Virus record (IMG/VR): IMGVR_UViG_3300020027_000006
Coordinates: 1-64,000 of that record
Length of the DNA stretch: 64,000 nucleotides
Reading direction: 5' to 3' (one strand)
Source of the DNA: a virus
Part shown: positions 1 to 64,000 of the stretch, one piece after another
Layout: each line of letters begins with the position of its first letter
Numbering within the stretch: position 1 is the stretch's first letter
Program-made: the position numbers and the translations under genes
Notes under the pieces: model-generated
Seen by the model: only the letters and a program-made list of their open reading frames with translations
Databases searched by the model: none
Told to the model about the DNA's origin: nothing

Positions 1-171
1 AGCGGCAAGCCGAGCTCCTGTGGTCTCATTGCTAAAAAGTTGAACCGCAATAAGCATAGGCATGCTGTGTTTGTCACACAGTTCTGTAAGTTTATCCATA
101 AGAGGAGCAAGCTTCTTTTTAAAGATTGCCTCCCTAGCCTTCTCTAATTTTTGGTCACTAAGTAAATCCAT
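1..171 (-). CDS. hypothetical protein, partial (MDLLSDQKLEKAREAIFKKKL...)
   Basis: ATG at 171 lies 6 nt after a TTGACA..TATACT promoter; reading frame runs off the window. Confidence 0.6.
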   Translation of the reverse strand, partial: MDLLSDQKLEKAREAIFKKKLAPLMDKLTELCDKHSMPMLIAVQLFSNETTGARLAA

Positions 172-202
172 ATGAATAGTATATCACAAATATATAATGT
201 TG

Positions 203-442
203 TCAAGCAAAAAAATCATCATCGCAGTCATCATAATACTCTTCTGTGTGACACTCCTCGTTGCAATCATCATAATCCTCATAAAAATTTGAACAATAAT
301 CCGCGTCCGATAATGAGAGGTCATCCACAGAATAGAAACTCTCATCCAAAATAACTTCTTCTGGATGAGAGCATTCTTCTGTGAAGAAATAAGCTATGAT
401 AGCTAAAAAATCATCACGTATCTGGTCAGACCAACTATTCAT
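203..442 (-). CDS. small acidic Asp/Glu/Cys-rich hypothetical protein
   Basis: ORF track; its TGA stop lies within the next promoter's TTGACA. Confidence 0.5.
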   Translation of the reverse strand: MNSWSDQIRDDFLAIIAYFFTEECSHPEEVILDESFYSVDDLSLSDADYCSNFYEDYDDCNEECHTEEYYDDCDDDFFA

Positions 443-603
443 AACTTCTAAGAATTTCTAACATACGTATCGCTGTAGAGGAAAATTTTCCTGTTTTTGC
501 CATTTGATAGCTTATTATTCTGACCTCACTCCCTCGACCCTCTTTTACAAGTTCTTTTACTTTACTGCGAATTCTGTCCATAGTAGGAGTGCTGTTATCC
601 TCT

Positions 604-1785
604 TCACCAACTGCCGCTGCTTCCTCCTCCACCAAAGTCGCTGCCTCCGCTGAACCCACTGTCACTGCTTGAACTGCTTGAGTCGGAACTACTGGAACTG
701 CTTGAGGAGTAATAACTTTCTCGTCTTCGTTCTTCTTCACGCTCTTCACGTTCTTCACGCTCTCTTCTTTCTTCATCATATTTTTTCCTTTTACGCTCTT
801 GTTCAGCTAATTCTGCTTTACCTTCAGGAGATTCCGACCAAATACGATAACGTTCTGCTTCTATGTCAGCTAACCTTTTTTCTTCCAGTTGACGAGCTTT
901 CTCTTCTTTGACACGATTTTCTTCTTTGACACGATTTTCTTCTAATTTTTTAAGTCGTTTTGTCTCAGCTACTCCATCTGGAGTAAGCAACCAAATACGA
1001 TTCTCTTCTTCTTTTTTAAGTCTTAATACTTCAGCGTCTTTTCGAGCCGCCTCTGCTCGTTCTTTATCCTCACGCTTTGCTTCCGCTTGACTTAAGAATC
1101 TTTGCATTTCTATTGCTTCACGTGTCTTACGTTTATGCCTTGCTATCCCGTATAACCCAACACCCGATAAACCTAGCACTCCCATAACCCCTAAAAAACC
1201 AAACAATAAACCAGTATTGCTTTTGTTATCAGTAGAGGAGACAGAATAAGTATCAGGAGTAGGAGTCGCTATATTTTTCACAGTGACAGCCTCAACAGCA
1301 GAAATAGTAGAAAGAATAGCGTCACGCCAAGCATCAGATGTCCCAGTTTTACTAGCTATTTTAAGTTTTGGCACGAGTGTAGCACGACCAATCGACCCAG
1401 ATTGGCCATCTGTAATGACATACTCCATATGCCTACTTATTTGGAACGCCCATTTACGGTCATCGGTAGCCAGAAAAAGAAGTAGCCCACGTTTTTCCCC
1501 CTCTTTACTTCCAATGCCGTACTCTCTAGCCATTTTAAGACTATAATTGAAAGCTTCATAACTTCCCATAGTCTGAACAGTCGCAACCCCAAACTCCACG
1601 TTATATTTAAGTTTAAATTGATTTAACGTGTTTTGAATAATGGCTTCGTCGGCTTCATTCAAAACATTTGCATGGTCTTGAACAAAAGTGTTTGGCACAA
1701 CAGAAGGAATATTTTGTGCAGTTGCGGACAAAATACCGGAAGCCAGTAATATAAGAAACATTAAGCTGTAATTTATACGTGTCAT
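604..1785 (-). CDS. TPM-domain (YgcG-like) membrane protein
   Basis: Signal peptide, FVQDHANVL...GIGSKE...GLLLFLATDDR TPM motifs, a TM helix, coiled coil, and the typical SGGSDFGGGGSSGSW tail. Confidence 0.85.
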   Translation of the reverse strand: MTRINYSLMFLILLASGILSATAQNIPSVVPNTFVQDHANVLNEADEAIIQNTLNQFKLKYNVEFGVATVQTMGSYEAFNYSLKMAREYGIGSKEGEKRGLLLFLATDDRKWAFQISRHMEYVITDGQSGSIGRATLVPKLKIASKTGTSDAWRDAILSTISAVEAVTVKNIATPTPDTYSVSSTDNKSNTGLLFGFLGVMGVLGLSGVGLYGIARHKRKTREAIEMQRFLSQAEAKREDKERAEAARKDAEVLRLKKEEENRIWLLTPDGVAETKRLKKLEENRVKEENRVKEEKARQLEEKRLADIEAERYRIWSESPEGKAELAEQERKRKKYDEERREREEREEREEERRRESYYSSSSSSSSDSSSSSSDSGFSGGSDFGGGGSSGSW

Positions 1786-2120
1786 TATTTACTCCAATCT
1801 AAAACTAACATTGCCTCATCAGAATTCAAGTTAATATGAGTATCAGAATCCATGTCAGATTCACATATACTAAGCAAAATTTCTGCTTCATTTCTACGTT
1901 TACCTGCATAATACTTCCAATCATTTTGATAACAGGAATTTTTAACTGTATACTCAGCTTCTTCATAAGTGAAATTCCTTCCAAAAAGGAAGTATCTTTT
2001 CTGAGACATCCAGTATTCTATATGATTTTCAAAAAGATGCCTTCTTTCGTCGTCTATACTGGATATACATTTCTTCATAGCCAGTATGACATTAGGTTTG
2101 TAAAAATTTACGGATGCCAT
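1785..2120 (-). CDS. hypothetical protein
   Basis: ORF coupled to both neighbours by stop/start overlap. Confidence 0.65.
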   Translation of the reverse strand: MASVNFYKPNVILAMKKCISSIDDERRHLFENHIEYWMSQKRYFLFGRNFTYEEAEYTVKNSCYQNDWKYYAGKRRNEAEILLSICESDMDSDTHINLNSDEAMLVLDWSK

Positions 2121-2389
2121 TATTTAGTTTTTGAGGAAGATGCGGATAAGGAAGATGAGGTATAAGCAAATACAGCTGCTACAAGATGCACCCAAAACCA
2201 TCCTGTAAAACCCACTGTAGATGCAATAAGTATAAGTACCATAATACGAGGTATAAATATAGACAGAATAACGTCAACCACAAACGGAGTAGGGTTAAGA
2301 GGAACCATACTCTGCATGTATAGAACCAGAAGACTGATACGAGGCACAAACAAAGATGCCACAAGAAAAAGTGTAGTAAGTTCATTCAT
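2120..2389 (-). CDS. small membrane protein
   Basis: About three hydrophobic segments (LFVPRISLL, FIPRIMVLI). Confidence 0.7.
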   Translation of the reverse strand: MNELTTLFLVASLFVPRISLLVLYMQSMVPLNPTPFVVDVILSIFIPRIMVLILIASTVGFTGWFWVHLVAAVFAYTSSSLSASSSKTK

Positions 2390-2393
2390 AATT

Positions 2394-2924
2394 TTATATT
2401 CTCCCCATATGACTCATGATAACAACTAACAGTATGGCTATTGTTATAATATTGTCTATTGGCTGCCAAATTTTGAATGTTTCAGACTCTATGCCAAATA
2501 TTTTCCCTAAAGCTGCGGTCAGAAAACTTAATCCAAACATAATTAAAAAATATTGATATTGAGGAGTAAATAACCCAAAAAACATCCAAACAAGATAACC
2601 TACAGAAAGAAATATAAGTGCTAGTCCTGCCAACACGCTTACTATACTTCCTGCAATAATTTCTTTAGCTTCTTTTTGTGAGTCTGATAATTCAAGAACA
2701 CGCTCTGCAAATTCTTTGGAACTTATTTCTTTTTCCGCAGGCACCTCATTTATTTTTGAGTCTATGACTTCCAGTTTCTCTTTAGCTACTTGTACTTTTC
2801 CTTCGAGTTCTTTAACATATTTATTAAAAAAAGATGATGGACGAAAGCCTAGCAATGCCATTACTTCAAGAAATAAAGGGAACACCGCAAACAAGAAAAA
2901 AAGGTTTATTAGAAAATTTTCCAT
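2394..2924 (-). CDS. membrane protein
   Basis: About four hydrophobic segments; leaderless promoter directly upstream. Confidence 0.7.
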   Translation of the reverse strand: MENFLINLFFLFAVFPLFLEVMALLGFRPSSFFNKYVKELEGKVQVAKEKLEVIDSKINEVPAEKEISSKEFAERVLELSDSQKEAKEIIAGSIVSVLAGLALIFLSVGYLVWMFFGLFTPQYQYFLIMFGLSFLTAALGKIFGIESETFKIWQPIDNIITIAILLVVIMSHMGRI

Positions 2925-2962
2925 GACATTATCTTACCACAATGTCAATACCTTGTCAAGAG

Positions 2963-3187
2963 TTATTTTCTATCCTCTTGTAACACTAAACTACGTAATA
3001 AAAGAGTTGCTCGGCTTTCTAGCCACTTTAGATGTATTTTCGCTCTACAAGACAAGCAGTTAGTCGTGTCGTCTGTGACTTCTGACACTTCTTCAGGAAC
3101 TGGAGAGCAAACATAAGGTTTTTCACTGTATTCTGTTATTTTCTTAGTTGCTCCTTCTTCAATTGTCCAGTTTTCGTTGTTTTTCAT
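2963..3187 (-). CDS. hypothetical protein
   Basis: ATGA overlap with the upstream gene. Confidence 0.5.
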   Translation of the reverse strand: MKNNENWTIEEGATKKITEYSEKPYVCSPVPEEVSEVTDDTTNCLSCRAKIHLKWLESRATLLLRSLVLQEDRK

Positions 3188-3906
3188 AGGTCTTTTATTT
3201 TTATAGGGTTGCGGAAGCTGTCTTTGTCAAAACCATGCTGCTGTATCTTATATTTGTCAGAAATTTCTAAAATTTCAGGTTCTTTGGCAAGTTGATTGCC
3301 TACATAAATAGATATTTCTTGAAAAGCAGAGTAAGAATCTTTAATTTTATAGAATTGAAACTCTTTAAGAAGAATATTTGTTCGTAAAGTTGTTTGTCTG
3401 CGGTTTATTTGCTCTTTAGTTATTTCAGGTATATCAGAGCTAGTTAAATATTCTTTACTTACTATAAATACAGGAGTATTATATTCTATAAAAGTTTTGT
3501 CATTTTTAAAATCCGAATATCTATCAAAAAATTGTTTGCTGCTGCTTTTACTACTATATCTTCTGTATGAATACTCTTTTTTAAACTGAGTTTTCCATGT
3601 TTTATAGTCTTTATAGTTATAAAAGAAGTACTCGCCTTCATTATCCTGACAATGAGCTAAAGGATACAATTGTCCGCAAAACCCTATTATATGAAAATCT
3701 GTAACAGGTTTAACGAGATTTCCGTTGGAGTCCCTATATGCTTGATAGTTATATCCGTTAGGAAAATCAAACTCTTGAGTACTGTTCCACGAACCAGTAT
3801 ATATAATAATATTTATACTTTCTGTACGATAAAAATGAAGTTCAGGGTCTATACCAAAAGAAACTGCACTGTCATAATAATCTCGTTCTTTACTGTATAT
3901 TTTCAT
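3184..3906 (-). CDS. hypothetical phage protein (MKIYSKERDYYD...)
   Basis: 240-aa ORF within the operon. Confidence 0.7.
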   Translation of the reverse strand: MKIYSKERDYYDSAVSFGIDPELHFYRTESINIIIYTGSWNSTQEFDFPNGYNYQAYRDSNGNLVKPVTDFHIIGFCGQLYPLAHCQDNEGEYFFYNYKDYKTWKTQFKKEYSYRRYSSKSSSKQFFDRYSDFKNDKTFIEYNTPVFIVSKEYLTSSDIPEITKEQINRRQTTLRTNILLKEFQFYKIKDSYSAFQEISIYVGNQLAKEPEILEISDKYKIQQHGFDKDSFRNPIKIKDL

Positions 3907-3915
3907 ATTTTATTT

Positions 3916-5692
3916 TCAGACACAGAAACTCCAAGGATGTAGATACCAACAGTCTTTAGTATACTTATATTCTAGTTTCCAATCAAAAATTTCATTTAAC
4001 AGAACTATGACACGTGCTTTTGGTATCATTTTAAAATCATAAATATCCCAAGCAGTAGGAGGGTCAACAAATTCAACATACAATGACCAAGTTATTGCTA
4101 TGTATTCACATAACTCTCTGTCACTTAATTCTCCGCCAAATTCAAATATTTCTGCTCGTCGTTCATCCGTCATTTTTATTATGTTTTTGCTCTCCTAGAG
4201 CAGCACCGATTAGTACAAAAACAGCTATTGTAACGATGCCTAAACCTTTTCTGTCCTCTTGCGTCCAACGAATAAAATATATTTCTCCTGTTACAAATGA
4301 AAGATACAGATAACCTATTACAAATACAATAAAAGGAAAAAAGAAGATGTCAAAATATGCTTTAAGAAATTTGTTCATTGATTTACCTCTTTATATCGGT
4401 CATAGCTGCCATAACAATCGTATTCTTTATAGCCGTCTGCGTTTACTACCAAGAGATTGAATATTGTTGACAAGTGCGGATGTTGCCGTCTGTAATTTCT
4501 TCAAGGTCATTGAGATTGATAAGACGTTTTATTGAACCCCAGAACAGCTCAATTGCAGTGGTTTTATTTTTAGTAGAAAACGGAGGTCGGTACTCAATGA
4601 GTCCTATATTTAGACCACCAGCATCCCCTAAATAAACTTTATAACCGGCGTCACCAGTAAATTTATGTGGGTCTACATGTTTTTTAAAATCTGACAGGGT
4701 AGTTAGATTTTCACCATCATACAAACCTTTTTCAGTTAGTATGCTTTTGACTTTTCTAAGATGTGCATCAATTGCGAAATCGTTTTCCATTAATAACTCC
4801 AGTCTCCTCTCGTAAGTTTATATGTAGGATTACTACTCAACATAAATTTGCTTATCAGTGAGGTAAGAATTTTTCTTTCATCTTCGCGAAAGAGTTGTAA
4901 AAGAGTAGACTCCGCAGATTCTTGAATTACTTCATTCGGAGATAATACATTTTCATTTTTCAGTGCATTTTCATCTTTCAGCTTAACTAAGGCAGTAATA
5001 AACTCAACTATATTTTCTTCAGTTAGTTGATAACTAAGATTTTCACTGTTCACTTCTACTACAAATCGTTTTGTTACGTCTTTACTGTAATTTATCATTG
5101 TTTTGGAGACACTACTTTTTTTGCCCTCTGAAGTTTCTTTATTACTTTACGCAAATTACTATCAAAAAATAACGGAACATGTACTTTCTCTAAAAACTCC
5201 ATAAGTAATTTATATTCATCAATACTTAACCGTTTAATTTGAAATGTAGTTCTACTTTCTTCGTCTCTAGACTCCTCGTCCAGTGTGTCCTGAACATAAC
5301 TAGCTGAACTTCCCATAATTTTCTCCTTAAAGACAGATATTTTCAAAATATCTTACCTTATCTAATCGTATATTTAAATATCCTGATTTAAATACAGTGC
5401 TTTCTACCTCTTCTAATTCTTCAATATATGGTTGAACTGCCTCTGAGATAGTTTCAGGAGCTTTGCGAACCATACTGGCAAATTTATCTATTTGAATACA
5501 GTAATCCCCCATATGAACCTCTCTAGGAGAGTTAATCCCCACACATTTTTTGTAATACTCAGTGTTCAAAGGAGAATCATTTATTTTACGCAAGTTTATT
5601 TCAACATCAAACTCCATAAATAAAGCAACAGCAAATTGAAATTCTATCTTCCTGCGGACAAATTGAGAATAAGAGAGGTGTACTGGCATCAT
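3916..5692 (-). CDS. six small hypothetical ORFs (3916-4173, 4163-4378 membrane, 4446-4790, 4790-5098, 5095-5346, 5327-5692)
   Basis: Co-oriented, closely packed ORFs with overlapping stops/starts. Confidence 0.6.
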
Positions 5693-5798
5693 ATTTTACT
5701 TACTCCGAACTGTGAGAGTCTTTATATCTTATAATCTTTTCCTTAAGTATTTGTTTATCACTTTTACTCACTTATGTTAAGTCATTTGTTGAACTTTT

Positions 5799-6878
5799 CT
5801 AAAGTACTTCTTTTATCGCTCTTCCTGTCAAAAGCATTAGAAGTCTGTCCACACCCAAGCCTGCACCCCAAGTCGGAGGCAAACCATACTTTAAAGCCTC
5901 TATATAATCCATATCAATTACATCCTGTCTTTCAAAAGCCTCCAATTGTTGCCTCCAATCATCTTGTTCTGAATAGATGTTTGCTATTTCCATTCCTCCG
6001 CAGTAAATCTCATACCTTTCTGGTCTTCCGTCTCCACCAATTTTTGCTAAAGGAGAATCCTCAACAGTAAAATCAGACATTATTGTTGGTTGAATTGCTT
6101 CTTCTTCAATGAAGGGATTATTTGCGTATACAAACTTAGACCAATCAATGCCTCTAACTGTTGTAGTCCCAAAAATATTTTGGACTGTCTCACTTACCAA
6201 CTGCTTAAAAATTTCTAAACCGTCTTTTGCTGTTCCGCCTAAATAAAATTCTAACATAGTAAATTCTGGATTATGGCGTTGAGATAATCCTTCATTTCTA
6301 AAAGATTTTCCTATTTCATAAATTCCAGTTCCACCAAATCCTCCGACAATTAGCTTTTTTAATTCTAATTCTGGAGCAATACGGAGAAAATACTCCTCAG
6401 TCTTAAAAGGTTTCGCATCACAACCGAACGCATTTTCTATAAGAGTAGGTGTTTGCACCTCTATAAAGCCCCTGCCATCAAGAAATTTGCGTATAGACGA
6501 TAAGACCTTTGCACGAAGCAGTATTGTGTCCCTATAACTAAGGTCGCGTTCCTTAGAAACAATTTCAGAAAGTAACGCTAAATGCTTGTTCTTACGTGAC
6601 TTATCTACACTAACTCCTGATATTCGGTCAGGTAGACCTAGCTCACATTTTCTTAGTAAGTTTAACTCAAGTAATCTAAGTGTATTCTCACCTGTTTTAG
6701 TAACAAACATTTCACCAGAGCAAGAAATGATGTCTCCTTGTGAGAGACTGATAAATTTACTCCAAGTTGATAAGTCACTCTTGGAAAACAGTTGTTGATA
6801 TTTTCCATCTGAAAACAGATGAACGAAGGCCAGCTTACCCATTTTACGTGGAGCACTTGTAATTCTACCGATTAGCAT
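5799..6878 (-). CDS. lysS: compact class II lysyl-tRNA synthetase (ORF track extends to 6956; homology starts near MLIGRIT)
   Basis: OB-fold RKMGKLAFVHL, then FIEVQTP, LRIAPELELKKLIVGG, YEIGKSFRNEG..RHNPEFTMLEFY, YGLPPTWGAGLGVDRL. Confidence 0.92.
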   Translation of the reverse strand: MLIGRITSAPRKMGKLAFVHLFSDGKYQQLFSKSDLSTWSKFISLSQGDIISCSGEMFVTKTGENTLRLLELNLLRKCELGLPDRISGVSVDKSRKNKHLALLSEIVSKERDLSYRDTILLRAKVLSSIRKFLDGRGFIEVQTPTLIENAFGCDAKPFKTEEYFLRIAPELELKKLIVGGFGGTGIYEIGKSFRNEGLSQRHNPEFTMLEFYLGGTAKDGLEIFKQLVSETVQNIFGTTTVRGIDWSKFVYANNPFIEEEAIQPTIMSDFTVEDSPLAKIGGDGRPERYEIYCGGMEIANIYSEQDDWRQQLEAFERQDVIDMDYIEALKYGLPPTWGAGLGVDRLLMLLTGRAIKEVL

Positions 6879-7074
6879 ATAATTGAAAACTGAACATTGA
6901 AAATTGAAAATTGAAGCCATTGTTCTGAGGCGTCCCGGAATCCGGGATTCAGTCATAAATCTTAAATAAGAATCTACAGCCTCAAATTCTTAAGACTTCT
7001 TAAATCAAATTCAGGTAAAGTAGAAACTCTGTGTCGTTTCAACCATTTTTTATTACAGAGTCAGCATGCATAAT

Positions 7075-7696
7075 TTATTTTTCAGTGTATTCGTTTAACA
7101 TCCCATCCTCATTTTCAATACATGGATTCTCTGTGACAACTCCATAACTTCCATCTTTAAAGGTGACGCGATATTTTCCATCGCTCTGTTTATACCCAGA
7201 AAACTCACTCAACTTAATTTTAACCTTGCTTCCGTTAATTTTTGTAACTATAACCATGAGCTATTTACTTATTGTTTTTGATTTATTTCTGAGACTCTCT
7301 ACAAATAAAGCAGTAAGTTTGGCAAAATCTTTTGCTTGCATTTCACTTCTCCAGTTAGGGTCTGGGTTATAAAATTTGAATGCTTCCAATTCTAACTCAC
7401 TCAATCCTTCTGGTATTTCGTAGCTTCGCGGAGCAAAAACAGGGCAAATTATATCATGCCAATCTGGTTTTATACTTTCCGGTTTACTTAAGTTTTCCAC
7501 TCCACAATTACATTTACTCATCTTTATCTTTATATTTTGATTTACGGCCTACTGTATCAGCCTTTTGAGATTTCTTTTTGTCTTTAAAAATTCTGACCAC
7601 ACCTCCAGTGGAGGTTATCATGTCTTTTATTTTTTCATCCCGAACTCTAATTTTATTAGGGTCAATTGTAAATCTGTTTTTATCCCTCTTAGACAT
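7075..7696 (-). CDS. three small hypothetical ORFs (7075-7257, 7261-7521, 7514-7696)
   Basis: Operon behind a leaderless TTGACA-17-TATACT promoter at about 7703-7731. Confidence 0.6.
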
Positions 7697-7746
7697 AAAT
7701 AAAGTATAGCAAACAAATTAAATTTTGTCAAGATAAAACTTCCAGT

Positions 7747-8478
7747 TTACGTATCATCATCGTGTATTAACCAAGAAAGATTAAACTCCCCTTCTTTTGG
7801 TCTGGTCTGAACTTCCTCAATTTCTTTATTGTCTTTTACTTCTACCCCGAATCCTGCTAGTGGGTTTACGTTTATCTCTTCTGCATCCACACCTTCTCGT
7901 ACATAACCCTCTGCTAGAGCAAAAGCTAATTCACATCGTGCTTCAGCCTCAGTAAGTTGATGTTGACCTGAAAAAAGTGCTCCATCGTAGCCTTTTTCAA
8001 CTGAGTACAGTCCGATTGTGTACTCCGCTAGACGGAAAAAAGATTTACCTTTATAATAGATTCCAAGTGCTTTCTCTCGAGCCAGTGCAGTACGTTTAGA
8101 AAGATGTATCGCAGTCTCTTTTTCTACCTCTTCTCGAGTCACGCCTTTGAATACACGTGTATATCCTTTTTCAAGAGTACCTGTAAAGCGTTTAATCGCA
8201 TCAGGACGCTCCAGAACCTCTTCTTCTACCTCACCGTCCACCTCGCCTTTACGCCACACCACAGAGCCCTCCAGCGGTTCTCCGTCTTTGGTCTTACCAG
8301 AATGATATAATTCAAAGAATAATTTCCGTGAGTAGTTTTCATATCTGCCATAAACACAAAAAAACTTCTGAATCAGCATCTTTTTGAATTCTTCAATAGA
8401 CAGACCTTCAAACTCTTTTGCAATTTCACCTGCATCGTTTGCTTTGGTCAGAGACCGTTTTGTATCCGCACTTGACAT
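7747..8478 (-). CDS. hypothetical protein
   Basis: 243-aa ORF with GGAG SD; ends NLSWLIHDDDT. Confidence 0.7.
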   Translation of the reverse strand: MSSADTKRSLTKANDAGEIAKEFEGLSIEEFKKMLIQKFFCVYGRYENYSRKLFFELYHSGKTKDGEPLEGSVVWRKGEVDGEVEEEVLERPDAIKRFTGTLEKGYTRVFKGVTREEVEKETAIHLSKRTALAREKALGIYYKGKSFFRLAEYTIGLYSVEKGYDGALFSGQHQLTEAEARCELAFALAEGYVREGVDAEEINVNPLAGFGVEVKDNKEIEEVQTRPKEGEFNLSWLIHDDDT

Positions 8479-8487
8479 TATTTTCTC

Positions 8488-8787
8488 CTACCTCCCACCA
8501 AGCCAATCTTGAAACGCCATAACTTTCTGAAAACCACCTTCAGTAAGTGGCACAGTGTTAATGTCAACTTCTATCCAGCCTAATCTCGTAAAAGACTGAA
8601 GATAAGAATGAACATCCTCCTCATCTACTAAAACATGGCATTCGGATGCAAATCCTACTACTCCGAAAGTATACATATATGGCTGCATTTCTTGATTCCG
8701 TTCAAGCTGTGCAAAACACTGTCTTTTTCGAGAGTCTAAGCCTTCATATCTTATTATATTTGTCATAACATCCTCTAAACTATACAT
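8488..8787 (-). CDS. W-tag family small protein
   Basis: Ends AFQDWLGGR. Confidence 0.65.
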   Translation of the reverse strand: MYSLEDVMTNIIRYEGLDSRKRQCFAQLERNQEMQPYMYTFGVVGFASECHVLVDEEDVHSYLQSFTRLGWIEVDINTVPLTEGGFQKVMAFQDWLGGR

Positions 8788-8939
8788 AGTATATCATAGA
8801 AATAAAATTTTGTCAATCATTCATTTTAAAGTATTAATTGGTTTAGGAGTTATTGTTTCGAGGCTATGAATTAATTCTTCGAATGCTGTCACACATAACA
8901 CACAGTTTTTTGTAGGTAATGTAGGTAATGTTAATTTTA

Positions 8940-9413
8940 TCATTTAGTTAACCAAGAATGGAGATTATTTTTATACGGCTCTAGAGCAATGTCCACTTCT
9001 TCAAACATATCCTCACAGTAAAATTCGTAATCAAATATAATATCTTCATTGGCTGCCCAAATATCATAAGATTCAAGATTTTTAATGTCTATCCTGTAAA
9101 CATTTCCTGTAGGGCTGCCGCTGCTGTCTATTACTTGACTTACAGTACCTTTTACAGTACCTTTTTCCCCTGTATATTTAACAATTATTCTGTCATTAAA
9201 TAAAAATTCATTTCTTGAAAATACAGTACCCTCAGCAGATATTATATCTCTCCACCCTAACCAAAGATTTGAATGAGTTGTTTCAACTTTATATGAAAGA
9301 TAATCTCTAGAATTAAAGTAATCAACGAATATTATTTTCCCTGTATGGTAAAAATACTTATTATTGTCTTTAACTCTGATTATCACCAAGTCATTTTCTT
9401 TAAATTCTCTCAT
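8940..9413 (-). CDS. KOW/SH3-like W-tag protein
   Basis: FKENDLVIIR start; ends NLHSWLTK. Confidence 0.7.
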   Translation of the reverse strand: MREFKENDLVIIRVKDNNKYFYHTGKIIFVDYFNSRDYLSYKVETTHSNLWLGWRDIISAEGTVFSRNEFLFNDRIIVKYTGEKGTVKGTVSQVIDSSGSPTGNVYRIDIKNLESYDIWAANEDIIFDYEFYCEDMFEEVDIALEPYKNNLHSWLTK

Positions 9414-9652
9414 TTTAACCAGTTATGTATGCTTACTGATGTCTCCGAATCTATAAGAATTATCTCATGTTCATGCAATGTAAATCTCTTAAGTTTATTA
9501 TTTAAAGTTCTGTACTCTATTGTTACCCAATAACCAGATTCATTGGAGAAAAACACATTGGTAACAATTTTCTTGGCACTGTCCGCACCTTTTCCTCGTA
9601 AATGTTTACGATTTAAAATATCTACTTCATCGCCCTTTTGAAATTTAGACAT
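9410..9652 (-). CDS. KOW/SH3-like W-tag protein
   Basis: FQKGDEVDI start; ends SIHNWLK. Confidence 0.7.
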   Translation of the reverse strand: MSKFQKGDEVDILNRKHLRGKGADSAKKIVTNVFFSNESGYWVTIEYRTLNNKLKRFTLHEHEIILIDSETSVSIHNWLK

Positions 9653-10590
9653 TACAGTTCCAGAACAGTGTACACTTTTTCCATAGTTTCACTCGCCCTT
9701 GAACGTGCATAGATTCTCCCTTCTTCAAGTCTATTTTGAACATCGTTGTCTGTTATAGACTCCATAGAGTTAGTTATGCTTCCAGTTAATAAAAATAATC
9801 TGGATAATATATCATCTTTTAATTCGGAATAACTACCACCTAAAAACTCTTCGTCTCCAAAACCTAGCTGCTTTCTTATATTTAAAAGATTTTTCACCCC
9901 TTCATCCGAGTAATCAATTTTACCTGCTGTTGTACGTGCGGATTTAATCTTTTTTTGTATGACCTCAAATGTATCTGTTAAATACAGTACTCCTTTTGGA
10001 TTAGGGTCAGATTTTGACATTTTAAATTCTGGTGTAGTTAAAGAAAGAATACGAGTATCCTCAACAACACCTGCCGGTACAGTAAACGTATTAGGAAATA
10101 ATTTATTAAACCGTTTAGCAAGTAAAATTGCTAATTCGAGATGTTGAATCTGGTCATGGCCTACTGGTACAAAGTGAGTATCATACAATAGTATATCAGC
10201 CGCCATTAACACTGGGTAGCTGAAAAGACCTAAGTTTTCTCGTGGTTGATTTAATTGCTTAACCTTAAACTGTGTCATTCGTTCAAGCTCACCCATACGA
10301 ACGTAACAACTAAGTATCTGACACAATTGAGAGTGTTCTGGAACGTCTGATTGTACAAAAATATCTGATTTAATTCCGCAAGCCATTAAAGTTTTTGCAA
10401 GACGCAGAGTTTTATTTTTTAAACCTGTCTGCGGAACAGTTAATGAGTGCAGATTAGCAATACAGACTAAACCTGTAAAACTTAATTCTAAGTTAATAAA
10501 AGGTTTTACAGCACCAAAATAATTACCTAGATGAAGTTCACCTGTTGGCTGTATTCCTGTAAATAAATTTCCTTTAATCTTATTCTTCAT
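9652..10590 (-). CDS. trpS: tryptophanyl-tRNA synthetase
   Basis: TGIQPTGELHLGNY (HIGH-like), YPVLMAADILLY, VPVGHDQIQHLE, KMSKS. Confidence 0.95.
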   Translation of the reverse strand: MKNKIKGNLFTGIQPTGELHLGNYFGAVKPFINLELSFTGLVCIANLHSLTVPQTGLKNKTLRLAKTLMACGIKSDIFVQSDVPEHSQLCQILSCYVRMGELERMTQFKVKQLNQPRENLGLFSYPVLMAADILLYDTHFVPVGHDQIQHLELAILLAKRFNKLFPNTFTVPAGVVEDTRILSLTTPEFKMSKSDPNPKGVLYLTDTFEVIQKKIKSARTTAGKIDYSDEGVKNLLNIRKQLGFGDEEFLGGSYSELKDDILSRLFLLTGSITNSMESITDNDVQNRLEEGRIYARSRASETMEKVYTVLEL

Positions 10591-10621
10591 ATACTTAATA
10601 TAACATAAAAATAGACTTTTG

Positions 10622-12859
10622 TCAACAATTATTTGTTGACCTAACTAACCAATTTTCTATTGCCAACACTCCTTCTAAGTTGTCTATTTCCGAATCCAAG
10701 AATTTATTGTAAGGTGATAAATAGGAGCCTCTAAATACGCCTGTTTTTCCAGACATTATAAATTCAATTTGATATTGAAAGTAAAAACTTTCATTAGACT
10801 CGTCATATGCCTTACTAATGGATATTACTTTTCCTACAGAGTGTAGATTATCCCCTCCGCTTCTGTTAATAACCTCATCTCCTATATTAAAAACAGCTCG
10901 TAACAGACTTACGCCGTAGTTACTTAGCCACAATCGTTCTCCAAGTAATTTAACTTGATTGAGTCTTACGTTTTCTACTTGCCAATATTTCTGATAATGC
11001 TCGGATTCTTTTGTTACTAAGTCTCCTATTCTCATCTCCTCTCTTACAAATATCATATTTTACATTTTTTCAGACATCCAAATTTGAACAGCACTATCTT
11101 CGTATACCGTCTCAATGATTTCCTCTCCAACTCTAATAAACGCACTACGTGGTAACACAAGAGAACATTTAGAATTATACAAAGATGGGAAGTTTCCTTC
11201 CATCTGAGCAAGGCAAATTTCATATTTATCGTAATTAGAAGTTACTCCTGTTACAATACCTTTTCTGCCGTAATATATACTTTCTTTTGAAACTCCTGAA
11301 ATTTGAATATGAGTTCCAACAGGTGTAAATTTATACTCTAGACTAATATTTTCAGATTCACCAAAGACGGTTCTAGGTTTAAAATTCCATTCAAATGCCG
11401 TTACGTGAACCATATCGTCTTCAATAAATTTAACATGACCACGTATCCACTTTATTTCACCTTCATGAAAAGTTTTTACTGATACTTCGTCTCCCACACC
11501 GTATTCCATATTAACCTGCTATCCATATATAAACTGCAGAACTATCAAATACTTCAAACTCTGAGTCTATAACTGAAAACTGAGACCTGTCTAATAAAGT
11601 ATAAATTGAATCTGGGTCAAGCCTTACTGTATAATCAGAGTAATCATAGCTTATACTCATTATCGTTCCTTCTCTGTTTTTCCACTTTTCACTGGTTACT
11701 TTAATTCGTTTACCAACACTTGAAGCTTTATGCGTTGTAATAATTTCATGTGATTTACGATACTCGAATTTTCTGAAATCGGGAAAACTCCCATGACTTA
11801 TAATAATTCTATCTTCTTCAGAGTATATATCAATAATATATCCATAAATATCAGTATCTTTAATTTTTACTCTGTCTCCTATTTCAAACTCCATAACTAT
11901 CCTTTTAACCAGTCATGTACAGGAACTTCTTTTTTTATTTCAATCCACTCTGTTGCTTTATTTTCTGCATCCCATAAAGCCCATGACTTGAATTTTTTTA
12001 GCAGCATATTTTCAAAATAAATTTCAGCCCCGAATCTTACTCTAAGACCATCGTACCTAGTAAACTCTTCATCATCAATTAAATAACCAGAACGAATAAT
12101 ATATCTATCACATTCTTTATCTGAAGAACTCCAAAAAATATTACGTACACCGTTTACTCTGTCATTTATCCAATTCTCACAATCTTCTAACGCATCTATC
12201 GGCTCAATCACGTTTTTTGAAGTATGCCCACCTAAAAAACTATGTCCAAAGGTATTTGACAGTGAGATATAGCCGTTAATCTTGTTTTTACACAATAAAA
12301 GTTCAGGTAAAGTTTTTATTGTTATCAAATATTCTTTGTAGATAATTTTTTCTATGACTCTCGGCAAAACTAACATAGTCAACTCCCCAACCAATCTGAT
12401 AGAGAAGTATCAGGAGGATGTATTTTCTCTAAAATAAAATAAGGTAAAGTTATAATAATTTCAGTGCTTGATTCGTATCTAGTTTTAATTTTAATGTGAA
12501 GGTTAGATTTTATTCCAACTACAGTACCTCTCTGTAATTCAGGAACAAGCCAACCAGACTCCTCCCAAACTACTTCATCTCCTATATCAAATTCAAGTTT
12601 TATCATGTTAATTTTCTAACCAGTCTGATAGAGAATTGTTAATGAATTCAGCTTTTTTAACCATACTTTTTAAAGTTAATTTTTTTAACCAGCCGTTAGG
12701 AAGAGTTTTAACCTCACCAACCTCTGCACCCTGTTCGGGCTCAAGTCTAACGTAGGAACAATACGTTCCTACAGTAAGTATGGTTCCTTTTCTCATTTCG
12801 ACTAAGTTATTTACACAGATTTTATAAGTCACCTCATCGCCTTTTTCAAATTTTAACAT
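10622..12859 (-). CDS. six W-tag ORFs, mostly KOW/SH3-like (10622-11056, 11060-11509, 11511-11894, 11897-12394, 12379-12606, 12608-12859)
   Basis: F/Y-x-x-GD-x-V starts; C-termini AIENWL, AVQIWM, AVYIWI, PVHDWL, SLSDWL, SLSDWL. Confidence 0.75.
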
Positions 12860-12903
12860 AAAATATATTTTATCATATGTATTCTATTTTGTCAATACAA
12901 AAA

Positions 12904-15458
12904 TTAAATCCTCAACCACTGTTGCACCGCATTAGAGTCCTTATCAGGATTATCACTCGCTCTTTTAACTAATTTAAAATCCTCGAAAAATAAGTCGCCA
13001 GTCCTAACACGGTCGGAAGAAGCATCGAAGTAAGTAAATCCAGCTTTCATCCTTCCTTCAACCAAATAAACAGAAGTCACAATTGTTCTTGAGCCGTTAA
13101 GAAGTTCGATTATATCTCCTTTCTTTATAAACTCTAAAGGCTCCGATTCTAAAATAACAAGTATTCCTTCAGAATTTATATAAGTGCCATTATTAAGTTG
13201 AAAGACTTGTAATTTTTCAAAAGCCGTAAATTGAATTAAAATGAAGTCTTTAACTACATCTGATACTACTCCTTTTAAATACTCCCCCTCTGGAGAACAA
13301 TAATGTATTGATTGACCAACTATAAACATATATCTAATTCTAACCAACGATGAAGTCCGTCTTTTTCAGGTTGTATTACTATTAAATCAGCGTATCGAAA
13401 TTCCTCGTTCCAGCCAACACCTTTTTCTGTATATGATACCCTCGCCCAACAATCGTTAGCAGGTAATTCTATCCAAGTCTTGAATACCTCTCCTATCTCA
13501 CCGTTAGGAAGGAGCACTTTATCACATATTTTTATTCTGTCTAATGAATCTGTATTTAAGAAGTTTAAAGTTTCGTTATAACAATTTTGGTATAATTCAG
13601 ATTCCGGAGAATAATTAAAAGTTTCTACCATTTCTGGGAAATTCCATTTAGCCAAAATAAGAGGTGGAGAATCAAATATAGCATATACTGTTCCTTTTTT
13701 TATTATTTGTTTTCCATCTCTTCCTCTTCCGTCAGAAAGGCTCCAAACATTCATTCCTTTGACAATTAAATCTTTCATACCTTTGCGGACAACCAATTTG
13801 TTACACTCGTATTTTCAATAATCAGCTCAGTTGTAAAGCTTAAATTATCCTCATGCATAAAAAAATCATTATAATCATTTACCTTATGTACAGCCTGTCC
13901 ATTATCATCTACAGAACAAACACAGTAAATATATTCCGAACCCTCAAAGTTTTTTCTTACGGATACAATAACTCCTTTTACAAGAGGAAGTTCTGAACCG
14001 TACTTAACCGTTACACAGTCACCTGTTTTAAATTTTGGATAACTCATTAGACATCCAATTAAGTACAGGATAAAGTGTTGTATCCTGCACCTCTAATTTA
14101 TCCTCCCAAACCCAAACTCTTTCACCAGTTATAAGACGTACTAAATATATATTTATAACTTTATCTTGACGCCAATCAAATTCAGACTTACATCTAACTA
14201 TATGTCCTAATGTATTATTTGTTAGTATTATTACTTTTGTATTATCTTCAAATTTTATCGAGTTTGCCCGTCTGTCACTGGCTTTTTCAATCAAAGTAAG
14301 CTGATTGACAGGCTTTAAGAATCTTTTTATGCGTCCTGCATCATCAACACCTCTTATATAATACGCTTCGGGGTGCAATTTAGAAGGACAAAATATATAC
14401 AGATTTCTATAAAAATACAGATAGTCACAGCGTACTTTGTCATTTTTCTGAAATTTATACTTACTCATATATTTATAATCCATTCACAAACTGGTGAAAT
14501 AACTGAAAAAATATCTTCTTCTAAGTCTGACTCAAAACACCAAATTGTTTCTTCATTATCGAGTTTTAAAAGATATTCATGTATAACTTCGCCTTTAATT
14601 ACATATTTTTGAAATTTATACATATATCATTCGTTCGCGGACAGCCAATTTTGTACAAAATTAACTTCTTCGACTATCCCATCATCCTGTATAAAACTTT
14701 TTGGGTGTATAGAAGTTAAAGTCCACCAAAACCTGTGAACAATTTTGAAAATATGTTTATAATTATCTTCTTCCAGTCTTAAATCATAATAACTTTCGTC
14801 GAAAGACAGAGAAACCGATTCTGTTTGTCCATAGTTTTCTACGATACATCTTATTCCAATTTTGTGCGGAGAGCTTTTATACAGTACAAGTTCTCCTATC
14901 TCAAATTTAGGTTTCTTCATAAATTTTCTATCCACCTGTAAACAGACTCATCAAAAACATCTTCATTAGCTGTATAAGGTAGTACATTTGTCAGTCTATC
15001 CTCTAAATACACACCGCTCACATTACAACCTTCTAAAAATGAATGTGTTGTATAGACAGGAAATTTATCCAAACCTATTCGAGATATTTTAACTATTATT
15101 CCAATAAACGGCTCTTTTTTAGGCTCTGTAATCATTACAGATTGTCCTATACTATATTTAGGTTTGTTCATGTTCCATTCATTTAGATACAGAAGATTCT
15201 GAATTATCAGAATTTTTCATTGGTCAGCCAATTCTGTAAGCATTCGTAAACAGGTATAATAGACTCTAAATATTGATTTTTAAAATACAGTGACTCTTCA
15301 AACTCAGTTATAACTGTATATTGATATTTTTCTACTTGTCCTATCAAATCGTGGACGATTGTAATCTCTGTTATTCTACCTATCTTATTGTTATGAGTGA
15401 CACTAGGGGACACGATACGGACTATATCTCCTATTATGTACTCTGGTTTTCCTAACAT
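12904..15458 (-). CDS. eight W-tag ORFs (12904-13347, 13320-13796, 13775-14047, 14028-14483, 14465-14623 [52 aa, not in ORF track], 14627-14935, 14917-15171, 15207-15458)
   Basis: Mostly KOW-like N-termini (FKTGDCV, FEIGELV, YSIGQSV, YIIGDIV); C-termini AVQQWL, GLHRWL, SVTNWL, PVLNWM, PVCEWI, FVQNWL, SVYRWI, CLQNWL. Confidence 0.75.
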
Positions 15459-15602
15459 ATATCTAATTAAATTTACCCATTCGCGGACAGAGAATAAGTT
15501 TACGAATCAGTTCCTGAATAAGTAGTCATTAAACTTTCAGGAAGTATAACACCTAATTTATTACCTAGACGGATAATCTCTCTATTGTCTAAATCACGTT
15601 GC

Positions 15603-16109
15603 TCAGTTTTCACTTACTTTAGACGCTTCAGATGCCTTTACCAGCTCTACCAATTTCTTTTTATTAAACAATATACCAGATTCAAACATAGCCAAAACTG
15701 TGAGTCCATTATACATGGAGCCGCTCCATAGACCAGTATCTCCGTTTTTAATATTAATGAAGTTGCTAACAGATGAATCGTATTTTACAGTAAGTTTTGT
15801 GTCCTCTCTCGTGTTCAATAGATTTACTTTATTTGTTAAACTTTCAAAAATAACAGTCTCTGCGGACTTTACCGGCTCCTCATCCCAATGTGTCCAAGCC
15901 AATATATAAACCCAATCAATGCTTTCACCGACAGGAGTGTTACCAACTACAATAAACCTGAGTAAGGAACTGCCTCCCTCGCTGATTGAAATATATGGAA
16001 AATCTTTGTCGCTGTGTTCAGTAATAGTAAGTTTATTTGATTCACATATATCATTTATTTCAGTTAGAATATATGTACGTTTTGTAAATAAATTTTTAAG
16101 TTCAGTCAT
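15603..16109 (-). CDS. hypothetical protein
   Basis: 168-aa ORF with AGGAG SD; no W-tag. Confidence 0.65.
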   Translation of the reverse strand: MTELKNLFTKRTYILTEINDICESNKLTITEHSDKDFPYISISEGGSSLLRFIVVGNTPVGESIDWVYILAWTHWDEEPVKSAETVIFESLTNKVNLLNTREDTKLTVKYDSSVSNFINIKNGDTGLWSGSMYNGLTVLAMFESGILFNKKKLVELVKASEASKVSEN

Positions 16110-16130
16110 AAATTTCTCCTAATCTTCAAT

Positions 16131-16457
16131 CTAATTAACTAACCAATCGACTAAATACGCTTTCACATTTTTCTGTTCATTATCTATAAGTTCGTTGGCA
16201 ATAAGACAAGCAGATTCTATGTTAGAATAATATTTCATTTTTTTGAATTCTCCAGTATTTCACATAGTTTTTATTCATTTGCGGACAGCCAATTCTGTAC
16301 ATCAGAATAACCTTCTTCGATTTCAATAGAAGGTTCATATGCTTCAATCATAGCTTTTATAAGAAGTTCAGCTCCAGACTCTGCACTTTGTACAGTAGTA
16401 AAACCCTTTATGGGTATAGTCAGAGACTAAATGCATTACATCTATTGAACTTTCCAT
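16131..16457 (-). pseudogene. short or frameshifted W-tag ORFs (16131-16238 ends YLVDWLVN; a frame ending at 16271 ends SDVQNWLSANE)
   Basis: Translated by hand; upstream parts are out of frame. Confidence 0.5.
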
Positions 16458-16460
16458 TTT

Positions 16461-16721
16461 TTATCCTTCTGCGGACATCCAATTGAAGACCGCTAAAGTT
16501 ATTTGACTCTTCTTTTCATCCAGTTCTTTTGCTAAAATACCAGATATATAATACTCAGCAAACATTTTAGCTCTATAAACAGTAGTAAAATTTTGAGCCA
16601 GATAATAACTTCCGTCATCTTTGTAAAGTTTAATTTTATATGGTGCTTCTTTATCCCAATCCCATATATCTTCGGGTGATTCAATTACATAACGTACACC
16701 TTTATAATAATAATTAGACAT
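16461..16721 (-). CDS. W-tag family small protein
   Basis: Ends AVFNWMSAEG; promoter upstream (about 16745-16771). Confidence 0.7.
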   Translation of the reverse strand: MSNYYYKGVRYVIESPEDIWDWDKEAPYKIKLYKDDGSYYLAQNFTTVYRAKMFAEYYISGILAKELDEKKSQITLAVFNWMSAEG

Positions 16722-17360
16722 AAACTTTATTCCTTGAATTTATTGTACCATATACAATCTCTTATGTCAATAAAATAATACTTTGGTGTTAATTTTATAC
16801 ACCGCTCGCGGACAAAAAATTAGGCGAACTGTCCAATCTTTTATATAAATTTATATAATATATAATAACAACCAATATTAGACAGTAAAAAGAGCATATA
16901 TTCTGAATACAAAAGAGCAATTAAAAAGAGAAAAATATATACAAAACAGCTTTATTTATATAAGAGATAAACAATATTACACATTAAGTAAATATAAGAA
17001 AACCAGACACAAAACTAATTTTTTAATACCCACCTGCGGACGAAGAAAAAGCTAATAAATACTAAGAGCAAATAAAAAGATAACTAACAAAGAGTTAACT
17101 AATACAGAAGAAGAGAACTAAAATAAAAGCCTTATAGAGTAATAGAGAATAGAGTAGCCAATAGAGTTCATAGAGCCTCATAGAGTGTCATAGAGAGCCT
17201 CATAGAGTGTGCATCCACCCTCCCAATCATAAAACCCGTCCTCAACAAAACCCAATTAAAGCCAATTATATACAGTAAACCTATACACAATCCATATACA
17301 ACCCAATTGTGGTACGTGCCACATTTTACAGGTAACTGTATTAAACACAATAGGTTAAGA

Positions 17361-17393
<33 letters not shown>

Positions 17394-17830
17394 GGCCCAA
17401 TTTGCAGTTTTCCCTAATTTGCACTCAACTGGAAGTTCCCTCTACACGTTCCCAATGCTTTTTATAAGTTCTAGTATATACAGCAGTAGCCAATCGTATC
17501 CAATCGTTATTTTCCATTTTATAGGGTATAAAAGTATGTTCAATTGTCTCAGCTTATGTTCAATAGTAGGTATTAATCTGACAAAATATAAAGGGCTCCG
17601 CGAAGCAGGGAAAAAGTTGTATTGGCTAAGGGGTCAAAGTATACTTTTTGCTAGTAAAAACGCATATATAGTTTTCTGTAAAGTGGCTTTATTTTGCCTG
17701 TAAATACGCAAAGACGGGTTTTTACTGTGTAGCATATACTAATACTAGTGTCAACACGGAAAAAGGGCAGGTCGGGGCAGCAAATGGCTTCTTTTACTGT
17801 CCGCAACCCTATAAAAGTATCATTTTTGTG

Positions 17831-17879
17831 TTGACAAAGCATATAAAACTATGATATAATGTATGTGGAGGGGTGCGGG
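17831..17879 (+). promoter_or_regulatory. antisense promoter unit 1 (TTGACA..TATAAT + GTGGAGGGGTGCGGG)
   Basis: Member of a 7-copy repeat family. Confidence 0.75.
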
Positions 17880-18209
17880 AAAAATAAAAAAATTTAGTTA
17901 AATTCCTGCGTCCGATAATGAGTACTGACGCAGGGGAAAAGTTACTCTGAAAATTCGTAACCTTTTTGTTTTCAACAGTTTAATTTTTTGACGCATTTTA
18001 TATAAGATTATATAAAAACAGGGATATTTCACTTGCATTTTGCAAGTAACTTGAGGATGTAATGCACGTTATGCCAGCAAACAGCTAAATAGATAAAAAG
18101 ATATGAGAAATATAAAAATAAAACTTTACACACTGCGGAAGTACGTAAAGAGAAGAGAAAAAAGGCAACCAGAACGGCTACCTTTTTATTTTTATTTGGT
18201 GGGTACTAA

Positions 18210-19133
18210 CTATGCGGTCTTCGTCAAAGCAGCAAGTGCCTTAGCATTAGATGCCTTAACCTTGTCAGCCTTAGCATCCTCAGCTTCTTGTGCCTTAGCC
18301 AAAGCCTTTGCCTTTTGCTCATTTGCACGAGTGACTGACTTAGCCTGTGCTTCCTTAGCTTTAGCATCAGCCTTAGCAACTGCATCCAAAGCCTTCTGCT
18401 TTGCCTTTTCCGCTTTTTCTACTTCCTTAAGGTCAGCCTGTCGCGTTGCTTCAATTGCACGAAGCTTTGCCTTTTCAGCCTTAGCGGTTTCACGTTCTGC
18501 TTTTCTACGTGCGGTTTCCTTACCTAACTCAACCGAACGGAGTTCCTTAGCCTTTACTCGCTCGGCTTTACGAGCCGCTTTTGCCTCGTCCGCAATACGC
18601 TGATTTTCAGCATTTACTGCTTCTCGGGCTGACTTTGCTTCTGCCTTTTTCGCCTCGTAAGCTTCGGTCGCATTGACACTCGGATGAAATACGTCGTTGC
18701 TGTCGGTGAATTCTACCGTCATGATAGCATCACCTTCTTTCCACGACTTAGCATCAGGAACCATAGCAGGGATACCTGCATCCTGATATTGACGAGCCTT
18801 TGCTTGTTCCTTACGCATAGCCGCAATCTCAGGACGACTTGTCCATTCTGTTGCCTTTGCGGTCTGGTCTTTCTTACAGATATTGCGGAACTTGCCGTTT
18901 GCAAGCTTCGAGAAATTCGATACACCTTCAACTGTCTTTTCCGGTGTTCCGCAAACCGAGCATTTAACTTCTGCCGTCTTTACTACTTCTGCCTTAACTA
19001 CTGCCTTAACTACTTCTTTCGCCGGAGCCGTTGCTGTAGTTTTGGTCTTCGTTGCCGACTTTGCTGACTTTGCCGACTTCGTTGCCTTAGTAGTTACGTT
19101 ACCTTTACCGTTTGTCTTTTTATTCGTTGCCAT
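18210..19133 (-). CDS. Lys/Ala-rich histone-H1-like / coiled-coil protein with a central CxxC module
   Basis: KATKSAKSAKSATK N-terminus, CSVC...NICKKD, K/A/E-rich C-terminal half; hairpin-like terminator at about 18160-18190. Confidence 0.7.
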   Translation of the reverse strand: MATNKKTNGKGNVTTKATKSAKSAKSATKTKTTATAPAKEVVKAVVKAEVVKTAEVKCSVCGTPEKTVEGVSNFSKLANGKFRNICKKDQTAKATEWTSRPEIAAMRKEQAKARQYQDAGIPAMVPDAKSWKEGDAIMTVEFTDSNDVFHPSVNATEAYEAKKAEAKSAREAVNAENQRIADEAKAARKAERVKAKELRSVELGKETARRKAERETAKAEKAKLRAIEATRQADLKEVEKAEKAKQKALDAVAKADAKAKEAQAKSVTRANEQKAKALAKAQEAEDAKADKVKASNAKALAALTKTA

Positions 19134-19180
19134 AATTTTAACTTTGTCCTTTTTACTGTGTCCCTTTGTTTGACTTAATC

Positions 19181-19342
19181 AGTGTACCAAATGAAAAGCA
19201 TTTTGTCAACATCTTTTTTAACTTTATTAAAATAAAAAAGTTAATTATTTTTGTAAACTTTCCTCTTCACTTTGTCCATTCTTTTTAAGTTACCTTCCTT
19301 CGACAAAAATAAGTGTACCAAATGAAAAGCATTTTGTCAACA
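19181..19342 (-). promoter_or_regulatory. tandem identical promoters (31-bp direct repeat at 19181 and 19312) upstream of the H1-like gene
   Basis: agtgtaccaaatgaaaagcattttgtcaaca occurs twice = TTGACA-17-TACACT on the minus strand. Confidence 0.8.
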
Positions 19343-19384
19343 AAAATATTAGCAGAAAACCCTGAAAATAAAAAAAGTTTTATG

Positions 19385-19432
19385 TTGACAAAAGATTACT
19401 TATATGATATACTATTTGTGGAAGGGTGCGGG
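19385..19432 (+). promoter_or_regulatory. antisense promoter unit 2
   Basis: TTGACA-17-TATACT + ATTTGTGGAAGGGTGCGGG. Confidence 0.8.
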
Positions 19433-19622
19433 ACTTCCAGTTGAGTGATAGATGAAACAGTTGTTGCAGAGACGAAACACAAACACAACAAAGATAAGAT
19501 AATGAGAAGCTATAAAAGGTTGACATACTGAGGAGCAAAACTCTGATAAGAAGTCTTATCAGAGTTTAAGTGGTTTCATGGGTTTCATGGGTTTCATGAA
19601 TTTAATAATTATTAATAATTAG

Positions 19623-21987
19623 TTATACTACGTAGTCATGCCAGTACTTTAGGTCGTGCTCTTCTAATACTCCTAAAGGAAAGTAACCGTCCGTGAACTC
19701 TTCTTCTTTGTATAACATTGAAAAGTCCTCTTTGTAGTAACTCATTGCAAATTTCTGTGCTTGGTCTCTATCACGAGCATTTTTTATAAGAGCATAACCA
19801 TCACGTCGCTTCCTGTCTTTCTGTCCGAAAGTTACAAAATATTTTGGCTTGGTTTTTTGCATACTAAACTTGTGAATTTTTTTGTCGTACTTGCGGACTC
19901 TCCGCAATAGCCTCAGAAATTAATGTAAGCCTTCCCATAAACTTTGTCTTAGCCATTTGATACCCTTGCTCAAAATGTCCGAGTGCTACTGTTAGACTTC
20001 CTATTGTTCCTCGTGCTATAACATTCATTTCGCCAGAGGACGTTTCATAAACTGTGTTATCAAACCTATCCGCACCAAAAGCTGTCTTAAGGTCTAGCCC
20101 AGTACGTGAATTTACATTACAAACAAATACATCCAACATCTTAGATGTATGAATATCGGGAAGATTAATATTATCCATAATCACTCTCTCCTGTTCACTG
20201 ATTATTCACTGATTGTTCGCTTATTATTTCAGTAACTATTGTTAGTCTATTTGTTAAGCTATTATTAGTCTATTATTAAGCTGATTTGTCATATTCTAAA
20301 GTACCTAAACTTTGTGCAAATTCCAGTTCTGTATTCTTATACTTTATAGCATAACTCGCTGTATGTTTATTAGCAAACCAAAGCTCGAACTCTCCCGTAT
20401 TTAAGTTGAAAAGAATGTGCTCTTTATTATTACTCATAGAAGTAACATACTTATAACCAGCTTTCCTCATCGTTTCCCTGTTATCCATAAATTTTATAGT
20501 ACCACAAAGAAAGATTTTTGTCAACAATTAAACTCTAACTACTCTTAGTTTATTATTAAATATTACTTCAGGAAGAGAATCAAATTCTTGAACTGTTAAC
20601 TTTGATTCTCCTCTAAAGTCGTAAGTATCGCCCATTAATATGCAAGCTTCGTCCTCATTAGACGCTTTAACGTAATACTCTTCACTGCCCATATCGTTTC
20701 CGTCAGCTATTATGTATATTTTCATACTCTCTATATTTTTCATTTTCTTTGTCATTTTCTTTGTAACTTCATTACGCAGCTTGTTGATTAGCAATCTTAG
20801 CTAATTCTTTCTTAACACCGACCGCAACTATACCTTTCCAGTTTTTTGAATGGATAAGAAAACTAAGCACCGTATTACGTGCGTTCTCTTCCGTAATCTG
20901 GTCAAGGTTAAACATTTCAGTAACTCGTTCCTTTGCTTCGCCACTAAGATTTGCATAATCTCGTTTGATTGTCCCTGCGAATCTATAAAGTGGCTTATGC
21001 TCTGTATTGTTTTCCATAATATGTAGTGTACCAAAGATTTGCTGCTTTGTCAACAAGAAAACCACACCCTAAATTTTTATTCCTAATGACTTTAGATTCT
21101 TATTAAGAATAGCCTCACCTGCTTTTAGATTAGCCTTTACATCGTTTACTAGGCTTTGTACGGCGTCTAAACCTCCTTTTAAGGTTACTATATAAGAAAG
21201 CGGTCGTTTAACCTTAAAACTACGTACATTATAGGTTGCAGTATTTTTTTCGATAGTGCCATAACAAACACCCGTATTGCTATCACTTGCAATCTTCTTT
21301 TCGAATTTTTCCGTTTCTTTCTTGTTATAGTAAGCATAAAGCAGCTCATCCACTTTTTCGATTAGCGTATCCATTTCGATGAACCCTATAAAATTTGTCG
21401 AAGCTACGTAAATATAAGTCTCTCCGCCACGACCTTCATTTTTTGCTTCGCCAACACGAACACCATTTTCATAAACAGATGCGGAAAAACAAATTGTTTC
21501 CTCACTCATGAATTCCGAAATTTTAATATTTTTTAATGTTATTGACATAAGAGTAATGTAGCATATTATTGCTATTTTGTCAAGATAAAAAATTCTTTTT
21601 ATTTTCTCTATTCTCTATTCTGCTCAGTAATATGTTTGAACTTATCTTCTTATTTACTTTATTGGTTAGTTAGATAGGCAATCACTTCTTATTTAATTTT
21701 TTTTATTTTTTTGTGATTTGCGGATGAGAAACTACTATATCTTTTCTTTTTCCTCTTTCCATGTCTTAGTATAATACCAGAAATGAAGGTTGTCAAGTGC
21801 GGACATTACTTTTCCTACTAATACTAATTAAATCAATAATATCAAGCAGTTCATTTATATCAGCATCTTGTACATCGACACGCTCCTCTAGCTTTGTTAT
21901 CATATTAAACAGGCCAAAGAGCAGTATGAAAATTAGTACAAGTACAACTATCAAAAATATACATACACCCATTAGTAAACTTTCCAT
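19623..21987 (-). CDS. small early-type ORFs (19623-19907, 19864-20184, 20276-20488, 20528-20794, 20772-21017, 21069-21548, 21793-21987)
   Basis: Several have their own promoter with ATG 6-7 nt after the -10 box; starts corrected accordingly. Confidence 0.65.
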
Positions 21988-22044
21988 AGTAAAATTCTAT
22001 CATAAAATAAATATAATGTCAACATAAAAAATAGAAAATAAGTG

Positions 22045-22092
22045 TTGACAAAAGATTATTTATATGATATACTATTTGTGGAGGGGTGCGGG
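22045..22092 (+). promoter_or_regulatory. antisense promoter unit 3
   Basis: TTGACA-17-TATACT + ATTTGTGGAGGGGTGCGGG. Confidence 0.8.
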
Positions 22093-22274
22093 TGGTACTT
22101 TTTTCCCCGGATTCCGGGGAAAAAGTAAATAAATTTATATGTGTGTATACGATTCCAGTTGAGACACACTTGACTAATAATGAGAGAGCCCCTCTCTGAG
22201 TGGGACTACTCTCTGGTGGGTGAGAGGAGACCTGCTCGATTGATGGCAGATAAAGAGAATAGAATAGAAGAGAC

Positions 22275-22315
22275 AAAAAAGCCTGCAAACTTTGCAGGCT
22301 CGTATTTTTTTTTGT
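22275..22315. terminator. bidirectional intrinsic terminator
   Basis: A6-gcctgcaaa-c-tttgcaggc followed by a T-tract. Confidence 0.7.
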
Positions 22316-22322
22316 TTTGTAT

Positions 22323-22821
22323 TTATTCTGTGTTCTTATTTTGCCAAACAAAATAATCTTTTCCGTATATAGCCTTCATAGCTAACTCGAACATAAAATG
22401 TATGTCGTCATTATCATCGTGATAAGTACCATTTGATACTGCCTTAACTCGTTTTTCTGCTAACCGAATTAAAGGATTCCAGTCTATTTTTGGTTGGACT
22501 TTAGGAGATTCACACTTGGGTTCAAATATAAATTCCCCGTCAATAAAATCTATTAATTGTATTTGACGGAAAGTTGTTATTGATTCTTTTGACATATTAA
22601 ATCTCTAAAAAATTTGTTAGCTTGTCGCGGAGTTCATCTAATTCAGACCCGTCAGTTTTGAATCTTGACTCTATATTAAGAGTATCTGCTATATCTTGCT
22701 CCCCTAATACGGCCTGTGCTATCACCATAGTCATAGCAAGTTCTCTACGTGAAAACCCTTTAATACCTACTCCTTCCTCAGTTTTGCTTACCGTTATTTT
22801 TCTTAGCGTCTCTTTGTCCAT
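22323..22821 (-). CDS. two hypothetical ORFs (22323-22595, 22597-22821)
   Basis: Leaderless promoter before 22821. Confidence 0.6.
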
Positions 22822-22853
22822 ATTTTTAATAGTAACACAATTAAAAATATTTG

Positions 22854-23339
22854 TCAAGAGGTTGTTTTAGTAATTTCATATGCGTTGTAAACCCACCCAT
22901 CCTCTAAAAAAGTGTCGTATATTTTACCATCGCGAATACAAAATACATGACCCCATAAATTAAAGTCAGTTGTCATTAATACATAAGTACCGACTGGATG
23001 AGCATCTATAAAACTTTTAATTGTGGTGGTCTTTCCTTTACCCCATGTATTGATAATGGTGGCCTCGTGTCCAAAGAAAGTACGCTCTTCATAGAACGAC
23101 TTCATGGGATGTATATTCCAGCCCCCGAACTTTCTCCAGCCGAAACGCTTTGCTACATACCAAACATCAGCGTAGTCTGCACCTGTGGCATGGACTAATG
23201 TTCTAACTCCGCAATCTCCTATTTTATTTTTTCCCTTTGTTGCGGACACCCCTGATGCCCACCTCCCGCCGTCAGAATAAACAAAATGCTTATACATTAC
23301 ACTAAATTCTGGTGTGTATTTTTTCAGTAACTTCAACAT
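22854..23339 (-). CDS. hypothetical protein with a Cys..His..Asp pattern, possibly papain-like fold
   Basis: GDCGVR...GHVFCIRDGKIYDTF. Confidence 0.55.
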   Translation of the reverse strand: MLKLLKKYTPEFSVMYKHFVYSDGGRWASGVSATKGKNKIGDCGVRTLVHATGADYADVWYVAKRFGWRKFGGWNIHPMKSFYEERTFFGHEATIINTWGKGKTTTIKSFIDAHPVGTYVLMTTDFNLWGHVFCIRDGKIYDTFLEDGWVYNAYEITKTTS

Positions 23340-23380
23340 AGATATAAGTGTAACATATACTTGTTAAATTGTCAAGAGAA

Positions 23381-23428
23381 AAAACCATAAAGCAGAGAAT
23401 AAAAATGAAAAACTCTGCTTTATGGTTT
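23381..23428 (-). terminator. long hairpin terminator
   Basis: aaaccataaagcagag ... ctctgctttatggttt inverted repeat. Confidence 0.7.
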
Positions 23429-24211
23429 AATTGCGGAACGAAAGATTGCACCCCTAACTTTGTCCGCAAGGTCAGGACGAACTGAATCCAAATGATTGAA
23501 CAATGCTTGACCGTATCGCCAGCCTTTTTGGTTAGCTAGTGTAAATGCGAAAAAATAGAATTTGTGTAATGTCATATAGTAAATTAAGTGTAGCAAATGA
23601 AAGACATTTTGTCAACATAAAAACTAATCCGGTTCTTCTACCAATTCAAGAAAACGATTTTCCGTGTCAACTTGTTCGTCGTTAATAGCTAGTAACAGAT
23701 TGCTGAGACACTCTTTAGCATCATTTCCTTGTGCTACTGATTCTGACCCTGTATCTTGATACATTACTCTAAACATTTTATTTTCTCCTATCTCTATCGC
23801 AAAGTAACATGAAAACTGCAAAACATAGAAAAATTATTGCTATGTTTTGTAACAAATCCGTTAATCCAAGTAATGGCATATATTTATTTTCCCCTCATGC
23901 GGTTAAAGAGATAAATTGCATAACATTTGGCACAGTCTCTAACTGGTTTTATAAGACCTCCAATAGCCGTTATAGCTAAACCAATCATCCCTATCTCATC
24001 TGAGCAAATATGTAATACCATAATTTTTTCCAGTTCTACTTTATTTACTGTTTTTTCTTTCTCTCTCTTTACCCGCCTGTTGTGCCTTACACCCTTCAGC
24101 GTAATAAGTTATAAAAGCAACGATTAAAGTTAAAACAACACTACCAACACAAAACACCTTAAATTGCATAACTTAAGTGTAGCAAAATGTTCTCCTTTTG
24201 TCAACATAAAC

Positions 24212-24992
24212 TTAGCAGATTTTATTTTTCATTAAATTCTTAACAGGAAGATGATTATATCCCTGTATATACATAAACGGACTACGTATTCCAAACTTGC
24301 TCAGGTTTCTTAAATAATCGACTTCACGTGCAGCTACAACCTTAAGGTCAGAACTAGCCAAAGCCTTTATTTCTGCATCTATTGAATCCAGAACAGTGAA
24401 TAACTCGTTTGAACTTATTCTAGTTGCCATAGTATTAATCTCCACTAAGTAAATAGTGTATCATATAGTAATCTAATTGTCAAGAATTATTTCCAGTTGA
24501 GTAAGATAAAAAATTATTAGTGGGAAAAGGCGTCCGATAATGAGTCTCTAATGAGTCTCCATCCTCGTCACGAGCAGGTAAACCCGATTCTTCTTCTCCT
24601 CCACAGAGTTATTTGTTTTATTACAGCAGATATTACAGCAGAGAAGAAAAACCTCCAACTTTCGCTGAAGGTTTTATTGTATTATATTGTATTTACCGGT
24701 ATTAAAAGAGGTTAGAGAAAGACGCTTTTGCACGTGAAAACAAAGTAGCCGTTAAAGCCTTCTTTGCAATTTCTTCCCAGTTCGCGGTTTTCTTATACTT
24801 ATTCCAAGTAGTTCTATCAGGATAAGGCATATTGTTAAGTGTTGCAAAAGATTTGACCTCTATTACTAGACCATCGAGGAGTTCCATTTTTCGGTCTAGT
24901 TCTATACTGCCAAATAATCCTTTAAGCGGTGTTTCGGTGAGTGCTTCAAACTTTAGTACCGCTTCTCCAAAATATCCCTTTTTATCTTTCAT
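24212..24992 (-). CDS. hypothetical ORFs (24212-24445, 24702-24992)
   Basis: Each has its own promoter. Confidence 0.6.
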
Positions 24993-25039
24993 ACTTAATA
25001 GTACCAAGTAATTATTACTTTGTCAAGAAATAATAAAAG

Positions 25040-25444
25040 CTACTCAATTCCGCAAATATAAAAAATATAATTTTTATACTCCTCATTAAGTTTAGTCTCA
25101 TGAATCCATTGACGGGCATTAGGAAAATTATAGTCATAGTTTCGGGTATAACCATTAGTTTTTATAATTCCCCAACTATAATTCCCTTTAATAGTTCGAG
25201 TCTTACAATTAACTTCCATGTTTATGTATTTTGGATGAACCATTGATTTATTAAATACAGCGGCCCAAAAAGCATAATGTTTTTCATCAACACGTCTTAT
25301 ACTGGAGCGTTGAATCATCCAAACTGTGACCTCAGAATTTATTCTACTAAAGAGTACATCATAATCTTTAGCATTAGACGACTGACCAAAAGATGCAATA
25401 TTTGCACTCACTACCAAAACAATTAACATTAAAATATGTTTCAT
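25040..25444 (-). CDS. secreted protein, possibly surface-adhesin-E-like fold
   Basis: Signal peptide MKHILMLIVLVVSANIASFG; W..RSSIRR...W...MEVNCKTR pattern. Confidence 0.55.
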   Translation of the reverse strand: MKHILMLIVLVVSANIASFGQSSNAKDYDVLFSRINSEVTVWMIQRSSIRRVDEKHYAFWAAVFNKSMVHPKYINMEVNCKTRTIKGNYSWGIIKTNGYTRNYDYNFPNARQWIHETKLNEEYKNYIFYICGIE

Positions 25445-25550
25445 AATGTAATCATCTTAACAGGAATTAGATAACTTGTCAAGAGTTATCTAATTAAATA
25501 TGAAAAATATTTTTGTTGACAAAAAATATGGTTTTTAGTACACTATATTT

Positions 25551-25670
25551 GGTTAGGAAGTAAATCTCTTGACCGTAATTTAGATAGACCCTTTAATGTG
25601 TGTTTGTTTAAATAATGCTGAGAGGAAGGGTAGCAGTGAACAACCAAGCTGCTACCCTTCCTCTTCTCTT
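25551..25670 (+). ncRNA. candidate small RNA
   Basis: TTGACA-17-TACACT promoter at about 25516-25544, no ORF, strong hairpin agaggaagggtagcag/ctgctacccttcctct. Confidence 0.4.
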
Positions 25671-25674
25671 CAAA

Positions 25675-26084
25675 TTAAATTCCAGCTAATTTTTTTCTAC
25701 GTGCGGAGCGGCAAAGAGCGTGTTCTAAAGTAGAACATATTTTGTTAAAATCCCCTAGCCGAGGGTTTTCCATAGTCTCAACCGCAAGTTCAAATAAATC
25801 GTCAGCCAACCTATCAGCCTGACTAGACAGTGATAATAAAATATAAAAGGGCATGAGATACCTCCTAGAAATTATAGATATTCGTCTAACTCTTCGTCGT
25901 AGCCTAAATCCTCGTCCTCATAGACCCATCCTGAGTCTATGATAACTTCGCCTTTAGAGGTTGATTCCATTTCATTTATTACGCTTGGGTTTTCGAAATG
26001 ATTTTGTATGAGCCAGATTACTCCATCTTCTGAAATTTCGACTGATGTGTATTCGTGGAAAATTTTTCCTGCTTCTGCGGACAT
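25675..26084 (-). CDS. two small ORFs (25675-25854, 59 aa, not in track; 25872-26084, acidic)
   Basis: AGGAGG SD upstream of each. Confidence 0.6.
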
Positions 26085-26666
26085 AAAGAAGTACCTCCTT
26101 TAGCTGATTTCATGGTATCATATATTATTATGATTCGCAAGGGAATTTCAGAAGTAAGTTGGGAGACTGTACGAAGACTTGTCGACAGTGGTGAAAGAAT
26201 AGTTGACATTGAAAAACGATTCAACGGAGCCATAACCGCATCACAAATCTCGTACAAGAAACAACTTTGGAAAAAAGAAGCTTATTGCAAAGGTGATAAC
26301 AAGTATTCAAAGTATCAGACACCTGAATACCGTGCTTGGCGTAAAGCTGTTCTTATCAAAGATGGGTTTAAGTGTATAGTATGTAAACGTGGAAAACCTG
26401 CTGTTAAGGTGCTACAATGTGACCATATAAAAAGTTATTCACAGCACCCCGAATTGCGTTACAACGTAAACAATGGTAGAGTACTCTGTGTATATCATCA
26501 TAAACGTACTTTGAATTACGGATTCAAAGCTCTAAAATGTAATGATGAGGATAACGGGGATACATGGGTTAAACAGGAGCAAATATTATGGAAGCAACAA
26601 CTAATAGAGAAAACAATAAAGAAGAGACTTCAAAAATCATTAAAGAAGCCAATCTCGAAGCGATGA
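26055..26666 (+). CDS. HNH endonuclease (true start probably downstream)
   Basis: YRAWRKAVLIKDGFKCIVC...CDHIK...NNGRVLCVYHH. Confidence 0.85.
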   Translation: MENFSCFCGHKEVPPLADFMVSYIIMIRKGISEVSWETVRRLVDSGERIVDIEKRFNGAITASQISYKKQLWKKEAYCKGDNKYSKYQTPEYRAWRKAVLIKDGFKCIVCKRGKPAVKVLQCDHIKSYSQHPELRYNVNNGRVLCVYHHKRTLNYGFKALKCNDEDNGDTWVKQEQILWKQQLIEKTIKKRLQKSLKKPISKR

Positions 26667-26855
26667 TAACAACTCTAAAAAATCGTGAGGATAGAAAAGT
26701 GCCTCAAAAAATTCGTTCAAAGAAACGTCGCCGTGCTGCTGCTAAGGTTGCTCGTAACTCTCGTAAAACTAATAAGTAAGTAGAATAAACATATCCAATC
26801 ATTTAATAGTTACTAATTTCAATAAAAAAATGAATGAGTTCAATACCTTTATTCT

Positions 26856-27110
26856 TTACTTATTTTTTTTGATATACGCGGTCGGAGGGCCGGGCTTCCG
26901 GTGTCGAAATTCCTCCAATGCTTTTCCATACACGAGTGTCTTGCCAATAATTTCTTCCGTTTCCAATCGACCCCTTTTGATTAATTGAGAGATAGCCGAA
27001 CGGTCAATTTTTTTCCTACTCGCGGCCTCTCCAATCGTAACCAAATCCAATCGTTCAATAAGCGACTCCAATTCAATTTTCAATTCTTTTAATCGCTCTT
27101 TGTCTGTCAT
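26856..27110 (-). CDS. excisionase-like helix-turn-helix protein
   Basis: LVTIGEAASRKKIDRSAISQLIKRGRL. Confidence 0.7.
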   Translation of the reverse strand: MTDKERLKELKIELESLIERLDLVTIGEAASRKKIDRSAISQLIKRGRLETEEIIGKTLVYGKALEEFRHRKPGPPTAYIKKNK

Positions 27111-27112
27111 TT

Positions 27113-29455
27113 TTACCCATGTACTGGAGCTGTGTACTTAAACTTTTGCTTTATGTCAATTGAGTGCTTTACACTTACGTAATTCATACAAACTATCATT
27201 CGGTCAAGGTCTTGTCTTGTGGCTTGCGGAAACATGATAGCTCCTGTTGCATTGGATTTTACTTGATACGTACCATCATCACTCTTTGAAACTTCCATAC
27301 CCGAATTAGTTAGCTTCCGGAGCGTGTCTCGTATATCGGAGGTTGCTACAAGAAAGAATGTTTTATTGTTTGTCATATGTTTTATTCTCAACGTATAATT
27401 AGCTTACCAAATGGAAGCTAATTTGTCAATACTTTTATTGGTTCACTAAGCAGTTTGATTAACTTATCTTCAACTTCTTTGAGAAAGTCGTCTTTACCTA
27501 ATACATCAGCCATAGGAGTTCCATAATCACTCCATCCTTCGGATGTTATGTTATTCTCGAATGCTTCTACTATAATTGTTATTATTTCGTTTTTCATTAT
27601 ATTATCTTACCAAATGGAAGCTAATTTGTCAACACTTATTTTCCAGTTGAGGTTATTTTATTTTTATGTACTCATGTGCCCATACTTCTCGTTCTTCCAA
27701 CCCCCATGTGAGCAAGCCACAACTCTTCAGTTTTTCCGCGTCCGATAATGAGTAAATTGAAAATTTAAAAACCGTGCCTGATATTTCTACCAAACACGGT
27801 AAATTTTTTATATCTTTTGCGGACGAAAGAATAAGGTTGCCTTAAATACCCATCATCTCAGACACCGAGAACGAGACCCAACTTTGACCCTTATATCTTT
27901 CGTTTTGCTTTGCTTCTACTACAACGATTATATCTGGTAGTGGTGCTACTACCTTTTCTGCAGTTTGAACCGTGTACTCGCCCTTAACACGTCTTTGTTC
28001 GGTAATGGTGAATAGCTTTACAAAGCCACAGCTAAATTGAATGTCGTATGTATTACCTTTCTTTGGACAGTTAGTTGATTTGTTTCCGCACTTCGTTAAA
28101 AACGGGCAAATTTTACCCTTACGTATTTTTAACGACTTCGTTATGTTGTTCAAGGTTGCCATAGAAGTATATTAGCAAATAATGATTTGTTCATGTTCGT
28201 AATCTTTAATTATCTTACTAAACGGGAGTTAACTTTGTCAAGTAAAAAGTGGGAGTTTTTTACTTTTATTCCTACGAAAGAGGTGCAAACCACGGCTCTC
28301 GGTCAGCGACCTTATTGTAAAAAGTTTCACCATTCGCGGTCAACCGCTTAATGGTGTTCAAATTAATTACTCGATACTTTTCCTCACCTTCTTTCAATAC
28401 TCCGTTTTCATGTTTGGGATTAGATACTTCAAACACGCCAACCATATCACGAGCGGTTAAAGTAGCTTTACGCTTTGCCGTTATTTCCGGCTGTGTGTTT
28501 TTGACATAACGCTTTACTGCAAGCCGTGCAGTCATAGTCCGTTCCGTACCGTCTTGCTTAGTGAACACTACGGTGAAAAACTTGTCACCTACATAGCGTT
28601 TGAATAATTCGATTGTTAAATTGTTAATCAGCATATGTTTTCTTTACGTCCTTTAACGTAAGGATATAATAGCACAAATTTAGAATAGTGTCAAGAGAAA
28701 AGAGAGTTTCTTTATTTTAATTAACTGAAGCTGTGTTATGCAAAACTTCTTTACCCTCGAGCTCCGCAAGTTCTACAGCAAGGAGTCCCTGTTTAGATTT
28801 TGGTACACGAAAGAATTCGCGAGCCTTTTGTGTCGCCTCCCAAAGACTCCCTGCATCAATAATATGTTGTTTTTGATTGTAAAATGCAATGTATTTGTTC
28901 ATATAATTATCTTACCAAACGGGAGTTAACTTGTCAACAATTTTCTTAGATTTTTGAAAAAAGTGGGAGTTTTTTTCTTTAATCCATACGCGATTCTGCA
29001 TAACAGTTAATACCAGAATTTTGCAATACTTTAGCCATTGCACTTGCATGAGCATATTTACGCTCCATGCTTTGTCCGTAATCACCCACCCGAATATCGT
29101 AACCACCCGTGTAGCTTGTTCCTTTACAAATGCCTTGTGCTTTAAGCCATTTAGCAAAGGCACTGGTTGCTGGCTTAACTTTTACCCATGCAAAACCGCA
29201 AACACCGGAATAGATAACTTCCACAGACTTGCTCATGTCTATTTCATTCGAAAATAAATCTTTAGCTTGCCCGACGACCATTGGAGTAGGAGTGCAAGCC
29301 TTAGCAGCTGTTTGTCCTGCAAGCATTGCACGGTCGTATAGTTCTCGAAATGTTTCAGCTTTAGGTTTACTATTAAATCTTTGCGGTACATCCGACTCAA
29401 GTAATTGTTCGTAAGTTAAAATGTCAGGTTCGTTGTTCATAATTTTGTTCCTCAA
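27113..29455 (-). CDS. early-type ORFs (27113-27391, 27842-28162, 28272-28634 SH3-barrel-like, 28717-28902, 28979-29455)
   Basis: Individual promoters; FFTVVFTKQDGTERTM and GVCGFAWV resemble common phage hypothetical proteins. Confidence 0.65.
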
Positions 29456-29516
29456 CTTTAACTATATTAGCATATCTAAATTAGTTTGTCAACATAAAAA
29501 CAATTAAAAATAAGTG

Positions 29517-29564
29517 TTGACAACACAGAATTTATATGATACACTATTTGTGGAGGGGTGCGGG
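29517..29564 (+). promoter_or_regulatory. antisense promoter unit 4
   Basis: TTGACA-17-TACACT + ATTTGTGGAGGGGTGCGGG. Confidence 0.8.
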
Positions 29565-29875
29565 TGTTATATTAAAGAGTACAGTGCGTCCGATAATGAG
29601 TTTATTCTCTACGGTATGAGCAAGTATCTTTGTCCTCCCTTTTTTCTTACTGCTGAAGGAGTGAAAAAGGAAGCAGTTTCCTACTTCCTTTTATATTGCT
29701 TTTGTACTGCTTCTTTATATCTTTTGCGGTTTCGTTGTACCGCTTCGACCGTTGCCAGCCTAATATGATTACTTGTTCGCATATAATTTACATCGAACGC
29801 GGCGTCCAAAGCTGACTTAAGAGTGTTGAAAATCTTACTTTGTTCTATTTCTGCTTCTGCTTATTTATTTATCAT

Positions 29876-30433
29876 TTAATCCTTTCCTTCGTAATTATCT
29901 TTCAAGTCTCTCATTCGTTTTCCGAAATACCCTGCTGAAAAATTCAAAGGCAAATCATAAGGTATGTTTACACCAAATCGGTTAGTAGCATCACGGTCAC
30001 CTTTACTTTTAATCAGTTTGTGCCGTTCCGACATAGCTTGCTGTATTCTGTTGTTCGTTTCGTTTGCCATAAATAGATATTAGCAAACGAAAATGATTTT
30101 GTCAAGAGAATAATCCCGGATTCCGGGATTTTATTTAGAGAACAAAAGCGGAGCACTTTCTAAAAGTTTCATAACTGCGTTGTATTCGTCCATTATGCCC
30201 TCATTCGGTTCGATGTCCCAACCTCTGTCGTAATTAACTATTACGCCGTCAAACCAGCTGTTAGTTGTATTACTTCTACAAAGTTCTCTAATACTAAGTT
30301 TGGAAACTCTTCCGTTGTTTATTCCAAACATCGAACCTGTATCAAACAGTTTAGCCTCAAACTCATAATTCTTGCCGACTAATCCGTTGACCCAATTATC
30401 TTGTAAATCAAATTTTGTGAATTGTGCTTCCAT
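29876..30433 (-). CDS. two hypothetical ORFs (29876-30070, 30131-30433)
   Basis: Own promoters; GRVSKLSI..NYDRGWD pattern in the second. Confidence 0.65.
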
Positions 30434-30764
30434 AAATACTCTCCTCTACTAAATAGATATTAGCAAATAGATTCTGTTTTGTCAACACTTATTTTTATCC
30501 TTTTTGCTTTTCTCTTTATTCGATTCATTTCTTTTTTATAAGATAAAACATACCACTCGTTTTTCTCACCGAAAGAAAGAAATTTCAAAGATTCTTCTTT
30601 ATCAGGTCTTATAAAACTTATTTTAATATGTCTTGTTGAGGTTTCAGGAAAACAGGTAAAAATAAATTGTACTGGCTTAAATTTTATTTTTACACCTTTA
30701 GATATAAAAGATTGTAAATTTTCAACAGATAAAAATGTGCTGTTAAATATACTTACTTCATAAC

Positions 30765-31037
30765 TAAAATAAAAATAAATATACAGAATATCTAAATAAT
30801 TTAAATCAAACCATTCTCCTTTTATTCTTTTATGTTCGAAAATAATATGAAGATTTTTTTCGTCAGAGATTTTATCCTTATGGGATTAGACGACTGTAAA
30901 GCACAAAATCTCGACTTCATCTCACAAGTTCTTCCTATTTTGGTTAGTTTATTTTTACTGTCATAAGCTAGGTAAACGTAGTCATCACCCCTAAATAGTG
31001 AATCGTGAGTTTTAGTATAGCGAGTAATAAGCTTCAT
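30765..31037 (-). pseudogene. frameshifted GIY-YIG T5orf172/MUG113-like gene
   Basis: YVYL..TKIGRT..RFCALQSSNP in one frame; DEKNLHIIFEHKRIKGEWFDL continues in another. Confidence 0.7.
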
Positions 31038-31079
31038 TAAATTAATGCTCCAAAATAAAATATAATGTCGATACTTACT

Positions 31080-31786
31080 TCACCCTTCTTGTTTTATTTT
31101 AGCTTGTTCTTGCTGTGCAATTAGTTCTCTAATGTTTTTAGCGGAACTTACTTGGATGCCTGTTAGATTTACGTTTGTCAGTAAGTCTTTCATCTCACCC
31201 TCAGCACGTACCTTTTCGAGTAGCATAGTAATTCGAAGTTTTTGGAAAGTATCAAAACCAACAGAAAAATTCCAGTAGTCAGTGTCTGCTATTTCGACAA
31301 ACCTGTATAGATGATGCCCTTTAGCGTTATCAAACGCCTCATTTGATTCACGGTAAGCCCCGTAAAGACCGCCGAGTGCGGCATAGTATTCACCCAAACA
31401 ATACATGAATCTTTTTCTGTCTGTTTCATTTTTGAACATAAAATTATATTAGCAGATAAATTCTAATTTGTCAACACTTATTTTAGTCTTAGTTATAGAA
31501 CTTTTCTCACTTTAGTCGTCATAGATGGGACATCCTCTCGAATAATCATACCATCTAAACACTCGTTGTTAGCAGCGATTGAGTAACCTAATCCTTGTGA
31601 ACGAGGATGATTTAGAACCCATGTTTCGACCCAAAACATATTGCGTTCTATTTTAGAAACAGAAGCTCCAACAAATACATTATAAATTCGTCCATTTCCT
31701 TTTTTGAATTTCAAAACAAATGCTTTTCCTCGCGTTTCGATTTTATGATTCAAAAGAATAATTGGTAGTAACTGTTTGTCCATCAT
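31080..31786 (-). CDS. two hypothetical ORFs (31080-31439, 31493-31786)
   Basis: Leaderless promoters. Confidence 0.65.
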
Positions 31787-31844
31787 AAATAGATATTAGC
31801 ATAAATAAATCGCTTTGTCAACACAAAAAAGTAGAAAATAAGTG

Positions 31845-31892
31845 TTGACAAAAGATTATTTATATGATATACTATTTGTGGAGGGGTGCGGG
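31845..31892 (+). promoter_or_regulatory. antisense promoter unit 5
   Basis: Near-identical to unit 7 over more than 100 bp. Confidence 0.8.
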
Positions 31893-32029
31893 AGAAATAA
31901 AAACTGTGAAGAAACAGGAGGCACACCTGCTCGATGGGTGGAGTAAAGAGAGGAGAGAAAAGAGAGAAAAGAGAAGTAAAAAAGCCTCTGATTTCTCAAA
32001 GGCTTTTTGTTCGTAAGTTTTAGTTTGAT

Positions 32030-32779
32030 TTAGACGGTGACCGAATGTACCGTTTGACGTTTGAAGGCTTTGTCAGCAAGCTGTGTTACTTTACGAACCC
32101 AAAACTCAATGTTGACATTTTTCTTTTTGTCAACCGTTACGACTCGAACCAGTTCAGTGTCATTCTTTTGAAATGAACGAACGGTCAAGGTGGTTACAGA
32201 AGTTCGGTTTTCGATTCGATTTCGTTGTTCGCGTGTCATTTTTTCTTGTTCCTTTGCGGATACTCCGCGTCGTACCTTCAGATTGCGACAGGTGGCTCGT
32301 TGCCGTTTGTCAGAAATACATTAGATTTTTTCAACCCTCCATTCTTCCACTTGGACAAGTTTTCCGTTCGATTGTTTAATAACCAAATCAGTTTGGTGAG
32401 GGTATTTTTTTACTTCTACGATAGTAACTTCCGCAAAGCCATATAAAACTTTTTCACCTTTGCGGTAACTCAACTGGTAAAGATTTATTCCGTGAAATTT
32501 CATAGTAACCTCCAACTAAACTTAATAATACCATAAACAAACTGTTTTGTCAAGAGTTATTTTGTGTTAGTCAAGTCTTTTCATATTTGTAAACCATGCG
32601 GACGGATAGGCATAACTAACTTCCGAAATAACTGCAACTGTAATTTTATTGCTATTAATTTCTTCTGTTTTACGTGCAATCACTTTAGCCGTTTCAAGTG
32701 TTCCTATATGGTCTTGTATCCAGTTACCTGAAATAATACCATCTGCTTCGCTATGTACATTAATAAGTGAAAACCTCAT
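32030..32779 (-). CDS. three small ORFs (32030-32239, 32321-32515, 32567-32779)
   Basis: SD-like GGAG/AGGA upstream. Confidence 0.6.
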
Positions 32780-33024
32780 AATTATTCTCCTCGTTTATAT
32801 TTGGACTTGCGACCGACTTTATCGGCTTTACTTGCTCGCTTCCTATCACGAAACACCCGAACGACTCCGCCTGTAGCAGTTATCATATCTTTGATACGCT
32901 CATCTCGTATTCGTATATCGTTAGGATTTATCTTTATACTTTCCATAAACAGATATTAGCAAATAGATTCTGTTTTGTCAACACTTATTTAATAAAATTT
33001 TTATTTATTTTCATTGTTTTTATG

Positions 33025-33072
33025 TTGACAAAAGGTTACTTATATGCTATACTATTTGTGAAAGGGTGCGGG
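33025..33072 (+). promoter_or_regulatory. antisense promoter unit 6
   Basis: TTGACA-17-TATACT + ATTTGTGAAAGGGTGCGGG. Confidence 0.8.
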
Positions 33073-33270
33073 TGTAAAATTATGCTTCCAGTTGAGAAAA
33101 TCCCGTCAAACTGCGACCACGCTACAACTACTATTACTCTTCACTGACATCTTCTCCTCCCAGTGAAGCAAGGGGCCATACGAGCATTATTTCCTCTCCT
33201 AAGAGTTCAGAAGTAAAAAAGCTCCTCCGATTTCTCGAAAGAGCTTGTGTATTTTTTGTGGTTTGCGGAC

Positions 33271-33748
33271 TTACTCAGCTTCTAAGTATTGATAGTTGCC
33301 TGAAATAAAAGCTGAGAGCTGATGTGCAAGATGTTTAACTCCTTGTTCGTCTAAAATAACTGACGCATAATCGTTGCTATCGTTGTTATGAGTTTTGTCT
33401 TTTATATATATCTGAACTGCTCGACCTATACTCGAACCGGCAAAAAACGCGACTAAAGTTATATCCTTTGCATCTTCCTCGTATTTAGGATGTCTGCCTT
33501 GTATTTTTCGTAGTGTTGTTGACATAAGATAATATTAGCATAGAATAATTATTTTGTCAAGATTTATTTTTAAGTAAATTGACTTTTATATCTTGCTCTA
33601 TCAAAACGTCGATAATATCATCATCATCATCGCTCCAGTCTATCACTGACCCATCATCGCCTTGTATCGGAGTTTCCGATTCTAGCAATTCTAGCCGTCG
33701 ATTGAGTTCGTGAAATATAACTTCGTCCGTCTGCTTTTCTTGTGGCAT
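33271..33748 (-). CDS. two hypothetical ORFs (33271-33525, 33557-33748)
   Basis: ORF track; promoter before 33525. Confidence 0.6.
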
Positions 33749-33762
33749 ATTTTTTATTTACT

Positions 33763-34500
33763 TTATTTAGTCTTACCTTTTAGGTAACTGTTGAGTGTCT
33801 TAACACTTTTTGACCCTCTTGATAAACTAAAAACCATAGTCTGAGATTCCCCGTAGGTATGCCAAATTGTTTTGCCGCCCCTTGTTGCGTATAATTCCCT
33901 GATTGTTCGTGGAGTTTTAGTTCCGTCGAACCGTGCAAGCGGGTTTAGGTTAGCCCATGCGGTTTGTACTCGTCCAGATAGCTTACCATCATAGCCTAAA
34001 TCTGCCCAAACTTTATAACCAACTGATTTATCCGACCGTGCATCATTACGTAGAGCAAATGTGGATATATAAGATACTTTAGCTTTTTGTGCGTCCGCGA
34101 CTTGTGTAGAAAATGATTTCGTACCAAGTCCTTTACCTTGTGCGGACGGAGAAAGAAAAAATGCATCGTTGCGGACAGTAAGTTTTCCATCCGCATCTCG
34201 GTACATTGTTCGCGTCATGCCGTCTGATTTGCTTATGTACTTATGAGATATATCAACTTGCAACCGACCATCACGAAGTCCTATTTCGACTTTTGCACCG
34301 GAAAACGCTCCTGCTCCAGCAAGATTAGCAATATCACTTCCTGACATTGGCTTACCAAATAATTTTCTAGCAAAAGCTTGTTCGGCTTTATCATAACCTT
34401 CTATATCAAAAGAGCTACCACCAGAAGATGAAGATAGTGCAGCAGCCGTCGCATTAAACTTGCTGCTTCCTCTACTTGTACTGTTTCCGCGACCGCCCAT
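33763..34500 (-). CDS. GNAT-like acetyltransferase-fold protein
   Basis: FFLSPSAQGKGLGT acetyl-CoA motif A; GYKVWADLGY. Confidence 0.6.
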   Translation of the reverse strand: MGGRGNSTSRGSSKFNATAAALSSSSGGSSFDIEGYDKAEQAFARKLFGKPMSGSDIANLAGAGAFSGAKVEIGLRDGRLQVDISHKYISKSDGMTRTMYRDADGKLTVRNDAFFLSPSAQGKGLGTKSFSTQVADAQKAKVSYISTFALRNDARSDKSVGYKVWADLGYDGKLSGRVQTAWANLNPLARFDGTKTPRTIRELYATRGGKTIWHTYGESQTMVFSLSRGSKSVKTLNSYLKGKTK

Positions 34501-34501
34501 A

Positions 34502-35092
34502 TTAAGCCTCTCTCCAAGTCTTATTAGATTTAATTGAGTAAACTATATCTAATGTAAGTTCGGAACAAGATATTTTTTCTAATATCTGCGGAGCAGTAAA
34601 TTTATTTTTTAATAAGTGTTTAACTTGATATGCTATTTCTTTATTGATTCTTTGATTAGGCTCATGTCCTTTTGGAAAAGGGTTGAAAGCTTTCATTCCT
34701 TTATAAAACCTACGCCCTTTACACTTATTGCCAGTTGCTTTGCGTTCTCGGTCTTTAGCCCTCATATCATCAGAATTGATTTTATGGTCACCTTCAAAAA
34801 GATGTTTAGGATTAACACAATTTCTAATATCACAAGTATGGCATAAAAATAGTTTTTTGTCAATAAATAAATTATTAGCAATTATAAAAGAAACATGATG
34901 TACTCTTTTAGTTTTATCATTTATTGAAACTTGTCCGTATTCTTTTTCATTAGGGTTTACTTTGTTTTTCTTTGTCGCCCCAGTCCACAACCAACAGCCT
35001 TTAATGTTAGCATCTTTAATTACTTTATCAAAAAAATTATTTAATTGTTTTTCCGTAATAAACTTCATTTGCGATTTTGAATGTTTCAACAT
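34502..35092 (-). CDS. HNH homing endonuclease
   Basis: CWLWTGA...YG...RVHHVSF...LCHTCDIRNCVNPKHL. Confidence 0.85.
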   Translation of the reverse strand: MLKHSKSQMKFITEKQLNNFFDKVIKDANIKGCWLWTGATKKNKVNPNEKEYGQVSINDKTKRVHHVSFIIANNLFIDKKLFLCHTCDIRNCVNPKHLFEGDHKINSDDMRAKDRERKATGNKCKGRRFYKGMKAFNPFPKGHEPNQRINKEIAYQVKHLLKNKFTAPQILEKISCSELTLDIVYSIKSNKTWREA

Positions 35093-35909
35093 GTAAACTT
35101 ACTGTATCTTTTTCATTATAACCTCCTGCCATAACAAATACAATAGGGATATTCATTTGTTTCGTAAATTCAAATACAGAACGGTCACGTTTTTGTAGTT
35201 CTAATTTAGTTAAAATTCCACTTCCTAAGCTATCATGAATGTATGCATCCATACCCGCTTGATAAATAATTAAATCAGGTTTAACATCAAGAATAGTTAC
35301 AAAAGATTCAGCCAACGCTGCCTCGTAATCTATCCAACTTCTTACTTTTCTACTCCAACTATGTATTGTTTCCTCGTCTGAAGAAAGTGCCAAACCAAAA
35401 ATACTGAAATTATAAAGGTTATCAAGTTGTCTTGTAAAATCTCTTGTTCCATCACCAAAGTGAATGTCCACATCGAGTACAAAAACACGTTTATCAGGCA
35501 GTTCTTGTGCGACTAAAGCTAATCCGTTAAATGTGCAATAAGCCGACCCCCTGTCATAGGATGAATGATGAAAACCCGCAGCTATACAAGAACTAATTCC
35601 AGTGCTTAAAGCCTGTTCAGCAGCCGGAACCATAGATTCATTAATGGCTAGAACCCCGTCTCTAATTTCTTTTGTCCAGTTCCATCCATTTGAACTTGCT
35701 AAATGTCCTTCTCCTTTAACAAAAGCTTCTACATATTTCGGACTATGCAATTTGGTTAATTTATCAATTATATGTTCATCTGATTTTGATTCTATGATTT
35801 CAGATAGACCGATTTCTTGAACTTCTTTCGAGATTAAAGAAAGTTTTCGCATCGAAAGTGTGGGAGTATCTGCAAAAAATTTAGATTTATAGTATGTAGG
35901 TATCTTCAT
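35037..35909 (-). CDS. Zn-dependent histone deacetylase family protein (HDAC/AcuC/AphA)
   Basis: LHSPKYV, GFHH, CTFNG, DVDIHFGDG, YQAGMD, GGY. Confidence 0.9.
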   Translation of the reverse strand: MKIPTYYKSKFFADTPTLSMRKLSLISKEVQEIGLSEIIESKSDEHIIDKLTKLHSPKYVEAFVKGEGHLASSNGWNWTKEIRDGVLAINESMVPAAEQALSTGISSCIAAGFHHSSYDRGSAYCTFNGLALVAQELPDKRVFVLDVDIHFGDGTRDFTRQLDNLYNFSIFGLALSSDEETIHSWSRKVRSWIDYEAALAESFVTILDVKPDLIIYQAGMDAYIHDSLGSGILTKLELQKRDRSVFEFTKQMNIPIVFVMAGGYNEKDTVSLHVETFKIANEVYYGKTIK

Positions 35910-36114
35910 AATTTATTGTGTAGGCAAATTCCAATTTAAGTATATCAAAGTTTTATTATTTTGTCAACAAATAAATTTAAGAGGTGTACTCCCTCCCAGT
36001 GAGCAGGGAAAAAAGCAAGCCCGTCATCCTCTCTGCTCCAGAGAAAAATTTAGAAGAGAAGTAAAAAGACCCTGCTTGTGCAAGGTCTCTTTCTTTTTCT
36101 AAGGTTTTAAGTGT

Positions 36115-36330
36115 AATAGTTACTAATTTCAATGAAAAACAATGAAATTAACTTTAAACTTTTAACAGTTTTGGGCTAACTAAAAAGCCCTCTACTTCGT
36201 TCGGAAAAACCTCTCCAAGTTTCTTTTTTAGAATATTCAATGCAGCGTTATAGTCAGCATTAACTGAATGAATGTAATACAAGCCATTGCTTTGTTGTGC
36301 TTACTTGCTAATCTGCAGAATTAGTTTTCA
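36115..36330 (-). mobile_element. internally deleted IS200/IS605 remnant: tnpB 3' end plus right end (omega-RNA region)
   Basis: 36270-36154 reads HSVNADYNAALNILKKKLGEVFPNEVEGFLVSPKLLKV*, the TnpB RuvC-III motif; 138 bp identical to 58040-58177. Confidence 0.8.
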
Positions 36331-36456
36331 GTCAATTGGTTTAAGTTAACGCATAATGGTTTCCTCCCGACTTTAAGTCTTTACCAATCTCGAATACTTA
36401 CCTTCGACAATTAAAGTGTAGCAAACTAGAACTTGTTTGTCAATACAAAAAATATT

Positions 36457-37526
36457 TTATTTTTCAATTGCCGTGAAAAATTTATTGCCCTTACTTCGGA
36501 CGGGTTCAACGGTCATTGAATCGAATCCCATTTCATCACCAAGAATAGACCATGCATGGTTTGCGTTTTCTTGAGGAGATGAAGGAGATGTGCCACCTAC
36601 GACCAAATAAGGAACAGACCTGCTTGCATCCAAAAGTTTCTGCAATTGTTCATCAGTTAATTCAAATTCTTTTCTCATTGTCTTTCTCCAATCAATTTAA
36701 TTTGTTCTAGGCTCCGTTTTGTCGGACATCAATCAATTTGTTTATGGTTCAACACTAAATCTGAAATTGATTGACATTAATAGTCAAGCATAGGCTCCGG
36801 ACTGTTGCCATATCCCGTAAACCCTGCATATTTATAATTTGTATTTCATAACACTTATTTTTACCGTTCGCGGACTACCTTATATATGCCGCCTTTGCGT
36901 ATAAATGCCCTATAACCTCTTTTTATCCAGTTTAGGAGTCCTTACTTACACTTTCCGCATAATTCATTCCCCAAAGGATATAATTAGCTAATTCAAATCT
37001 AGTAACTTCATACTTAGATTCTACATTACCATTGAAAATCTTATCCGCTTTTTGAAATGCTACTTCGGTTAAATCTTTGGCAGGTAACGCATCTAACTTA
37101 CCTCTTAAGAAACCTCTCCAATAAGCCATTTCATAGATTCGGACAAACGTATCCTCCAAGTAGGTTGGTCGTCTAGGTTGGTCGTCCTTTACCGCCCAAT
37201 CAGCCACAGCATCTGAAATTATTGAATTCATTTCTATCTTATTCATATTAAAATATTACCATAAAAAATTTAGTTTGTCAATAAGAGTTATCTACACTTA
37301 ATTTTTCAAATGCTTGCCACCCTTTAATGACTATTAAAATGCTTGCCGATATAATAGCTGTATAGCCTAAAATTAATCGAATAACGTCCTCAACTACTAC
37401 TAACTGGAAAACCTCGTCTAAGACGTTTGACATCGTAATAAAAGCCATTACAACTATAAAGGACAAGACCATTATAGCTATATCGAACTCCGCACCATTG
37501 AAATATTTTTTCATAAGTAACCTCAA
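36457..37526 (-). CDS. hypothetical ORFs (36457-36678, 36932-37246, 37278-37526 membrane)
   Basis: ORF track; promoters or SD sites. Confidence 0.6.
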
Positions 37527-37583
37527 CTGCTACTATACCAAGTTTTTATAATTTTGTCAACATAAAAAAGTAGAAAATAAGTG

Positions 37584-37631
37584 TTGACAAGTTAGAATTT
37601 ATATGATATACTATTTGTGGAGGGGTGCGGG
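37584..37631 (+). promoter_or_regulatory. antisense promoter unit 7
   Basis: TTGACA-17-TATACT + ATTTGTGGAGGGGTGCGGG. Confidence 0.8.
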
Positions 37632-37815
37632 AGAGATAAAAAACTGTGAAGAAACAGGAGGAGGCACATATACCTGCTCGATGGGTGGAGTAAAGAGAGG
37701 AGAAGAGAAGCAGTAAAAAAGCAGCTAAATGTTTCCACTTAGCTGCAACTGTATTTTATCGTGTTGGTTTTATTTAATCGCTGACAAGTACGCCCTTCAT
37801 TTTTTTTTGCTCCTT

Positions 37816-38085
37816 TTAGCTAAATGTATAACGTCTTACTACAATGACTTCATCCTCTGAAACTTTTTGAACCTCGGTGCGGTGTTCGGTTCCTTCTTTA
37901 TCTCGTCCGATTATCAGGGAAAATCTGTGTCCTATCGGCATCCGGCTCATTTCGTCGGCTCCGCGTTCGGTTAGTGCCTTGATTGCGTTCGGGGTGTTAA
38001 GCTGTATTCGGTTAAGTTGGGTTTTGTTGTTCATAGTGTTCTCCTCGACTAGATATATATTAGCAAAGAAGAACTGTTTTGTCAA
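37816..38085 (-). CDS. hypothetical protein (likely start at MNNKTQ)
   Basis: GAGGAG SD before the internal ATG. Confidence 0.6.
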   Translation of the reverse strand: MTKQFFFANIYLVEENTMNNKTQLNRIQLNTPNAIKALTERGADEMSRMPIGHRFSLIIGRDKEGTEHRTEVQKVSEDEVIVVRRYTFS

Positions 38086-38143
38086 GAGAATAATCCCGGA
38101 TTCCGGGATTTATTTTTCGTAGCTTTTCGGAAAATTTGCCCAC

Positions 38144-38533
38144 TTAAATTTTAGTTAAATCAGCTGTCCAAGTATATTTTGATTTGTCAAGTGTTTGGTG
38201 AAAATCACCTGCGGCGTTTTTGTAAGTTGTTACTATCTCTTTTGTTGTCAAAGAAACTACTGCACAACAAAAATTTCCTGCGACTTTACCGCGTACCAGA
38301 ACCCGAACTTCTCCTCCGTTATTGTTTGCCTCTATTACGGAGCAATAGGTTAACATTGCCTTTATCTGTGTTTCGTCCACATGCTTTTGATTCATTCTAT
38401 CCATTGCATGATTTCGGAAAGCATAATTTGACGAACGAACCTGACTCATTAAATTCTGTATTTCAGGTTGTGACATTTGGGTATAGTGTTTTCGGTTTTC
38501 CATAATGATTCCCTCTACTAAATATATTAGCAA
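38144..38533 (-). CDS. DUF4258-like (RelE-like fold) protein
   Basis: YAFRNHAMDRMNQKHV...VRVLVRG...EIVTTY. Confidence 0.6.
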   Translation of the reverse strand: MLIYLVEGIIMENRKHYTQMSQPEIQNLMSQVRSSNYAFRNHAMDRMNQKHVDETQIKAMLTYCSVIEANNNGGEVRVLVRGKVAGNFCCAVVSLTTKEIVTTYKNAAGDFHQTLDKSKYTWTADLTKI

Positions 38534-38640
38534 ATAGATTCTGTTTTGTCAACACTTATTTTACAGAAAATAAAAATTAAAAGGTGTTGTCCGACGCACA
38601 TTTATATTTTATCTATCTGCGGAAACTAAACCGCAAACCC

Positions 38641-40441
38641 TTAAAAAACTACACTATGAAAATGCTCCGGTCGTGCATCTTGCCTAACTATTGGCATATT
38701 CTTTATTTGATGAAAATCACCATCAAAGATTCGGATTTCAACATTACCATTAACGGTAAGAAGTTTAACATCGTTCCACAGACCTGTTGTTAACGGGCTA
38801 ACAATAGTGCAGTGTGAAAAGACTTGAACGGTCGGGTGTAATCGTGTAAAGAATTTTTCTGCAATACTAGCACGTTCGATTTTTGATGTTTTCCACAAAT
38901 CCATTTTTTTTTTATCCTTCCTTAACCAACTTCCAACTATTAAATTCTACCAAATAGATTCTGTATTGTCAACACTTATTTTTAATATTTTGCAGACGTT
39001 TGCGGAGCTTATAATAAGTTGCTTTGCTTATTTCTACACCATTGATGAAAGCCACACCGTTAGACGTATAAGGATTATATTTTGACTCTCCGACCGTATA
39101 ACCACCAGCCATTGGGATTTTGAAATATTTAATTGCGGAAAATTGATTTTTCATAATAACACTCTTTTAATTAATTTCTAGGGTTTGGAAAACATCTTTT
39201 ATTTTAAGGATTTCTTTTTGAGCTTTTTCTTGTAAGAAAATAACTTGTGTTTTACTTCTACTGATAATAACTTCATCAGTTCTATATTTGACTATTTTAA
39301 CGTATCGTTTTTTGCACAGTTCAGAAAAAATTTGAGCGTCCTCAAAATCAAACCATTCCTTCAAAGACTCAAGAGAATCACAGCCAAAGCAATAATTTTC
39401 TATGTTTTTAATATCGAACGTATCAAAATCATGAGCATAAGTAGGTCTCTCATGCGGAAACCCATTATATTCCTTCATCCATTTTCCTATCAAGGCTGTA
39501 ATGGCGACCGTTCTATTAGAATGATTATACACACCATTTGTTTCTCCGTCTCTGATTACTTCTAATCTATAAACTTCTTGCATAGTGACCATCCTTACGA
39601 ATTTAATTTTTTCTACTATATCGCGGTCTCAAAACCTAAACGCACCCAAACAAAAAAATCAAACAGACTTACTTTTTTGTTTTCACCTATCATACGTTGT
39701 TGCTTATAAAGGATAACAGGCTTACTTTCGCCTCGTTGAATACGCACCACTTGATAAAACAATGTGCGATTATTTTTCTTTATGCTTGCGGACGTAGTAA
39801 AGCGAACACACTCAACAGCATCCTCAACAAATACTGTTTTGCTTTTTGTAACTTTGACGCCTTTATCGGTTGTGTTTGTTTCTGTGGTTTTCATTTCCAA
39901 ATCGTGTTATCCGACAATTCCTGATTAGCATCTTCAAACGACAAACCGAAAATGCTCATATAATCACAAATGATATTAGTGCATTTATTATCAAACTCCT
40001 CCGTTACTACTCCAACAAATTCTGTTTCATCCGTTTCTATTTCATAGTTGCGGATAAAAGAAATAGCTGACATATTGACTATTTTGTTCCAGTCTGATTG
40101 TAATTCGGTTTTTGTCATTTCCTAACCTCTAACAATTCTAATACTAGCAAATAAAAACTAAATTGTCAACATAAAAAGCAACCAGATACATTTCTGATTG
40201 CTTTTATTTTTAACCTTTTGCGGAGGCCTTAAAGTCTATCCATAAAATCATCTGTTAAACTTTCGATGAACGCCGCTTTTTCTTCTTCGTCAGGATAAGT
40301 AAAAAATTCCGCCCATTCCGTGGCATCCATATGAACCGATTCTCGGTCAGCAGTATTTGTAATTTTACAAATACCATAGTTAAAGAAAAGGTCACTCATT
40401 TGAACAGCGGAAACAAACATTCCTAAAACTTGGTTAGCCAT
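38641..40441 (-). CDS. small hypothetical ORFs (38641-38904, 38969-39154, 39167-39592, 39616-39900, 39891-40118, 40229-40441)
   Basis: Co-oriented and closely packed. Confidence 0.6.
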
Positions 40442-41049
40442 ATAGATTGTAAATTATCCTTTATCGTGAATTCGCTACCTTAGTAGCATAATAAAATATT
40501 AACACTTGCGGAACCTATTGTCAACAAAAAACATATCATTCCAGAATGAGAAGACCATTTCATGTATATCACGACCGAACAAACTGCATTCTATCCCACC
40601 GTCCACCAGACGAGCAGCGATTCGTTTCTTTTTTATTTATTTCTTTTCTTTTCTTTTCCCGCATTCTACTCTTTCTCCGCTCATTATCGGACGCAGACAT
40701 AATTATGTAATTTAACAAGATTGTTAAATTGTTTCACGACTTTGTTTCATAGATAGCATTCTGTATTAAACCGATTTACACAGCAAATATCATGCCATTA
40801 AATTCTGGAAAAATATGAGTTTTTAAGCGTTTTTTGATTTACTAAGTGTTGCAAATAAAAGACTTATAGCATCAAAAATAAAGATGTACTAGGACAAGGG
40901 GTGACTTGTTTAACGCGACGAGAGCCCCGGAAATCAACACTGTAAATCCTTTATTTTCAACACTTTGCGGACATAGCAATTAGTATGCCAAAACAGCTGT
41001 TTAACACGTTGTTTCACATATTTATTTTACTACCTGCGGACTGACACAG

Positions 41050-41275
41050 TTATTCATTTATGAAACAGTTCATATAGTATTCTCTGTACTATCTATGAAA
41101 CAACCTATTGTTACAACCTTATGCTATCTATGAAACAGTGCTATATGTATCAGGTTGTATCATATACGATACAGTGGCATCCTTACTATTACACACCATC
41201 TATGAAACAATGATACACATACCACGTTGTAGCATGTATAGCACAGCCCATAACATACTATCTATGCAACATACC
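41050..41275 (+). repeat. iteron-like TATCTATGAAACA repeats with a period of about 35 bp
   Basis: ATGAAAC cores at 41060, 41095, 41130, 41202; variant at 41264; inverted copy at about 40743. Confidence 0.65.
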
Positions 41276-41479
41276 TTACTATAAAATAATGTATCACTAA
41301 ATATTATAGTACAGTGCGGACAAAACAATAGGTAAACCATAAACAAATAACATACTATCTATCAAAACCAAATGATAACTATATACATATAGTCATATAA
41401 AGTATTGACATATACCTATCTAAATGCTACTCTATCATAGAGGTTATATTGGTACTAACTTAAAAGGGGAATAAACACT

Positions 41480-41671
41480 ATGACACGCGACAGCTACACA
41501 ATAGAGGACATCCAAAATGCCGAGGACGCAAGCAACGAATATAAACGAGCAGCCGCTATTGCATCTATGGAGCAAGATGAGGAAGATGAAGCAGCATACT
41601 TAGTTGACACTAAGTTATTGGATTCATGGGAAAACTCATATATGGCATCAGGAATAAAAGATTGTGTATAA
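41480..41671 (+). CDS. small acidic protein
   Basis: TTGACA promoter at about 41405 and AAGGGG SD. Confidence 0.6.
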   Translation: MTRDSYTIEDIQNAEDASNEYKRAAAIASMEQDEEDEAAYLVDTKLLDSWENSYMASGIKDCV

Positions 41672-42142
41672 GACTGTGCAAAAGATTGTACATAAATCGC
41701 ATTCGCCTGATATACCAAATAACGGCACATTCTTGCTACAATGACATAAAATGTTATTTTATAGTAGTTTGCGGATAACAAAATATGTCACACACTACAT
41801 ATCCGCAGATAACTGACAAAAATTGATAACATACATTGTCAGTTATCTGCCAAATATAAAACAAACGTATGAAAACTGACATATAGTGTCAGGGATATGT
41901 GACACAACTGTTTCATTACATAAAACAAACGAATGATACAGACATAATTTGTCATAAGGAGGATACCAAATATACATTACTAACTAACAATAAATGTAAC
42001 ACTAACACATAGTGTCATATCATTAAGAGAGTAACATAACAAAAACTGTCATAGTAACAGATATAGTAGTGACACATAGTGGTACAATGTCGTTTTCTGT
42101 CATTTACTCGAGGTACTGGTAGGTTGGCATGTTGAGGCACCC

Positions 42143-42183
42143 ATCTCCAGCCCTACTCAAAAAATCTCCAGCCCTACTCAAAA
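42143..42183 (+). repeat. direct repeat atctccagccctactcaaaa, two copies
   Basis: Read directly from the sequence. Confidence 0.85.
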
Positions 42184-42349
42184 TCTTACCGTCCCATTCC
42201 CCTACTTTATCCTCTATTTAAATAGAGACTAATTTTATTTTTAGTTTTGTACTCGTCTTTTCTGTTTTTCCCTATTAAAATAGCCTTGTTGTACAAAAAA
42301 AATTTTTCTTGGTCATTTTTAATAGGGGGTCTGTTTTAGGTGTGTTTGT

Positions 42350-43467
42350 TTATTCTTTTAACCAATTGTGTAATGGTGTTATTAGTTTATTTAGTCTTTT
42401 TTCTTCTTTTATTACTTTTTGTTTATTTTCTCTCTCCACACGTAGTCTAATTTTTTGTCTTATTGTAAGAGCTGATTTATGTAACTTATCTAATGCACTC
42501 ATATCACCATCTTGAAGAGTCTTTAAGTGCTCTTTTGAAAGAGGTCTAAGTGGTAAAGATTTAATTAATTTCTCTCGTTTCTTTTTATTTTTTATTTTTA
42601 CCTCTTCTGGTATTGTGTTTGGCATTTGTTTTGGTTCCTTTTATTTTGTCCGCGAGGCACTTAAATTTTTAACCATTTGAAAACTGGGCTTTCTTTACCT
42701 GATTCAGTTTTGATTTGATTATTTGTTTGATTGTGGTTTGAAGGTCTGTTATCTTCTTTTTGATTATTTCTAATTCTGGTTGGATTTTAGAAAAAGCATA
42801 ATAATCATCTGGATGCATAACATAATCGTAAGCTAACCTGTCTCTGTCTTTAATAAGAATATTTAGTTTCTTTTCTAGAGTCTTTATTTTATAGTCATCC
42901 ATTTTTGTATAGGTAAGCTGCATACAGTATTTAATTTATCTTGTATCCTATCTTTTTCTTTTTGTATTTTTTTGTCCAACTCTATTGTTTTTAAGCTTAT
43001 TCTTCTTACCTCATCATTGAATACTTCTAAGCCTATATGAGTTGTATTCATTTGTCTCCAATACTCATTCTTTAGTGCGTCGTATTCGTTCCAATTTAAC
43101 TCCCTCTCTATGATTAAATCCTTTAATTTTTTAGATGTGGCATTCATTATTTCTTCTTTAACCATTTTTGTACACTGTTTGCTTCTTTTTGAGCTTCTTT
43201 TTGAGCTTCTTTTTGAGCTTCTTTTTCAAGCTTTTTAGTTAACTTTATCTGTGCTTTCTTAGTTATAAGTTTTGCTAAATATAGTTCAATATAATCCCTT
43301 GAATAAACCAGTTTTTCTATTTGTTTTTGTATAGACAGGGCATTTTTTACATCGTAGAGATTAAGGCTTACTCTGTAATTATTGTTTAGTGAGAATATTT
43401 TTGATATTATTGAGTTTAACTCGTCTGATACTTCTTCAATTTGTTTTTCTATATCTAGGTCACTCAT
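42350..43467 (-). CDS. four coiled-coil ORFs (42350-42625, 42669-42923, 42884-43165, 43147-43467); three carry the W-tag
   Basis: C-termini PLHNWLKE, PIQKWMTIK, SVQKWLKKK. Confidence 0.7.
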
Positions 43468-43672
43468 ATAATTTTACTCGTATAATTTTCGTATAATTTT
43501 ATAGTGTCTGCGGAACACTATAATAGAACTCTTGTATTTATAATCTTAACATAAAATCCGCAGATAGTCAACAAATATTTTATTTTTCTAATAAAATACA
43601 TTTCTAATGCTTGACATATGCTGTAACTTTATATAAACTTTCCAGTTATGGAGATAAAATTATTAGTAAAAC

Positions 43673-44455
43673 ATGTCTAGTACAAAAACAATGAAACGCT
43701 CAAAAGAGCAACGTGAGTCTGATATGAATATACTGTCTAAAATGTATATTCGAAACAAATCTCAGATGGAGATAGGCCGTACACTTGGAATATCTCAAGG
43801 TCAGGTCTCCAATGACCTCAAAAAACTACTCAAACGTTGGGAAGATACTCGCCTTAACGATATAGACCAATATAAAGCAGAGCAATTACAACGAATCAAT
43901 CACATAGAAGGTGAAATGTGGACAGCTTGGGAGCTTAGTAAGACCAAAGGTAAGATAACTATATCTAAATCAAAATCAGGAGAAATGGTCAAAATGCTTG
44001 ACCCGTCGACCGGAAGAGAATTTAAGATGGACGATGACCGTTACTGGAAAGCAGGTGAAATCGAAGAGCTTCCAACTGGCGGGGGTGATATGCAATACAT
44101 GAACGGTATTATGTGGTGTGTACAAGAACGTTCTAAAATTATGGGACTTAATGCTCCTAAGAAAATTGCTGCTACTGACCCAACCGGTACAATAGAAGCA
44201 GGTCAATCTGCAAAAGAGATACTTGGGGATATAATAGGCGGAATTTTAAAACGAGCTGAAAAATCTGATAAAGAATTAATAGGAAGTAAACTTATGGAAA
44301 TCGGAGATAACAATGAGATTGATGTTAGCTCTGGCTCAGTTCTGGCTCAAAAAATAAGGGATGAAAAAATACGAAGACTTCCGCCTGCAAAAAACGCAGG
44401 TACATCTAGTACCGAAGAAAATAATTACATTGATGCGGAGATAATAGATGAGTAA
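43673..44455 (+). CDS. terminase small subunit (putative)
   Basis: N-terminal HTH (SQMEIGRTLGISQGQVSNDL), ERSKIMGLNAPKK, directly upstream of terL. Confidence 0.75.
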   Translation: MSSTKTMKRSKEQRESDMNILSKMYIRNKSQMEIGRTLGISQGQVSNDLKKLLKRWEDTRLNDIDQYKAEQLQRINHIEGEMWTAWELSKTKGKITISKSKSGEMVKMLDPSTGREFKMDDDRYWKAGEIEELPTGGGDMQYMNGIMWCVQERSKIMGLNAPKKIAATDPTGTIEAGQSAKEILGDIIGGILKRAEKSDKELIGSKLMEIGDNNEIDVSSGSVLAQKIRDEKIRRLPPAKNAGTSSTEENNYIDAEIIDE

Positions 44456-47400
44456 AGAAAAATCAGCAGGCATTGATACATATAATGTAGAAGGCAAAGA
44501 ATCTAAGGTTGCCAATTATACCCCTGAACCTGATGATAACAGAAGCATAATGGAAAAACTTGCTGACCTTAGTGTAGAAAATCCAGAAGCTTATAACGAA
44601 GCAATAGACGCATTAATAGCCGAAAAAGGTGAAGATTGGTTTAAGAATCTTCGTTATGATTGGTCTATAAACGGACGACCTAAACAGTTTCCTCCACAGC
44701 CTATGGAAAAGTGGAGAGCTTGGATTTGTTTGGCAGGTCGCGGATGGGGAAAAGATTTAAGTCCTTTAACCCCAATACTTACAGTCAATCGTGGATGGAT
44801 TACATTAGATAATATTTTAGTAGGAGATGTAGTATTTGATGAGCAAGGTTCTCATACTTCAGTTACAGCTGTTTATGATACGAATCCTGAAAAATGTTAT
44901 AGACTTCATTTTAGTGACGGCACTTGTATAGAGGCTGGAGAGGGACATGAATGGGTGACTTGGGACAGACAAGACCGCAAAGCATATAGAAGGTCTACAT
45001 ACGAGGACGCTAATTCTTTTCCAGAAGATTGGGTTAATTGGAAGGTAAAACGTGTAACTGCTCGTACTTGGCTTAATAAAGAAAAAGTAGAGTCTGCTTT
45101 AGAATTATCTAAGGCTGGTTTTAGTAATAGAAAAATAGCTCAAATAACAGGATTAGGGAGGCTTGCTTTGGCTAAACACATTAAAGCTGGGCGATTTATA
45201 GAAAAACCAGTTCATGAGTTTGGAAAAAACAGAGTAAAAACTTCACAGGAAATAGTAGAAACTCTTTATCATGAGTTAGCTGACGGAAGATTAGAAACTA
45301 ATCACTGTATTCCTAATACTCGACCGTTAAAGACGGAAAATAAAATTTTGCCTATTGACCCTTATTTATTTGGTATGTGGCTTGGTGACGGTTCTAAAGC
45401 TAGTGGGCAAATCGCTACTCATAAAGATGACCTGTCTAATTTAACCTGTGAGTTGGATAAATTAGGATACAAGTATTCAGAACATAAAGACTATATATTT
45501 AATGTTTACGGTTTAGTTACTCAACTTAAAGAGCTTGGAGTACATAAAAACAAACATATCCCTTCAGATTATTTGTCGTCTTCCATAGACCAGAGACTAT
45601 CTCTTCTGCAAGGTCTTATGGACAGTGATGGTACTGCTGATAAAGATGGCTCAAGATGTGAATTTAGTCAGAGTAATGAAACACTTGCAAAACAAGTGTA
45701 TACTTTAATCGTCTCGCTTGGTATGAGTGCTCATATGACCTCTCGAATTCCAATATTAAATGGGGAAGAGAAAAAAGAAAACTGGAGAATAAGATTTACT
45801 CCTAATCTTCCAGTTTTCAGACTTCCTAGAAAACTGGAAAGATTAGATTTTTCTAGGTCTCAAATATTAAAAAGATATTGCAGATACATAATTAAAGCAG
45901 AAGAAATTGTTCCAATTCCTATGCGTTGCATAACTGTAGATTCCCCTAATTCTTTATACTTGGCAGGTGACCAATTAATCCCTACTCATAATACCAAGAC
46001 AGGGGCAGAAACTACAAATATTTGGGTCAACACACATAAAAAAGGAACTCCACCTATACGTATAGCTCTTATTGGTGCAACTACTAGTGACTGTAACGCG
46101 GTCATGGTTTCTGGAAATTCTGGTATACTCAGTATTTATCCAGATAAAGAAAAACCTGACTGGATTTCAACCAACAGAAAAGTTATTTGGCGGTATCCTG
46201 ACGGAGAAGTAAAGGCTATTGCGGAATGTTTTGCTTTAGACATCAATACTGAGATACCCACACCCAAAGGGTTTAAACTTATGGGTGATATTACAGTTGG
46301 TGAACAAGTATTTGATGAAAAAGGTCTCCCTTGCAATGTAACTGCTGTAACTGATACAGGACTAGACCATAAATGTTTTGAAATAACGTTTAAAAATGGT
46401 CAAAAAATAACGGCTGATGCTGCACATCTATGGAAAATTTCTACAGCTTCGGATAGAGATAGTAGAGTTGATAAAAGCAGAATAGTGAATTCTCAGTGGA
46501 TTGCGGACAACTTTAGTGTTCCGCATAAGGGAAGAAAAAACGATTTAAATATTTGGGTCAAATTAACAGAACCTGTATTGTACGAAGAAAAAGAGCTGTC
46601 TATTGCACCATACGTTTTAGGTGTATGGCTTGGAGATGGTGCAAATAATAATAGTTCTTTTGTATCAGAAACTTCTGAGATTCCAGATTTCATATCATCT
46701 TTTGGTTATTCTGTAACAAAAACTAAAGCACCAATGCGTTACACAATTTGTGGTCTTATTACTCAGCTTAAAGAGTTTGGACTTTATAGAAATAAGCATA
46801 TACCTTCGATTTACAAGCAAGGGTCTATTGAGCAAAGAAAAGAACTATTGCGGGGATTGTTAGATACAGATGGTTTTGTATCAAAAAAAGGTGCGATTGT
46901 ATTCTCTAATACAAATGAAGATTTAGTTGATGGGGTGTGTGAAATAGTTTCCAGTCTTGGTGGATGGACAACAAAAAAATTACAAAACCCAAAAAAGAAT
47001 CTTCCTTATAATCAAAAACCTAGATGGAAGGTAGTTATTAGAGGGCTGTATGACCTTTTCAAACTTCCACGAAAACTGGAGAGAGTAATAATTAGAAGAG
47101 TGTCCACTGATTTGCCAGTAGTTTCACTTAAAGAAGTAGAACCAACACCAGTTAGATGTATAACAGTAGACTCATCAGAACATCTATTTCTTGCTACTAG
47201 AAGCTATATTGTGACCTCAAACAGTGCAGAGGAGCCTGAGCGTCTTCGAGGCCCACAATTTAATTATGCGTGGTGTTTGATTGGAGAAACTCCAGTGTTA
47301 ATGGAGAATTTTACAACCAAACCTTTGAAAGATATTAAAGAGGGAGAATATGTACGAACGAGAGACGGGGCTAAGAAAGTATTAGCTTCTTATCTTACCA

Positions 47401-49184
47401 AAGAAAATGCTGACTTGTATGAGTTACTTCTTATGGACGGAAGAGTTATTATAGGTACAGGTGAGCATCCTGTATATTTATCAGATTCAGGATTTACTCA
47501 ACTTCAAAATATTAAAGAGGGAGATTTTGTATTATGTGCAAGTCCTGTATCAAATTCGACGGAGGAGTTTATCATCTTAGAGGAAACTCTCCTTATTATC
47601 AAACAAGTATTAGACTTCATAGAGAGGTATGGAGATACCACAACGGAAGAATCCCAGAAGGACATCATATCCACCATAAAAACGAGGATAGAACAGATAA
47701 TTCAGTTGAAAATTTGGAGTGCCTCACAAAAGAAGAGCATTCAAGAATTCACGGAACTAAGCGATTTGCGGAGTTTAGAGAGCTGGCTGTTGCAAATTCA
47801 ATTAAATCTAGGGAGCACAATAGAAAAGAACTACTTAAAAGAATTTTATTATGTAAATTATGCGGAAAAGAGTTTAGCAGCGGGTCAAAACATCCAAGAC
47901 AACTATGCTCTCAAAAATGCATGGATGAACTTAGAAACACATCATACACAGGAGAATCCAGATTATGTGCTTTTTGCGGAGAAGAGTACACTACATCAAA
48001 AAATGCTCAAAAATATTGTTCCAAACTATGCAATAACAGAGTACATGCGGACAGAGCCAGTAAACTGGTTGCTAAAACAATTAAATGTGTTATTTGTAAA
48101 ATTGAATTCAATTCAAAACGATTCAATGCAAGATTTTGTAGCACAAAATGCTCTAAATCTATACGATATGAAAGTGGTAGGCGTAAAAAAATTAGCGAAG
48201 AAATCAGACGTTTATGATTTAACTATTGAGGACAGTCATGAGTTTTTTGCAAACGGTGTTCTTGTGCATAATTGTGATGAATTAGCTGCTTGGCGTTATC
48301 AGGCAGCATGGGATATGTTAATGTTTGGTCTTCGTTTAGGAGACAACCCACAGGTCATAGTGACTACTACTCCTAGACCTTTTCCTATTTTGCTCGATGT
48401 ACTTAAATTAAAGACCAGCTGGACAACAATAGGTACAACTTATGAGAATCGTTCTAACTTAGCCCCTGCTTTTTTTAGTGACATCATAAACAAATATGAG
48501 GATTCAGCACTTGGTCGTCAAGAATTAATGGCCGAAATAATTGAAGAAGTTCCAAACGCTATGTGGAATGAGAAAAACATTGAGGCTAACAGACGTGATT
48601 ATAGTGATATAATTAATCTTCCAGAAATGTTAAGTATGGTTATAGCTATTGACCCCGCAACTACTAGTAGAAGTGGTTCTGCAGAAACCGGTATGTGTGT
48701 AGCGGGTTATGGAGAAGATGACCATTTCTATATATATCATTTAGACGCAGTATCTATGCAGCCTGATAAATGGGCAACTCGTGCTCTCAATTTATTTGAG
48801 GACTATAACTGTGATAAATTAATAGCAGAGGTTAATAATGGAGGAGATTTAGTAGAAACAGTTATAAAATCTATTAATCCTATGCAAAAAGTATACCCTG
48901 TTTATGCATCTCGCGGTAAAATTACTCGTGCTGAACCTATTGCAGCTCTTTATGAGCAAAATCGTGTTCATCATATAGGAAGATTTTTAGAGGGTGAACG
49001 TCAAATGACTACATTTAATCCGCTAGAGAACCCTCACGGTCTTAAAGATATGGTAGACGCTTTGGTTTGGGCAGTCACTTGGCTGGTTAATACTACTCAA
49101 GGTAAAAATACTTTTAAACCGGCAGTTGGGGGTTCTCGCACAAAATTATCAAATTATAGAAAAATATTTAATACAGATTTTTAA
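44448..49184 (+). CDS. terL: terminase large subunit with three inteins (about 502 aa after splicing)
   Basis: Walker A AGRGWGK|T, SAEEPERLRGPQ, Walker B YAW|CDE, VTTTPRP, nuclease IAIDPA and DMVDAL. Confidence 0.95.
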   Translation: MSKEKSAGIDTYNVEGKESKVANYTPEPDDNRSIMEKLADLSVENPEAYNEAIDALIAEKGEDWFKNLRYDWSINGRPKQFPPQPMEKWRAWICLAGRGWGKDLSPLTPILTVNRGWITLDNILVGDVVFDEQGSHTSVTAVYDTNPEKCYRLHFSDGTCIEAGEGHEWVTWDRQDRKAYRRSTYEDANSFPEDWVNWKVKRVTARTWLNKEKVESALELSKAGFSNRKIAQITGLGRLALAKHIKAGRFIEKPVHEFGKNRVKTSQEIVETLYHELADGRLETNHCIPNTRPLKTENKILPIDPYLFGMWLGDGSKASGQIATHKDDLSNLTCELDKLGYKYSEHKDYIFNVYGLVTQLKELGVHKNKHIPSDYLSSSIDQRLSLLQGLMDSDGTADKDGSRCEFSQSNETLAKQVYTLIVSLGMSAHMTSRIPILNGEEKKENWRIRFTPNLPVFRLPRKLERLDFSRSQILKRYCRYIIKAEEIVPIPMRCITVDSPNSLYLAGDQLIPTHNTKTGAETTNIWVNTHKKGTPPIRIALIGATTSDCNAVMVSGNSGILSIYPDKEKPDWISTNRKVIWRYPDGEVKAIAECFALDINTEIPTPKGFKLMGDITVGEQVFDEKGLPCNVTAVTDTGLDHKCFEITFKNGQKITADAAHLWKISTASDRDSRVDKSRIVNSQWIADNFSVPHKGRKNDLNIWVKLTEPVLYEEKELSIAPYVLGVWLGDGANNNSSFVSETSEIPDFISSFGYSVTKTKAPMRYTICGLITQLKEFGLYRNKHIPSIYKQGSIEQRKELLRGLLDTDGFVSKKGAIVFSNTNEDLVDGVCEIVSSLGGWTTKKLQNPKKNLPYNQKPRWKVVIRGLYDLFKLPRKLERVIIRRVSTDLPVVSLKEVEPTPVRCITVDSSEHLFLATRSYIVTSNSAEEPERLRGPQFNYAWCLIGETPVLMENFTTKPLKDIKEGEYVRTRDGAKKVLASYLTKENADLYELLLMDGRVIIGTGEHPVYLSDSGFTQLQNIKEGDFVLCASPVSNSTEEFIILEETLLIIKQVLDFIERYGDTTTEESQKDIISTIKTRIEQIIQLKIWSASQKKSIQEFTELSDLRSLESWLLQIQLNLGSTIEKNYLKEFYYVNYAEKSLAAGQNIQDNYALKNAWMNLETHHTQENPDYVLFAEKSTLHQKMLKNIVPNYAITEYMRTEPVNWLLKQLNVLFVKLNSIQNDSMQDFVAQNALNLYDMKVVGVKKLAKKSDVYDLTIEDSHEFFANGVLVHNCDELAAWRYQAAWDMLMFGLRLGDNPQVIVTTTPRPFPILLDVLKLKTSWTTIGTTYENRSNLAPAFFSDIINKYEDSALGRQELMAEIIEEVPNAMWNEKNIEANRRDYSDIINLPEMLSMVIAIDPATTSRSGSAETGMCVAGYGEDDHFYIYHLDAVSMQPDKWATRALNLFEDYNCDKLIAEVNNGGDLVETVIKSINPMQKVYPVYASRGKITRAEPIAALYEQNRVHHIGRFLEGERQMTTFNPLENPHGLKDMVDALVWAVTWLVNTTQGKNTFKPAVGGSRTKLSNYRKIFNTDF
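44754..45992 (+). mobile_element. intein 1 (413 aa, class-3 signature, LAGLIDADG) in Walker A
   Basis: DLSPLTPIL...GHEW...MRCITV...PTHN|T; GMWLGDG and LQGLMDSDG. Confidence 0.9.
46233..47222 (+). mobile_element. intein 2 (330 aa, class-3 signature, LAGLIDADG)
   Basis: ALDINTEIPT...AHLW...VRCITV...VTSN|S; GVWLGDG and LRGLLDTDG. Confidence 0.88.
47274..48272 (+). mobile_element. intein 3 (333 aa, class 1) in Walker B
   Basis: CLIGETPV...GTGEHPV...VYDLTIEDSHEFFANGVLVHN|C. Confidence 0.9.
47534..48217 (+). CDS. HNH endonuclease with Zn-ribbon repeats, nested out of frame within intein 3
   Basis: LHREVW...IPEGHHIHHKNEDRTDNSVENLECL..EH; three CxxC..CS..C units; GAGGGAG SD 10 nt upstream. Confidence 0.85.
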   Translation: MCKSCIKFDGGVYHLRGNSPYYQTSIRLHREVWRYHNGRIPEGHHIHHKNEDRTDNSVENLECLTKEEHSRIHGTKRFAEFRELAVANSIKSREHNRKELLKRILLCKLCGKEFSSGSKHPRQLCSQKCMDELRNTSYTGESRLCAFCGEEYTTSKNAQKYCSKLCNNRVHADRASKLVAKTIKCVICKIEFNSKRFNARFCSTKCSKSIRYESGRRKKISEEIRRL

Positions 49185-49192
49185 GGAGCGTT

Positions 49193-49875
49193 ATGGAAGA
49201 AAATAATCTGAGGAACAAGAACATGGACAAGCTGAATAATAAAGAGCACAAAGCTTGGGAAAATTATGAAAAAACCCGAGATGTAAAATATTTACAGGTT
49301 GTCAAAGACTGTATAGATAAACGAAGCAGACTCCTTGAATCTAAGAAGCCTGCTATGTATAGTGCCTTTTTCGGAGAGGTAGCATGAAAAAATTGAATAA
49401 AGCAAAATTATATCCTTTAAAAAGTAATACAGATTGTGAGAATGCTGATACTGTTCCAACATCAGGAGTAATAGGTAACGGAGACAGTATAGGTCAAATG
49501 GCTAGATGTAAGCCTATACTAAATAGGTTCACTCCGCAAAACCTTAAAAAATCTTCTAAATCTAATAAAAACAAATAATTATTTACTATTTGATTTGTAA
49601 TTAGGTTTCTTTTATATTATACTGGTTTTTTAGGAGTATTTATGGAAGAAGCTTATATTTATACTGATTTAAACGAAGTTCCTATTAAGTGGCGTACATA
49701 TAAAGGAGCCCGTCTTAGTCTGTCTCAAATAAATGACATAATGTCGTATGCCTACAGTAATAAAATAGAGTTAAACGATAATTTTATACCTGATTACGGC
49801 AATGCACGTCTTAATTTAGAGGTTAAGTATGAAATTAAGAATAATTTTTGGGTGACAAAAGAAGAGGATTTATAA
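49193..49875 (+). CDS. three small ORFs (49193-49387 TerS-like fragment, 49384-49578, 49642-49875)
   Basis: SD sites present. Confidence 0.6.
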
Positions 49876-49876
49876 T

Positions 49877-50791
49877 ATGGCTTTACTCATGAACTCTGCT
49901 GGGGCATCTGCAGCTGACCCTATACTTCGTAATATCGGTATAGAACTAGTTACTGCTAGTTCTACTATGGACATCGGAGTATTGACCGAAGTTTGGGTAG
50001 ATACGGTCGCCGGTTTTGCAGACACTAATTCTATTAAGGCTAGTCTTTCACCAGTTGCCACTGTTCTTATTAGTGGTAATGCTGGTACATATGATGATAC
50101 TACTAAACGATATACAATTACGTCTACTACAGGTCTTTCAGTTGGTGATTACCTTTATTTATCGCATGCGTCTCTGACCGCAGGGCTATATAAAATTGCA
50201 AGCATACCGTCTGGTGGACAAGTAACAATAATTTCCAATCCTCTTAATGGAACAGGGAATAAAACGGCTATTGCTTATCAGGTTGCATGGCGTTATTTAG
50301 GCATAACTGGAACATCCCCTATTATTTCATCAGCAGGGGGTCAAATAAATTATCTAAAGACTCGTGCAGCTGATTCAGCCACTAACATAACCGATAGTTC
50401 AGATACTTTTTATGTACGAGATGCTCCTAGTGGGATTAATTTTATACTTATTGATGGAAAAGACTATACTTTACAAACAACAGTAGATACAACACCTTCT
50501 TTTGGATTTTTACCCTCTTGGACAAATAAAGGAGGAGTTAGTCATGTAGAATTAGCTTCTCATTCTGTTCAAAGTGTAAACAATTTTCAATGGGGAGACA
50601 CAACTACATCTGAAAAAACTTTATCTGCTGCACTATCTTCTGGGTTTACCCTTACTGGTGGAGATGGAGTTAAATATGGTAGGCTACTTTTAAAATCTTC
50701 TGCTAGTGCGGCTGTGACTTATGGAATTGATATAAGTATAACAGTAGACAGTGCAGGCCCAGTATTAGTGTTTGGAGCCTATGGAAGATAA
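49877..50791 (+). CDS. putative virion structural protein
   Basis: S/T/G-rich beta-type composition; late region. Confidence 0.6.
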   Translation: MALLMNSAGASAADPILRNIGIELVTASSTMDIGVLTEVWVDTVAGFADTNSIKASLSPVATVLISGNAGTYDDTTKRYTITSTTGLSVGDYLYLSHASLTAGLYKIASIPSGGQVTIISNPLNGTGNKTAIAYQVAWRYLGITGTSPIISSAGGQINYLKTRAADSATNITDSSDTFYVRDAPSGINFILIDGKDYTLQTTVDTTPSFGFLPSWTNKGGVSHVELASHSVQSVNNFQWGDTTTSEKTLSAALSSGFTLTGGDGVKYGRLLLKSSASAAVTYGIDISITVDSAGPVLVFGAYGR

Positions 50792-51363
50792 TGATATTTA
50801 AAAAAGCTGATTTTACAGAAATATGGTTTAAATTAGAATCTAACGAAGAGTTAGGAGTACTTGATACCGGCTATATAGAAGATTATTATGGTGTAAATGG
50901 ACAGCTTACATTAGAAAATATTTCTACTAATACTGAATATATTATATTAATGAATGAGTCAGTAGATTCAGTACATAAAACTATTTTCATAGGGTATTTA
51001 GATTTAAGAAGTTTACCGAACGGGGACTATATATTAAAAGGTAGAGTGAGAGACGTAATAGGTAATTATACTGTCTTATCCAGATTTCATTTATTGAATT
51101 CTGGAAATATAGTGCCTTACAGTTTAACAGTCACAAGTTCTGCTGATTATGGTTCGGTAACAATAGGAGGATTAACGTTGTCCGGTGGATTCACTATGAC
51201 AGGTTCAATATCTATTAACACAGTCACTTCTACTCGGTTTGAAACTAGTGAATCTACTGTTACTCATATTGTAAGTGACATTAATATTTTAACATCCGTT
51301 TCATCTGATATGAAAACAATAGTTAAATTAAATGGAGACACGACCTTAAACGCGAGATTTTAA
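50791..51363 (+). CDS. putative virion protein (Ig-like segment)
   Basis: LDLRSLPNGDYILKGRVRDVIGN. Confidence 0.55.
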   Translation: MIFKKADFTEIWFKLESNEELGVLDTGYIEDYYGVNGQLTLENISTNTEYIILMNESVDSVHKTIFIGYLDLRSLPNGDYILKGRVRDVIGNYTVLSRFHLLNSGNIVPYSLTVTSSADYGSVTIGGLTLSGGFTMTGSISINTVTSTRFETSESTVTHIVSDINILTSVSSDMKTIVKLNGDTTLNARF

Positions 51364-51365
51364 TT

Positions 51366-51665
51366 ATGGCAATTTATTCAGAAACATTTGGGTTTATAAT
51401 AACTATTAACACCGGACAGGGTTTAGACTCTGCAACTAATTTTAGACTGCGTATAAAACCACCGACCGGCTCTACTGTAGATAAACTTTTAACTGACTCC
51501 GCTATCTTATCCCCTAAATCCGCAGGTAAGGTTGTATATGATGTAGTAGAAGGTGACTTCCCCGTAGGTGGAAAATACTATATTCAGTTATTTGATGAGA
51601 CTGCCGGAAGAAGATTAGCCAGTGCAATTTTGACTTTAGACGTAAAACAAAGCTTAACTATATGA
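51366..51665 (+). CDS. BppU-N-like baseplate/adaptor protein
   Basis: LRIKPPTG...GKVVYDVVEGDFPVGGKYYIQL. Confidence 0.55.
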   Translation: MAIYSETFGFIITINTGQGLDSATNFRLRIKPPTGSTVDKLLTDSAILSPKSAGKVVYDVVEGDFPVGGKYYIQLFDETAGRRLASAILTLDVKQSLTI

Positions 51666-53776
51666 AAATCGCGATAGAGCATTTATTCACAGGTGAAACT
51701 ACTCCTGTATCTAGCTATGATTCAACTAAAACTAATTTAGGGACACTCATAAAACAATATAATTTAGGCTCAAACCCTGAAGATAAGTTTGCTGCTCCTA
51801 TACGTGCATCGGTTGCTCGTCCGATGGAGGCTTCTACAGGTATAGCTGTAGCATATCCTTGCCCAATTAGAATGACAGATAATTTAGATTATGTGTTTTT
51901 TGCTGAAAATTTAGCAGCAGCTGTAACCAGACGCATAGTAATGTATACTTTTGATAGAAATACTTCCGACTGGGCTTGGATAGGCTATATAACTCTAACC
52001 TATCAAACCGCTACTGCTCATACTATCCGTGGATTTGAAATGACGAGAGATTTATATACAACTGGCACGGTATCGGTTAGTGGTACAGCAGTAACAGGAA
52101 CGGGAAGTGATTGGTCTATCTCAAAACTGTCTGCAGGTAGTCGTATAGGTTTTGGTTCAACTGACCCAAAAAATATTACGACTTGGTATGAAATATCAGC
52201 AATAGGAAGTGATACAGGAATAACTTTAACAAGTACTGCTGGCACAATAGGAGCTGGTGCTTCTTATATAATAGAAGATTGGCGTGCAGTTATGGCAACG
52301 TCTAATGCAACAACTACTAATGGTGGAGTATATGTAGTCAAAGGACTTAGACCAGAATTATTTGTATCTAATGGAACTGCGATTACAGCAGCTACTACAG
52401 TTGATAATATACGTGGTATTTATTGGTTGGCTGATGCAGCTACTGTTTTAAACATAACTGCAGCTGGATGTGCTTTAGAAGCTAAAACATCTTGGAGTTC
52501 TCAATATGCATATGTACTAGATACATCAGGTCGAGTTTACAAATATAATATACGAGCTTCTTTATCAGGTCTAGCAGCTGGCAAGTCAGTATCTGGATTT
52601 GTATTTAGAACAGGAGTGCAAGCTGTAACTGGAACAATGTCTCAGACAGATAATGGAGTTGTTGTAACAGCAGCTCATGGAACAGGCAACGGTATTCCGA
52701 GTCTTTACTTTGTAACCACTACTCGTGTATATAGGGCTGCTATTTCTAATATAACTGACGCTTCTACTACTTGGCTTTCTGACAATATGGTTGAAATACC
52801 GCCGGGTTCGGCCTCTACTTTTCTTCCAAATTCCGTACTCGCTTTTGTAGAGTATTCTGGTTATGCTGATAGATTTATTATCATGTCAACAGGTGCAGCT
52901 GGTGCTCGTAATTATGTTACTCGATATAACACAATATCTGACCCTATGGATATGATGTTTTTAGTTGACACTAAAAACCTTGACCATAGCCTTGCTGACA
53001 CAGACAGCCCTCCTAATCCGTCTATAAATGCTACTCCTATGACAACTTGGAGTGAAGGTGGTTTGCTTTATATATGTAGGAACGGAGCTACTATCGCTCT
53101 TAATCAGGTATATGCAATACCGATAGGAGCACATTGGGGTTTGAACATTGCAGAATCTGTTATTACCCCTGAGATAGTTTTAGGTGCAGCTACTAAACTT
53201 TATAGACTTTATGTAAGCAGTGTAAAGTGGTTAGGTTCAGGTGCTTTTAGATTACCAGTTGATGCTTTTCGTGTTTACTATCGAACCAGTGGAATAAATG
53301 ATAATAGCGGAAGCTGGACAATGTTAAATGAAGGATATGACCTTTCAGGTGTGTCCCCTACCTCCACTATTCAATTTAAGTTTGAATTTAGAGTAGTTGG
53401 AAGTTACAGTCTTACTGCTCGTATAATAGGGTTGACTGTTGTATGTGAAACAGGTGATTATTTACCTTCACAATATGCTTGGAATTATTCTGATATGAAT
53501 ACATCTGATGGAACAGTTGGATTTATTCAAAAATCTTTGTTCAGTATAACTATACCTGTCCATGAAATAAATTATTATCGTGCAGACACGGACGCTTTAG
53601 TCCTTACACAAAGTTCTAATTCTACTACAAACGGAATTTTTGAATACTGGAACGGCTCCTCTTGGGTTGCTGGTACAGGCACAGATACTCTGGAATTACG
53701 TAGAAGATTTAGACCAACTGCAGGTCTTCCGTCTGGAGTTGACGTGTACGCTAAAATTCAGACTCAGGGAGATTAA
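51662..53776 (+). CDS. tail/virion protein
   Basis: YTTGTVSVSGTAVTGTGSDW tail-fibre-type motif; T/S/A-rich. Confidence 0.65.
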   Translation: MKIAIEHLFTGETTPVSSYDSTKTNLGTLIKQYNLGSNPEDKFAAPIRASVARPMEASTGIAVAYPCPIRMTDNLDYVFFAENLAAAVTRRIVMYTFDRNTSDWAWIGYITLTYQTATAHTIRGFEMTRDLYTTGTVSVSGTAVTGTGSDWSISKLSAGSRIGFGSTDPKNITTWYEISAIGSDTGITLTSTAGTIGAGASYIIEDWRAVMATSNATTTNGGVYVVKGLRPELFVSNGTAITAATTVDNIRGIYWLADAATVLNITAAGCALEAKTSWSSQYAYVLDTSGRVYKYNIRASLSGLAAGKSVSGFVFRTGVQAVTGTMSQTDNGVVVTAAHGTGNGIPSLYFVTTTRVYRAAISNITDASTTWLSDNMVEIPPGSASTFLPNSVLAFVEYSGYADRFIIMSTGAAGARNYVTRYNTISDPMDMMFLVDTKNLDHSLADTDSPPNPSINATPMTTWSEGGLLYICRNGATIALNQVYAIPIGAHWGLNIAESVITPEIVLGAATKLYRLYVSSVKWLGSGAFRLPVDAFRVYYRTSGINDNSGSWTMLNEGYDLSGVSPTSTIQFKFEFRVVGSYSLTARIIGLTVVCETGDYLPSQYAWNYSDMNTSDGTVGFIQKSLFSITIPVHEINYYRADTDALVLTQSSNSTTNGIFEYWNGSSWVAGTGTDTLELRRRFRPTAGLPSGVDVYAKIQTQGD

Positions 53777-53778
53777 AA

Positions 53779-54045
53779 ATGGCTAATAATTTACTCTTAA
53801 AAGGATTTTATCTATTAAAAAAGGCTGAAGTTATCACTACAATTTCTTTAATAGGTGCGGACAAACAAATAGTTCAAGACATCGGTACTATCTCTGATTT
53901 AATAATGAGAGGCAAAAACATATCATCAACTTCTGATAATGACCTATATAATTATAATATACTGTATAAAGATAACTCTTTTCAATTCAGAATAAATGAA
54001 GACAGTATAAGCCCTACAATTATTTTCTCCGCGTTTGGAAGATAA
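53779..54045 (+). CDS. small virion-associated protein
   Basis: C-terminus PTIIFSAFGR resembles that of 49877-50791. Confidence 0.5.
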   Translation: MANNLLLKGFYLLKKAEVITTISLIGADKQIVQDIGTISDLIMRGKNISSTSDNDLYNYNILYKDNSFQFRINEDSISPTIIFSAFGR

Positions 54046-54123
54046 TTTAAAAATATAGTGAACAAACTTGCAATCTTTTTTAAAATGCAGTAAAGTAATA
54101 ACATATTTGTAAAATATTAGTTT

Positions 54124-54990
54124 ATGATAGAAAGAGTATGTGGACATTGTAAAGTTCAAATCTTAATTAAACCTCATAAGGTAAAATCTATTAACTTTTG
54201 CAAAACAGTTTGTTTTAACGAGTATAGAAAAAGAAAGCCTAATGGTTTGAGTACAAAAATTAAAAAGCAATGCTTAAATTGCGGTAAAGATATTTTTGTT
54301 CGAAAAGCTGGAGCAGATAGAAAGAAATTCTGTAGCAGAGGCTGCCATGATATTTACCGTAAAGGAAGCAAAAGAGAGGCTTTTAGTGAAGAGCATAAGA
54401 AAAATATAAGTAAATCTGCAAGGACTAGAGTTCTAACAGATGATGGAAGAAGAAAAATAAGCGAAGCCAGAAAGAAACAGTACGTGGAAGGTAAAGCTCC
54501 TCAAATGTTTCAAAAAGGACATGAGGTTAAAGCTGAATGGAGAGAAGCGGGTAGGAAAGCAAATATTGGAAGTGCAAGGCATACTGTTCCTCATAGGGAA
54601 GAAACTAAGGAAAAGCTTAGACAGTTAAAACTCGGAACGAAACTTACTGAGGAAACAAAAGCTAAGTTAGCCATTTCTAAAGCTAGACAAGGAAAAAAGA
54701 AGGGGTTTACTTACATTGAGAAACTTCTTTACGGTTATTTAGATAATAATTTAATCGTTTATGAAAAACAACATCCTTTAGGTAGTTTTGTGGCTGATGC
54801 TTTTATACAACATAAGTTATTAGTTATTGAGGCAGATGGAACTTATTGGCACTCTACTCCGAGAGGTATAGAGACTGGCTTAAGAAAGGATAAATTTATA
54901 GAATCTTTGGGATTACGAATGATTCGAATACCTGAAGTAGATTTTAACAATGGAAAATACATTAAGACTTTGAATGATTTATTCTTGTAA
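54124..54990 (+). CDS. homing endonuclease: Zn ribbons, NUMOD3-like segments and a DUF559/Vsr-like nuclease
   Basis: FSEEHKKNIS, HREETKEKL, FVADAF..LVIEADGTYWH..D. Confidence 0.8.
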   Translation: MIERVCGHCKVQILIKPHKVKSINFCKTVCFNEYRKRKPNGLSTKIKKQCLNCGKDIFVRKAGADRKKFCSRGCHDIYRKGSKREAFSEEHKKNISKSARTRVLTDDGRRKISEARKKQYVEGKAPQMFQKGHEVKAEWREAGRKANIGSARHTVPHREETKEKLRQLKLGTKLTEETKAKLAISKARQGKKKGFTYIEKLLYGYLDNNLIVYEKQHPLGSFVADAFIQHKLLVIEADGTYWHSTPRGIETGLRKDKFIESLGLRMIRIPEVDFNNGKYIKTLNDLFL

Positions 54991-55017
54991 CTTAGTGATT
55001 ATAAAGGAGATAAAATT

Positions 55018-55569
55018 ATGAGTGCAACTTTTAACTGGGATGAAGATACAGGAGTTCAAACAGGCTCACCAACTAAAGGTACAACTCGTACCGCAGGTGT
55101 AACTGACGTTAACTGGAAAAACAGCGGTACACAAGGTACAGCATATACAGCCGCTCCTATAACAGCGGGCAATAACAGTTTTGAAAAATGGCAGTTTGGA
55201 CACTTTTCAGGGACTTATAACCAAATTCTTAACGGACTTTGGGCACATACAGCTGGTACAGCGGGAACTGGTCTTACTCTTAAAGGAGCTCCTGCTTGCA
55301 CAGGTGATGGTGATAGACTTCTTTACACTACCCCATCTGCTACAACTAACGCAGCCTTAACTAATACAATGACAACTGCTATTGCTATTGGTTCTGGTGT
55401 AGGAGTTTGTTTTGGAGCTACAGGCCCAGAAGCCACTGGTAAAGCTACTTCTACAACTGCGAATCCAGCATACACTAATTATTTAACTACACAGTTACAG
55501 ACTACAGGTAGTGCAGCTGCGGGTGATAGTTCGAGTCTTACCCTGACCCTCCAATACAACGAAAATTAG
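55018..55569 (+). CDS. virion structural protein
   Basis: G/T/A-rich; NSFEKW; ends LTLQYNEN; AAGGAG SD. Confidence 0.6.
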   Translation: MSATFNWDEDTGVQTGSPTKGTTRTAGVTDVNWKNSGTQGTAYTAAPITAGNNSFEKWQFGHFSGTYNQILNGLWAHTAGTAGTGLTLKGAPACTGDGDRLLYTTPSATTNAALTNTMTTAIAIGSGVGVCFGATGPEATGKATSTTANPAYTNYLTTQLQTTGSAAAGDSSSLTLTLQYNEN

Positions 55570-55716
55570 CATAGTTTTCATATTTTGTCAAGGCAATGTT
55601 TACAAGACCTTGACGTTTCAGTATGATGAAAAGACACATAAACTGAAATATTAACTTGACAAGTGAAAATTACTAATTTATAATTATTCTTGTAGGTATT
55701 TTTACAGGAGTAATTT

Positions 55717-56649
55717 ATGGGTAAATGGAAAATAGACGATGAACTGGTTTCAAACCAAACTCTTTATATGAGAGAGTGGTCTGAAACCAAAAATGGTAAA
55801 GCGTATAAAGAACGGCATAAAGATTATGCAAAGCAGTGGAGATTAGATAATAGAGATAAAGCCAAAGCTATTCAAAAGCGTTCTATGTACGAAGCGAGAA
55901 TGGAAGTTTTACAGCATTATTCAGGTTTAGAAACGCCAGAGTGTAAATGCTGTAAAGAACAGATGTTTGAATTTCTCCAAATAGACCATATTGAGGGTAA
56001 TGGTGCAGGACATAGAAGAAGTATTGGAATGGCTCAAGGTGACTTGAATCAAGTAGCTAAACAAAAAGAACGTGGTAAAATTTCTTTGGGCGGTAATGGT
56101 TTTATCTATTGGCTAAAGAAGAATAATTTTCCAGAGGGGTTTCAAGTGCTTTGTGCTAATTGTAACTTGGGAAAACGTACCAATAAGTACTGCCCGCATG
56201 AGATACAAAATGGTATGGATATGTATGGAAACACAATAGCCGTGCAGAAAGAAGAATTCCCAGAATTAACTCGTCGTAGACGTGGTGAGGCACAAAAAGA
56301 AGCTGATGAATTGGGAGTTAATGTTTCGACTTTGCGGATGAGAAGATGGACAGAAAAGCAAAGATTATTAAACCCTAAACCAGAAAAAATTAAGTTAGAG
56401 CCTACTGCTTGTGGTAAAGGACATGTATTTCCTGAGAATTTATACCAAAGAGAGGGAGATAATAGACGCTACTGTAAGCAGTGTAAAAGGGACTCAAAAG
56501 CTAGAAGAAAAGAGTGTGATACGCTATTAAATTCTGAGTTGTTTGATGATAATGAAGAGAATCAACATCATTGTGGAGGGTTTTGTAACTGTACTTTTTG
56601 TATGGACGAGGTAAATGGTGTTTCGTTGATAAACTCCGCAACCTCATAA
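55717..56649 (+). CDS. HNH-type endonuclease with its own promoter
   Basis: CKCC..FLQIDHI..FQVLCANCN; TTGACA-17-TATAAT at about 55657-55684. Confidence 0.75.
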   Translation: MGKWKIDDELVSNQTLYMREWSETKNGKAYKERHKDYAKQWRLDNRDKAKAIQKRSMYEARMEVLQHYSGLETPECKCCKEQMFEFLQIDHIEGNGAGHRRSIGMAQGDLNQVAKQKERGKISLGGNGFIYWLKKNNFPEGFQVLCANCNLGKRTNKYCPHEIQNGMDMYGNTIAVQKEEFPELTRRRRGEAQKEADELGVNVSTLRMRRWTEKQRLLNPKPEKIKLEPTACGKGHVFPENLYQREGDNRRYCKQCKRDSKARRKECDTLLNSELFDDNEENQHHCGGFCNCTFCMDEVNGVSLINSATS

Positions 56650-56653
56650 AATT

Positions 56654-57061
56654 ATGAATCTAAGCAATCATCTTCTTTCAATAGGAGGAAACAGTATATT
56701 TAGTGACCAAATAGAATATGACCCAGATGTGGATTTATTATTGAAAGAGGGTAGAATATTTTCTGGTAGCAAAGCTTTTATAGAAATGCAGGTAAATGAA
56801 TGTCATTGGAATGTAGCACATTTATTTGAGAATAAAGTAATAGACCAGATAGTAATAGGATACGCATTGAATTACGAGGACATATGGTTTCAGCATACTT
56901 GGGGATTGAAAGAGGGTGTTATTATAGAAACTTCCGAAGTTAATTTTGTCAATATTAAAATATATTTTGGAACAATTCTTAGTGCTCCGCATTCCTTTAT
57001 AAAATTATGTAAAAATAATCCTGCTGGAAATGGAAAAGTTAGACGAGTAAAAAAGAACTAG
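56654..57061 (+). CDS. hypothetical protein, possibly Cys-His transglutaminase-like fold
   Basis: ECHWNV...GYAL...WFQHTW. Confidence 0.5.
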   Translation: MNLSNHLLSIGGNSIFSDQIEYDPDVDLLLKEGRIFSGSKAFIEMQVNECHWNVAHLFENKVIDQIVIGYALNYEDIWFQHTWGLKEGVIIETSEVNFVNIKIYFGTILSAPHSFIKLCKNNPAGNGKVRRVKKN

Positions 57062-57070
57062 TAAACTAAT

Positions 57071-57823
57071 ATGAGAAGAATGGGACGCATACCAAATACT
57101 GATTTAAGAAGATTTAATCATCTTCTTCCTAAAGTATCTTCTTCTGTTAGAAAAGCTACTACAAAACTAAAAGGACGTATGTGGCTTACATTTCCTGCTA
57201 TGAATCAAGGGGATAAAGGCTATTGTGTAGCTTATTCTGGGGTACAGTTTTTAACTGCCGCACCCGTAATAAATATTACTAAATGGTACGACAATCCAGA
57301 AGAATTACAGAAATTAGCAAGAAAGTATGACGGCCTGCCCCATAAAGGCCTAGAGGGTAGTACATCAGATGGTCTTTTTAAGGCTTTAAGAGAAGAAGGT
57401 TTTGTTAAAAATTATAAGTGGGCTATTGCTGGAGAGGTTGCTAAAAGTGCAGGCAAAGAAATAATGACAGGGGAAGATTTAGTAAATATAACTATTAACC
57501 ATGTTTTAAAGAAAGCACCAGTCATAGCTGGTTCTGTATGGCTTAAAAGTATGCTGGATATTGATAAAAATGGCTTTGTTAAAGTTAACCCTAAAAGTGA
57601 GTCTGTTGGTGGTCATAACTATCTAATTAAAGGTGTAGATTTAGAAGTACAGTGCCCAGATAAATCAAAAGGAGCATTTAGAATTCTAAATTCTTGGGGT
57701 CTTGATGATTTTGGACAGCATGGCGAATGCTGGCTATCTTTTACAGATGCGGACTGGCTTTGGTCAATGGATGGTGATATAGTTACTTCTAACGAGCTGT
57801 TAAAAGGCTCTAGAATTGGATAA
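57071..57823 (+). CDS. papain-like C1 cysteine peptidase
   Basis: NQGDKGYCVAY, GGHNYLIKG, ILNSWG..FGQHG. Confidence 0.85.
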   Translation: MRRMGRIPNTDLRRFNHLLPKVSSSVRKATTKLKGRMWLTFPAMNQGDKGYCVAYSGVQFLTAAPVINITKWYDNPEELQKLARKYDGLPHKGLEGSTSDGLFKALREEGFVKNYKWAIAGEVAKSAGKEIMTGEDLVNITINHVLKKAPVIAGSVWLKSMLDIDKNGFVKVNPKSESVGGHNYLIKGVDLEVQCPDKSKGAFRILNSWGLDDFGQHGECWLSFTDADWLWSMDGDIVTSNELLKGSRIG

Positions 57824-57878
57824 AACTAGAAAATCTAGTTTGTTACTGTAATAGACAGTCATAAAATAGTAGAGTTTA

Positions 57879-58300
57879 ATGAAGAAAATAATCAAATCTG
57901 TGATTAGACGGTTTTTAGTTCCAGATAGAGTTCCACATATGTTAGTATCATTGTTAATGGTTCTTATGTCTGTAGGTATTGGGATAGTATTTAACTCTAT
58001 ACTATTAGGAATATTTTTTTGGCCTTTATTCGGTTTAGGTATAACGCTGCATTGAATATTCTAAAAAAGAAACTTGGAGAGGTTTTTCCGAACGAAGTAG
58101 AGGGCTTTTTAGTTAGCCCAAAACTGTTAAAAGTTTAAAGTTAATTTCATTGTTTTTCATTGAAATTAGTAACTATTGTTGCATATTTTATTATAGGAGT
58201 TTATACTGCATTAGCTGTAAGTAAAGTGACAGGATTTATCTGTGCAGTAATTATAAACAAGCTTTTAGCAATTAGAGCATGGGCTTATGCTCAAGATTAA
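57879..58300 (+). pseudogene. membrane (holin-like?) gene interrupted by a tnpB/omega-RNA remnant
   Basis: MKKIIKSV...WPLFGLG and IVAYFIIG...AWAYAQD* join in frame (95 aa) if 134 nt are removed. Confidence 0.7.
58040..58177 (+). mobile_element. tnpB 3'/right-end remnant, copy 2
   Basis: Exact reverse complement of 36115-36252. Confidence 0.85.
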
Positions 58301-58344
58301 TTTTAAGGTATCCCGGAATCCGGGATTAAGGGAGAACGATTATT

Positions 58345-59036
58345 ATGGCAGAAACTAAAGTAGAATTAATGTTTGACGGTATTTTACAAGAGTGTGTATT
58401 AAAAGAAGATAGAAACAATGAGCTTCTTTATGTAGCAGATGACGGGCAGTTTGTGAAATTTCCTGTTACTGTTGATTTAGAAGAAGCAATTGAAAATCAT
58501 AATGATGCTAACTCTAAAGAAGTAGAAGTTATTGAGGATGTGTCCTACGGGGATGTTACAACTTTTGACAGCGAAGGTAACGAAGTAAAATAATACAATA
58601 CAATAAAGGAGCAATTATTGTGGATATACAACATATATATAGTTATACGGCTACTTATGAAGATGGGTCATCTATTACAATGGATGCAAACGATATAAAT
58701 TCTGATGTTTCAGTTTTAGATTCCGCAAAGTCTAAATTTTTTGATGTGCTAGAGAAAGAAAAAGAATCTAAACTGATAAGCTTTGTTTTACATAATGCGG
58801 AACGAAGTGTAGGGGTGGATTTGCGAGATGGTCACTTTGAAATAAACGGAATACCTTTTTTTCAGCACAGACCTGATTTAAATTCTTATAAAGAATTTAG
58901 AGTAATATATTATAGAACTGTTCAACGTACAATGAATATGATAGGACAAGAAATAGAGTCAGGGGTTTTGGCATACAGCATTGGATGGCAAGTAACTTAT
59001 AAAAATGAGAATGTACAACGTACATTAATGGTATAA
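58345..59036 (+). CDS. two hypothetical late proteins (58345-58593, 58620-59036)
   Basis: GGAG SDs; VDLRDGHFEING..Y.IGWQ pattern. Confidence 0.65.
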
Positions 59037-59037
59037 A

Positions 59038-59817
59038 ATGAAAAAACAAAAAGGATTTTGTATATGGATAACAGGTCTTTCTGGCTCTGGAAAAACAACT
59101 TTAGCTGATGAGTTAAGGCTCCAACTAGGAAGGCCTGTCAGCATTTTAGATGGAGATGAGGTACGAAAAACTTTATGTAAAGATTTAGGATTCTCTAAAG
59201 ATGATAGAGATGAGAACGTATCTAGAATTGCTTTTGTGGCAAGTGAGTTAGTTAAACAGGGGATTATAGTTATTGTTTCCTGTATAAGTCCTTATAAAGA
59301 TGCAAGATTAGATGCTAGAAATCTAATAGGCGATTTTATAGAGGTCTTTCTTGATACCCCTAAAGAAGTGCTTTCTACCAGAAGCAAATACTTAGGAGAG
59401 TATGAAATAGGAACTCCAGAATTAGTTATTAACTCAGGAACTCCTCAAGACAATGCACTTACCCTTATAAATTATTTAGTAGATGCGGAGTATCTAGGGA
59501 CATCTTTTATGTTAGGCAGATTTCAACTGTGGCATGCTGGTCATACAGCCTTATTTAAAGAGGCGTTGAAAGAAGGAAGAGTGTGCATCGGAGTAAGAAA
59601 CCTTAAAAAAAGTAAAAGTAATCCTTTTGATTTTAGAGAAGTTGAAGTTAGCATTCAAAACGCTTTAGTTGCATATGAGGGTAGATATAACATCATCCAG
59701 ATGCCTAATATAACTAGTATAGTGTATGGAAGAGATGTGGGGTACGACGTAAAAAGAATAGATTTAACTCCTGATTTAGAGAGTATAAGCGGAACCAAGA
59801 TAAGGAACAAGATATGA
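59038..59817 (+). CDS. cysC: adenylylsulfate kinase fused to an HxGH nucleotidyltransferase domain
   Basis: WITGLSGSGKTT, LDGDEVR, LGFSKDDRDENV, ISPY; then GRFQLWHAGH ... ISGTKIR. Confidence 0.85.
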   Translation: MKKQKGFCIWITGLSGSGKTTLADELRLQLGRPVSILDGDEVRKTLCKDLGFSKDDRDENVSRIAFVASELVKQGIIVIVSCISPYKDARLDARNLIGDFIEVFLDTPKEVLSTRSKYLGEYEIGTPELVINSGTPQDNALTLINYLVDAEYLGTSFMLGRFQLWHAGHTALFKEALKEGRVCIGVRNLKKSKSNPFDFREVEVSIQNALVAYEGRYNIIQMPNITSIVYGRDVGYDVKRIDLTPDLESISGTKIRNKI

Positions 59818-60425
59818 GCAAGCCTCTATGTATTTTAGTATTAGGAGTCCCGCGTTCAGGGACATCCTGTGTTGCTGGGATTCTGCATCATCTAGGCGTG
59901 TCAATGACTGCACCCGATTGTATAGGAGGAGCTACTGATGCCAACCCCAAAGGATTTTTCAGCGACACTGAGTTTGAATTTTTCTGTAATAAGAAATATG
60001 GAACATATTTCCCTGTTACTGCGGAGCCACTGACAGAAGATGAACGAGAATATCTGTCAGATATGATTCGTGCTAGAAAAGCTCCTTTATGGGGAGTTAA
60101 GGAGTGGAGAATATCTTTATTTTTGGATGAGTTTATAGAGCTTGCTGGAGATGTCAAAGTTATTCGTACCTCTAGACCTTTGGAACGTTCATATAAATCT
60201 TGGAATGAGCATTTTAGGAATCTGGATAGCCCATCTTTAGATGATTATTTTAGAGCAACTGTGTTAATAGATAATTCACTTAAAGATAAAGTCGTTACTG
60301 ACATAGATTTTGACAGTATTGTTGATGATAAAAATACTGTTCTTAATACATTAGCTGATTTAACTGGGAGACCTCGTAACTCAAAGGTCGATTCAATGAT
60401 AGATGCCAGTCTAAGGAGGTTTTAA
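59814..60425 (+). CDS. sulfotransferase family protein
   Basis: LVLGVPRSGTS PAPS loop, NPKGFF, WGVKE, R-x-x-x-x-SYKSW. Confidence 0.8.
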   Translation: MSKPLCILVLGVPRSGTSCVAGILHHLGVSMTAPDCIGGATDANPKGFFSDTEFEFFCNKKYGTYFPVTAEPLTEDEREYLSDMIRARKAPLWGVKEWRISLFLDEFIELAGDVKVIRTSRPLERSYKSWNEHFRNLDSPSLDDYFRATVLIDNSLKDKVVTDIDFDSIVDDKNTVLNTLADLTGRPRNSKVDSMIDASLRRF

Positions 60426-60427
60426 TA

Positions 60428-61003
60428 ATGGTGAGTCAAGGGCCAAACAGCCCATCTACAGCCGCAAGTATCGCAAATGGCACTGTCATTGTTTGGGCAA
60501 ATCCTAATAATAGTCTTGCTTCCGATAATTCTTATTCAACCGTAGCAAATTCGGGGTCTGATAGTGAATATTTAAGAGTTACCAATTTTGGATTTTCTAT
60601 ACCGTCTGGGTCAACTATAAATGGTGTAGTAGTTGAAATAGAGCAAAAAGGTAGTGCAGCATTTTCTGTTTCTGATGGAATAAATAGTCTCACATTGAAT
60701 AGCCACAAACTAATAAAATCTGGTTCTCCAGTAGGGACAAGTAAAAGAACGAATACTATGTGGTCAGCTACGGATGGCTACGTTACATACGGTAGCTCAT
60801 CCGACCTTTGGGGTACGACGTGGACAATAGCCGAGATTAATGACAGTAGTTTTGGCTTTCAAGGCTCCGCTCATATGTATGGTAAATCTTTGGTTACTGC
60901 TTCTATTGACCATATTCGTATAACAGTTCATTATACAGCTGGGGCAGCTTCTAATTTATTATTGGCTTCCTCTAGGACATATCAGCCAATAGTGGCACAG
61001 TAG
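60428..61003 (+). CDS. virion protein
   Basis: W.NPNN..ASD, NFGFSIPSGSTING, YGSSSDLWG.TW pattern. Confidence 0.6.
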   Translation: MVSQGPNSPSTAASIANGTVIVWANPNNSLASDNSYSTVANSGSDSEYLRVTNFGFSIPSGSTINGVVVEIEQKGSAAFSVSDGINSLTLNSHKLIKSGSPVGTSKRTNTMWSATDGYVTYGSSSDLWGTTWTIAEINDSSFGFQGSAHMYGKSLVTASIDHIRITVHYTAGAASNLLLASSRTYQPIVAQ

Positions 61004-61011
61004 GAGAATAT

Positions 61012-61515
61012 ATGGGAAGAATTTATACAGCATTAGGTGAAAACCTAACACTTGGAACAGGTAACGTCTTGGTAGCATTGCAAACCGCAGCTGGAGTAGC
61101 GGCAGGTTCTCTTGTAGCAATTAAAAGAATAGAGATTGGACAATCAGGAACAACTACAGCTGCACAAATACGTTTGGCATTATCTACAAGAAATACTTCA
61201 GGAACTCTAACAACTACCAGTGTTACTCCTCAATCTTTATCTCCGGTTACAGGGTCTGCATCTGGATTAGCAGGTAATACATCTGTAGTAGGTGCTGCCG
61301 CACGAATTGGAATAAATTCTTCAGCGGATTCTGGAGGAACCTATACTGACCACTACTATGCTACATTTAATAATCTTAATGGATGGTTGTGTGTTCCCAC
61401 GCCCTCCGAAGTGATTGAGATTTCACCGTCAATAGTATGGTGTGTAAGATTTCTTGCGGCCCCAGCTACCACTACTGGATGGACTGTATGTGTAACTTAT
61501 GAAGAAATGATATAA
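61012..61515 (+). CDS. virion protein
   Basis: A/T/G-rich; AGGAG SD. Confidence 0.6.
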   Translation: MGRIYTALGENLTLGTGNVLVALQTAAGVAAGSLVAIKRIEIGQSGTTTAAQIRLALSTRNTSGTLTTTSVTPQSLSPVTGSASGLAGNTSVVGAAARIGINSSADSGGTYTDHYYATFNNLNGWLCVPTPSEVIEISPSIVWCVRFLAAPATTTGWTVCVTYEEMI

Positions 61516-61567
61516 TTATTAGGCTTTAACAGTCTGAATACAATCAGACCTTCTATCTATCAATACA

Positions 61568-64000
61568 ATGATTTATTATTTGCCACAAATCCCTCAGCCA
61601 CAGCGTAAAATAGCAGCTGTCCTCTTGCTGAGTGTAACTACCACCAAGACTCAAGTTGGTGTAGCTAGACTAATCAAATCTGTTACTCAAACACAAGCAG
61701 GTGTTTCTCTAATACAGGCTACTGTTTTAAAAACACAAACAGGAACTGCTAGAATTCGAGCTTCTGCTACAAAGACACAGATAGGCATCTCTCGTATTCA
61801 AGTTGTTCCTAGTACAGTTCTGACTACAACTGATGGACATAATTTTGGTACAGATACTACTCCAACTTTAGAATTTGTTGGTTCTGATGGAAATAGTGAT
61901 GATATTACTTATGAAGTAGAAATTGTTAGTTCATATGTATCAGATTTATCTACATTTAATAATAACTCTATATTATTATCGTCTACAACCAATAAAGCTA
62001 TTGGACAGTCTTTTACAGGTGATGGCGGAACTCTATCTAAATTAACTTTAAATTTAAGCAAAATTGGAGTCCCTACAGGAAACGCTGTTGCACACGTGTA
62101 CGCTCATTCAGGTACTTATGGCACTAGTTCTATACCAACTGGTGCTCCAATTGCTACTTCCGATAATTTTAATGTAGCTACTTTAACCTCCTTAGTCACA
62201 AGTCGAAATATAATTTTTAGTGGAGTTAATAAGATTGTATTAACTAACGCCACCAACTATGTAATTGCTATTGAATATACAGGAGGGGATGGAAGTAACA
62301 ATATTCAAGTAGGATACTCAACATCTGTGAGTCCTCATACAGGTAATGCAAATTTTGAGAATACGTCTAATGTATGGACAGCTTTTGCAACTTCTGATTT
62401 ATATTTTTATTTGACCTGTGAAAAAACTTTAAATAAATTGTCAAATGCGGACTCAGGTTTTTTAAATCTTGATAATGGCGGAGATACTAACCCGTTTACA
62501 TCAGGAGACGATATATCATTCACTGTTCAAGCAGGAGATGCTTTACACGTCGGTTCTCATAGCTGGAGAGTTAGAGGTAAAGACCCAACAGGTACAAATA
62601 CATTTGGTGCTTGGACAACTGCTAGAGTTATTTACATATCTGAAACCTCTACCAAAACACAGTCAGGTGTATCTCGAATTCAAGTAACTCCTACTATTGT
62701 ACCTAATACAGTTGACGGAACGAGTTTTGGAACTGATACAACACCTACTATTGAATTCACCGGAACGGATGGAAATAATGATGATATAGAATATCAAATT
62801 CAAATATCACAGAACAATACCTTTCCAAGTGATGTTATTACATCAGTAGATTTAACAGGCTCTCCTTTTGACTTAGACTTAGCGGGGTTTTTTTCCGAAG
62901 TAGGGCAATCATTCCAAGGAACTAATGACGCACTTAGCATAGCACGTTTTAGAATTAAACAAAGTGGCACCAGTGGAACATTAATAGCAAAGCTTTATGC
63001 TCATTCTGGAACATATGGAACTAGTTCTGTACCTGATACTGGAACTCTATTGGCGACATCAAATTCTGTAAATATAAGTACAGTAGGAAGTTCGTATAAC
63101 TGGGTAGATTTTACATTTTCATCCCCTTATACAGTTGTATCTGGTACTAACTATGTTATTGTTTTAGAAACTTCTGTATCGGGAGGAGCCTCAAGTGCAG
63201 AATGCCTTACTGACCCTGCTGCTCATTCAGGTAATTTATCCTTCTTTTCAGGCTTTTGGTCTTCTATTGGATTTGATTTATCAATACAGTTGGTAAAAAC
63301 GGTCTCATCTGTAGATTTGGTTATAGATAAAACCTCAGTTGCTCATGCAGGTTTTTTAAATACCGTAAATGGAGGAGATACACATCCTTTTACATCATCT
63401 GAAAAAGTTAGCTTTACTGTTCAAGCAGGAGATGTTTTAATTCCTGCACTTTATTATTGGAGAGTTAGAGCAGTAGATTTAACTGGCACAAACGCTTATT
63501 CAAGTTGGACTACTACACGTAGTTTTTATGTTTATGTAACTACTACAAAGACACAGATAGGTATCTCTCGTATAACATCTAGTTCATCTAATACTCAAGC
63601 AGGTGTTTCTCGAATAAGAAAATCGGCAGGTCAAACACAAACTGGTTTTACTCGTATAACCACGTTTACACAGAGAAATCAAACTGGTAAATCTGCGGTT
63701 CAAAATACAACAACTATAACTCGAATCGGTGTTTCACGTATTACTAAAGCTTCTGTAGTTACTCATTTAGGTAAGGCTGCAATTTATAATACAACATCTC
63801 GTACCCAAGTTGGTGTATCTAGAGTTACTAAAATTGTCACGCAAATACAAACTGGCATCTCTGCAATCAGTAAGACAGTCCTCAGAACACAAACTGGTCT
63901 TGCACGTATTCAAATAACTTCTATTAGCAGTACTCTTAGACTCTGGACTCCTTATGATACTTCAAGCCCTGTATGGTGGGTTGATGCAACCCAATTAATA
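61568..64000 (+). CDS. large tail-fibre/adhesin-like protein, partial (not in ORF track; appears open to the window end)
   Basis: Frame spot-checked at the start, 62642 and 63902; 15-aa TKTQxGxSRI repeats; two duplicated domains starting GTDTTPT.EF.G.DGN.DDI.Y; ends LWTPYDTSSPVWWVDA. Confidence 0.8.
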   Translation, partial: MIYYLPQIPQPQRKIAAVLLLSVTTTKTQVGVARLIKSVTQTQAGVSLIQATVLKTQTGTARIRASATKTQIGISRIQVVPSTVLTTTDGHNFGTDTTPTLEFVGSDGNSDDITYEVEIVSSYVSDLSTFNNNSILLSSTTNKAIGQSFTGDGGTLSKLTLNLSKIGVPTGNAVAHVYAHSGTYGTSSIPTGAPIATSDNFNVATLTSLVTSRNIIFSGVNKIVLTNATNYVIAIEYTGGDGSNNIQVGYSTSVSPHTGNANFENTSNVWTAFATSDLYFYLTCEKTLNKLSNADSGFLNLDNGGDTNPFTSGDDISFTVQAGDALHVGSHSWRVRGKDPTGTNTFGAWTTARVIYISETSTKTQSGVSRIQVTPTIVPNTVDGTSFGTDTTPTIEFTGTDGNNDDIEYQIQISQNNTFPSDVITSVDLTGSPFDLDLAGFFSEVGQSFQGTNDALSIARFRIKQSGTSGTLIAKLYAHSGTYGTSSVPDTGTLLATSNSVNISTVGSSYNWVDFTFSSPYTVVSGTNYVIVLETSVSGGASSAECLTDPAAHSGNLSFFSGFWSSIGFDLSIQLVKTVSSVDLVIDKTSVAHAGFLNTVNGGDTHPFTSSEKVSFTVQAGDVLIPALYYWRVRAVDLTGTNAYSSWTTTRSFYVYVTTTKTQIGISRITSSSSNTQAGVSRIRKSAGQTQTGFTRITTFTQRNQTGKSAVQNTTTITRIGVSRITKASVVTHLGKAAIYNTTSRTQVGVSRVTKIVTQIQTGISAISKTVLRTQTGLARIQITSISSTLRLWTPYDTSSPVWWVDATQLI

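Follow-up and report, generated by a model that had tools for sequence, protein, structure and literature searches.

A C-terminal tryptophan motif shared by about 25 diverse small proteins of a phage

Introduction

Among the terminal peptides that give unrelated proteins a common fate are the ssrA tag and the XB peptide of SspB on ClpX. In bacterial SSB (D-D-D-I-P-F), as in gp2.5 and gp4 of T7, an acidic flexible tail docks partners through its hydrophobic or aromatic tip, and in encapsulin cargo loading a short C-terminal peptide on a flexible linker docks diverse cargo inside an HK97-fold shell. The tails of gp43, gp33 and gp55 of T4 and RB69 bind the gp45 clamp, and archaeal examples of the PIP-box read L-x-x-W-L/F. 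The PIP-box of PCNA clients is a short motif at the extreme termini, where it forms a helix that plugs a pocket (PMC3504372). In T4, the capsid targeting sequence (CTS) is one short terminal peptide common to diverse small proteins (IPI-III and Alt), and it is read by the scaffolding core (PMC3012670).

In this study, we describe a C-terminal peptide, referred to here as the W-tag, that is carried by an array of small phage proteins. The principle is already known from the T4 CTS, clamp clients and encapsulin peptides; the motif and the number of its clients are apparently new, and as far as we found in the literature neither these nor a reader of the motif have been described. As in the case of the T4 CTS, the proteins are diverse and small, have only the tag in common and combine it with a variable domain. 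However, the CTS is N-terminal and is cut by the prohead protease, whereas the W-tag is C-terminal, is unrelated in sequence and has no evident cleavage site; and the T4 CTS proteins are virion components, a role that would be putative for the W-tag proteins.

Results

The window is the whole stretch of DNA that was analysed, 64,000 nucleotides corresponding to positions 1 to 64,000 of the IMG/VR virus record IMGVR_UViG_3300020027_000006. We show here that 23 intact minus-strand ORFs, 20 at 7747-16721 and 3 at 42350-43467 (Table 1), close on a motif with the consensus [S/A/P]-[V/L/I]-[Q/H]-[N/D]-W-[L/M/I], followed up to the C terminus by residues that vary both in number (2-9) and in kind. 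The Trp is present in all 23 tags, V/L/I is found at position -3 in 21/23 and L/M/I at position +1 in 23/23, and each polypeptide has one tag irrespective of the number or kind of its body domains. Two frame-broken genes bring the number of tagged proteins to about 25. In the first of these (16271..16456), the ATG at 16456 leads to a stop after 29 codons while the +1 frame carries on to the tag, and the DVQNWL frame (16271-16426) joins this ATG only via a 1-nt shift, which would be possible at AAAGGGTTTT. In the second (42661..42923), an 84-aa ORF at 42669-42923 shares part of its length with another open frame, 41 codons long, the tag part being at 42661-42786. An earlier note on this DNA had listed 20 terminal motifs, all of which are present, 19 closing ordinary ORFs and DVQNWL closing a frame without a usable start; five tagged ends lie beyond that list, namely NLSWL (7747-8478), those of the three coiled-coil ORFs at 42350-43467 and the broken PVFKWLKI. 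About one in six genes of the 75-kb phage fragment encodes a tagged protein.

Table 1. Tagged genes, and untagged genes within the array
Coordinates	Strand	Product	C-terminal end	Remarks
7747..8478	-	tagged, 243 aa, non-SH3 body	...EFNLSWLIHDDDT	contains NLSWL
8488..8787	-	tagged, 99 aa	...MAFQDWLGGR	no Pfam family
8940..9413	-	tagged, 157 aa, two F.x[GN]D.[VI] modules	...NNLHSWLTK	
9410..9652	-	tagged, 80 aa, one SH3-like module	...SVSIHNWLK	
9652..10590	-	untagged, tryptophanyl-tRNA synthetase		Pfam tRNA-synt_1b, E 7e-56
10622..11056	-	tagged, 144 aa, two modules	...LAIENWLVRSTNNC	
11060..11509	-	tagged, 149 aa, two modules	...SAVQIWMSEKM	KOW2_Spt5 sub-threshold
11511..11894	-	tagged, 127 aa, two beta modules	...SAVYIWIAG	low-confidence AF2
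11897..12394	-	tagged, 165 aa (159 from ATG), non-SH3 body	...VPVHDWLKG	
12379..12606	-	tagged, 75 aa, one module	...TSLSDWLGS	
12608..12859	-	tagged, 83 aa, one module	...NSLSDWLEN	first gene past promoter 12895
12904..13347	-	tagged, 147 aa, two modules	...NAVQQWLRI	
13320..13796	-	tagged, 158 aa	...DGLHRWLELDICL	
13775..14047	-	tagged, 90 aa, SH3-like barrel	...TSVTNWLSAKV	AF2, Foldseek
14028..14483	-	tagged, 151 aa, two modules	...YPVLNWMSNELSKI	
14465..14623	-	tagged, 52 aa	...SPVCEWIINI	
14627..14935	-	tagged, 102 aa (97 from second ATG), one module	...NFVQNWLSANE	
14917..15171	-	tagged, 84 aa, one module	...ESVYRWIENL	
15207..15458	-	tagged, 83 aa, one module	...ECLQNWLTNEKF	
15603..16109	-	untagged, 168 aa		no family
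16131..16238	-	tagged mini-ORF, 35 aa	...AYLVDWLVN	
16271..16456	-	tagged, frame-broken	...SDVQNWLSANE	
16461..16721	-	tagged, 86 aa, non-SH3 (HMM)	...LAVFNWMSAEG	first gene past promoter 16770
42350..42625	-	tagged, 91 aa, basic coiled coil	...TPLHNWLKE	
42661..42923	-	tagged, frame-broken	...ESPVFKWLKI	
42884..43165	-	tagged, 93 aa, coiled coil	...LPIQKWMTIK	
43147..43467	-	tagged, 106 aa, coiled coil	...NSVQKWLKKK	

The terminal tag array is a real observation. The comparison with shuffled termini for which the earlier note had called gave a clear enrichment: among 262 ORFs with a length of 50 aa or more, 23 terminate in [VLIF]xxW[LMI] plus 0-9 residues, as against 2.0 +/- 1.4 after residue shuffling (2000 shuffles, highest count 9). 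Copies of the motif anywhere in these ORFs number 42, 23/42 being within 9 residues of the end, and the 23 tagged proteins (2600 residues) contain a single internal copy. No tagged gene is found between 16.8 and 42.3 kb, which agrees with the earlier remark that the tag was not seen in the 18-40 kb genes.

The tag is selected at the protein level, as the earlier note had supposed, with information in codon positions 1-2 and synonymous codons nearly randomised. Position 2 holds 1.41 bits in the -3 codon and 1.67 bits in the +1 codon, as against 0.02-0.6 bits at third positions; the hydrophobic class at -3 and +1 is kept via many different codons; and pairs of tag codons for the same amino acid differ in 57% of cases, with 63% expected from the codon usage of the genome, synonymous sites being near-saturated. 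A different view would be that the TGG and its surroundings act as a nucleic-acid signal, in translational coupling, in Trp-codon pausing or as a recombination joint. The idea of Trp-codon pausing is prompted by the location of the tryptophanyl-tRNA synthetase gene, which has its own promoter at 10625, inside the array, and in 9/23 cases the TGG does precede the following start by 14-17 nt. However, a fixed spacing between TGG and ATG, named beforehand as an observation that would speak against a protein-level tag, was not found, the distance from TGG to the next start ranging from 8 to >60 nt, and ordinary GGAG-type ribosome-binding sites intervene between the two. In addition, the third codon positions hold next to no information, and the motif is absent from the untagged genes of the same operons. 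An RNA-level signal was therefore rejected on account of the variable distances and the codon statistics, and we consider a nucleic-acid signal of any of these kinds extremely improbable.

The tag is preceded by an acidic linker, a claim of the earlier note that proved to be significant: residues -20 to -5 carry a net charge of -1.83, compared with -0.08 +/- 0.43 in random windows of the bodies, and 0/5000 such windows were as low. The three coiled-coil members form an exception and are without the acidic linker. In the AF2 model of the 13775..14047 product, which is of medium confidence, residues 1-62 form a barrel (pLDDT about 80; strands 11-15, 22-32, 39-46, 52-57 and 62-64), and the tail (63-90) has a pLDDT of 33-43, with the tag predicted as a helix (82-88) that is not packed on the barrel. 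The model of the 11511..11894 product has a similar layout at low confidence, with a terminal helix at 118-126. The short helix that had been proposed for the tag is thus reproduced in modelling, as a detached helix on a tail of low pLDDT.

The bodies consist of one or two SH3-like barrels, of a coiled coil or of other kinds. With Foldseek, the best rows for the 13775..14047 product were bL19, KOW and PWWP barrels, only at E >=0.02, and the Pfam matches of the bodies to KOW2_Spt5, SH3_12 and MSSS all fell below cut-off; the predicted five-stranded SH3/KOW-like barrel would accordingly be a resemblance at the level of the fold only, without family membership. An HMM built on SH3-like bodies without the tag finds only 12/23 bodies, the coiled coils and the other kinds going undetected. 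The description of the bodies as KOW/SH3-like is supported for about half of the members. SH3-like paralogues make up about half of the tagged set, so that part of the sharing reflects common descent rather than independent acquisition. An alternative would be that the tag has no external reader but is a segment conserved by descent within a single expanded family of paralogues and passed by recombination to a few other bodies, for example as a helix for self- or hetero-association or as a ligand of the family's own SH3-like barrels. At least 12/23 bodies are detectably one family, short peptides are often bound by SH3-like folds, and subfamily tails have DNA in common (e.g. TGG-NTG-TCC-GCN); the paralogous VQNWLSANE tails (NFVQNWLSANE and SDVQNWLSANE) differ by synonymous changes only. 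However, proteins with two modules have one tag and not two, coiled coils and non-SH3 bodies have it too, AF2 leaves the tail undocked from its own barrel, which is weak evidence, and the saturated synonymous sites indicate that the sharing does not come from recent gene conversion. We regard the absence of an external reader as quite unlikely.

All tagged genes lie behind host-type promoters. In the second group, TTGACT-17-TGtTAAGAT at about 43570-43541 precedes the ORF 43147..43467. A candidate for a shared late-promoter motif, TATATTATACT, was not enriched. These promoters, together with a hydrophobic/aromatic peptide exposed on a disordered tail, would suit a degron or timer, in which the tail is read by an AAA+ protease or an adaptor, of host or phage origin, and the proteins are short-lived; a fate in common would explain a common tag in a simple way, and the W-tag resembles C-terminal degrons and adaptor-docking peptides in being a terminal peptide on unrelated proteins. 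However, recognition of ssrA-type degrons needs fixed last residues and a free carboxylate, whereas 2-9 variable residues follow the W-tag, and its distance from the C terminus differs from protein to protein. We consider a degron improbable.

The location of the second group bears on whether the tag might bind the procapsid interior or the scaffold, the small proteins being packaged, and injected along with the DNA, in the manner of T4 internal proteins or encapsulin cargo; this would be a special case of the address model discussed below. Directly beside the terminase/head block lie three or four ORFs of scaffold-like, coiled-coil type that carry the tag, and the terminase operon is also headed by a host-type promoter, so that this type of promoter does not exclude late presence. 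Like encapsulin cargo-loading peptides, the W-tag is a short C-terminal peptide on a flexible linker. Its consensus is, however, unrelated to their Gly/Ser-rich hydrophobic pattern, and while encapsulin cargo genes adjoin the shell gene, the main array lies 26 kb or more away from the head block and has consensus host-type promoters. Furthermore, most tagged proteins are acidic (median pI 5.1), unlike internal proteins that are embedded in DNA, protease sites are not significantly enriched in the linkers (hydrophobic-x-E 24 vs 18.3 +/- 3.2), and none of the called structural genes has the tag. Taken together, targeting to the capsid seems rather unlikely.

The phage is an orphan, an uncultured large phage represented by a 75-kb fragment of a genome of roughly 250 kb; a 250,550-bp contig carries the same proteins. 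For the tagged proteins, nothing above cut-off was found in Pfam and PHROGs, nothing usable in the ESM Atlas and no match by tblastn in 50,697 phage genomes. A HMMER profile of seven members returned from 1.84 G representatives only the phage's own proteins and generic PKFKVGD repeat proteins, and in a word-index search of 5.8 G proteins the 243-aa product of 7747..8478 matched only itself. Exact DNA patterns gave no match in viral and genome collections, and in metagenomes only a 1787-bp fragment, 99.8% identical. Searches for relatives by single-protein scans with the tryptophanyl-tRNA synthetase and the portal, and by a scan of genome contigs, were empty. An alignment search with the portal led to five IMG/VR loci at <=46% identity; none of these has a tag array, and one ORF in one of them (G002) ends RLQKWLESAI. 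Closer portal relatives, at 60-68% identity, also came to light.

Discussion

We consider it fairly probable that the W-tag serves as a portable handle, for docking or as an address, and that a single putative receptor reads it on all members. According to this model, a helix N-cap residue (S/A/P) would lead into one to two helical turns, with V/L/I, Trp and L/M/I aligned on one helix face. The motif lies distal to a flexible, mostly acidic tether, with 2-9 free residues beyond it. A groove of the receptor would accept the three hydrophobic side chains, and a basic rim around the groove would be favoured by the acidic tether. About 25 proteins have retained the tag, with bodies that are unrelated or can no longer be recognized as related, and these proteins, with host-type promoters throughout, may be handled as one class that is recruited, sorted or packaged. 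We infer that a single reader exists, and 'effectors', as the tagged proteins had been called, would be a putative label.

We rank a hub of the clamp type or of the SSB-tail-client type first among the candidate receptors, the capsid or scaffold interior with co-injection second, and a protease or adaptor acting as a timer third. The W-tag resembles the PIP-box in being tethered flexibly at the very end of the protein (2-9 residues from the C terminus; tail pLDDT 33-43). The order of a hydrophobic residue, two spacers, and an aromatic and a hydrophobic residue may be a further likeness, in a short helix that for the W-tag is modelled at low pLDDT. However, the conserved Gln that in the PIP-box precedes the first hydrophobic residue by three positions is missing from the W-tag, column -6 holding S4, V3, K3, D3, N2 and others with no preference for Gln, and the residue after its Trp is aliphatic and not aromatic. 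No DnaN, PCNA or gp45 clamp domain was found within the 75-kb fragment, and to our knowledge 25 small clients of one clamp would be unprecedented. The tails of SSB, gp2.5 and gp4 are likewise acidic tethers with hydrophobic/aromatic residues; in systems of the SSB type, however, one or two carriers serve many readers and the tip is the last residue, whereas the W-tag has many carriers and 2-9 residues follow it. Mimicry of the FtsZ C-terminal peptide (I-x-x-F-L) was also considered and was rejected, the hydrophobic pattern being alike but the conserved Pro being absent from the tag; we know of no reason for 25 such mimics. Because hydrophobic-x-x-aromatic-hydrophobic patterns are common in helical docking peptides, a motif of six residues cannot name its partner.

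It is possible, and we propose this tentatively, that the W-tag represents a phage-specific sorting code by which one putative receptor of phage or host gathers about 25 early small proteins in a single place or for a single fate, for instance for loading into the capsid and co-injection or for tethering to a replisome hub. If the label is a code for packaging or localization, it would be a ready tool to load phage particles or compartments with cargo. In large phages, small orphan proteins number in the hundreds and are beyond the reach of annotation by homology. Here, a terminal label places about 25 of them in one functional class and provides, as a peptide of 6-10 residues, an experimental handle, which could identify the receptor and hence the fate of the whole orphan class.

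Distribution and conservation of the C-terminal tag

The W-tag, a C-terminal peptide, closes 20 minus-strand ORFs in one array and the three ORFs of a coiled-coil trio, and all 20 motifs named in the earlier note were found in the sequence. Aligned on Trp, the consensus reads [S/A/P]-[V/L/I]-[Q/H]-[N/D]-W-[L/M/I]-[S/K/T/E], followed by 1–8 more residues. Across the whole record, [VLIF]xxW[LMI] plus 0–9 residues ends 23 of 262 ORFs of 50 aa or longer, compared with 2.0 ± 1.4 (maximum 9) expected from 2000 trials in which the residues of each ORF were shuffled, which bears out the proposed terminal enrichment. In the same ORFs 23 of the 42 motif copies lie no more than 9 residues from the end, and the tagged proteins, 2600 residues in total, have a single internal copy.

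Two extra tag copies end frames broken by a 1-nt shift. Each of these split genes extends over two frames, with the single-base shift in homopolymer-rich sequence (AAAGGGTTTT in the first, an A-rich run in the second) and the tag-bearing frame open; they could be sequencing errors, fresh pseudogenes or programmed shifts. Possible degenerate tags are present in two further ORFs.

Coordinates of the features discussed (window positions unless stated otherwise)
Feature	Position	Strand	Detail
Tagged array	7747-16721	-	20 ORFs
Coiled-coil trio	42350-43467	-	three ORFs
Split tagged gene 1	16271-16456	-	DVQNWLSANE frame, 16271-16426
Split tagged gene 2	42661-42923	-	PVFKWLKI frame, 42661-42786; 41 codons
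90-aa member	13775-14047	-	tagged
Two-module member	11511-11894	-	tagged, 127 aa
Possible degenerate tag	1785-2120	-	111 aa, closed by ...AMLVLDWSK
Possible degenerate tag	2963-3187	-	74 aa, ...KIHLKWLES + 16 further residues
Operon promoters	16770, 12895, 10625, 8816, 7731		TTGACA-17-TGnTAnnnT
Promoter-dense untagged block	19200-40550	-	TTGACA-17-TGnTA(A/C)(T/A)(A/C)T
ArgRS N-terminal domain	5327-5692	-	121 aa; Pfam PF03485, E 1.5e-6, above cut-off
Class II aaRS	5799-6956		
TrpRS	9652-10590	-	untagged, within array
WYL_2 Sm-like SH3 barrel	28272-28634	-	untagged; E 8e-5, below cut-off
DUF4258	38144-38533	-	untagged; E 9.5e-7, above cut-off
Tag-like ORF	L009:616-1011	-	131 aa, ends ...RLQKWLESAI

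Information in the tag is high at codon positions 1 and 2 (at position 2, 1.41 bits for the codon at -3 from Trp and 1.67 bits for the +1 codon) and only 0.02–0.6 bits at third positions, and 57% of amino-acid-identical codon pairs differ, compared with 63% expected under genome codon usage. These values uphold the earlier suggestion of conservation at the protein level; they also place synonymous sites close to saturation, so that recent gene conversion does not account for the shared tag. A fixed spacing of TGG from the next ATG, which had been named as evidence against a protein tag, was not seen: the distance to the next start ranges from 8 to >60 nt, with ordinary GGAG-type ribosome-binding sites between. 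Pausing at the Trp codon, prompted by the TrpRS gene in the array, was rejected because it does not account for the conservation of hydrophobic class at -3 and +1.

Anatomy of the tagged proteins

A profile made from the tail-less bodies of seven single-module members finds these seven and, weakly, five two-module members, which carry one tag each, not two. It does not match the other eleven tagged proteins (243, 99, 165, 158, 157, 86, 52 and 35 aa, and the three coiled coils). The earlier description of the bodies as mostly one or two SH3/KOW-like modules holds for about half of the tagged proteins. Pfam gave only sub-threshold KOW and SH3 matches, and Foldseek only weak SH3/KOW/PWWP/bL19-type ones. 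Using a paralogue alignment, AlphaFold predicts that the 90-aa member folds into a five-stranded SH3-like barrel (pLDDT about 80) with a tail (pLDDT 33-43) whose sole element is a helix over V-T-N-W-L-S-A, unpacked against the barrel; the two-module model has the same layout at low confidence. That the tag serves the family itself, through self-association of its helix or by binding to the SH3-like barrels, seems improbable to us. The 16 residues preceding the tag are significantly acidic (net charge -1.83 vs -0.08 ± 0.43 in body windows), so that the acidic linker described earlier is real, although it is missing in the three basic coiled-coil members.

Genomic context and relatives

The IMG/VR virus record that contains the window (75,244 bp, GC ~34%, CheckV completeness 56%) encodes an intein-interrupted terminase, a DUF935-type portal, tail genes, TrpRS, a class II aaRS and a histone-deacetylase-like gene, and a 250,550-bp contig carries the same proteins. 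An ORF consisting solely of the tRNA-binding N-terminal domain of arginyl-tRNA synthetase adjoins the class II aaRS gene, near TrpRS. Near-consensus host-type promoters lead each tagged operon, and similar ones precede the coiled-coil trio (TTGACT-17-TGtTAAGAT) and the terminase operon; because of the latter, a promoter of this type does not in our view prove early timing. Such promoters are much denser in the untagged block at 19-40.5 kb (~40 near-identical copies, roughly one per small gene) than in the tagged arrays, with only one per operon. To judge from the strong Shine-Dalgarno sites and extended -10 promoters, the host may be Bacillota-like.

Sequence, profile and family searches detected no homologue of the tagged proteins outside this phage, and five IMG/VR loci related by portal (≤46% identity) show no tag array; the portal itself has many relatives at 60-68% identity. 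In one portal relative (L009; IMG/VR 3300019360_000015, 46% identical) an ORF ends in a sequence that fits the tag, and the contig stops just beyond. A 1787-bp contig from a second metagenome (Ga0193753_10071888) is 99.8% identical to window 12385-14238 and lacks 65 nt (13140-13204) within tagged gene 12904-13347, and a 32-kb contig encodes a Cys44Arg variant of the 90-aa protein.

Possible role of the tag

Terminal address peptides are established as a principle; in the literature we found neither this motif nor an array of this kind described. In hydrophobic pattern and acidic tether the tag resembles clamp clients (PMC3504372) and SSB-tail clients; the Gln of PIP-box clients is absent from the tag, and the 75,244-bp record encodes no clamp gene. 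The closest likeness in gene-array pattern is the internal-protein locus of T4 (PMC3012670), although the two sets of proteins differ in terminus, sequence and acidity and no cleavage signal is evident here.

A terminal peptide that occurs once per chain, sits on a flexible tether and stays invariant as the bodies are replaced or become unrecognizably divergent has the look of a docking or sorting signal. S/A/P ahead of the hydrophobic triad would fit a helix N-cap, with V/L/I, W and L/M/I together on one helix face; given this and the invariance, we read the tag as a docking handle, which may plug into the hydrophobic groove of a single putative receptor shared by the tagged proteins, and the acidic tether suggests that this receptor would have a basic rim. 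A classic C-terminal degron is unlikely, since the residues trailing the motif are variable. It would be odd for dozens of different proteins to vie for the same functional site of a host target, and a common fate (location, packaging or lifetime) would explain the tag more economically.

Follow-up and report, generated by a model that had tools for sequence, protein, structure and literature searches.

Why does an uncultured soil phage with a 75-kb genome direct very strong promoters against its own early genes, and which part of these elements is under selection? A window of 64,000 nucleotides of this phage, whose large terminase is at most 45% identical to that of any isolate, was analysed together with 14 related contigs obtained from a metagenome scan. 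The initial annotation had described seven plus-strand promoters with a constant G-rich start, all opposed to the genes. All seven were recovered as σA-type (host) promoters, each followed by ATTT-GTG-NNN-GGGTGCGGG. Six of them, named by the first base of the TTGACA hexamer, were among 24 matches in the window to TGTTGACA-N17-TAYAMT with at most one mismatch (0.2 expected); the seventh (17831) combines an 18-bp spacer with TATAAT. Exact copies of GGGTGCGGG numbered seven in the window, all on the plus strand, while shuffled sequence yielded 1.5 matches even with one mismatch tolerated.

The window and the contigs together contain 93 distinct strong promoters. The G-box was present in 28 of these, every one directed against the local genes, and in none of the 65 gene promoters; those on listed loci are all gene-directed. 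The lone plus-strand strong promoter without the box serves a plus-strand HNH gene. These counts confirmed that the repeated pattern of antisense G-box promoters is real. Coordinates are compiled in Table 1.

Table 1. Positions of the G-box units, their partner promoters and related features in the window.
Feature	Span	Strand	Promoter	G-box	GGGTGCGGG start	Other elements
Unit 1	17831..17972	+	17831-17860 (TTGACA, 18 bp, TATAAT)	17865-17879	17871	discriminator GTATGTG; motif B 17907; own hairpin with T-run, end near 17972
Unit 2	19385..19567	+	19385-19413	19418-19432	19424	variable triplet GAA; motif A 19435; hairpin 19538-19567
Unit 3	22045..22312	+	22045-22073	22078-22092	22084	motif A 22153; motif C variant (CTGCTCGAT) 22232; two-sided terminator 22280-22300, then T-run
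Unit 4	29517..29692	+	29517-29545	29550-29564	29556	motif B 29585; hairpin 29665-29692
Unit 5	31845..32008	+	31845-31873	31878-31892	31884	motif C 31927; purine-rich tract; two-sided terminator 31979-32008
Unit 6	33025..33246	+	33025-33053	33058-33072	33064	variable triplet AAA; motif A 33086; terminator 33219-33246
Unit 7	37584..37746	+	37584-37612	37617-37631	37623	motif C 37674; hairpin 37721-37746
Intergenic stretch, no G-box or plus-strand promoter	24486..24675	+				motif A 24491; motif B 24530; two-sided terminator 24648-24675
Intergenic stretch, no G-box promoter	27633..27800	+				motif A 27641; motif B 27738; terminator 27771-27800
Control promoter, no G-box	25514..25544	+	25514-25544			upstream of HNH endonuclease gene 26055-26666 (+)
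Partner promoter, unit 1	17726..17756	-				gap between -35 hexamers 76 bp
Partner promoter, unit 2	19312..19342	-				gap 44 bp
Partner promoter, unit 3	21994..22024	-				gap 22 bp; leaderless mRNA, ATG 6 nt after -10
Partner promoter, unit 4	29464..29492	-				gap 24 bp
Partner promoter, unit 5	31793..31821	-				gap 23 bp; leaderless
Partner promoter, unit 6	32953..32981	-				gap 43 bp; leaderless
Partner promoter, unit 7	37532..37562	-				gap 23 bp

The promoter of the cassette is close to the σA consensus, with phased upstream A-tracts, TTGACA, a spacer of 17-18 bp and a TG-extended TATACT. A fixed discriminator, ATTTGTG, leads into an initial transcribed sequence of 13 nt that consists of G, three free bases and GGGTGCGGG; the start site was placed by geometry at the seventh base after the -10 element, like the ATG of leaderless genes. 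Positions are almost fully conserved from about 5 bp before the TG-extended -10 element up to the final G of the box. Between the -10 region and this G, discriminator included, the information content amounts to 1.6-1.9 bits per position (2.0 uncorrected), and just past it to 0.0-0.3 bits; in gene promoters the corresponding discriminator positions hold only 0.2-0.9 bits. The footprint of RNA polymerase is the stretch contacted during initial transcription, and the limits of conservation place the selected block astride the start site and inside this stretch. The box is identical across contigs of 36-50% GC, in which spacers and bodies have fully diverged. Selection seems to act on promoter and start rather than on the RNA produced.

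On the non-template strand the invariant part reads GGG-TGC-GGG (often GGGG-TGC-GGGG) from +5 to +13. A proposed role as GGAGG decoy for ribosomes or CsrA did not hold as a general function: the triplet preceding the invariant 9-mer is GCG, ACG, CGG, AAG, GAA or AAA in 10 of the 28 copies, GGAGG is not conserved, and the likeness to a ribosome binding site is not kept. The extended consensus of the elemental pause is G-11G-10T-3G-2Y-1G+1 (PMC6062546). With the C of TGC as -1, the block fits at G-10, T-3, G-2, Y-1 and G+1, a match to an E. coli consensus that covers five positions and accounts neither for the invariance of all nine nor for the G-tracts. Several units repeat the box hexamer in tandem, in part or in full, with GGGGTGC occurring three times in contig L054 at 5112; such repeats fit a binding site or a G-quadruplex at least as well as a pause.

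The bodies downstream of the box (70-240 nt) behave as neutral sequence. They are mutually unrelated except for three short motifs (A, B and C), apart from units 5 and 7, which are paralogues (89% over 65 nt). In the window the first strong hairpin follows after 109-233 nt, and minimal units comprise only the box, 25-40 nt and a hairpin (L051; L054 at 684). Purine richness, described initially as frequent, applies to three units (0.64-0.69); two others lie at 0.54-0.55 and two at 0.44-0.45, against a plus-strand mean of 0.46 in the region. The bodies were rightly described as lacking a credible ORF, given that openness does not set the GTG frame apart from the other two (medians in the three frames: 20, 17 and 15 codons). 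The units thus form an ORF-less family with constant start and variable body, for which a search of Rfam matched no family; the bodies also showed no covariation and no supported fold. Motif A keeps one RNA sense in its six plus-strand copies (five lie within the seven units) and in a minus-strand transcript region at 17434; it falls in three different reading frames. The presence of motifs in the stretch 24486..24675 indicates that they can stand alone without a G-box promoter.

The hairpin ends noted previously near 22275 and 31980 are real; they terminate the upstream minus-strand genes, and terminators in this phage are two-sided throughout. The units were said to lie mostly back-to-back with a gene promoter; in fact a minus-strand promoter was found behind all seven, with -35 hexamers 22-76 bp apart. 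Each unit is located between the terminator of the upstream gene and the promoter of the next gene and faces that terminator, a placement from which it would act in cis on the neighbours. The spacing between unit and partner promoter comes in steps of 10.25-10.5 bp (R = 0.83, n = 22; p of about 0.01-0.03 after gap classes were collapsed). The inter-promoter spacers consist of phased A/T tracts, and the helical phasing may reflect merely the need of each promoter for its own phased upstream A-tracts. Two tests of particular cis roles gave negative results: leaderless genes are not over-represented behind partner promoters (8 of 22 versus 43% overall), nor are the -10 elements of these promoters weaker (p = 0.5). 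Units occupy 7 of about 25 intergenic promoter regions of the window, indicating that insulation is no general need.

Our preferred reading, held tentatively and at less than even probability, is that the units are clade-specific regulatory cassettes in which selection acts on the DNA itself, as read by the host RNA polymerase, with effects in cis. The near-consensus promoter would load polymerase very efficiently, the invariant G-rich start would control promoter escape, and an elemental pause would arise once the RNA 3' end reaches about +10. The outcome would be a long-lived promoter-proximal complex that releases short transcripts only, of arbitrary sequence, which would meet the upstream gene's two-sided terminator. 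From sequence features we infer that the units are transcribed and may thereby insulate their neighbours, by blocking or colliding with read-through polymerases; alternatively, they may be coupled to the back-to-back gene promoter via shared curved A-tract DNA or local supercoiling. A side effect is directly visible in the sequences: the double-promoter cassette, being the sole DNA-level homology between several related contigs, offers crossover points for the shuffling of gene cassettes.

Several known elements resemble such a cassette. T5 early promoters possess a conserved transcribed region, and promoters of the Bacillus phage SP82 carry phased, curved upstream A-tracts; like the units, these are very strong early promoters with conservation beyond -35 and -10 acting on late initiation steps. 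They drive genes, however, whereas the units run antisense without any ORF and show strict invariance, not loose conservation, in the transcribed element. At λ PR', where Q acts, the short 6S transcript is made; as predicted for the units, transcripts there are short and terminated unless something intervenes. The ops site of RfaH has been called an exemplar of the consensus pause (PMC5995543), which the G-box likewise fits, and with both ops and PR' the units have in common a short, invariant, G-rich non-template element at constant distance from a strong constitutive promoter. In contrast to these, the units face back into early genes with no downstream operon to antiterminate, occur in dozens of copies rather than one, and would pause at +10, before or at escape. 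No homologue of RfaH, LoaP or Q was detected among 20 proteins scanned.

The main alternative, to which we assign a smaller though appreciable chance, is that the units produce abundant short RNAs tagged at the 5' end. A conserved host or phage protein would bind the first 13 nt, or a conserved host RNA would pair with them, and the RNAs would serve in trans as decoy, sponge or handle; the body would be of no importance, and the RNA would be ended by a two-sided terminator borrowed from the neighbour. The abrupt loss of conservation past the box, the very strong promoters and many copies, the minimal units, the hexamer repeats (up to the three in L054) and the single RNA sense of motif A, including the copy at 17434, would all suit such RNAs. 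Conservation, however, also covers DNA ahead of the start, taking in the discriminator and passing the -10 element, which is needless for an element acting as RNA only and weakens the earlier idea of constant-handle, variable-guide small RNAs. The constant/variable layout of that idea stands, but no complementary targets for the bodies were found elsewhere in the 75-kb phage genome, and in predicted folds the handle was no more accessible than in shuffled-body controls. Likewise, the predicted folds do not keep the box single-stranded, and they revealed no selection for or against pairing of body and box (Stouffer Z -0.36 and +0.57). A perfect complement of the box was absent from the phage outside the units and from two Clostridia genomes. 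Many units lack a convincing plus-strand terminator, which would leave ragged 3' ends, and the box, identical in phages of 36-50% GC, has no co-varying partner.

It is unlikely that the box is a structure-forming element that stalls later rounds of transcription, anchors the RNA or primes DNA synthesis. [quoted passage not shown] The units resemble these in having at least two G-tracts on that strand just past the start site; one unit even has four (L054 at 5112), and the three purine-rich bodies would fit as well. The loops of such quadruplexes are free to vary, however, whereas here TGC is invariant, and a quadruplex requires neither this loop nor the discriminator. A bacterial or phage element of this type at single-base promoter spacing was not found in the literature searched. 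Purine richness is inconsistent among the bodies. Up to four units per 5-6 kb (four in 5.9 kb of L054, four in 5.1 kb of L044) are implausible as origins, a density that also speaks against the initially suggested R-loop primers of T4 origins; the separate stretch at 40450-42300, repeat-rich and ORF-poor, is a stronger candidate for an origin.

A role as cis-antisense regulators of the upstream gene is decidedly unlikely; the plus-strand transcript would anneal to the convergent early mRNA, at its 3' end or in its read-through part, and govern how that mRNA is processed or degraded. λ oop and the type I antitoxin RNAs of Bacillus prophages are short non-coding RNAs with their own promoters, convergent with a neighbouring gene, that end at a shared or two-sided terminator and overlap the coding 3' end of their target. 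The units share this arrangement, with predicted terminators: they are always convergent with the upstream gene, have its terminator hairpin in common and, where a plus-strand T-run is missing (several units), could be transcribed into the gene. Where the terminator works, however, the overlap ends at the hairpin, with stop codons 20-345 nt past the end of the unit. The upstream genes have neither a common family nor toxin-like character, and the invariant box is left unexplained: the first 13 nt are common to all copies, while oop and the antitoxin RNAs are not known to share a 5' sequence.

We consider it quite improbable that the cassette serves mainly as a recombination box for the exchange of early-gene cassettes between co-infecting relatives, its antisense promoter having no further role. 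The double-promoter cassette (80-230 bp, 75-97% identity) is the sole nucleotide similarity found between the JRYL01 contigs, with no similarity in the flanking genes; homologous genes flank units on one side in some contigs and on the other side in others. A precedent exists in the PeSL cassettes of T4-type phages, proposed to mediate modular exchange (PMC2839356, PMC4122927). These, too, are short conserved intergenic cassettes with early promoter and terminator hairpin, repeated many times in a variable early region as the sole homology between otherwise unrelated flanking genes. The PeSL promoter is gene-directed, however, whereas the best-conserved part here is a second, gene-opposed promoter with an invariant transcribed 13-mer, in a phage unrelated to T4-like phages and read by a Gram-positive type of host polymerase. 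Moreover, recombination needs identity and not one particular sequence, yet the 9-mer survives at constant distance from the -10 element at 36-50% GC while the promoter spacer drifts; the strict antisense orientation is not explained either.

Finally, leaderless micro-ORFs starting at GTG (Met-X-Gly-Cys-Gly plus a variable tail), already disfavoured, are scarcely credible: leaderless mRNAs are common in this phage clade, the constant part varies solely in the second 'codon' and Cys-x-x-Cys-Gly is in frame in a few units, but GGG TGC GGG shows no synonymous change in 28 copies, GTG lies 5 nt after the -10 element versus 7-8 nt for the ATG of real leaderless genes, its frame does not stand out in openness, and motif A changes frame.

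The nine-base sequence GGGTGCGGG occurs exactly seven times in the window, always on the plus strand and 11 bases 3′ of a near-consensus promoter, as the initial annotation had described. Alignment of the seven units (promoter, box and the variable body that follows) showed identity from the promoter through GTG-NNN-GGGTGCGGG, hereafter the G-box, and beyond this point nothing was shared except local motifs. Behind all seven units lies a minus-strand gene promoter, termed the partner; such a back-to-back arrangement had been claimed for most of them. Only one strong plus-strand promoter is devoid of the box. It is located at 25514 and drives a plus-strand HNH gene, which indicates that the box is a mark of ORF-less antisense promoters and not of plus-strand promoters generally.

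Scanning metagenomes with a 22-mer that covers the end of the -10 element and the box yielded 14 contigs from several metagenomes, of soil and of other origin. Bodies, promoter spacers and flanking genes all differ among these contigs, whose GC contents range from 36 to 50%. A box-blind promoter scan of these contigs revealed further copies with the triplets GCG, ACG and CGG and the nine bases unchanged; invariance of the box is therefore not an artefact of the search pattern. Searches of a genome collection with the 22-mer gave no match, and IMG/VR scans, for which four DNA patterns and a protein profile were used, gave nothing or chance matches. The window and the contigs together contain 93 distinct strong promoters, 28 with and 65 without the box, and all 28 boxed promoters are antisense to genes. 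In the box copies, information content is near-maximal starting just upstream of the TG-extended -10 element and amounts to 1.6-1.9 bits per position through +13, and it falls to 0.0-0.3 bits at the first base after the last G. The discriminator reads ATTTGTG in 26 of the 28 copies; in gene promoters, information content at the discriminator positions is only 0.2-0.9 bits. Given the spacing seen at leaderless genes, transcription probably starts at the third base of GTG. An RNA starting there would have G-NNN-GGGUGCGGG as its 5′ end, and the conserved block would extend from about -20 to +13, which is the stretch that RNA polymerase contacts and melts during the first dozen bases. Judged from these sequences, the G-box is a genuine promoter-linked element, conserved in an uncultured phage clade and so far undescribed, and any function ascribed to it is one that we infer.

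The parent IMG/VR record comprises 75 kb, of which the window is the first 64 kb, and was judged to be ~56% complete. GC content of the window is ~35%. Small genes occupy the minus strand from ~43 kb down to 1, and from 43.7 kb on the plus strand encodes the large terminase with inteins and structural proteins. The promoters are sigma-A promoters of Gram-positive type whose -10 elements are TG-extended. DNA searches of an isolate phage collection in near and distant modes did not retrieve any phage, and the terminase protein had distant matches only among isolate phages (identity ≤45%). An identical copy of a 54-aa basic protein of the window is recorded on a contig of 250,550 nt, which suggests that the full genome may be far larger than the record. 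Two aminoacyl-tRNA synthetase homologues are encoded on the minus strand of a record in which tRNA and tmRNA scans did not find any gene; the nearest cellular relatives of the class I homologue, at ~45% identity, are from Tissierellales and cyanobacteria. Several free-standing HNH genes are also present.

Features of the 64-kb window
Feature	Position	Strand	Remarks
Antisense units 1-7	17831, 19385, 22045, 29517, 31845, 33025, 37584	plus	
Synthetase homologue, class II, Asp/Lys/Asn type	5799-6956	minus	
Synthetase homologue, class I, Trp/Tyr type	9652-10590	minus	
54-aa basic protein	32782-32946	minus	65-85% identity kept in a dozen metagenome proteins
Large terminase gene	44448-49184	plus	split by intein and homing-endonuclease domains; 1578 aa total
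Free-standing HNH genes	26055-26666, 34502-35092, 54124-54990, 55717-56649		
Repeat-rich, ORF-poor 1.9-kb stretch	40450-42300		between early genes and late block
Leaderless-type promoters (examples)	21994-22024, 31793-31821, 32953-32981	minus	also in the related contigs (L043-L056)
ATT run, about ten repeats	17380-17420	minus	apparently non-coding; downstream of promoter at 17756
Motif A, TTCCAGTTGAG	19435, 22153, 24491, 27641, 33086 (+); 17434 (-)	both	also in three related contigs (L043, L045, L046)
Motif B, GCGTCCGATAATGAG	303, 17907, 24530, 27738, 29585 (+); 40696 (-)	both	exact repeat of 15-17 nt, six copies

Every unit lies in the interval that separates the upstream gene's terminator from the next gene's promoter, and is aimed at the terminator. 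The hairpins at which units end are terminators of genes. They are two-sided throughout the early region, with or without a facing unit, and those facing a unit are no more two-sided than the others. The distance between the -35 elements of unit and partner is quantised (22-24, 33, 43-45, 53-54, 75-77 and 97, with one outlier of 135), with a period of 10.25-10.5 bp (R = 0.83, n = 22; p ~0.01-0.03 when each class is counted once). Spacers between the back-to-back promoters consist of phased A/T tracts, some of them made of 10-11 bp repeats. At Bacillus phage promoters, the effect of phased curved upstream DNA depends on its rotational setting, and curvature of this kind would suffice to explain the quantised distances. 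An ATG is found 6-9 nt after the -10 hexamer in 28 of the 65 boxless strong gene promoters (~43%), from which a large share of the early mRNAs of this clade would be leaderless. Such a share is not what is usually seen in phages that combine Gram-positive-type promoters with strong Shine-Dalgarno sites elsewhere.

Two known kinds of element are similar to the G-box cassette, i.e. the double promoter of unit and partner. PeSL elements likewise are short conserved intergenic cassettes in which an early promoter is combined with a terminator stem-loop and which recur in a variable early region. Seven cassettes are present within 20 kb of the window, and two contigs (L044, L054) have as many as four within 5-6 kb. 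Between seven contigs (L044, L047, L048, L049, L051, L054, L055) blastn matches of at least 80 nt consisted only of the 80-230 bp cassettes. As described for PeSL of T4-type phages, the cassette is the sole nucleotide homology between the JRYL01 contigs, whose flanking genes lack similarity at the nucleotide level. However, a PeSL promoter points with the genes and drives an ORF, whereas the G-box promoter is antisense with no ORF behind it. The second likeness is to ops and Q-type pause sites, with which the G-box shares an invariant non-template-strand element at a fixed distance from the start and, at the level of sequence, a match to the consensus pause. With the C of TGC taken as RNA 3′ end, the block agrees at five of six positions with the extended elemental pause consensus G-11G-10T-3G-2Y-1G+1 (PMC6062546). 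Downstream of the units there are no ORFs, and no member of the NusG, RfaH or Q families was detected among the 20 window proteins scanned, which include a minority of the small early proteins and come from a record ~56% complete. In its genomic behaviour the element is close to PeSL cassettes and in its anatomy to pause or loading sites, and it fits the full definition of neither.

Among the possible functions, we tentatively favour that of a cis-acting element read by RNA polymerase, while regarding it as less likely than not. A pause at about +10 would coincide with promoter escape, and tight binding is already favoured by the consensus elements of this promoter. In principle the G-tracts of the box would also permit a DNA:RNA hybrid quadruplex (PMC3664831). 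The resulting long-lived polymerase complex, facing the upstream terminator, might block polymerases that read through or affect the promoter next to it. Two specific variants of this model failed: compared to other promoters, partners are not enriched for leaderless genes, and their -10 elements are not weaker. The cis model is therefore kept general.

The main rival, which we consider doubtful, is a 5′-tagged small RNA acting in trans; the initial annotation had similarly proposed RNAs with a constant handle and a variable body. It would account for the sharp 3′ limit of conservation and for occasional tandem repeats of the box, but leaves unexplained the conservation upstream of the start and the absence of selection for box accessibility: in predicted folds the box pairs neither more nor less than with shuffled bodies. 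Selection on a product is not apparent in the bodies, which are ~70-240 nt long. No sites complementary to them were found elsewhere in the 75-kb genome, and perfect complements of the box were absent from the phage and from two Clostridia genomes, which were reached via a tRNA synthetase homologue and may not be those of the host. Searched against Rfam, as the initial annotation had proposed, the 64-kb window gave no match to any family at gathering score, and at an E-value threshold it gave chance-level matches only, none on the plus strand of a unit. Small RNAs of the proposed design may exist but are not favoured, in view of the lack of body targets in the 75-kb genome and of selection for box accessibility.

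In a related scenario, likewise judged doubtful, the G-box would be a dedicated recognition signal read by a conserved protein, with dozens of copies per genome acting together. It would either tag the 5′ ends of phage small RNAs that form a new class, or be an ops-like loading site exposed in a polymerase paused at +10. The copies could, for example, sequester a host factor. Alternatively, polymerases could be switched into a form that transcribes the early region backwards in the direction of the late genes, and early genes thereby be shut off.

The remaining rivals are (i) a quadruplex or R-loop element, (ii) oop-like antisense control, (iii) a pure recombination box, for which the cassette as sole homology between contigs might speak, and (iv) a micro-ORF. 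Past the start, the non-template strand of the G-box has at least two runs of at least three G, which is the sequence criterion for hybrid G-quadruplexes (PMC3664831). R-loop primers as at T4 origins of the oriF and oriG type, of which a genome has one or a few and in which an unwinding element follows the promoter, were suggested in the initial annotation and are unlikely with one unit per 1.2-3 kb and with downstream sequences unrelated between copies; the stretch at 40450-42300, a separate candidate for a replication origin or master regulatory region, also counts against an origin role of the units. Its short direct repeats include a unit of 14-16 nt with about five copies near 41080-41270, one of 17 nt with two copies near 42150-42190, and GTCCGCA, which recurs several times. 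Convergent cis-antisense RNAs such as oop or type I antitoxins overlap the 3′ coding part of their target, whereas here the stop codons of the upstream genes are situated past the shared hairpin and an overlap of transcript and gene would need hairpin read-through. Neither a leaderless small-protein gene nor a peptide is compatible with the spacing to the -10 element; the GTG frame of the bodies is no more open than other frames (in line with the initial annotation), and GGG TGC GGG is without a single synonymous change in 28 copies. A GGAGG decoy for ribosomes or CsrA, which the initial annotation had put forward, is contradicted by the relatives, as is a 5′ Shine-Dalgarno-like stabiliser: the triplet completing GGAGG is GCG, ACG, CGG, AAG, GAA or AAA in 10 of 28 copies, and the invariant stretch is GGGTGCGGG.

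The standard picture of early transcription in phages does not contain strong productless promoters opposing every neighbouring gene, with an identical 13-base start across very different base compositions. Should its effect be to hold or pause polymerase, the element would serve densely packed gene cassettes as a natural, compact means of insulation or coupling. It would also be a clean model for studying the control that an initial transcribed sequence exerts on promoter escape of Gram-positive-type polymerases. Should the 13-nt RNA end be the relevant part instead, the units would constitute a new small RNA family of phages. Under either reading the cassettes are joints at which the clade appears to shuffle its early genes, and they provide a simple sequence signature for detecting members of the clade in metagenomes.

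Within the bodies, motif A (TTCCAGTTGAG), motif B (GCGTCCGATAATGAG) and motif C (GCTGC-N7-GTGG) recur in variable order. Aligned copies of motif C did not display compensatory changes indicative of a conserved hairpin. Motifs A and B are also present in two intergenic regions devoid of an antisense promoter (24486-24675 and 27633-27800), and one copy of each is on the other strand; they thus seem to be separate elements. Motif B is kept with one change in relatives of 38-44% GC (L043, L050). Motif A, which ends with TG in relatives, lies in three different frames; it is found 7-8 bp upstream of the -35 hexamer of a gene promoter in two cases and inside antisense units in others. It may also bear some resemblance to part of a tRNA-His anticodon arm, on which none of the readings above rests. 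The minus-strand copy of motif A adjoins the ATT run.

Follow-up and report, generated by a model that had tools for sequence, protein, structure and literature searches.

Cas12 and its guide descend from TnpB and its omega-RNA, and an RNA part that lives apart from its protein bears on the origin of trans-acting guides and of CRISPR-like arrangements. Among the elements that carry tnpB, those of the IS607 family have no palindromic ends and produce no target duplication; the target of their transposase TnpA and the TAM of their TnpB read TGGG, their scaffold ends in UCGG, and the two share the core dinucleotide and differ just upstream of it (10.1101/2023.11.20.567912). PATEs are protein-less derivatives of IS200/IS605 elements, and they often encode omega-RNAs that are used with TnpB in trans (PMC10055086). 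In phages, nuclease-dead relatives of TnpB, named TldR, are encoded together with a guide RNA (PMC10705468; PMC13418256).

Here we describe a phage with two identical, complete guide modules of IS607 type and no nuclease, one module lying under an early promoter and the other splitting a gene. We read them as non-autonomous, structurally intact modules that depend on factors supplied in trans, and give this reading a probability of about 0.5.

Layout of the locus and its coding remnant

The window, that is, the whole stretch of DNA analysed, is the first 64 kb of a 75,244-bp IMG/VR viral contig that is 56% complete and has a GC content of 35%. It derives from a soil phage, and an independent soil run (X3) carries copies 1 and 2 of the module unchanged. 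In a first-pass annotation, the locus had been read as an orphan guide-RNA cassette left by a tnpB element; all features listed there are present, at most 1–2 nt from where they had been placed. On the minus strand, a sigma-70-type early promoter with a TG-extended −10 element (TTGACA-17-(TG)TACACT, 36415–36443) precedes what had been described as an aborted translation start, namely a Shine–Dalgarno sequence, GGGAGG, with the two-codon ORF ATG CGT TAA (36346–36368; ORF 36354–36346). This start showed no significant likeness to the tnpB starts or left ends of the relatives described below. It is followed by an imperfect 17-nt palindrome, CTAATTCTGCAGATTAG (36308–36324), by a coding remnant (36154–36300) and by the 134-nt unit that forms the element right end (36116–36249), beyond which come a flank of ~22–23 nt in the guide position, TACACTTAAAACCTTAGAAAAAG (36093–36115), and an intrinsic terminator with a 13-bp stem, a T run and then ACTTCTCT (36063–36092). 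In blastn, the 801-bp locus had no match among 50,697 phage records.

The coding remnant comprises 48 stop-free codons (36300–36157, minus strand) that read ...HSVNADYNAALNILKKKLGEVFPNEVEGFLVSPKLLKV before a stop codon and include the RuvC-III motif NADYNAALNI. A tnpB 3′ end had been proposed at this place, correctly, though with 38 codons rather than the 48 of the frame, 42 of which form an ORF. Four independent TnpB, Cas12f or transposase profiles matched the remnant, each weakly and all on their last C-terminal positions: Pfam PF07282 (Cas12f1-like TNB, positions 48–60 of 60, E 0.25), NCBIfam Cas12f2 (502–520 of 524, E 0.0013), NCBIfam guided_TnpB (374–389 of 389, E 0.057) and the PHROG 506 transposase (349–369 of 403, E 0.015). 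An end-to-end alignment was obtained with the final 42 residues of TnpB from Staphylococcus phage Quidividi (MH321490, E 1e-4). The remnant aligned as well with the TnpB of a relative, L090, where the translated similarity read through as far as the element end (E 2.4e-4 in a comparison with the whole contig). Judged by these alignments, the coding remnant is the 3′ end of a tnpB gene, with the TnpB C-terminus (RuvC-III D-x-N-A-A-x-N-I plus tail) in frame directly upstream of the element end.

The rest of the gene was sought widely. Protein sets of 5.8 billion and 1.8 billion yielded no close full-length relative of the 48-residue remnant: word-indexed searches found none, HMMER matches among the 1.8 billion representatives were repeat proteins only and proved spurious on reading, and a peptide-pattern scan of viral contigs yielded no confirmed relative. 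Scans of genomes and metagenomes returned only distant TnpBs of DPANN archaea, with the RuvC-III stretch in common. Within the 75-kb contig we found no tnpB, no resolvase or tnpA and no further TnpB fragment. The first-pass annotation had reported that the window holds no intact tnpB and had suggested searching the rest of the phage and the host for one; the absence extends to the entire 75,244-bp contig.

Relatives assign the module to the IS607 family

An exact 19-mer of the element end had 0 matches in viral contigs, and an exact 16-mer, TGAAATTAGTAACTAT, occurred in 75 viral contig stretches, with extended likeness in a handful. All five records recovered by the 16-mer that were tested (G001–G005) contain a full-length tnpB. 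At nine loci, a homologous module directly follows tnpB; the distance from stop codon to element end is 31–43 nt where measurable, the module ends in ...AACTAT| (AACTGT in one), and the flanks beyond are unrelated. The corresponding distance in the window is 38 nt. A serine recombinase (Resolvase) gene lies directly upstream of tnpB in three relatives (L090, L091 and L093), accompanied by MerR in L090. The L090 TnpB shares 40–47% identity with TnpBs from phages of the Staphylococcus, Bacteroides, Lak and Helicobacter groups, and the matching Helicobacter TnpBs are annotated beside a resolvase. Because a serine-recombinase TnpA lies upstream in three relatives, these comparisons identify the family as IS607 and not IS200/IS605.

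Since IS607 elements have no palindromic ends, the rationale for a palindromic left end falls away. The palindrome at 36308–36324 had been offered as a possible IS left end; it occurs once in the genome and is unlike the left ends of the relatives. Together with it, two other left-end candidates, AAGTAT at 36399–36394 and a stretch resembling a TnpB N-terminus ('LNQL'), were rejected, each having no statistical support, and a comparison with the relatives' left regions detected no left-end-like sequence in the locus or in the 134-nt unit. Without tnpB, tnpA or a left end, the locus is not a complete or autonomous IS607 element. We are highly confident, instead, that it is the right-end/omega-RNA module of an IS607-type tnpB element. 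As the first-pass annotation noted, an omega-RNA overlaps the 3′ end of tnpB and takes its guide from the right flank, and in position, the one respect compared here, the locus has this arrangement.

One of the related viral records (G001, 164,754 bp) contains three tnpB copies (L092, L096 and L098), all with an in-frame TGA in RuvC-III. The motif there reads EIDAD-TGA-NASINI, the relatives have Y, V or L at the TGA position, and TGA is probably decoded as an amino acid in this phage (stop-codon recoding).

Element end and further copies

The element ends in ...AGTAACTAT| at 36116, and the flanks part exactly after ...ACTAT. The end had been recognized in the first-pass annotation, with the exact base missed: the boundary falls one base before the close of its ...ACTATT. 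This position was fixed by an identical copy 2, a partial copy 3, a diverged copy 4 and the nine relatives. In copy 1, ACTAT stands both immediately before the 134-nt unit (36254–36250) and at its end (36120–36116).

A BLAST search of the locus against its own genome showed that 36252–36115 on the minus strand is 100% identical over 138 bp to 58040–58177 on the plus strand. This copy 2 amounts to a net insert of 134 nt (58043–58176) located directly 3′ of AGGTAT (58037–58042) with no loss of target bases, and its left junction is exact to the base, at a motif common to copy 3. It splits a small hydrophobic membrane ORF (57879–58300, plus strand), and removal of the 134 nt restores ...FGLG-IVAYF... 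in frame. The identity of copies 1 and 2 may merely reflect recency. Copy 3 (26806–26842, minus strand) is a decayed 37-nt right-end fragment that terminates in the same final sequence, directly 3′ of AGGTAT (26848–26843); it is visibly decaying, with a broken hairpin.

The fourth right end is found on contigs of 266–318 nt from soil runs X1–X3. It is identical to 36155–36116 at 37 of 40 positions, its flanks are absent from the 75-kb contig, and a 30-mer of its flank had 0 matches in viral contigs. Upstream of it, ..AGCTTATAGTCTCTGAGG.. resembles the scaffold box of relatives L094 and L097. Copy 4 is probably part of a longer related element, which may lie in the portion of the phage not covered by the contig or belong to a different genome from these samples.

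Read outward, the element end spells TTG AAA TTA GTA ACT ATT (MKLVTI), at window positions 58160–58300 (plus strand) and 36132–35977 (minus strand), and in copy 2 this reading shares its frame with the C-terminal half of the interrupted membrane ORF. As no Shine–Dalgarno sequence is seen, it is probably without meaning.

The RNA module is kept in copies 1 and 2

Alignments with the relatives (A1 and A2) revealed a shared architecture: a hairpin with UAUAG in its loop, then an A-rich linker leading to a terminal hairpin, with AGUAACUAU as the tail. In copy 1, the first hairpin has a GGGCU/AGCCC stem (36173–36190) whose loop, UAGUU(A), is complementary to the 3′ tail UAACUA and forms a pseudoknot candidate; the terminal hairpin, UAAUUUCA...UGAAAUUA (36122–36152), is followed by the tail GUAACUAU, which ends at 36116. 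Pairing is possible between the box AUAGUU and the terminal AACUAU, and an equivalent pairing is kept in the relatives: L091 alters both sides (ACAGUU:AACUGU), amounting to one compensatory change, and in the window the register is shifted by one (UAGUUA:UAACUA). Across the 18 pairs compared, pairing holds in 88% of cells, versus 22–49% when the partners are slid. Compensatory change occurs at only two pairs and does not exceed that in shuffles, and the RNA structure is consistent with the alignment, short of being proven by it.

A covariance model (R1) built from A2 scored copy 1 at 63 bits (E 1e-8), copy 2 at 62 bits and copy 3 at 24 bits as a partial match (E 0.1). Across the 75 kb it found no other credible match; hits at 25131–25199 and 25031–25121 lie inside a coding region and were judged to be chance. 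Copies 1 and 2 retain all conserved scaffold features. When R1 was applied to five related records, every match adjoined an intact tnpB, which makes the orphan state peculiar to this phage and gives no sign elsewhere of selection keeping orphan modules. As a whole, the unit has a better fold than its shuffles (z −3.9), mainly on account of the terminator, and the scaffold fold by itself is unexceptional (z −2.1 with the flank, −0.9 for a longer piece). Rfam contained nothing relevant to the window region or to the relatives, and no group I intron was detected in either. The right-end/omega-RNA family described here, present in several viral contigs, is uncurated and has no Rfam match.

Promoter and terminator belong to phage-wide families

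The pattern TTGACA-N12/13-nTGnTAnAnT matches 25 times in the 75 kb, compared with 0.06 in shuffles, and the matches have T-rich upstream regions. Their density in the early region is about one per 1.4 kb. These near-identical extended −10 promoters include those at window positions 7731, 19340, 19209, 24483, 35967 and 37560, of which 19340 and 19209 are in tandem with identical cores. On the plus strand, promoters at 19385, 22045, 29517, 31845, 33025 and 37584 oppose the genes, each followed by atttgtgGA(A/G)GGGTGCGGG. The terminator had been reported in the first-pass annotation and is a strong one, 23 nt past the element end; its trailer, TTTTTACTTCTCT, is common to other terminators of the phage. 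Four terminators of the minus-strand early region (36092–36063, 33246–33219, 32008–31979 and 24675–24648) have the trailer TTTT(T)ACTTCTCT after the T run.

The promoter and terminator of copy 1 are therefore modules native to the phage, and their layout is no evidence of design. With one promoter per ~1.4 kb, chance alone would often place a scar of the early region between a promoter and a terminator, and the cassette look may be incidental. The placement of the unit between a promoter and a terminator thus stands, and the idea of a purpose-built cassette does not, as both signals belong to phage-wide families. Copy 1 is nonetheless likely to be transcribed from the early promoter.

Similarity between the unit flanks and the leader downstream of the 19340 promoter (19310–19210) was considered as paralogy and rejected (z about 1.7, not significant). 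A perfect 19-nt palindrome, AATCCCGGAATCCGGGATT, or its core is present at no fewer than three intergenic sites (30112–30130, 38092–38110 and ~58311–58329), and could represent a repeated bidirectional hairpin. Downstream of the locus, the gene at 35037–35909 (minus strand) encodes a histone-deacetylase-family protein (Pfam E 1.6e-32), and the protein encoded after it (34502–35092, minus strand) has a weak match to a His-Me/HNH-type zinc loop. Queries with this deacetylase neighbour and with a 704-aa tail-fibre-like protein identified no related phage.

Guide flank, target motif and partner

The search for guide matches that the first-pass annotation envisaged gave no candidate target. Within the window, the 20-nt flank matched only itself when up to 3 mismatches were allowed, and nine exact 16-mer matches in viral contigs were attributed to chance, being without extension or a common upstream motif. 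No TldR or TnpB gene is encoded nearby or anywhere in the 75-kb contig. A cognate TnpB is therefore absent from the 75 kb of a contig that is 56% complete, and a related right end, copy 4, occurs in the same soil samples.

The hexamer AGGTAT, found immediately 5′ of copies 2 and 3, has a frequency of ~0.29 per kb per strand. In G001, three tnpB-only copies have (A/T)TAT within a few bases of the start of homology. Comparison of these junctions suggests a candidate target or TAM of the form ..GTAT (not C at −4), set against an element end in ..CTAT, in line with the TGGG/UCGG rule published for IS607.

Discussion

Under the reading that we prefer, an IS607-family tnpB element would once have stood inside an early transcription unit of the phage. 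The last 48 codons of tnpB and a complete right end survived, and the nuclease gene, any transposase gene and the left end would have been lost. What remains corresponds to the part that, in intact relatives, encodes the omega-RNA scaffold, and the modules are most likely non-autonomous hitchhikers. An IS607-type TnpB could be supplied in trans by the host, by a co-infecting phage or by the 44% of the phage genome that lies outside the contig. It could then bind the RNA, which would be trimmed to the scaffold and a guide drawn from the flank, and together they would cleave "empty" alleles, consisting of a DTAT motif plus the flank, in relatives without the insert: an empty allele would read GGTAT followed directly by TGTTGCAT..., and the flank targets of the units would be GGTAT + TACACTTAAAACCTTAG and GGTAT + TGTTGCATATTTTATT. 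Cutting of this kind would be the ordinary retention or homing role of TnpB and not a new phage weapon. We hold the use of the unit in trans as a guide RNA to be plausible, if less likely than not.

For the left-end-less copy 2, the simplest account, and in our analysis the best, is a TnpA event. A full element would have inserted at AGGTAT; the TnpA serine recombinase would then have paired its left junction with an internal ...GACTAT| (site ...GACTAT|AACGC) serving as a false right end, and all but the last 134 nt would have been excised, leaving these 134 nt against the original left flank. An origin of copy 2 by an RNA copy is unlikely, since copy 2 lacks the guide part of copy 1.

The strongest rival, which we credit with a substantial minority share of the probability, is that all copies are inert scars: several full IS607-type elements entered, deletions trimmed them, and the RNA is transcribed with the early region and does nothing. 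It accords with the failure to find a nuclease, a transposase or a target, with a promoter and terminator that are generic phage modules, with the decay of copy 3 to a 24-bit partial match, and with the lack of orphan modules in the relatives. Inert DNA does not readily explain the full set of conserved scaffold features in copies 1 and 2 or their identity over 138 bp, nor why the base-exact left junction of copy 2 coincides with the motif of copy 3, which points to a junction made by an enzyme and not by random deletion. The related right end in the same samples also speaks against it.

At the other extreme, the phage may harbour a selfish element that consists of a guide RNA only. Such an element would be protein-less, take its TnpB, of IS607 type, and its TnpA from a co-resident element, use the guide derived from its flank to cut alleles of the form GGTAT + flank in co-infecting relatives and so home or persist, with copy 1 expressed early under a phage promoter. 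We regard this as improbable; if true, it would be smaller than any other RNA-guided homing element on record and the first known from a virus.

The 134-nt unit could be a mobile mini-element that has a right end only and moves through TnpA in trans or by another route, copy 2 being a fresh insertion. The ACTAT brackets of copy 1, the position of copy 2 just 3′ of AGGTAT without loss of target bases and the occurrence of copy 3 at the same motif would all fit, yet there is only one full extra copy, the unit contains no left-end-like sequence, known IS607 transposition uses both ends (10.1101/2023.11.20.567912), and the RNA-copy route suffers from the missing guide part of copy 1; we consider this explanation distinctly unlikely. 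Still less likely is a domesticated guide-RNA cassette that programs a TnpB or TldR of host or phage against a host gene or a rival phage. A tidy layout with an early promoter, an intact scaffold, a ~22-nt flank and a strong terminator invites the idea, and phage-encoded, TnpB-derived regulators with guides of their own are known (PMC10705468; PMC13418256). It is opposed by the 20-nt flank, which has no other match in the window, by the nine 16-mer matches in viral contigs, which neither extend nor share an upstream motif, by the absence of a TldR or TnpB gene from the contig, and by a promoter and terminator that are not special to the unit. That the unit is a small RNA or regulatory repeat of the phage resembling TnpB by chance, as the weakness of the single profile matches (E 0.0013–0.25) might suggest, is scarcely credible given that all matches fall on the C-terminal ends of TnpB-type models and that the same DNA module follows an intact tnpB at nine loci.

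If the modules are used in trans, guide-only parasites of TnpB exist in viruses, and GGTAT becomes a candidate TAM. If they are inert, the locus still records how IS607 elements decay once they are in a phage, and it hints that an internal site can serve TnpA as a false right end.

Among known systems, the module resembles IS607 tnpB elements such as the IS607/IStron elements of C. botulinum (10.1101/2023.11.20.567912) and the tnpB of phage Quidividi (MH321490). In both cases, the sequence for the TnpB C-terminus leads into the right end, the scaffold stops at the element boundary and the flank supplies the guide; target and element end, here the candidate ..GTAT and ..CTAT, agree in their last bases and differ upstream, as do TGGG and UCGG, and a serine-recombinase TnpA is present, here in the relatives only. 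The phage differs in that its module lacks a nuclease gene, a transposase gene and a left end, and in that two identical modules stand alone. Moreover, the candidate motif is A/T-rich rather than G-rich, and there is no group I intron, unlike in the IStron. Simple solo IS ends and deletion scars likewise combine a truncated gene with one element end, and copy 3 is decaying as they do, whereas copies 1 and 2 are identical and structurally complete, and copies 2 and 3 have their left junctions at the same hexamer. TldR systems (PMC10705468; PMC13418256) similarly keep a TnpB-type guide RNA in a phage genome, whereas their guides adjoin the tldR gene and match a host promoter; the phage studied here has neither that gene nor such a match. 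PATEs offer a further parallel, as protein-less derivatives that keep the guide-RNA part and need TnpB from elsewhere; unlike the phage module, which is of IS607 type and has no recognizable left end, they retain the subterminal hairpins of an IS200/IS605 element on both sides and depend on a Y1 TnpA for their movement (PMC10055086). Protein-less carriers of omega-RNA were thus already known (PMC10055086), and what sets the present modules apart from IS605 PATEs is that they are of IS607 type, have no left end and reside in a phage.

Follow-up and report, generated by a model that had tools for sequence, protein, structure and literature searches.

In the window, i.e., the whole stretch of 64,000 nucleotides of viral DNA that was analysed, the gene for the terminase large subunit (terL) is read as a single frame of 1578 codons with zero internal stops and carries three inteins (Table 1). 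The third of these, intein 3, is by its sequence and its predicted fold a class-1 intein. The nucleophile Cys1 is encoded at 47274, block B Thr62 and His65 at 47457 and 47466, the terminal His-Asn at 48267–48272 and the +1 Cys at 48273, with the C-terminal junction reading ...VLVHN|C. All of these residues are invariant across 21 relatives, and the Pfam profile Intein_splicing (PF14890) matches with 59.5 bits (cut-off 35.8), in agreement with an earlier reading made from the sequence only (hereafter the sequence-only reading), which described the splicing blocks as intact at both ends. An AlphaFold model of the intein frame gave two HINT halves with pLDDT above 90, separated by a middle part at 30–65. 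As terL is essential and the motifs are intact, intein 3 is presumably removed from TerL by protein splicing.

The middle of the intein frame was said to encode no recognisable nuclease, and indeed no nuclease family among the Pfam and PHROG profiles matched it at E ≤ 0.1. Intein 3 is without an in-frame endonuclease domain and its HNH nuclease is encoded at offset −1, hence it is not a canonical in-frame HNH intein.

Table 1. Coordinates of the terL precursor gene, intein 3 and the overprinted HNH gene in the window.
Feature	Coordinates	Strand	Basis or remark
terL precursor ORF (terminase large subunit), 1578 aa, three inteins	44448..49184	+	Domains Terminase_6N, Terminase_6C, Intein_splicing, LAGLIDADG_3
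Intein 3, 333 aa, predicted class-1 type, within Walker B segment ...FNYAW|CDELAAW	47274..48272	+	Cys1, T62xxH65, terminal HN, +1 Cys
N-terminal HINT splicing half, blocks A and B, intein aa 1–91	47274..47546	+	pLDDT 90–96 (aa 1–90); conserved; present in mini-intein relatives too
TAA that ends the HNH frame, 18 nt ahead of the ATG	47513..47515	+	Upstream stop 3–51 nt before the start in relatives
Shine-Dalgarno-like GAGGGAG, 10 nt before the HNH ATG	47517..47523	+	4-nt core GGAG at spacing 10; moderate evidence only
Predicted HNH homing-endonuclease gene, 227 aa and stop; also dual-coded part of intein 3	47534..48217	+	Frame offset +2/−1 relative to terL
Intein-frame read-through peptide, intein aa 93–296	47550..48161	+	pLDDT 30–65; no conserved columns; missing in mini-inteins
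Predicted HNH_3 catalytic core, I-HmuI-like: His48, Asn60, His69	47612..47746	+	Profile match (69.2 bits), invariant residues, structural match
Three CxxC...CxxxC zinc-ribbon repeats: C107–C129, C145–C166, C185–C206	47852..48151	+	Presumed DNA-recognition module
C-terminal HINT splicing half, blocks F and G, ...VYDLTIEDSHEFFANGVLVHN	48168..48272	+	pLDDT 87–95 for most of aa 300–333; conservation
C-extein start Cys-Asp-Glu: +1 nucleophile and terL Walker B acidic pair	48273..48281	+	Terminase_6N match resumes here

An HNH gene overprinted on intein 3

The overlapping frame had been read as an HNH protein with zinc ribbons, and this assignment holds. The ORF (47534–48217) matches Pfam HNH_3 (PF13392) at E=2e-18 (66.2 bits against a cut-off of 24.8) as well as several PHROG HNH families, and its 3' end overlaps the first 50 nt of the C-terminal HINT half. 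Residues H47, H48, N56, N60, and H69 plus eight Cys are invariant in the HNH relatives. Zinc ribbons 1 and 2 are invariant across 29 relatives, and ribbon 3 is confined to the closest subgroup. No other HNH_3 copy was found in the genome record to which the window belongs.

The HNH frame was modelled by AlphaFold with a pLDDT of 90.6, and the best structural match of the model was I-HmuI (1U3E; VIA-align Z 7.8, rmsd 2.3 Å over 71 aligned residues), followed by a next match at Z 4.6. A profile search also matched the HNH to 1U3E (E=0.0025). T4 endonuclease VII (1E7D) reached a Z of 2.1 only, and a Foldseek search of the PDB with the whole HNH model returned nothing at E ≤ 0.001. On the profile, the His...Asn...His pattern, and the modelled beta-beta-alpha-metal fold, the protein is a predicted His-Me finger nuclease of the HNH_3/I-HmuI-like type.

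Judged from the start region, the HNH most likely has its own initiation codon on the terL mRNA, the ATG at 47534. In relatives a stop in the HNH frame is found 3–51 nt upstream of the HNH start, and the ATG encodes the first residue of a conserved N-terminal M-C-x-x-C. The first start codon is ATG in 69 of 75 HNH ORFs, with five GTG/TTG loci and the window's own ATG counted. A Shine-Dalgarno sequence dedicated to the HNH had also been proposed. The GAGGGAG is present and overlaps intein codons of a conserved ..EGD.. segment, and its spacing falls inside the range of 4–14 nt seen among the genes of the window, but as a ribosome binding site it remains a moderately supported candidate, and an SD-like motif precedes only 16 of 53 distinct HNH starts in the family. 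On the + strand no sigma-70-like promoter was detected ahead of the HNH, and the number of promoter-like sites in this region was as expected by chance. The conserved ATG, the nearby upstream stop and the confidently modelled HINT halves are consistent with independent translation of the HNH and excision of the off-frame peptide.

Selection on the two frames

The absence of stops from both frames was evaluated by synonymous-codon shuffles, in which the HNH protein was held fixed and either its own codons or the codon usage of the window was used (20000 shuffles of each kind). Between 5.6 (own codons) and 8.1 (window codon usage) stops are expected in the intein frame, none is observed, and a zero-stop outcome occurred in 0 of 20000 shuffles of either kind. 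The third frame contains about 45 stops over intein 3, 29 of these within the HNH span, and two free-standing HNH homologues from phages CL2 and Shemara, the only two such controls, have 8 and 10 stops in the corresponding frame. The same avoidance is seen throughout the family: 58 distinct HNH ORFs have 0 intein-frame stops where 2.8 would be expected on average, and for 45 of them the shuffles reach zero stops in fewer than 5% of trials.

The substitution patterns of the two frames differ. In eight independent pairs the differences at HNH codon positions 1, 2, and 3 numbered 345, 303, and 583 (chi-square p=7e-25), and the amino acid identity was always higher in the HNH frame than in the intein frame of the same DNA stretch. 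For the window and a 71% identical relative (P0003), which retains the same open frame free of gaps, codon changes were inferred by parsimony from protein alone. In the middle of the intein 48 mismatches need a change at the second intein position, which is the third position of the HNH codons, and 18 need a first-position change; in the flanks the numbers are 16 and 30, respectively (middle versus flanks, Fisher p=9e-5). The identities inferred in the same manner are about 87% for the HNH frame and 66% for the intein frame. Substitutions fall mostly at HNH third codon positions, which identifies the HNH frame as the target of purifying selection. The claim of selection on both frames is therefore sustained by shuffles, stop counts and substitution patterns alike, with the specification that the HNH frame is under ordinary purifying selection and the intein frame is selected only for openness. 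The read-through peptide of 200 residues is a natural example of a sequence selected solely for absence of stops.

Distribution and co-inheritance

Of 80 related viral loci, 74 have an HNH homologue inside the intein, always at offset +2/−1; the remaining six are mini-inteins that lack exactly the HNH-bearing middle, and the intein frames of these viral loci have 0 stops in all cases. The sequence-only reading had allowed for an HNH frame without conservation in homologues; the frame proved to be conserved in the relatives. Among bacterial and archaeal assemblies the same layout occurs at 24 of 30 loci, and it is shared by Clostridium phage phiCDHM19 and Tetrasphaera phage TJE1, in both of which the HNH is unannotated, an example of how gene callers and annotators overlook overprinted nucleases. 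The viral loci were found by an alignment-based scan using the intein; a scan of viral contigs using the single HNH protein found nothing, nor did a megablast of terL against the phage collection give a match. Three HNH homologues that are longer at the N-terminus by about 87 residues (P0014, P0018, and P0046) were considered as in-frame intein fusions and rejected; the added residues, rich in Arg, Gly, and Trp, result from off-frame read-through of GC-rich DNA and have no similarity to the N-terminal HINT half.

Divergence of the HNH is correlated with that of the splicing domain (Mantel r=0.72, a value as high being reached in 0 of 2000 permutations), and the nearest neighbours of the window are identical whether the HNH part or the splicing part is compared. 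All host genes found are terL, from three Pfam families and with several insertion sites, and the presence of inteins differs between the window and P0003. Between loci L018 and L020 there is a difference that introduces a nonsense codon into the HNH of L020 but leaves the protein of the intein frame unaltered. HNH and splicing parts thus travel together and, as far as their sequences tell, behave like a selfish element. The −1-frame I-HmuI-like lineage is very large, with some 425 or more viral relatives: it is found in terL of three unrelated families and spans phages and prophages of many bacterial phyla as well as archaeal bins. Because the lineage is so widely distributed, the overprinted state can be stable in the long term and need not be a brief intermediate. 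The suggestion that a free-standing HNH invaded a mini-intein is supported by these data, but the event was not recent in this phage and is ancestral to a large, co-diverging family.

Discussion

Intein 3, with its architecture, the purifying selection on its HNH frame, the avoidance of stops in its intein frame, and the joint inheritance of both parts across a very wide family, is in our opinion probably a composite of a spliced intein and an independently translated, overprinted homing HNH, i.e., a selfish element with two genes on one DNA stretch. The terL frame specifies a class-1 HINT domain. Some 200 residues of unconstrained read-through peptide link its halves, and the entire insert would be excised from the TerL precursor after translation. 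Between the HINT halves the −1 frame holds a gene of its own, which encodes a predicted I-HmuI-like nuclease of the HNH_3 type with three zinc ribbons and is most likely expressed by internal initiation. This nuclease would cut or nick intein-free terL at the Walker B site (..AW^CDE..), and repair of the cut gene would copy intein and nuclease jointly, i.e., by homing. The HNH probably spreads intein 3.

Homing endonucleases decay after fixation. The HNH ORF could accordingly be an unexpressed or inactive relic in an intein kept by vertical descent only, as might be suspected from the fresh nonsense mutation in L020 and the six mini-intein relatives. In the window, however, the ORF is full length with all invariant catalytic residues and zinc ligands present, and the substitutions relative to P0003 indicate purifying selection in this very lineage, which makes a relic improbable. 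It is tempting to speculate, unlikely as this may be, that HNH production is tied to terL translation, by coupled or internal initiation in the conserved ..GD.. codons or by frameshifting, and/or that the HNH cooperates with the host terminase, e.g., by nicking at packaging. If so, the widespread −1-frame family would be a functional terL-HNH module and not a pure parasite.

A packaging role for a nested HNH was speculated upon in the 2015 brucellaphage paper (PMC4422536). The confinement of all hosts found to terL, and the position of the free-standing relatives in CL2 and Shemara, which adjoin terL, would agree with a terminase-associated HNH like HK97 gp74 that serves packaging and not homing. 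We consider this quite unlikely for the window, as the HNH is lost or truncated in relatives with an intact terL (the mini-inteins and L020), its presence is sporadic and its insertion sites variable; furthermore, the closest predicted fold is that of the homing nickase I-HmuI, and modular zinc ribbons would be expected of a site-specific homing enzyme. Programmed −1 ribosomal frameshifting from the terL/intein frame, resulting in a fusion of the N-extein, the N-terminal HINT half, and the HNH, would explain why all members found share the −1 offset and why most starts in the family are without an SD-like motif. It is nevertheless very unlikely, as the HNH frame is closed shortly upstream of the conserved ATG, the 18 nt available for a shift (47516–47533) contain no X XXY YYZ slippery heptamer by eye, and the conserved M-C-x-x-C starts at the ATG itself. 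Finally, an assembly or sequencing artefact, also envisaged in the sequence-only reading, in which two compensating indels, for instance at the homopolymers of the two junctions (T4 at 47525–47528 and A7 at 48186–48192), hide a canonical in-frame HNH intein, is excluded for practical purposes because the same −1 offset recurs in finished phage genomes as well as in about 100 independent assemblies, while an in-frame HNH would leave the terL frame random with the expected 5.6–8.1 stops in place of 0, and P0003 keeps the frame open without gaps.

In the "splicing first" model inteins arose by invasion of mini-inteins by free-standing homing endonucleases. Overprinted endonuclease genes in inteins bear on this model, and the composite element of the window is a clear and intact example. 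Its value lies in its breadth, as the concept has been published previously.

Relation to known systems

The layout is not new and has precedents in brucellaphages (2015; PMC4422536) and actinophages (2025; bioRxiv 10.1101/2025.01.02.630785). The window has the layout of the published inteins with an out-of-frame homing endonuclease (HEN), i.e., a HEN between the splicing blocks, on the same strand, with an uninterrupted host frame. What is new is its membership of a large I-HmuI-like lineage, of which no description was found in the literature searched. Judged by sequence and structural matches, the nuclease lineage differs from both the published endonuclease VII-like lineage and the PF01844 lineage of phage Tb.

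In the brucellaphages (Perisivirus Tb and Pr; NC_019446 gp07/gp08), a terL intein with a nested out-of-frame HNH was noted in Virology Journal (PMC4422536). As in the window, terL is open and the middle of the intein contains an out-of-frame ORF on the same strand, there for a 228-aa HNH and zinc-ribbon protein. The offset is however +1 in place of −1, the HNH belongs to PF01844 with the nuclease located C-terminally, and BLASTP detected no similarity between the HNH of phage Tb and that of the window; these differences point to an independent origin.

The actinophage inteins resemble the window in having the endonuclease in "frame 3" between the splicing blocks, in having terL among the hosts and in an in-frame middle predicted to be unstructured, and their authors proposed that a free-standing HEN invaded an intein (bioRxiv 10.1101/2025.01.02.630785). 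Their nuclease matches T4 endonuclease VII (1E7D, Z 6.5), whereas the HNH of the window matches I-HmuI. No SEA-PHAGES actinophage was found by tblastn with the HNH of the window or a GC-rich relative (E limits of 1e-10 and 1e-8).

Among solved structures, the one closest to the predicted nuclease core is that of I-HmuI (1U3E), a nicking homing endonuclease of the HNH type from Bacillus phage SPO1. I-HmuI resides within a group I intron and has a helix-turn-helix tail, whereas the HNH of the window carries zinc-ribbon repeats and is encoded inside an intein. The HINT motifs and the uninterrupted frame of the host gene speak for an intein over a group I intron, and no intron-like or other RNA family of Rfam matched at E ≤ 1 over 46800–48700.

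Two further arrangements are comparable. Fractured genes (Dassa et al., 2009; PMC2677866) likewise have an endonuclease gene between splicing halves, separately translated as is proposed for the window, but there the host gene consists of two ORFs joined by trans splicing, whereas the host frame of the window is a continuous, single ORF. Inserts of the ShiLan type in phage methylases (PMC11855218) also hide an out-of-frame HNH in an open host frame; the ShiLan insert is without a splicing domain, whereas the HNH of the window is flanked by what is predicted to be a complete HINT domain.

Organization of Intein 3 and Its Nested HNH Gene

The terL open reading frame of the window is a precursor with three inteins, in which the Pfam domains Terminase_6N and Terminase_6C are broken up by intein and LAGLIDADG domains. 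The two other inteins (within 44448–47273) bear the LAGLIDADG domains. Intein 3 lies exactly where the sequence-only reading had placed it, with an Intein_splicing match of 59.5 bits (Pfam cut-off 35.8), the nucleophile Cys1 at 47274, a block B of GTGEHP carrying Thr62 and His65, and a C-terminal end that reads ...VYDLTIEDSHEFFANGVLVHN, after which terL resumes with the Cys-Asp-Glu of its Walker B segment. The intein-frame middle of about 200 residues matched no nuclease, nor any other family, in Pfam (E ≤ 0.1) or PHROGs (E ≤ 0.01), and, as that reading had also held, an HNH and zinc-ribbon protein is encoded in an overlapping frame. Besides several PHROG HNH families, the HNH ORF matched Pfam HNH_3 (E = 2e-18, 66.2 bits, cut-off 24.8), and it carries three CxxC...CxxxC zinc ribbons C-terminal to the HNH core. 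Its frame is closed by a TAA 18 nt 5' of the ATG, and a GAGGGAG lies 10 nt 5' of the same ATG.

Coordinates of the terL precursor, intein 3 and nested HNH frames in the window and in two cultured phages
Feature	Positions	Strand	Basis or source
terL precursor ORF, 1578 codons, uninterrupted	44448-49184	+	ORF reading
Intein 3	47274-48272	+	Splicing motifs and Pfam Intein_splicing
HNH ORF, 227 residues, frame -1 relative to terL	47534-48217	+	Pfam HNH_3
Nested -1-frame HNH, Clostridium phage phiCDHM19 (locus L083, LK985322)	2056-2721 (terL 443-2842)		Cultured phage
Nested -1-frame HNH in terL, Tetrasphaera phage TJE1 (locus L084)	about 2380-3025		Cultured phage

The HNH frame was modelled with a mean pLDDT of 90.6 (29-sequence alignment). 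This model is structurally closest to the homing nickase I-HmuI (1U3E; Z 7.8, rmsd 2.3 Å, 71 residues), the second-best match reaching Z 4.6 and T4 endonuclease VII Z 2.1, and I-HmuI was the only match in a PDB sequence profile search (E = 0.0025). Residues H47, H48, N56, N60, and H69 are invariant in the HNH family alignment, as are eight zinc-ribbon cysteines. The intein frame is predicted to form two confident HINT halves (pLDDT 90–96 for aa 1–90 and 87–95 for most of aa 300–333), with a middle at pLDDT 30–65.

Distribution of the Layout

A word-indexed protein search returned P0003, a TerL of 1538 aa with an intein that aligns gap-free to all 333 residues of intein 3 at 71% identity, and several further inteins at about 27% identity. 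In one of the latter, P0004, the intein-frame middle reads 'QKDIISTIKMGILEIILLKIW'. This is what the HNH motif PEGHHIHHKN...NLE becomes when read out of frame, and it suggested that the layout recurs. IMG/VR was scanned with the intein alignment; 425 relatives were confirmed, and tblastn was run on the best 80 of these. An out-of-frame HNH homologue lies within the intein in 74 of the best 80, and the HNH frame is conserved, with a constant offset (intein/HNH frames 1/3, 2/1, or 3/2); the other six are mini-inteins of 127–194 aa that lack exactly the middle. The intein frame is free of stops at every one of these 80 loci and the host ORF continues through the intein. In the relatives the HNH ORF is, bar one exception, 167–264 aa long; it nearly always starts with ATG, 3–51 nt downstream of a same-frame stop, and ends inside the block F region. 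The 58 distinct HNH ORFs have 0 intein-frame stops vs. a mean of 2.8 expected, and for 45 of them zero stops were reached in <5% of shuffle trials.

A scan of prokaryotes, with one genome per species, gave 30 additional loci from Alphaproteobacteria, Bacteroidota, Firmicutes, Actinomycetes, Chloroflexota, Acidobacteria, Planctomycetes, and others, and the layout, with the HNH out of frame, is identical in 24 of them. No member with an in-frame or +1 HNH was found among the family loci. Archaeal metagenome bins gave two more relatives: in a Methanimicrococcus bin (L100) the HNH stands at the usual offset and the host frame is broken, and a Methanothrix bin (L113) holds a related intein with only a weak antisense HNH-like match. 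GenBank carries no annotation of the nested HNH in phiCDHM19 or TJE1; phiCD119 also gave a match, labelled 'hypothetical protein.'

A Probable Mobile Unit and Its Decay

The divergence of the HNH follows that of the splicing domain across loci (Mantel r = 0.72; as high in 0 of 2000 permutations), and whichever of the two parts is compared, the loci nearest to the window are L002, L003, L004, L005, and L063. The host protein was TerL in all ten cases sampled, from three Pfam families (Terminase_6N/6C, Terminase_3/3C, and GpA_ATPase). Insertion sites vary, from Walker B (between AW and CDE in the window) to a nuclease-domain motif (between ..NH and C.DA.RY). Within the same Walker B segment (window 47259–48290) the inteins of L004 and L005 lie 5 codons upstream of the window site (after LRGPQ), and that of L057 lies 4 codons downstream (after CDEL), where an uninterrupted FAWCDEL target sequence is visible. 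The inteins of loci L018 and L020 (3001–3852 in both) are 2 nt apart. One of the two differences, C3493A in L020, introduces a stop at Ser95 of the HNH without altering the intein-frame residue; the L020 endonuclease is freshly inactivated, and the intein around it is intact. Some mini-inteins (e.g., L045 and L046) share their insertion site with full-length ones (L016). Inteins 1 and 3 are common to P0003 and the window, intein 2 (window aa 596–925) is absent from P0003, and an extra intein is found near the P0003 C-terminus (aa 1188–1482), so intein content is polymorphic among close relatives.

The HNH and the splicing domain travel as a single unit, which probably spreads by homing, and the L020 nonsense change, the mini-inteins at full-length sites and the intein differences of P0003 fit a selfish homing endonuclease. 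They fit less well with the nested HNH being a packaging factor, even though free-standing relatives adjoin terL in two phages: between terL and the portal gene in Lactobacillus phage CL2 (L085), and next to terL on the opposite strand in Salmonella phage Shemara (L082). Free-standing homologues of this type are a plausible source pool for invading terL inteins.

Translation of the Nested Gene

Independent initiation at the HNH ATG would be the most likely route of expression, because the ATG is conserved, coincides with a conserved M-C-x-x-C N-terminus and has a stop shortly upstream. Judged from sequence, Shine-Dalgarno support for this start is moderate: the window HNH has a 4-nt GGAG core at a spacing of 10 (range for window genes 4–14 nt), and a motif of this kind was seen at only 16 of 53 distinct family starts. 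Within window 47517–47529 the GAGGGAG element shares its DNA with the intein codons of the conserved ..EGD.. with which the N-terminal HINT half ends (family alignment A3), and it is conceivable that the conserved Gly-Asp (GGn GAy) supplies a purine-rich ribosome-binding element to the overprinted gene in some members. No promoter-like site was found 5' of the HNH on the + strand, so expression of the HNH would depend on the terL mRNA. Production of the HNH as a fusion by -1 frameshifting is unlikely, as only 18 nt are open to a shift and no canonical slippery heptamer was seen in them by eye.

Chance, Artefact, and Selection on the Two Frames

The third frame across intein 3 contains about 45 stops. 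When the HNH protein was held fixed and its synonymous codons were shuffled (20000 shuffles of each kind), 5.6 intein-frame stops were expected with the HNH gene's own codons and 8.1 with window codon usage, and 0 of 20000 shuffles reached zero stops under either scheme. Because of this, and because the corresponding frame is interrupted by 8 and 10 stops, respectively, in the free-standing homologues of CL2 and Shemara (n = 2), the dual open frames are confirmed as real and not due to chance, as had been proposed from the sequence. The same argument disposes of compensating assembly indels that hide a truly in-frame HNH, since the assembled terL frame would in that case be an arbitrary alternative frame, in which many stops are expected.

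HNH codon position 3 is intein-frame position 2, where any change alters the intein-frame residue. Across eight phylogenetically independent locus pairs the differences at HNH codon positions 1, 2, and 3 number 345, 303, and 583 (chi-square p = 7e-25), and in all eight amino-acid identity is higher in the HNH frame than in the intein frame over the same DNA (e.g., 0.75 vs. 0.51). P0003 was compared from its protein alone, each amino-acid mismatch being traced to the single-nucleotide change in the window codon that accounts for it. Changes at intein positions 2 and 1 are required for 48 and 18 mismatches in the dual-coded middle, vs. 16 and 30, respectively, in the splicing halves and exteins (Fisher p = 9e-5). 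The P0003 HNH inferred by parsimony is about 87% identical to that of the window, vs. 66% in the intein frame, and has 0–2 internal stops, with zero under some equally parsimonious codon choices. These substitution patterns argue that the HNH is, or until recently was, a working protein-coding gene and that the intein-frame middle is constrained solely to remain open. Of the selection on both frames that the sequence-only reading had claimed, that on the HNH frame is borne out by the position-3 excess, but that on the intein-frame middle extends only to the avoidance of stops.

Comparison with Known Systems

The overall interpretation of the earlier reading is essentially right, and the feature is well supported as real. 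A split-gene counterpart was reportedly described by Dassa et al. in 2009. The GenBank record of Brucella phage Tb (NC_019446; see PMC4422536) labels terL 'intein present' and lists an HNH CDS nested in it; unlike the window HNH, the Tb HNH belongs to PF01844, has its nuclease at the C-terminus, is offset by +1 and shows no sequence similarity to it. For an actinophage intein with an out-of-frame homing endonuclease, invasion of the intein by a free-standing one was proposed as the origin (bioRxiv 10.1101/2025.01.02.630785), and a related paper of 2025 reports HNH inserts that are hidden out of frame and lack splicing domains (PMC11855218). Full-text searches found no paper on the I-HmuI-like -1-frame lineage as such. 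An out-of-frame HNH within an intein has already been published, and the window adds a member of a large and widely distributed lineage, of which the family picture, i.e., about 100 loci with one fixed frame offset and clear selection signatures, is worth keeping.
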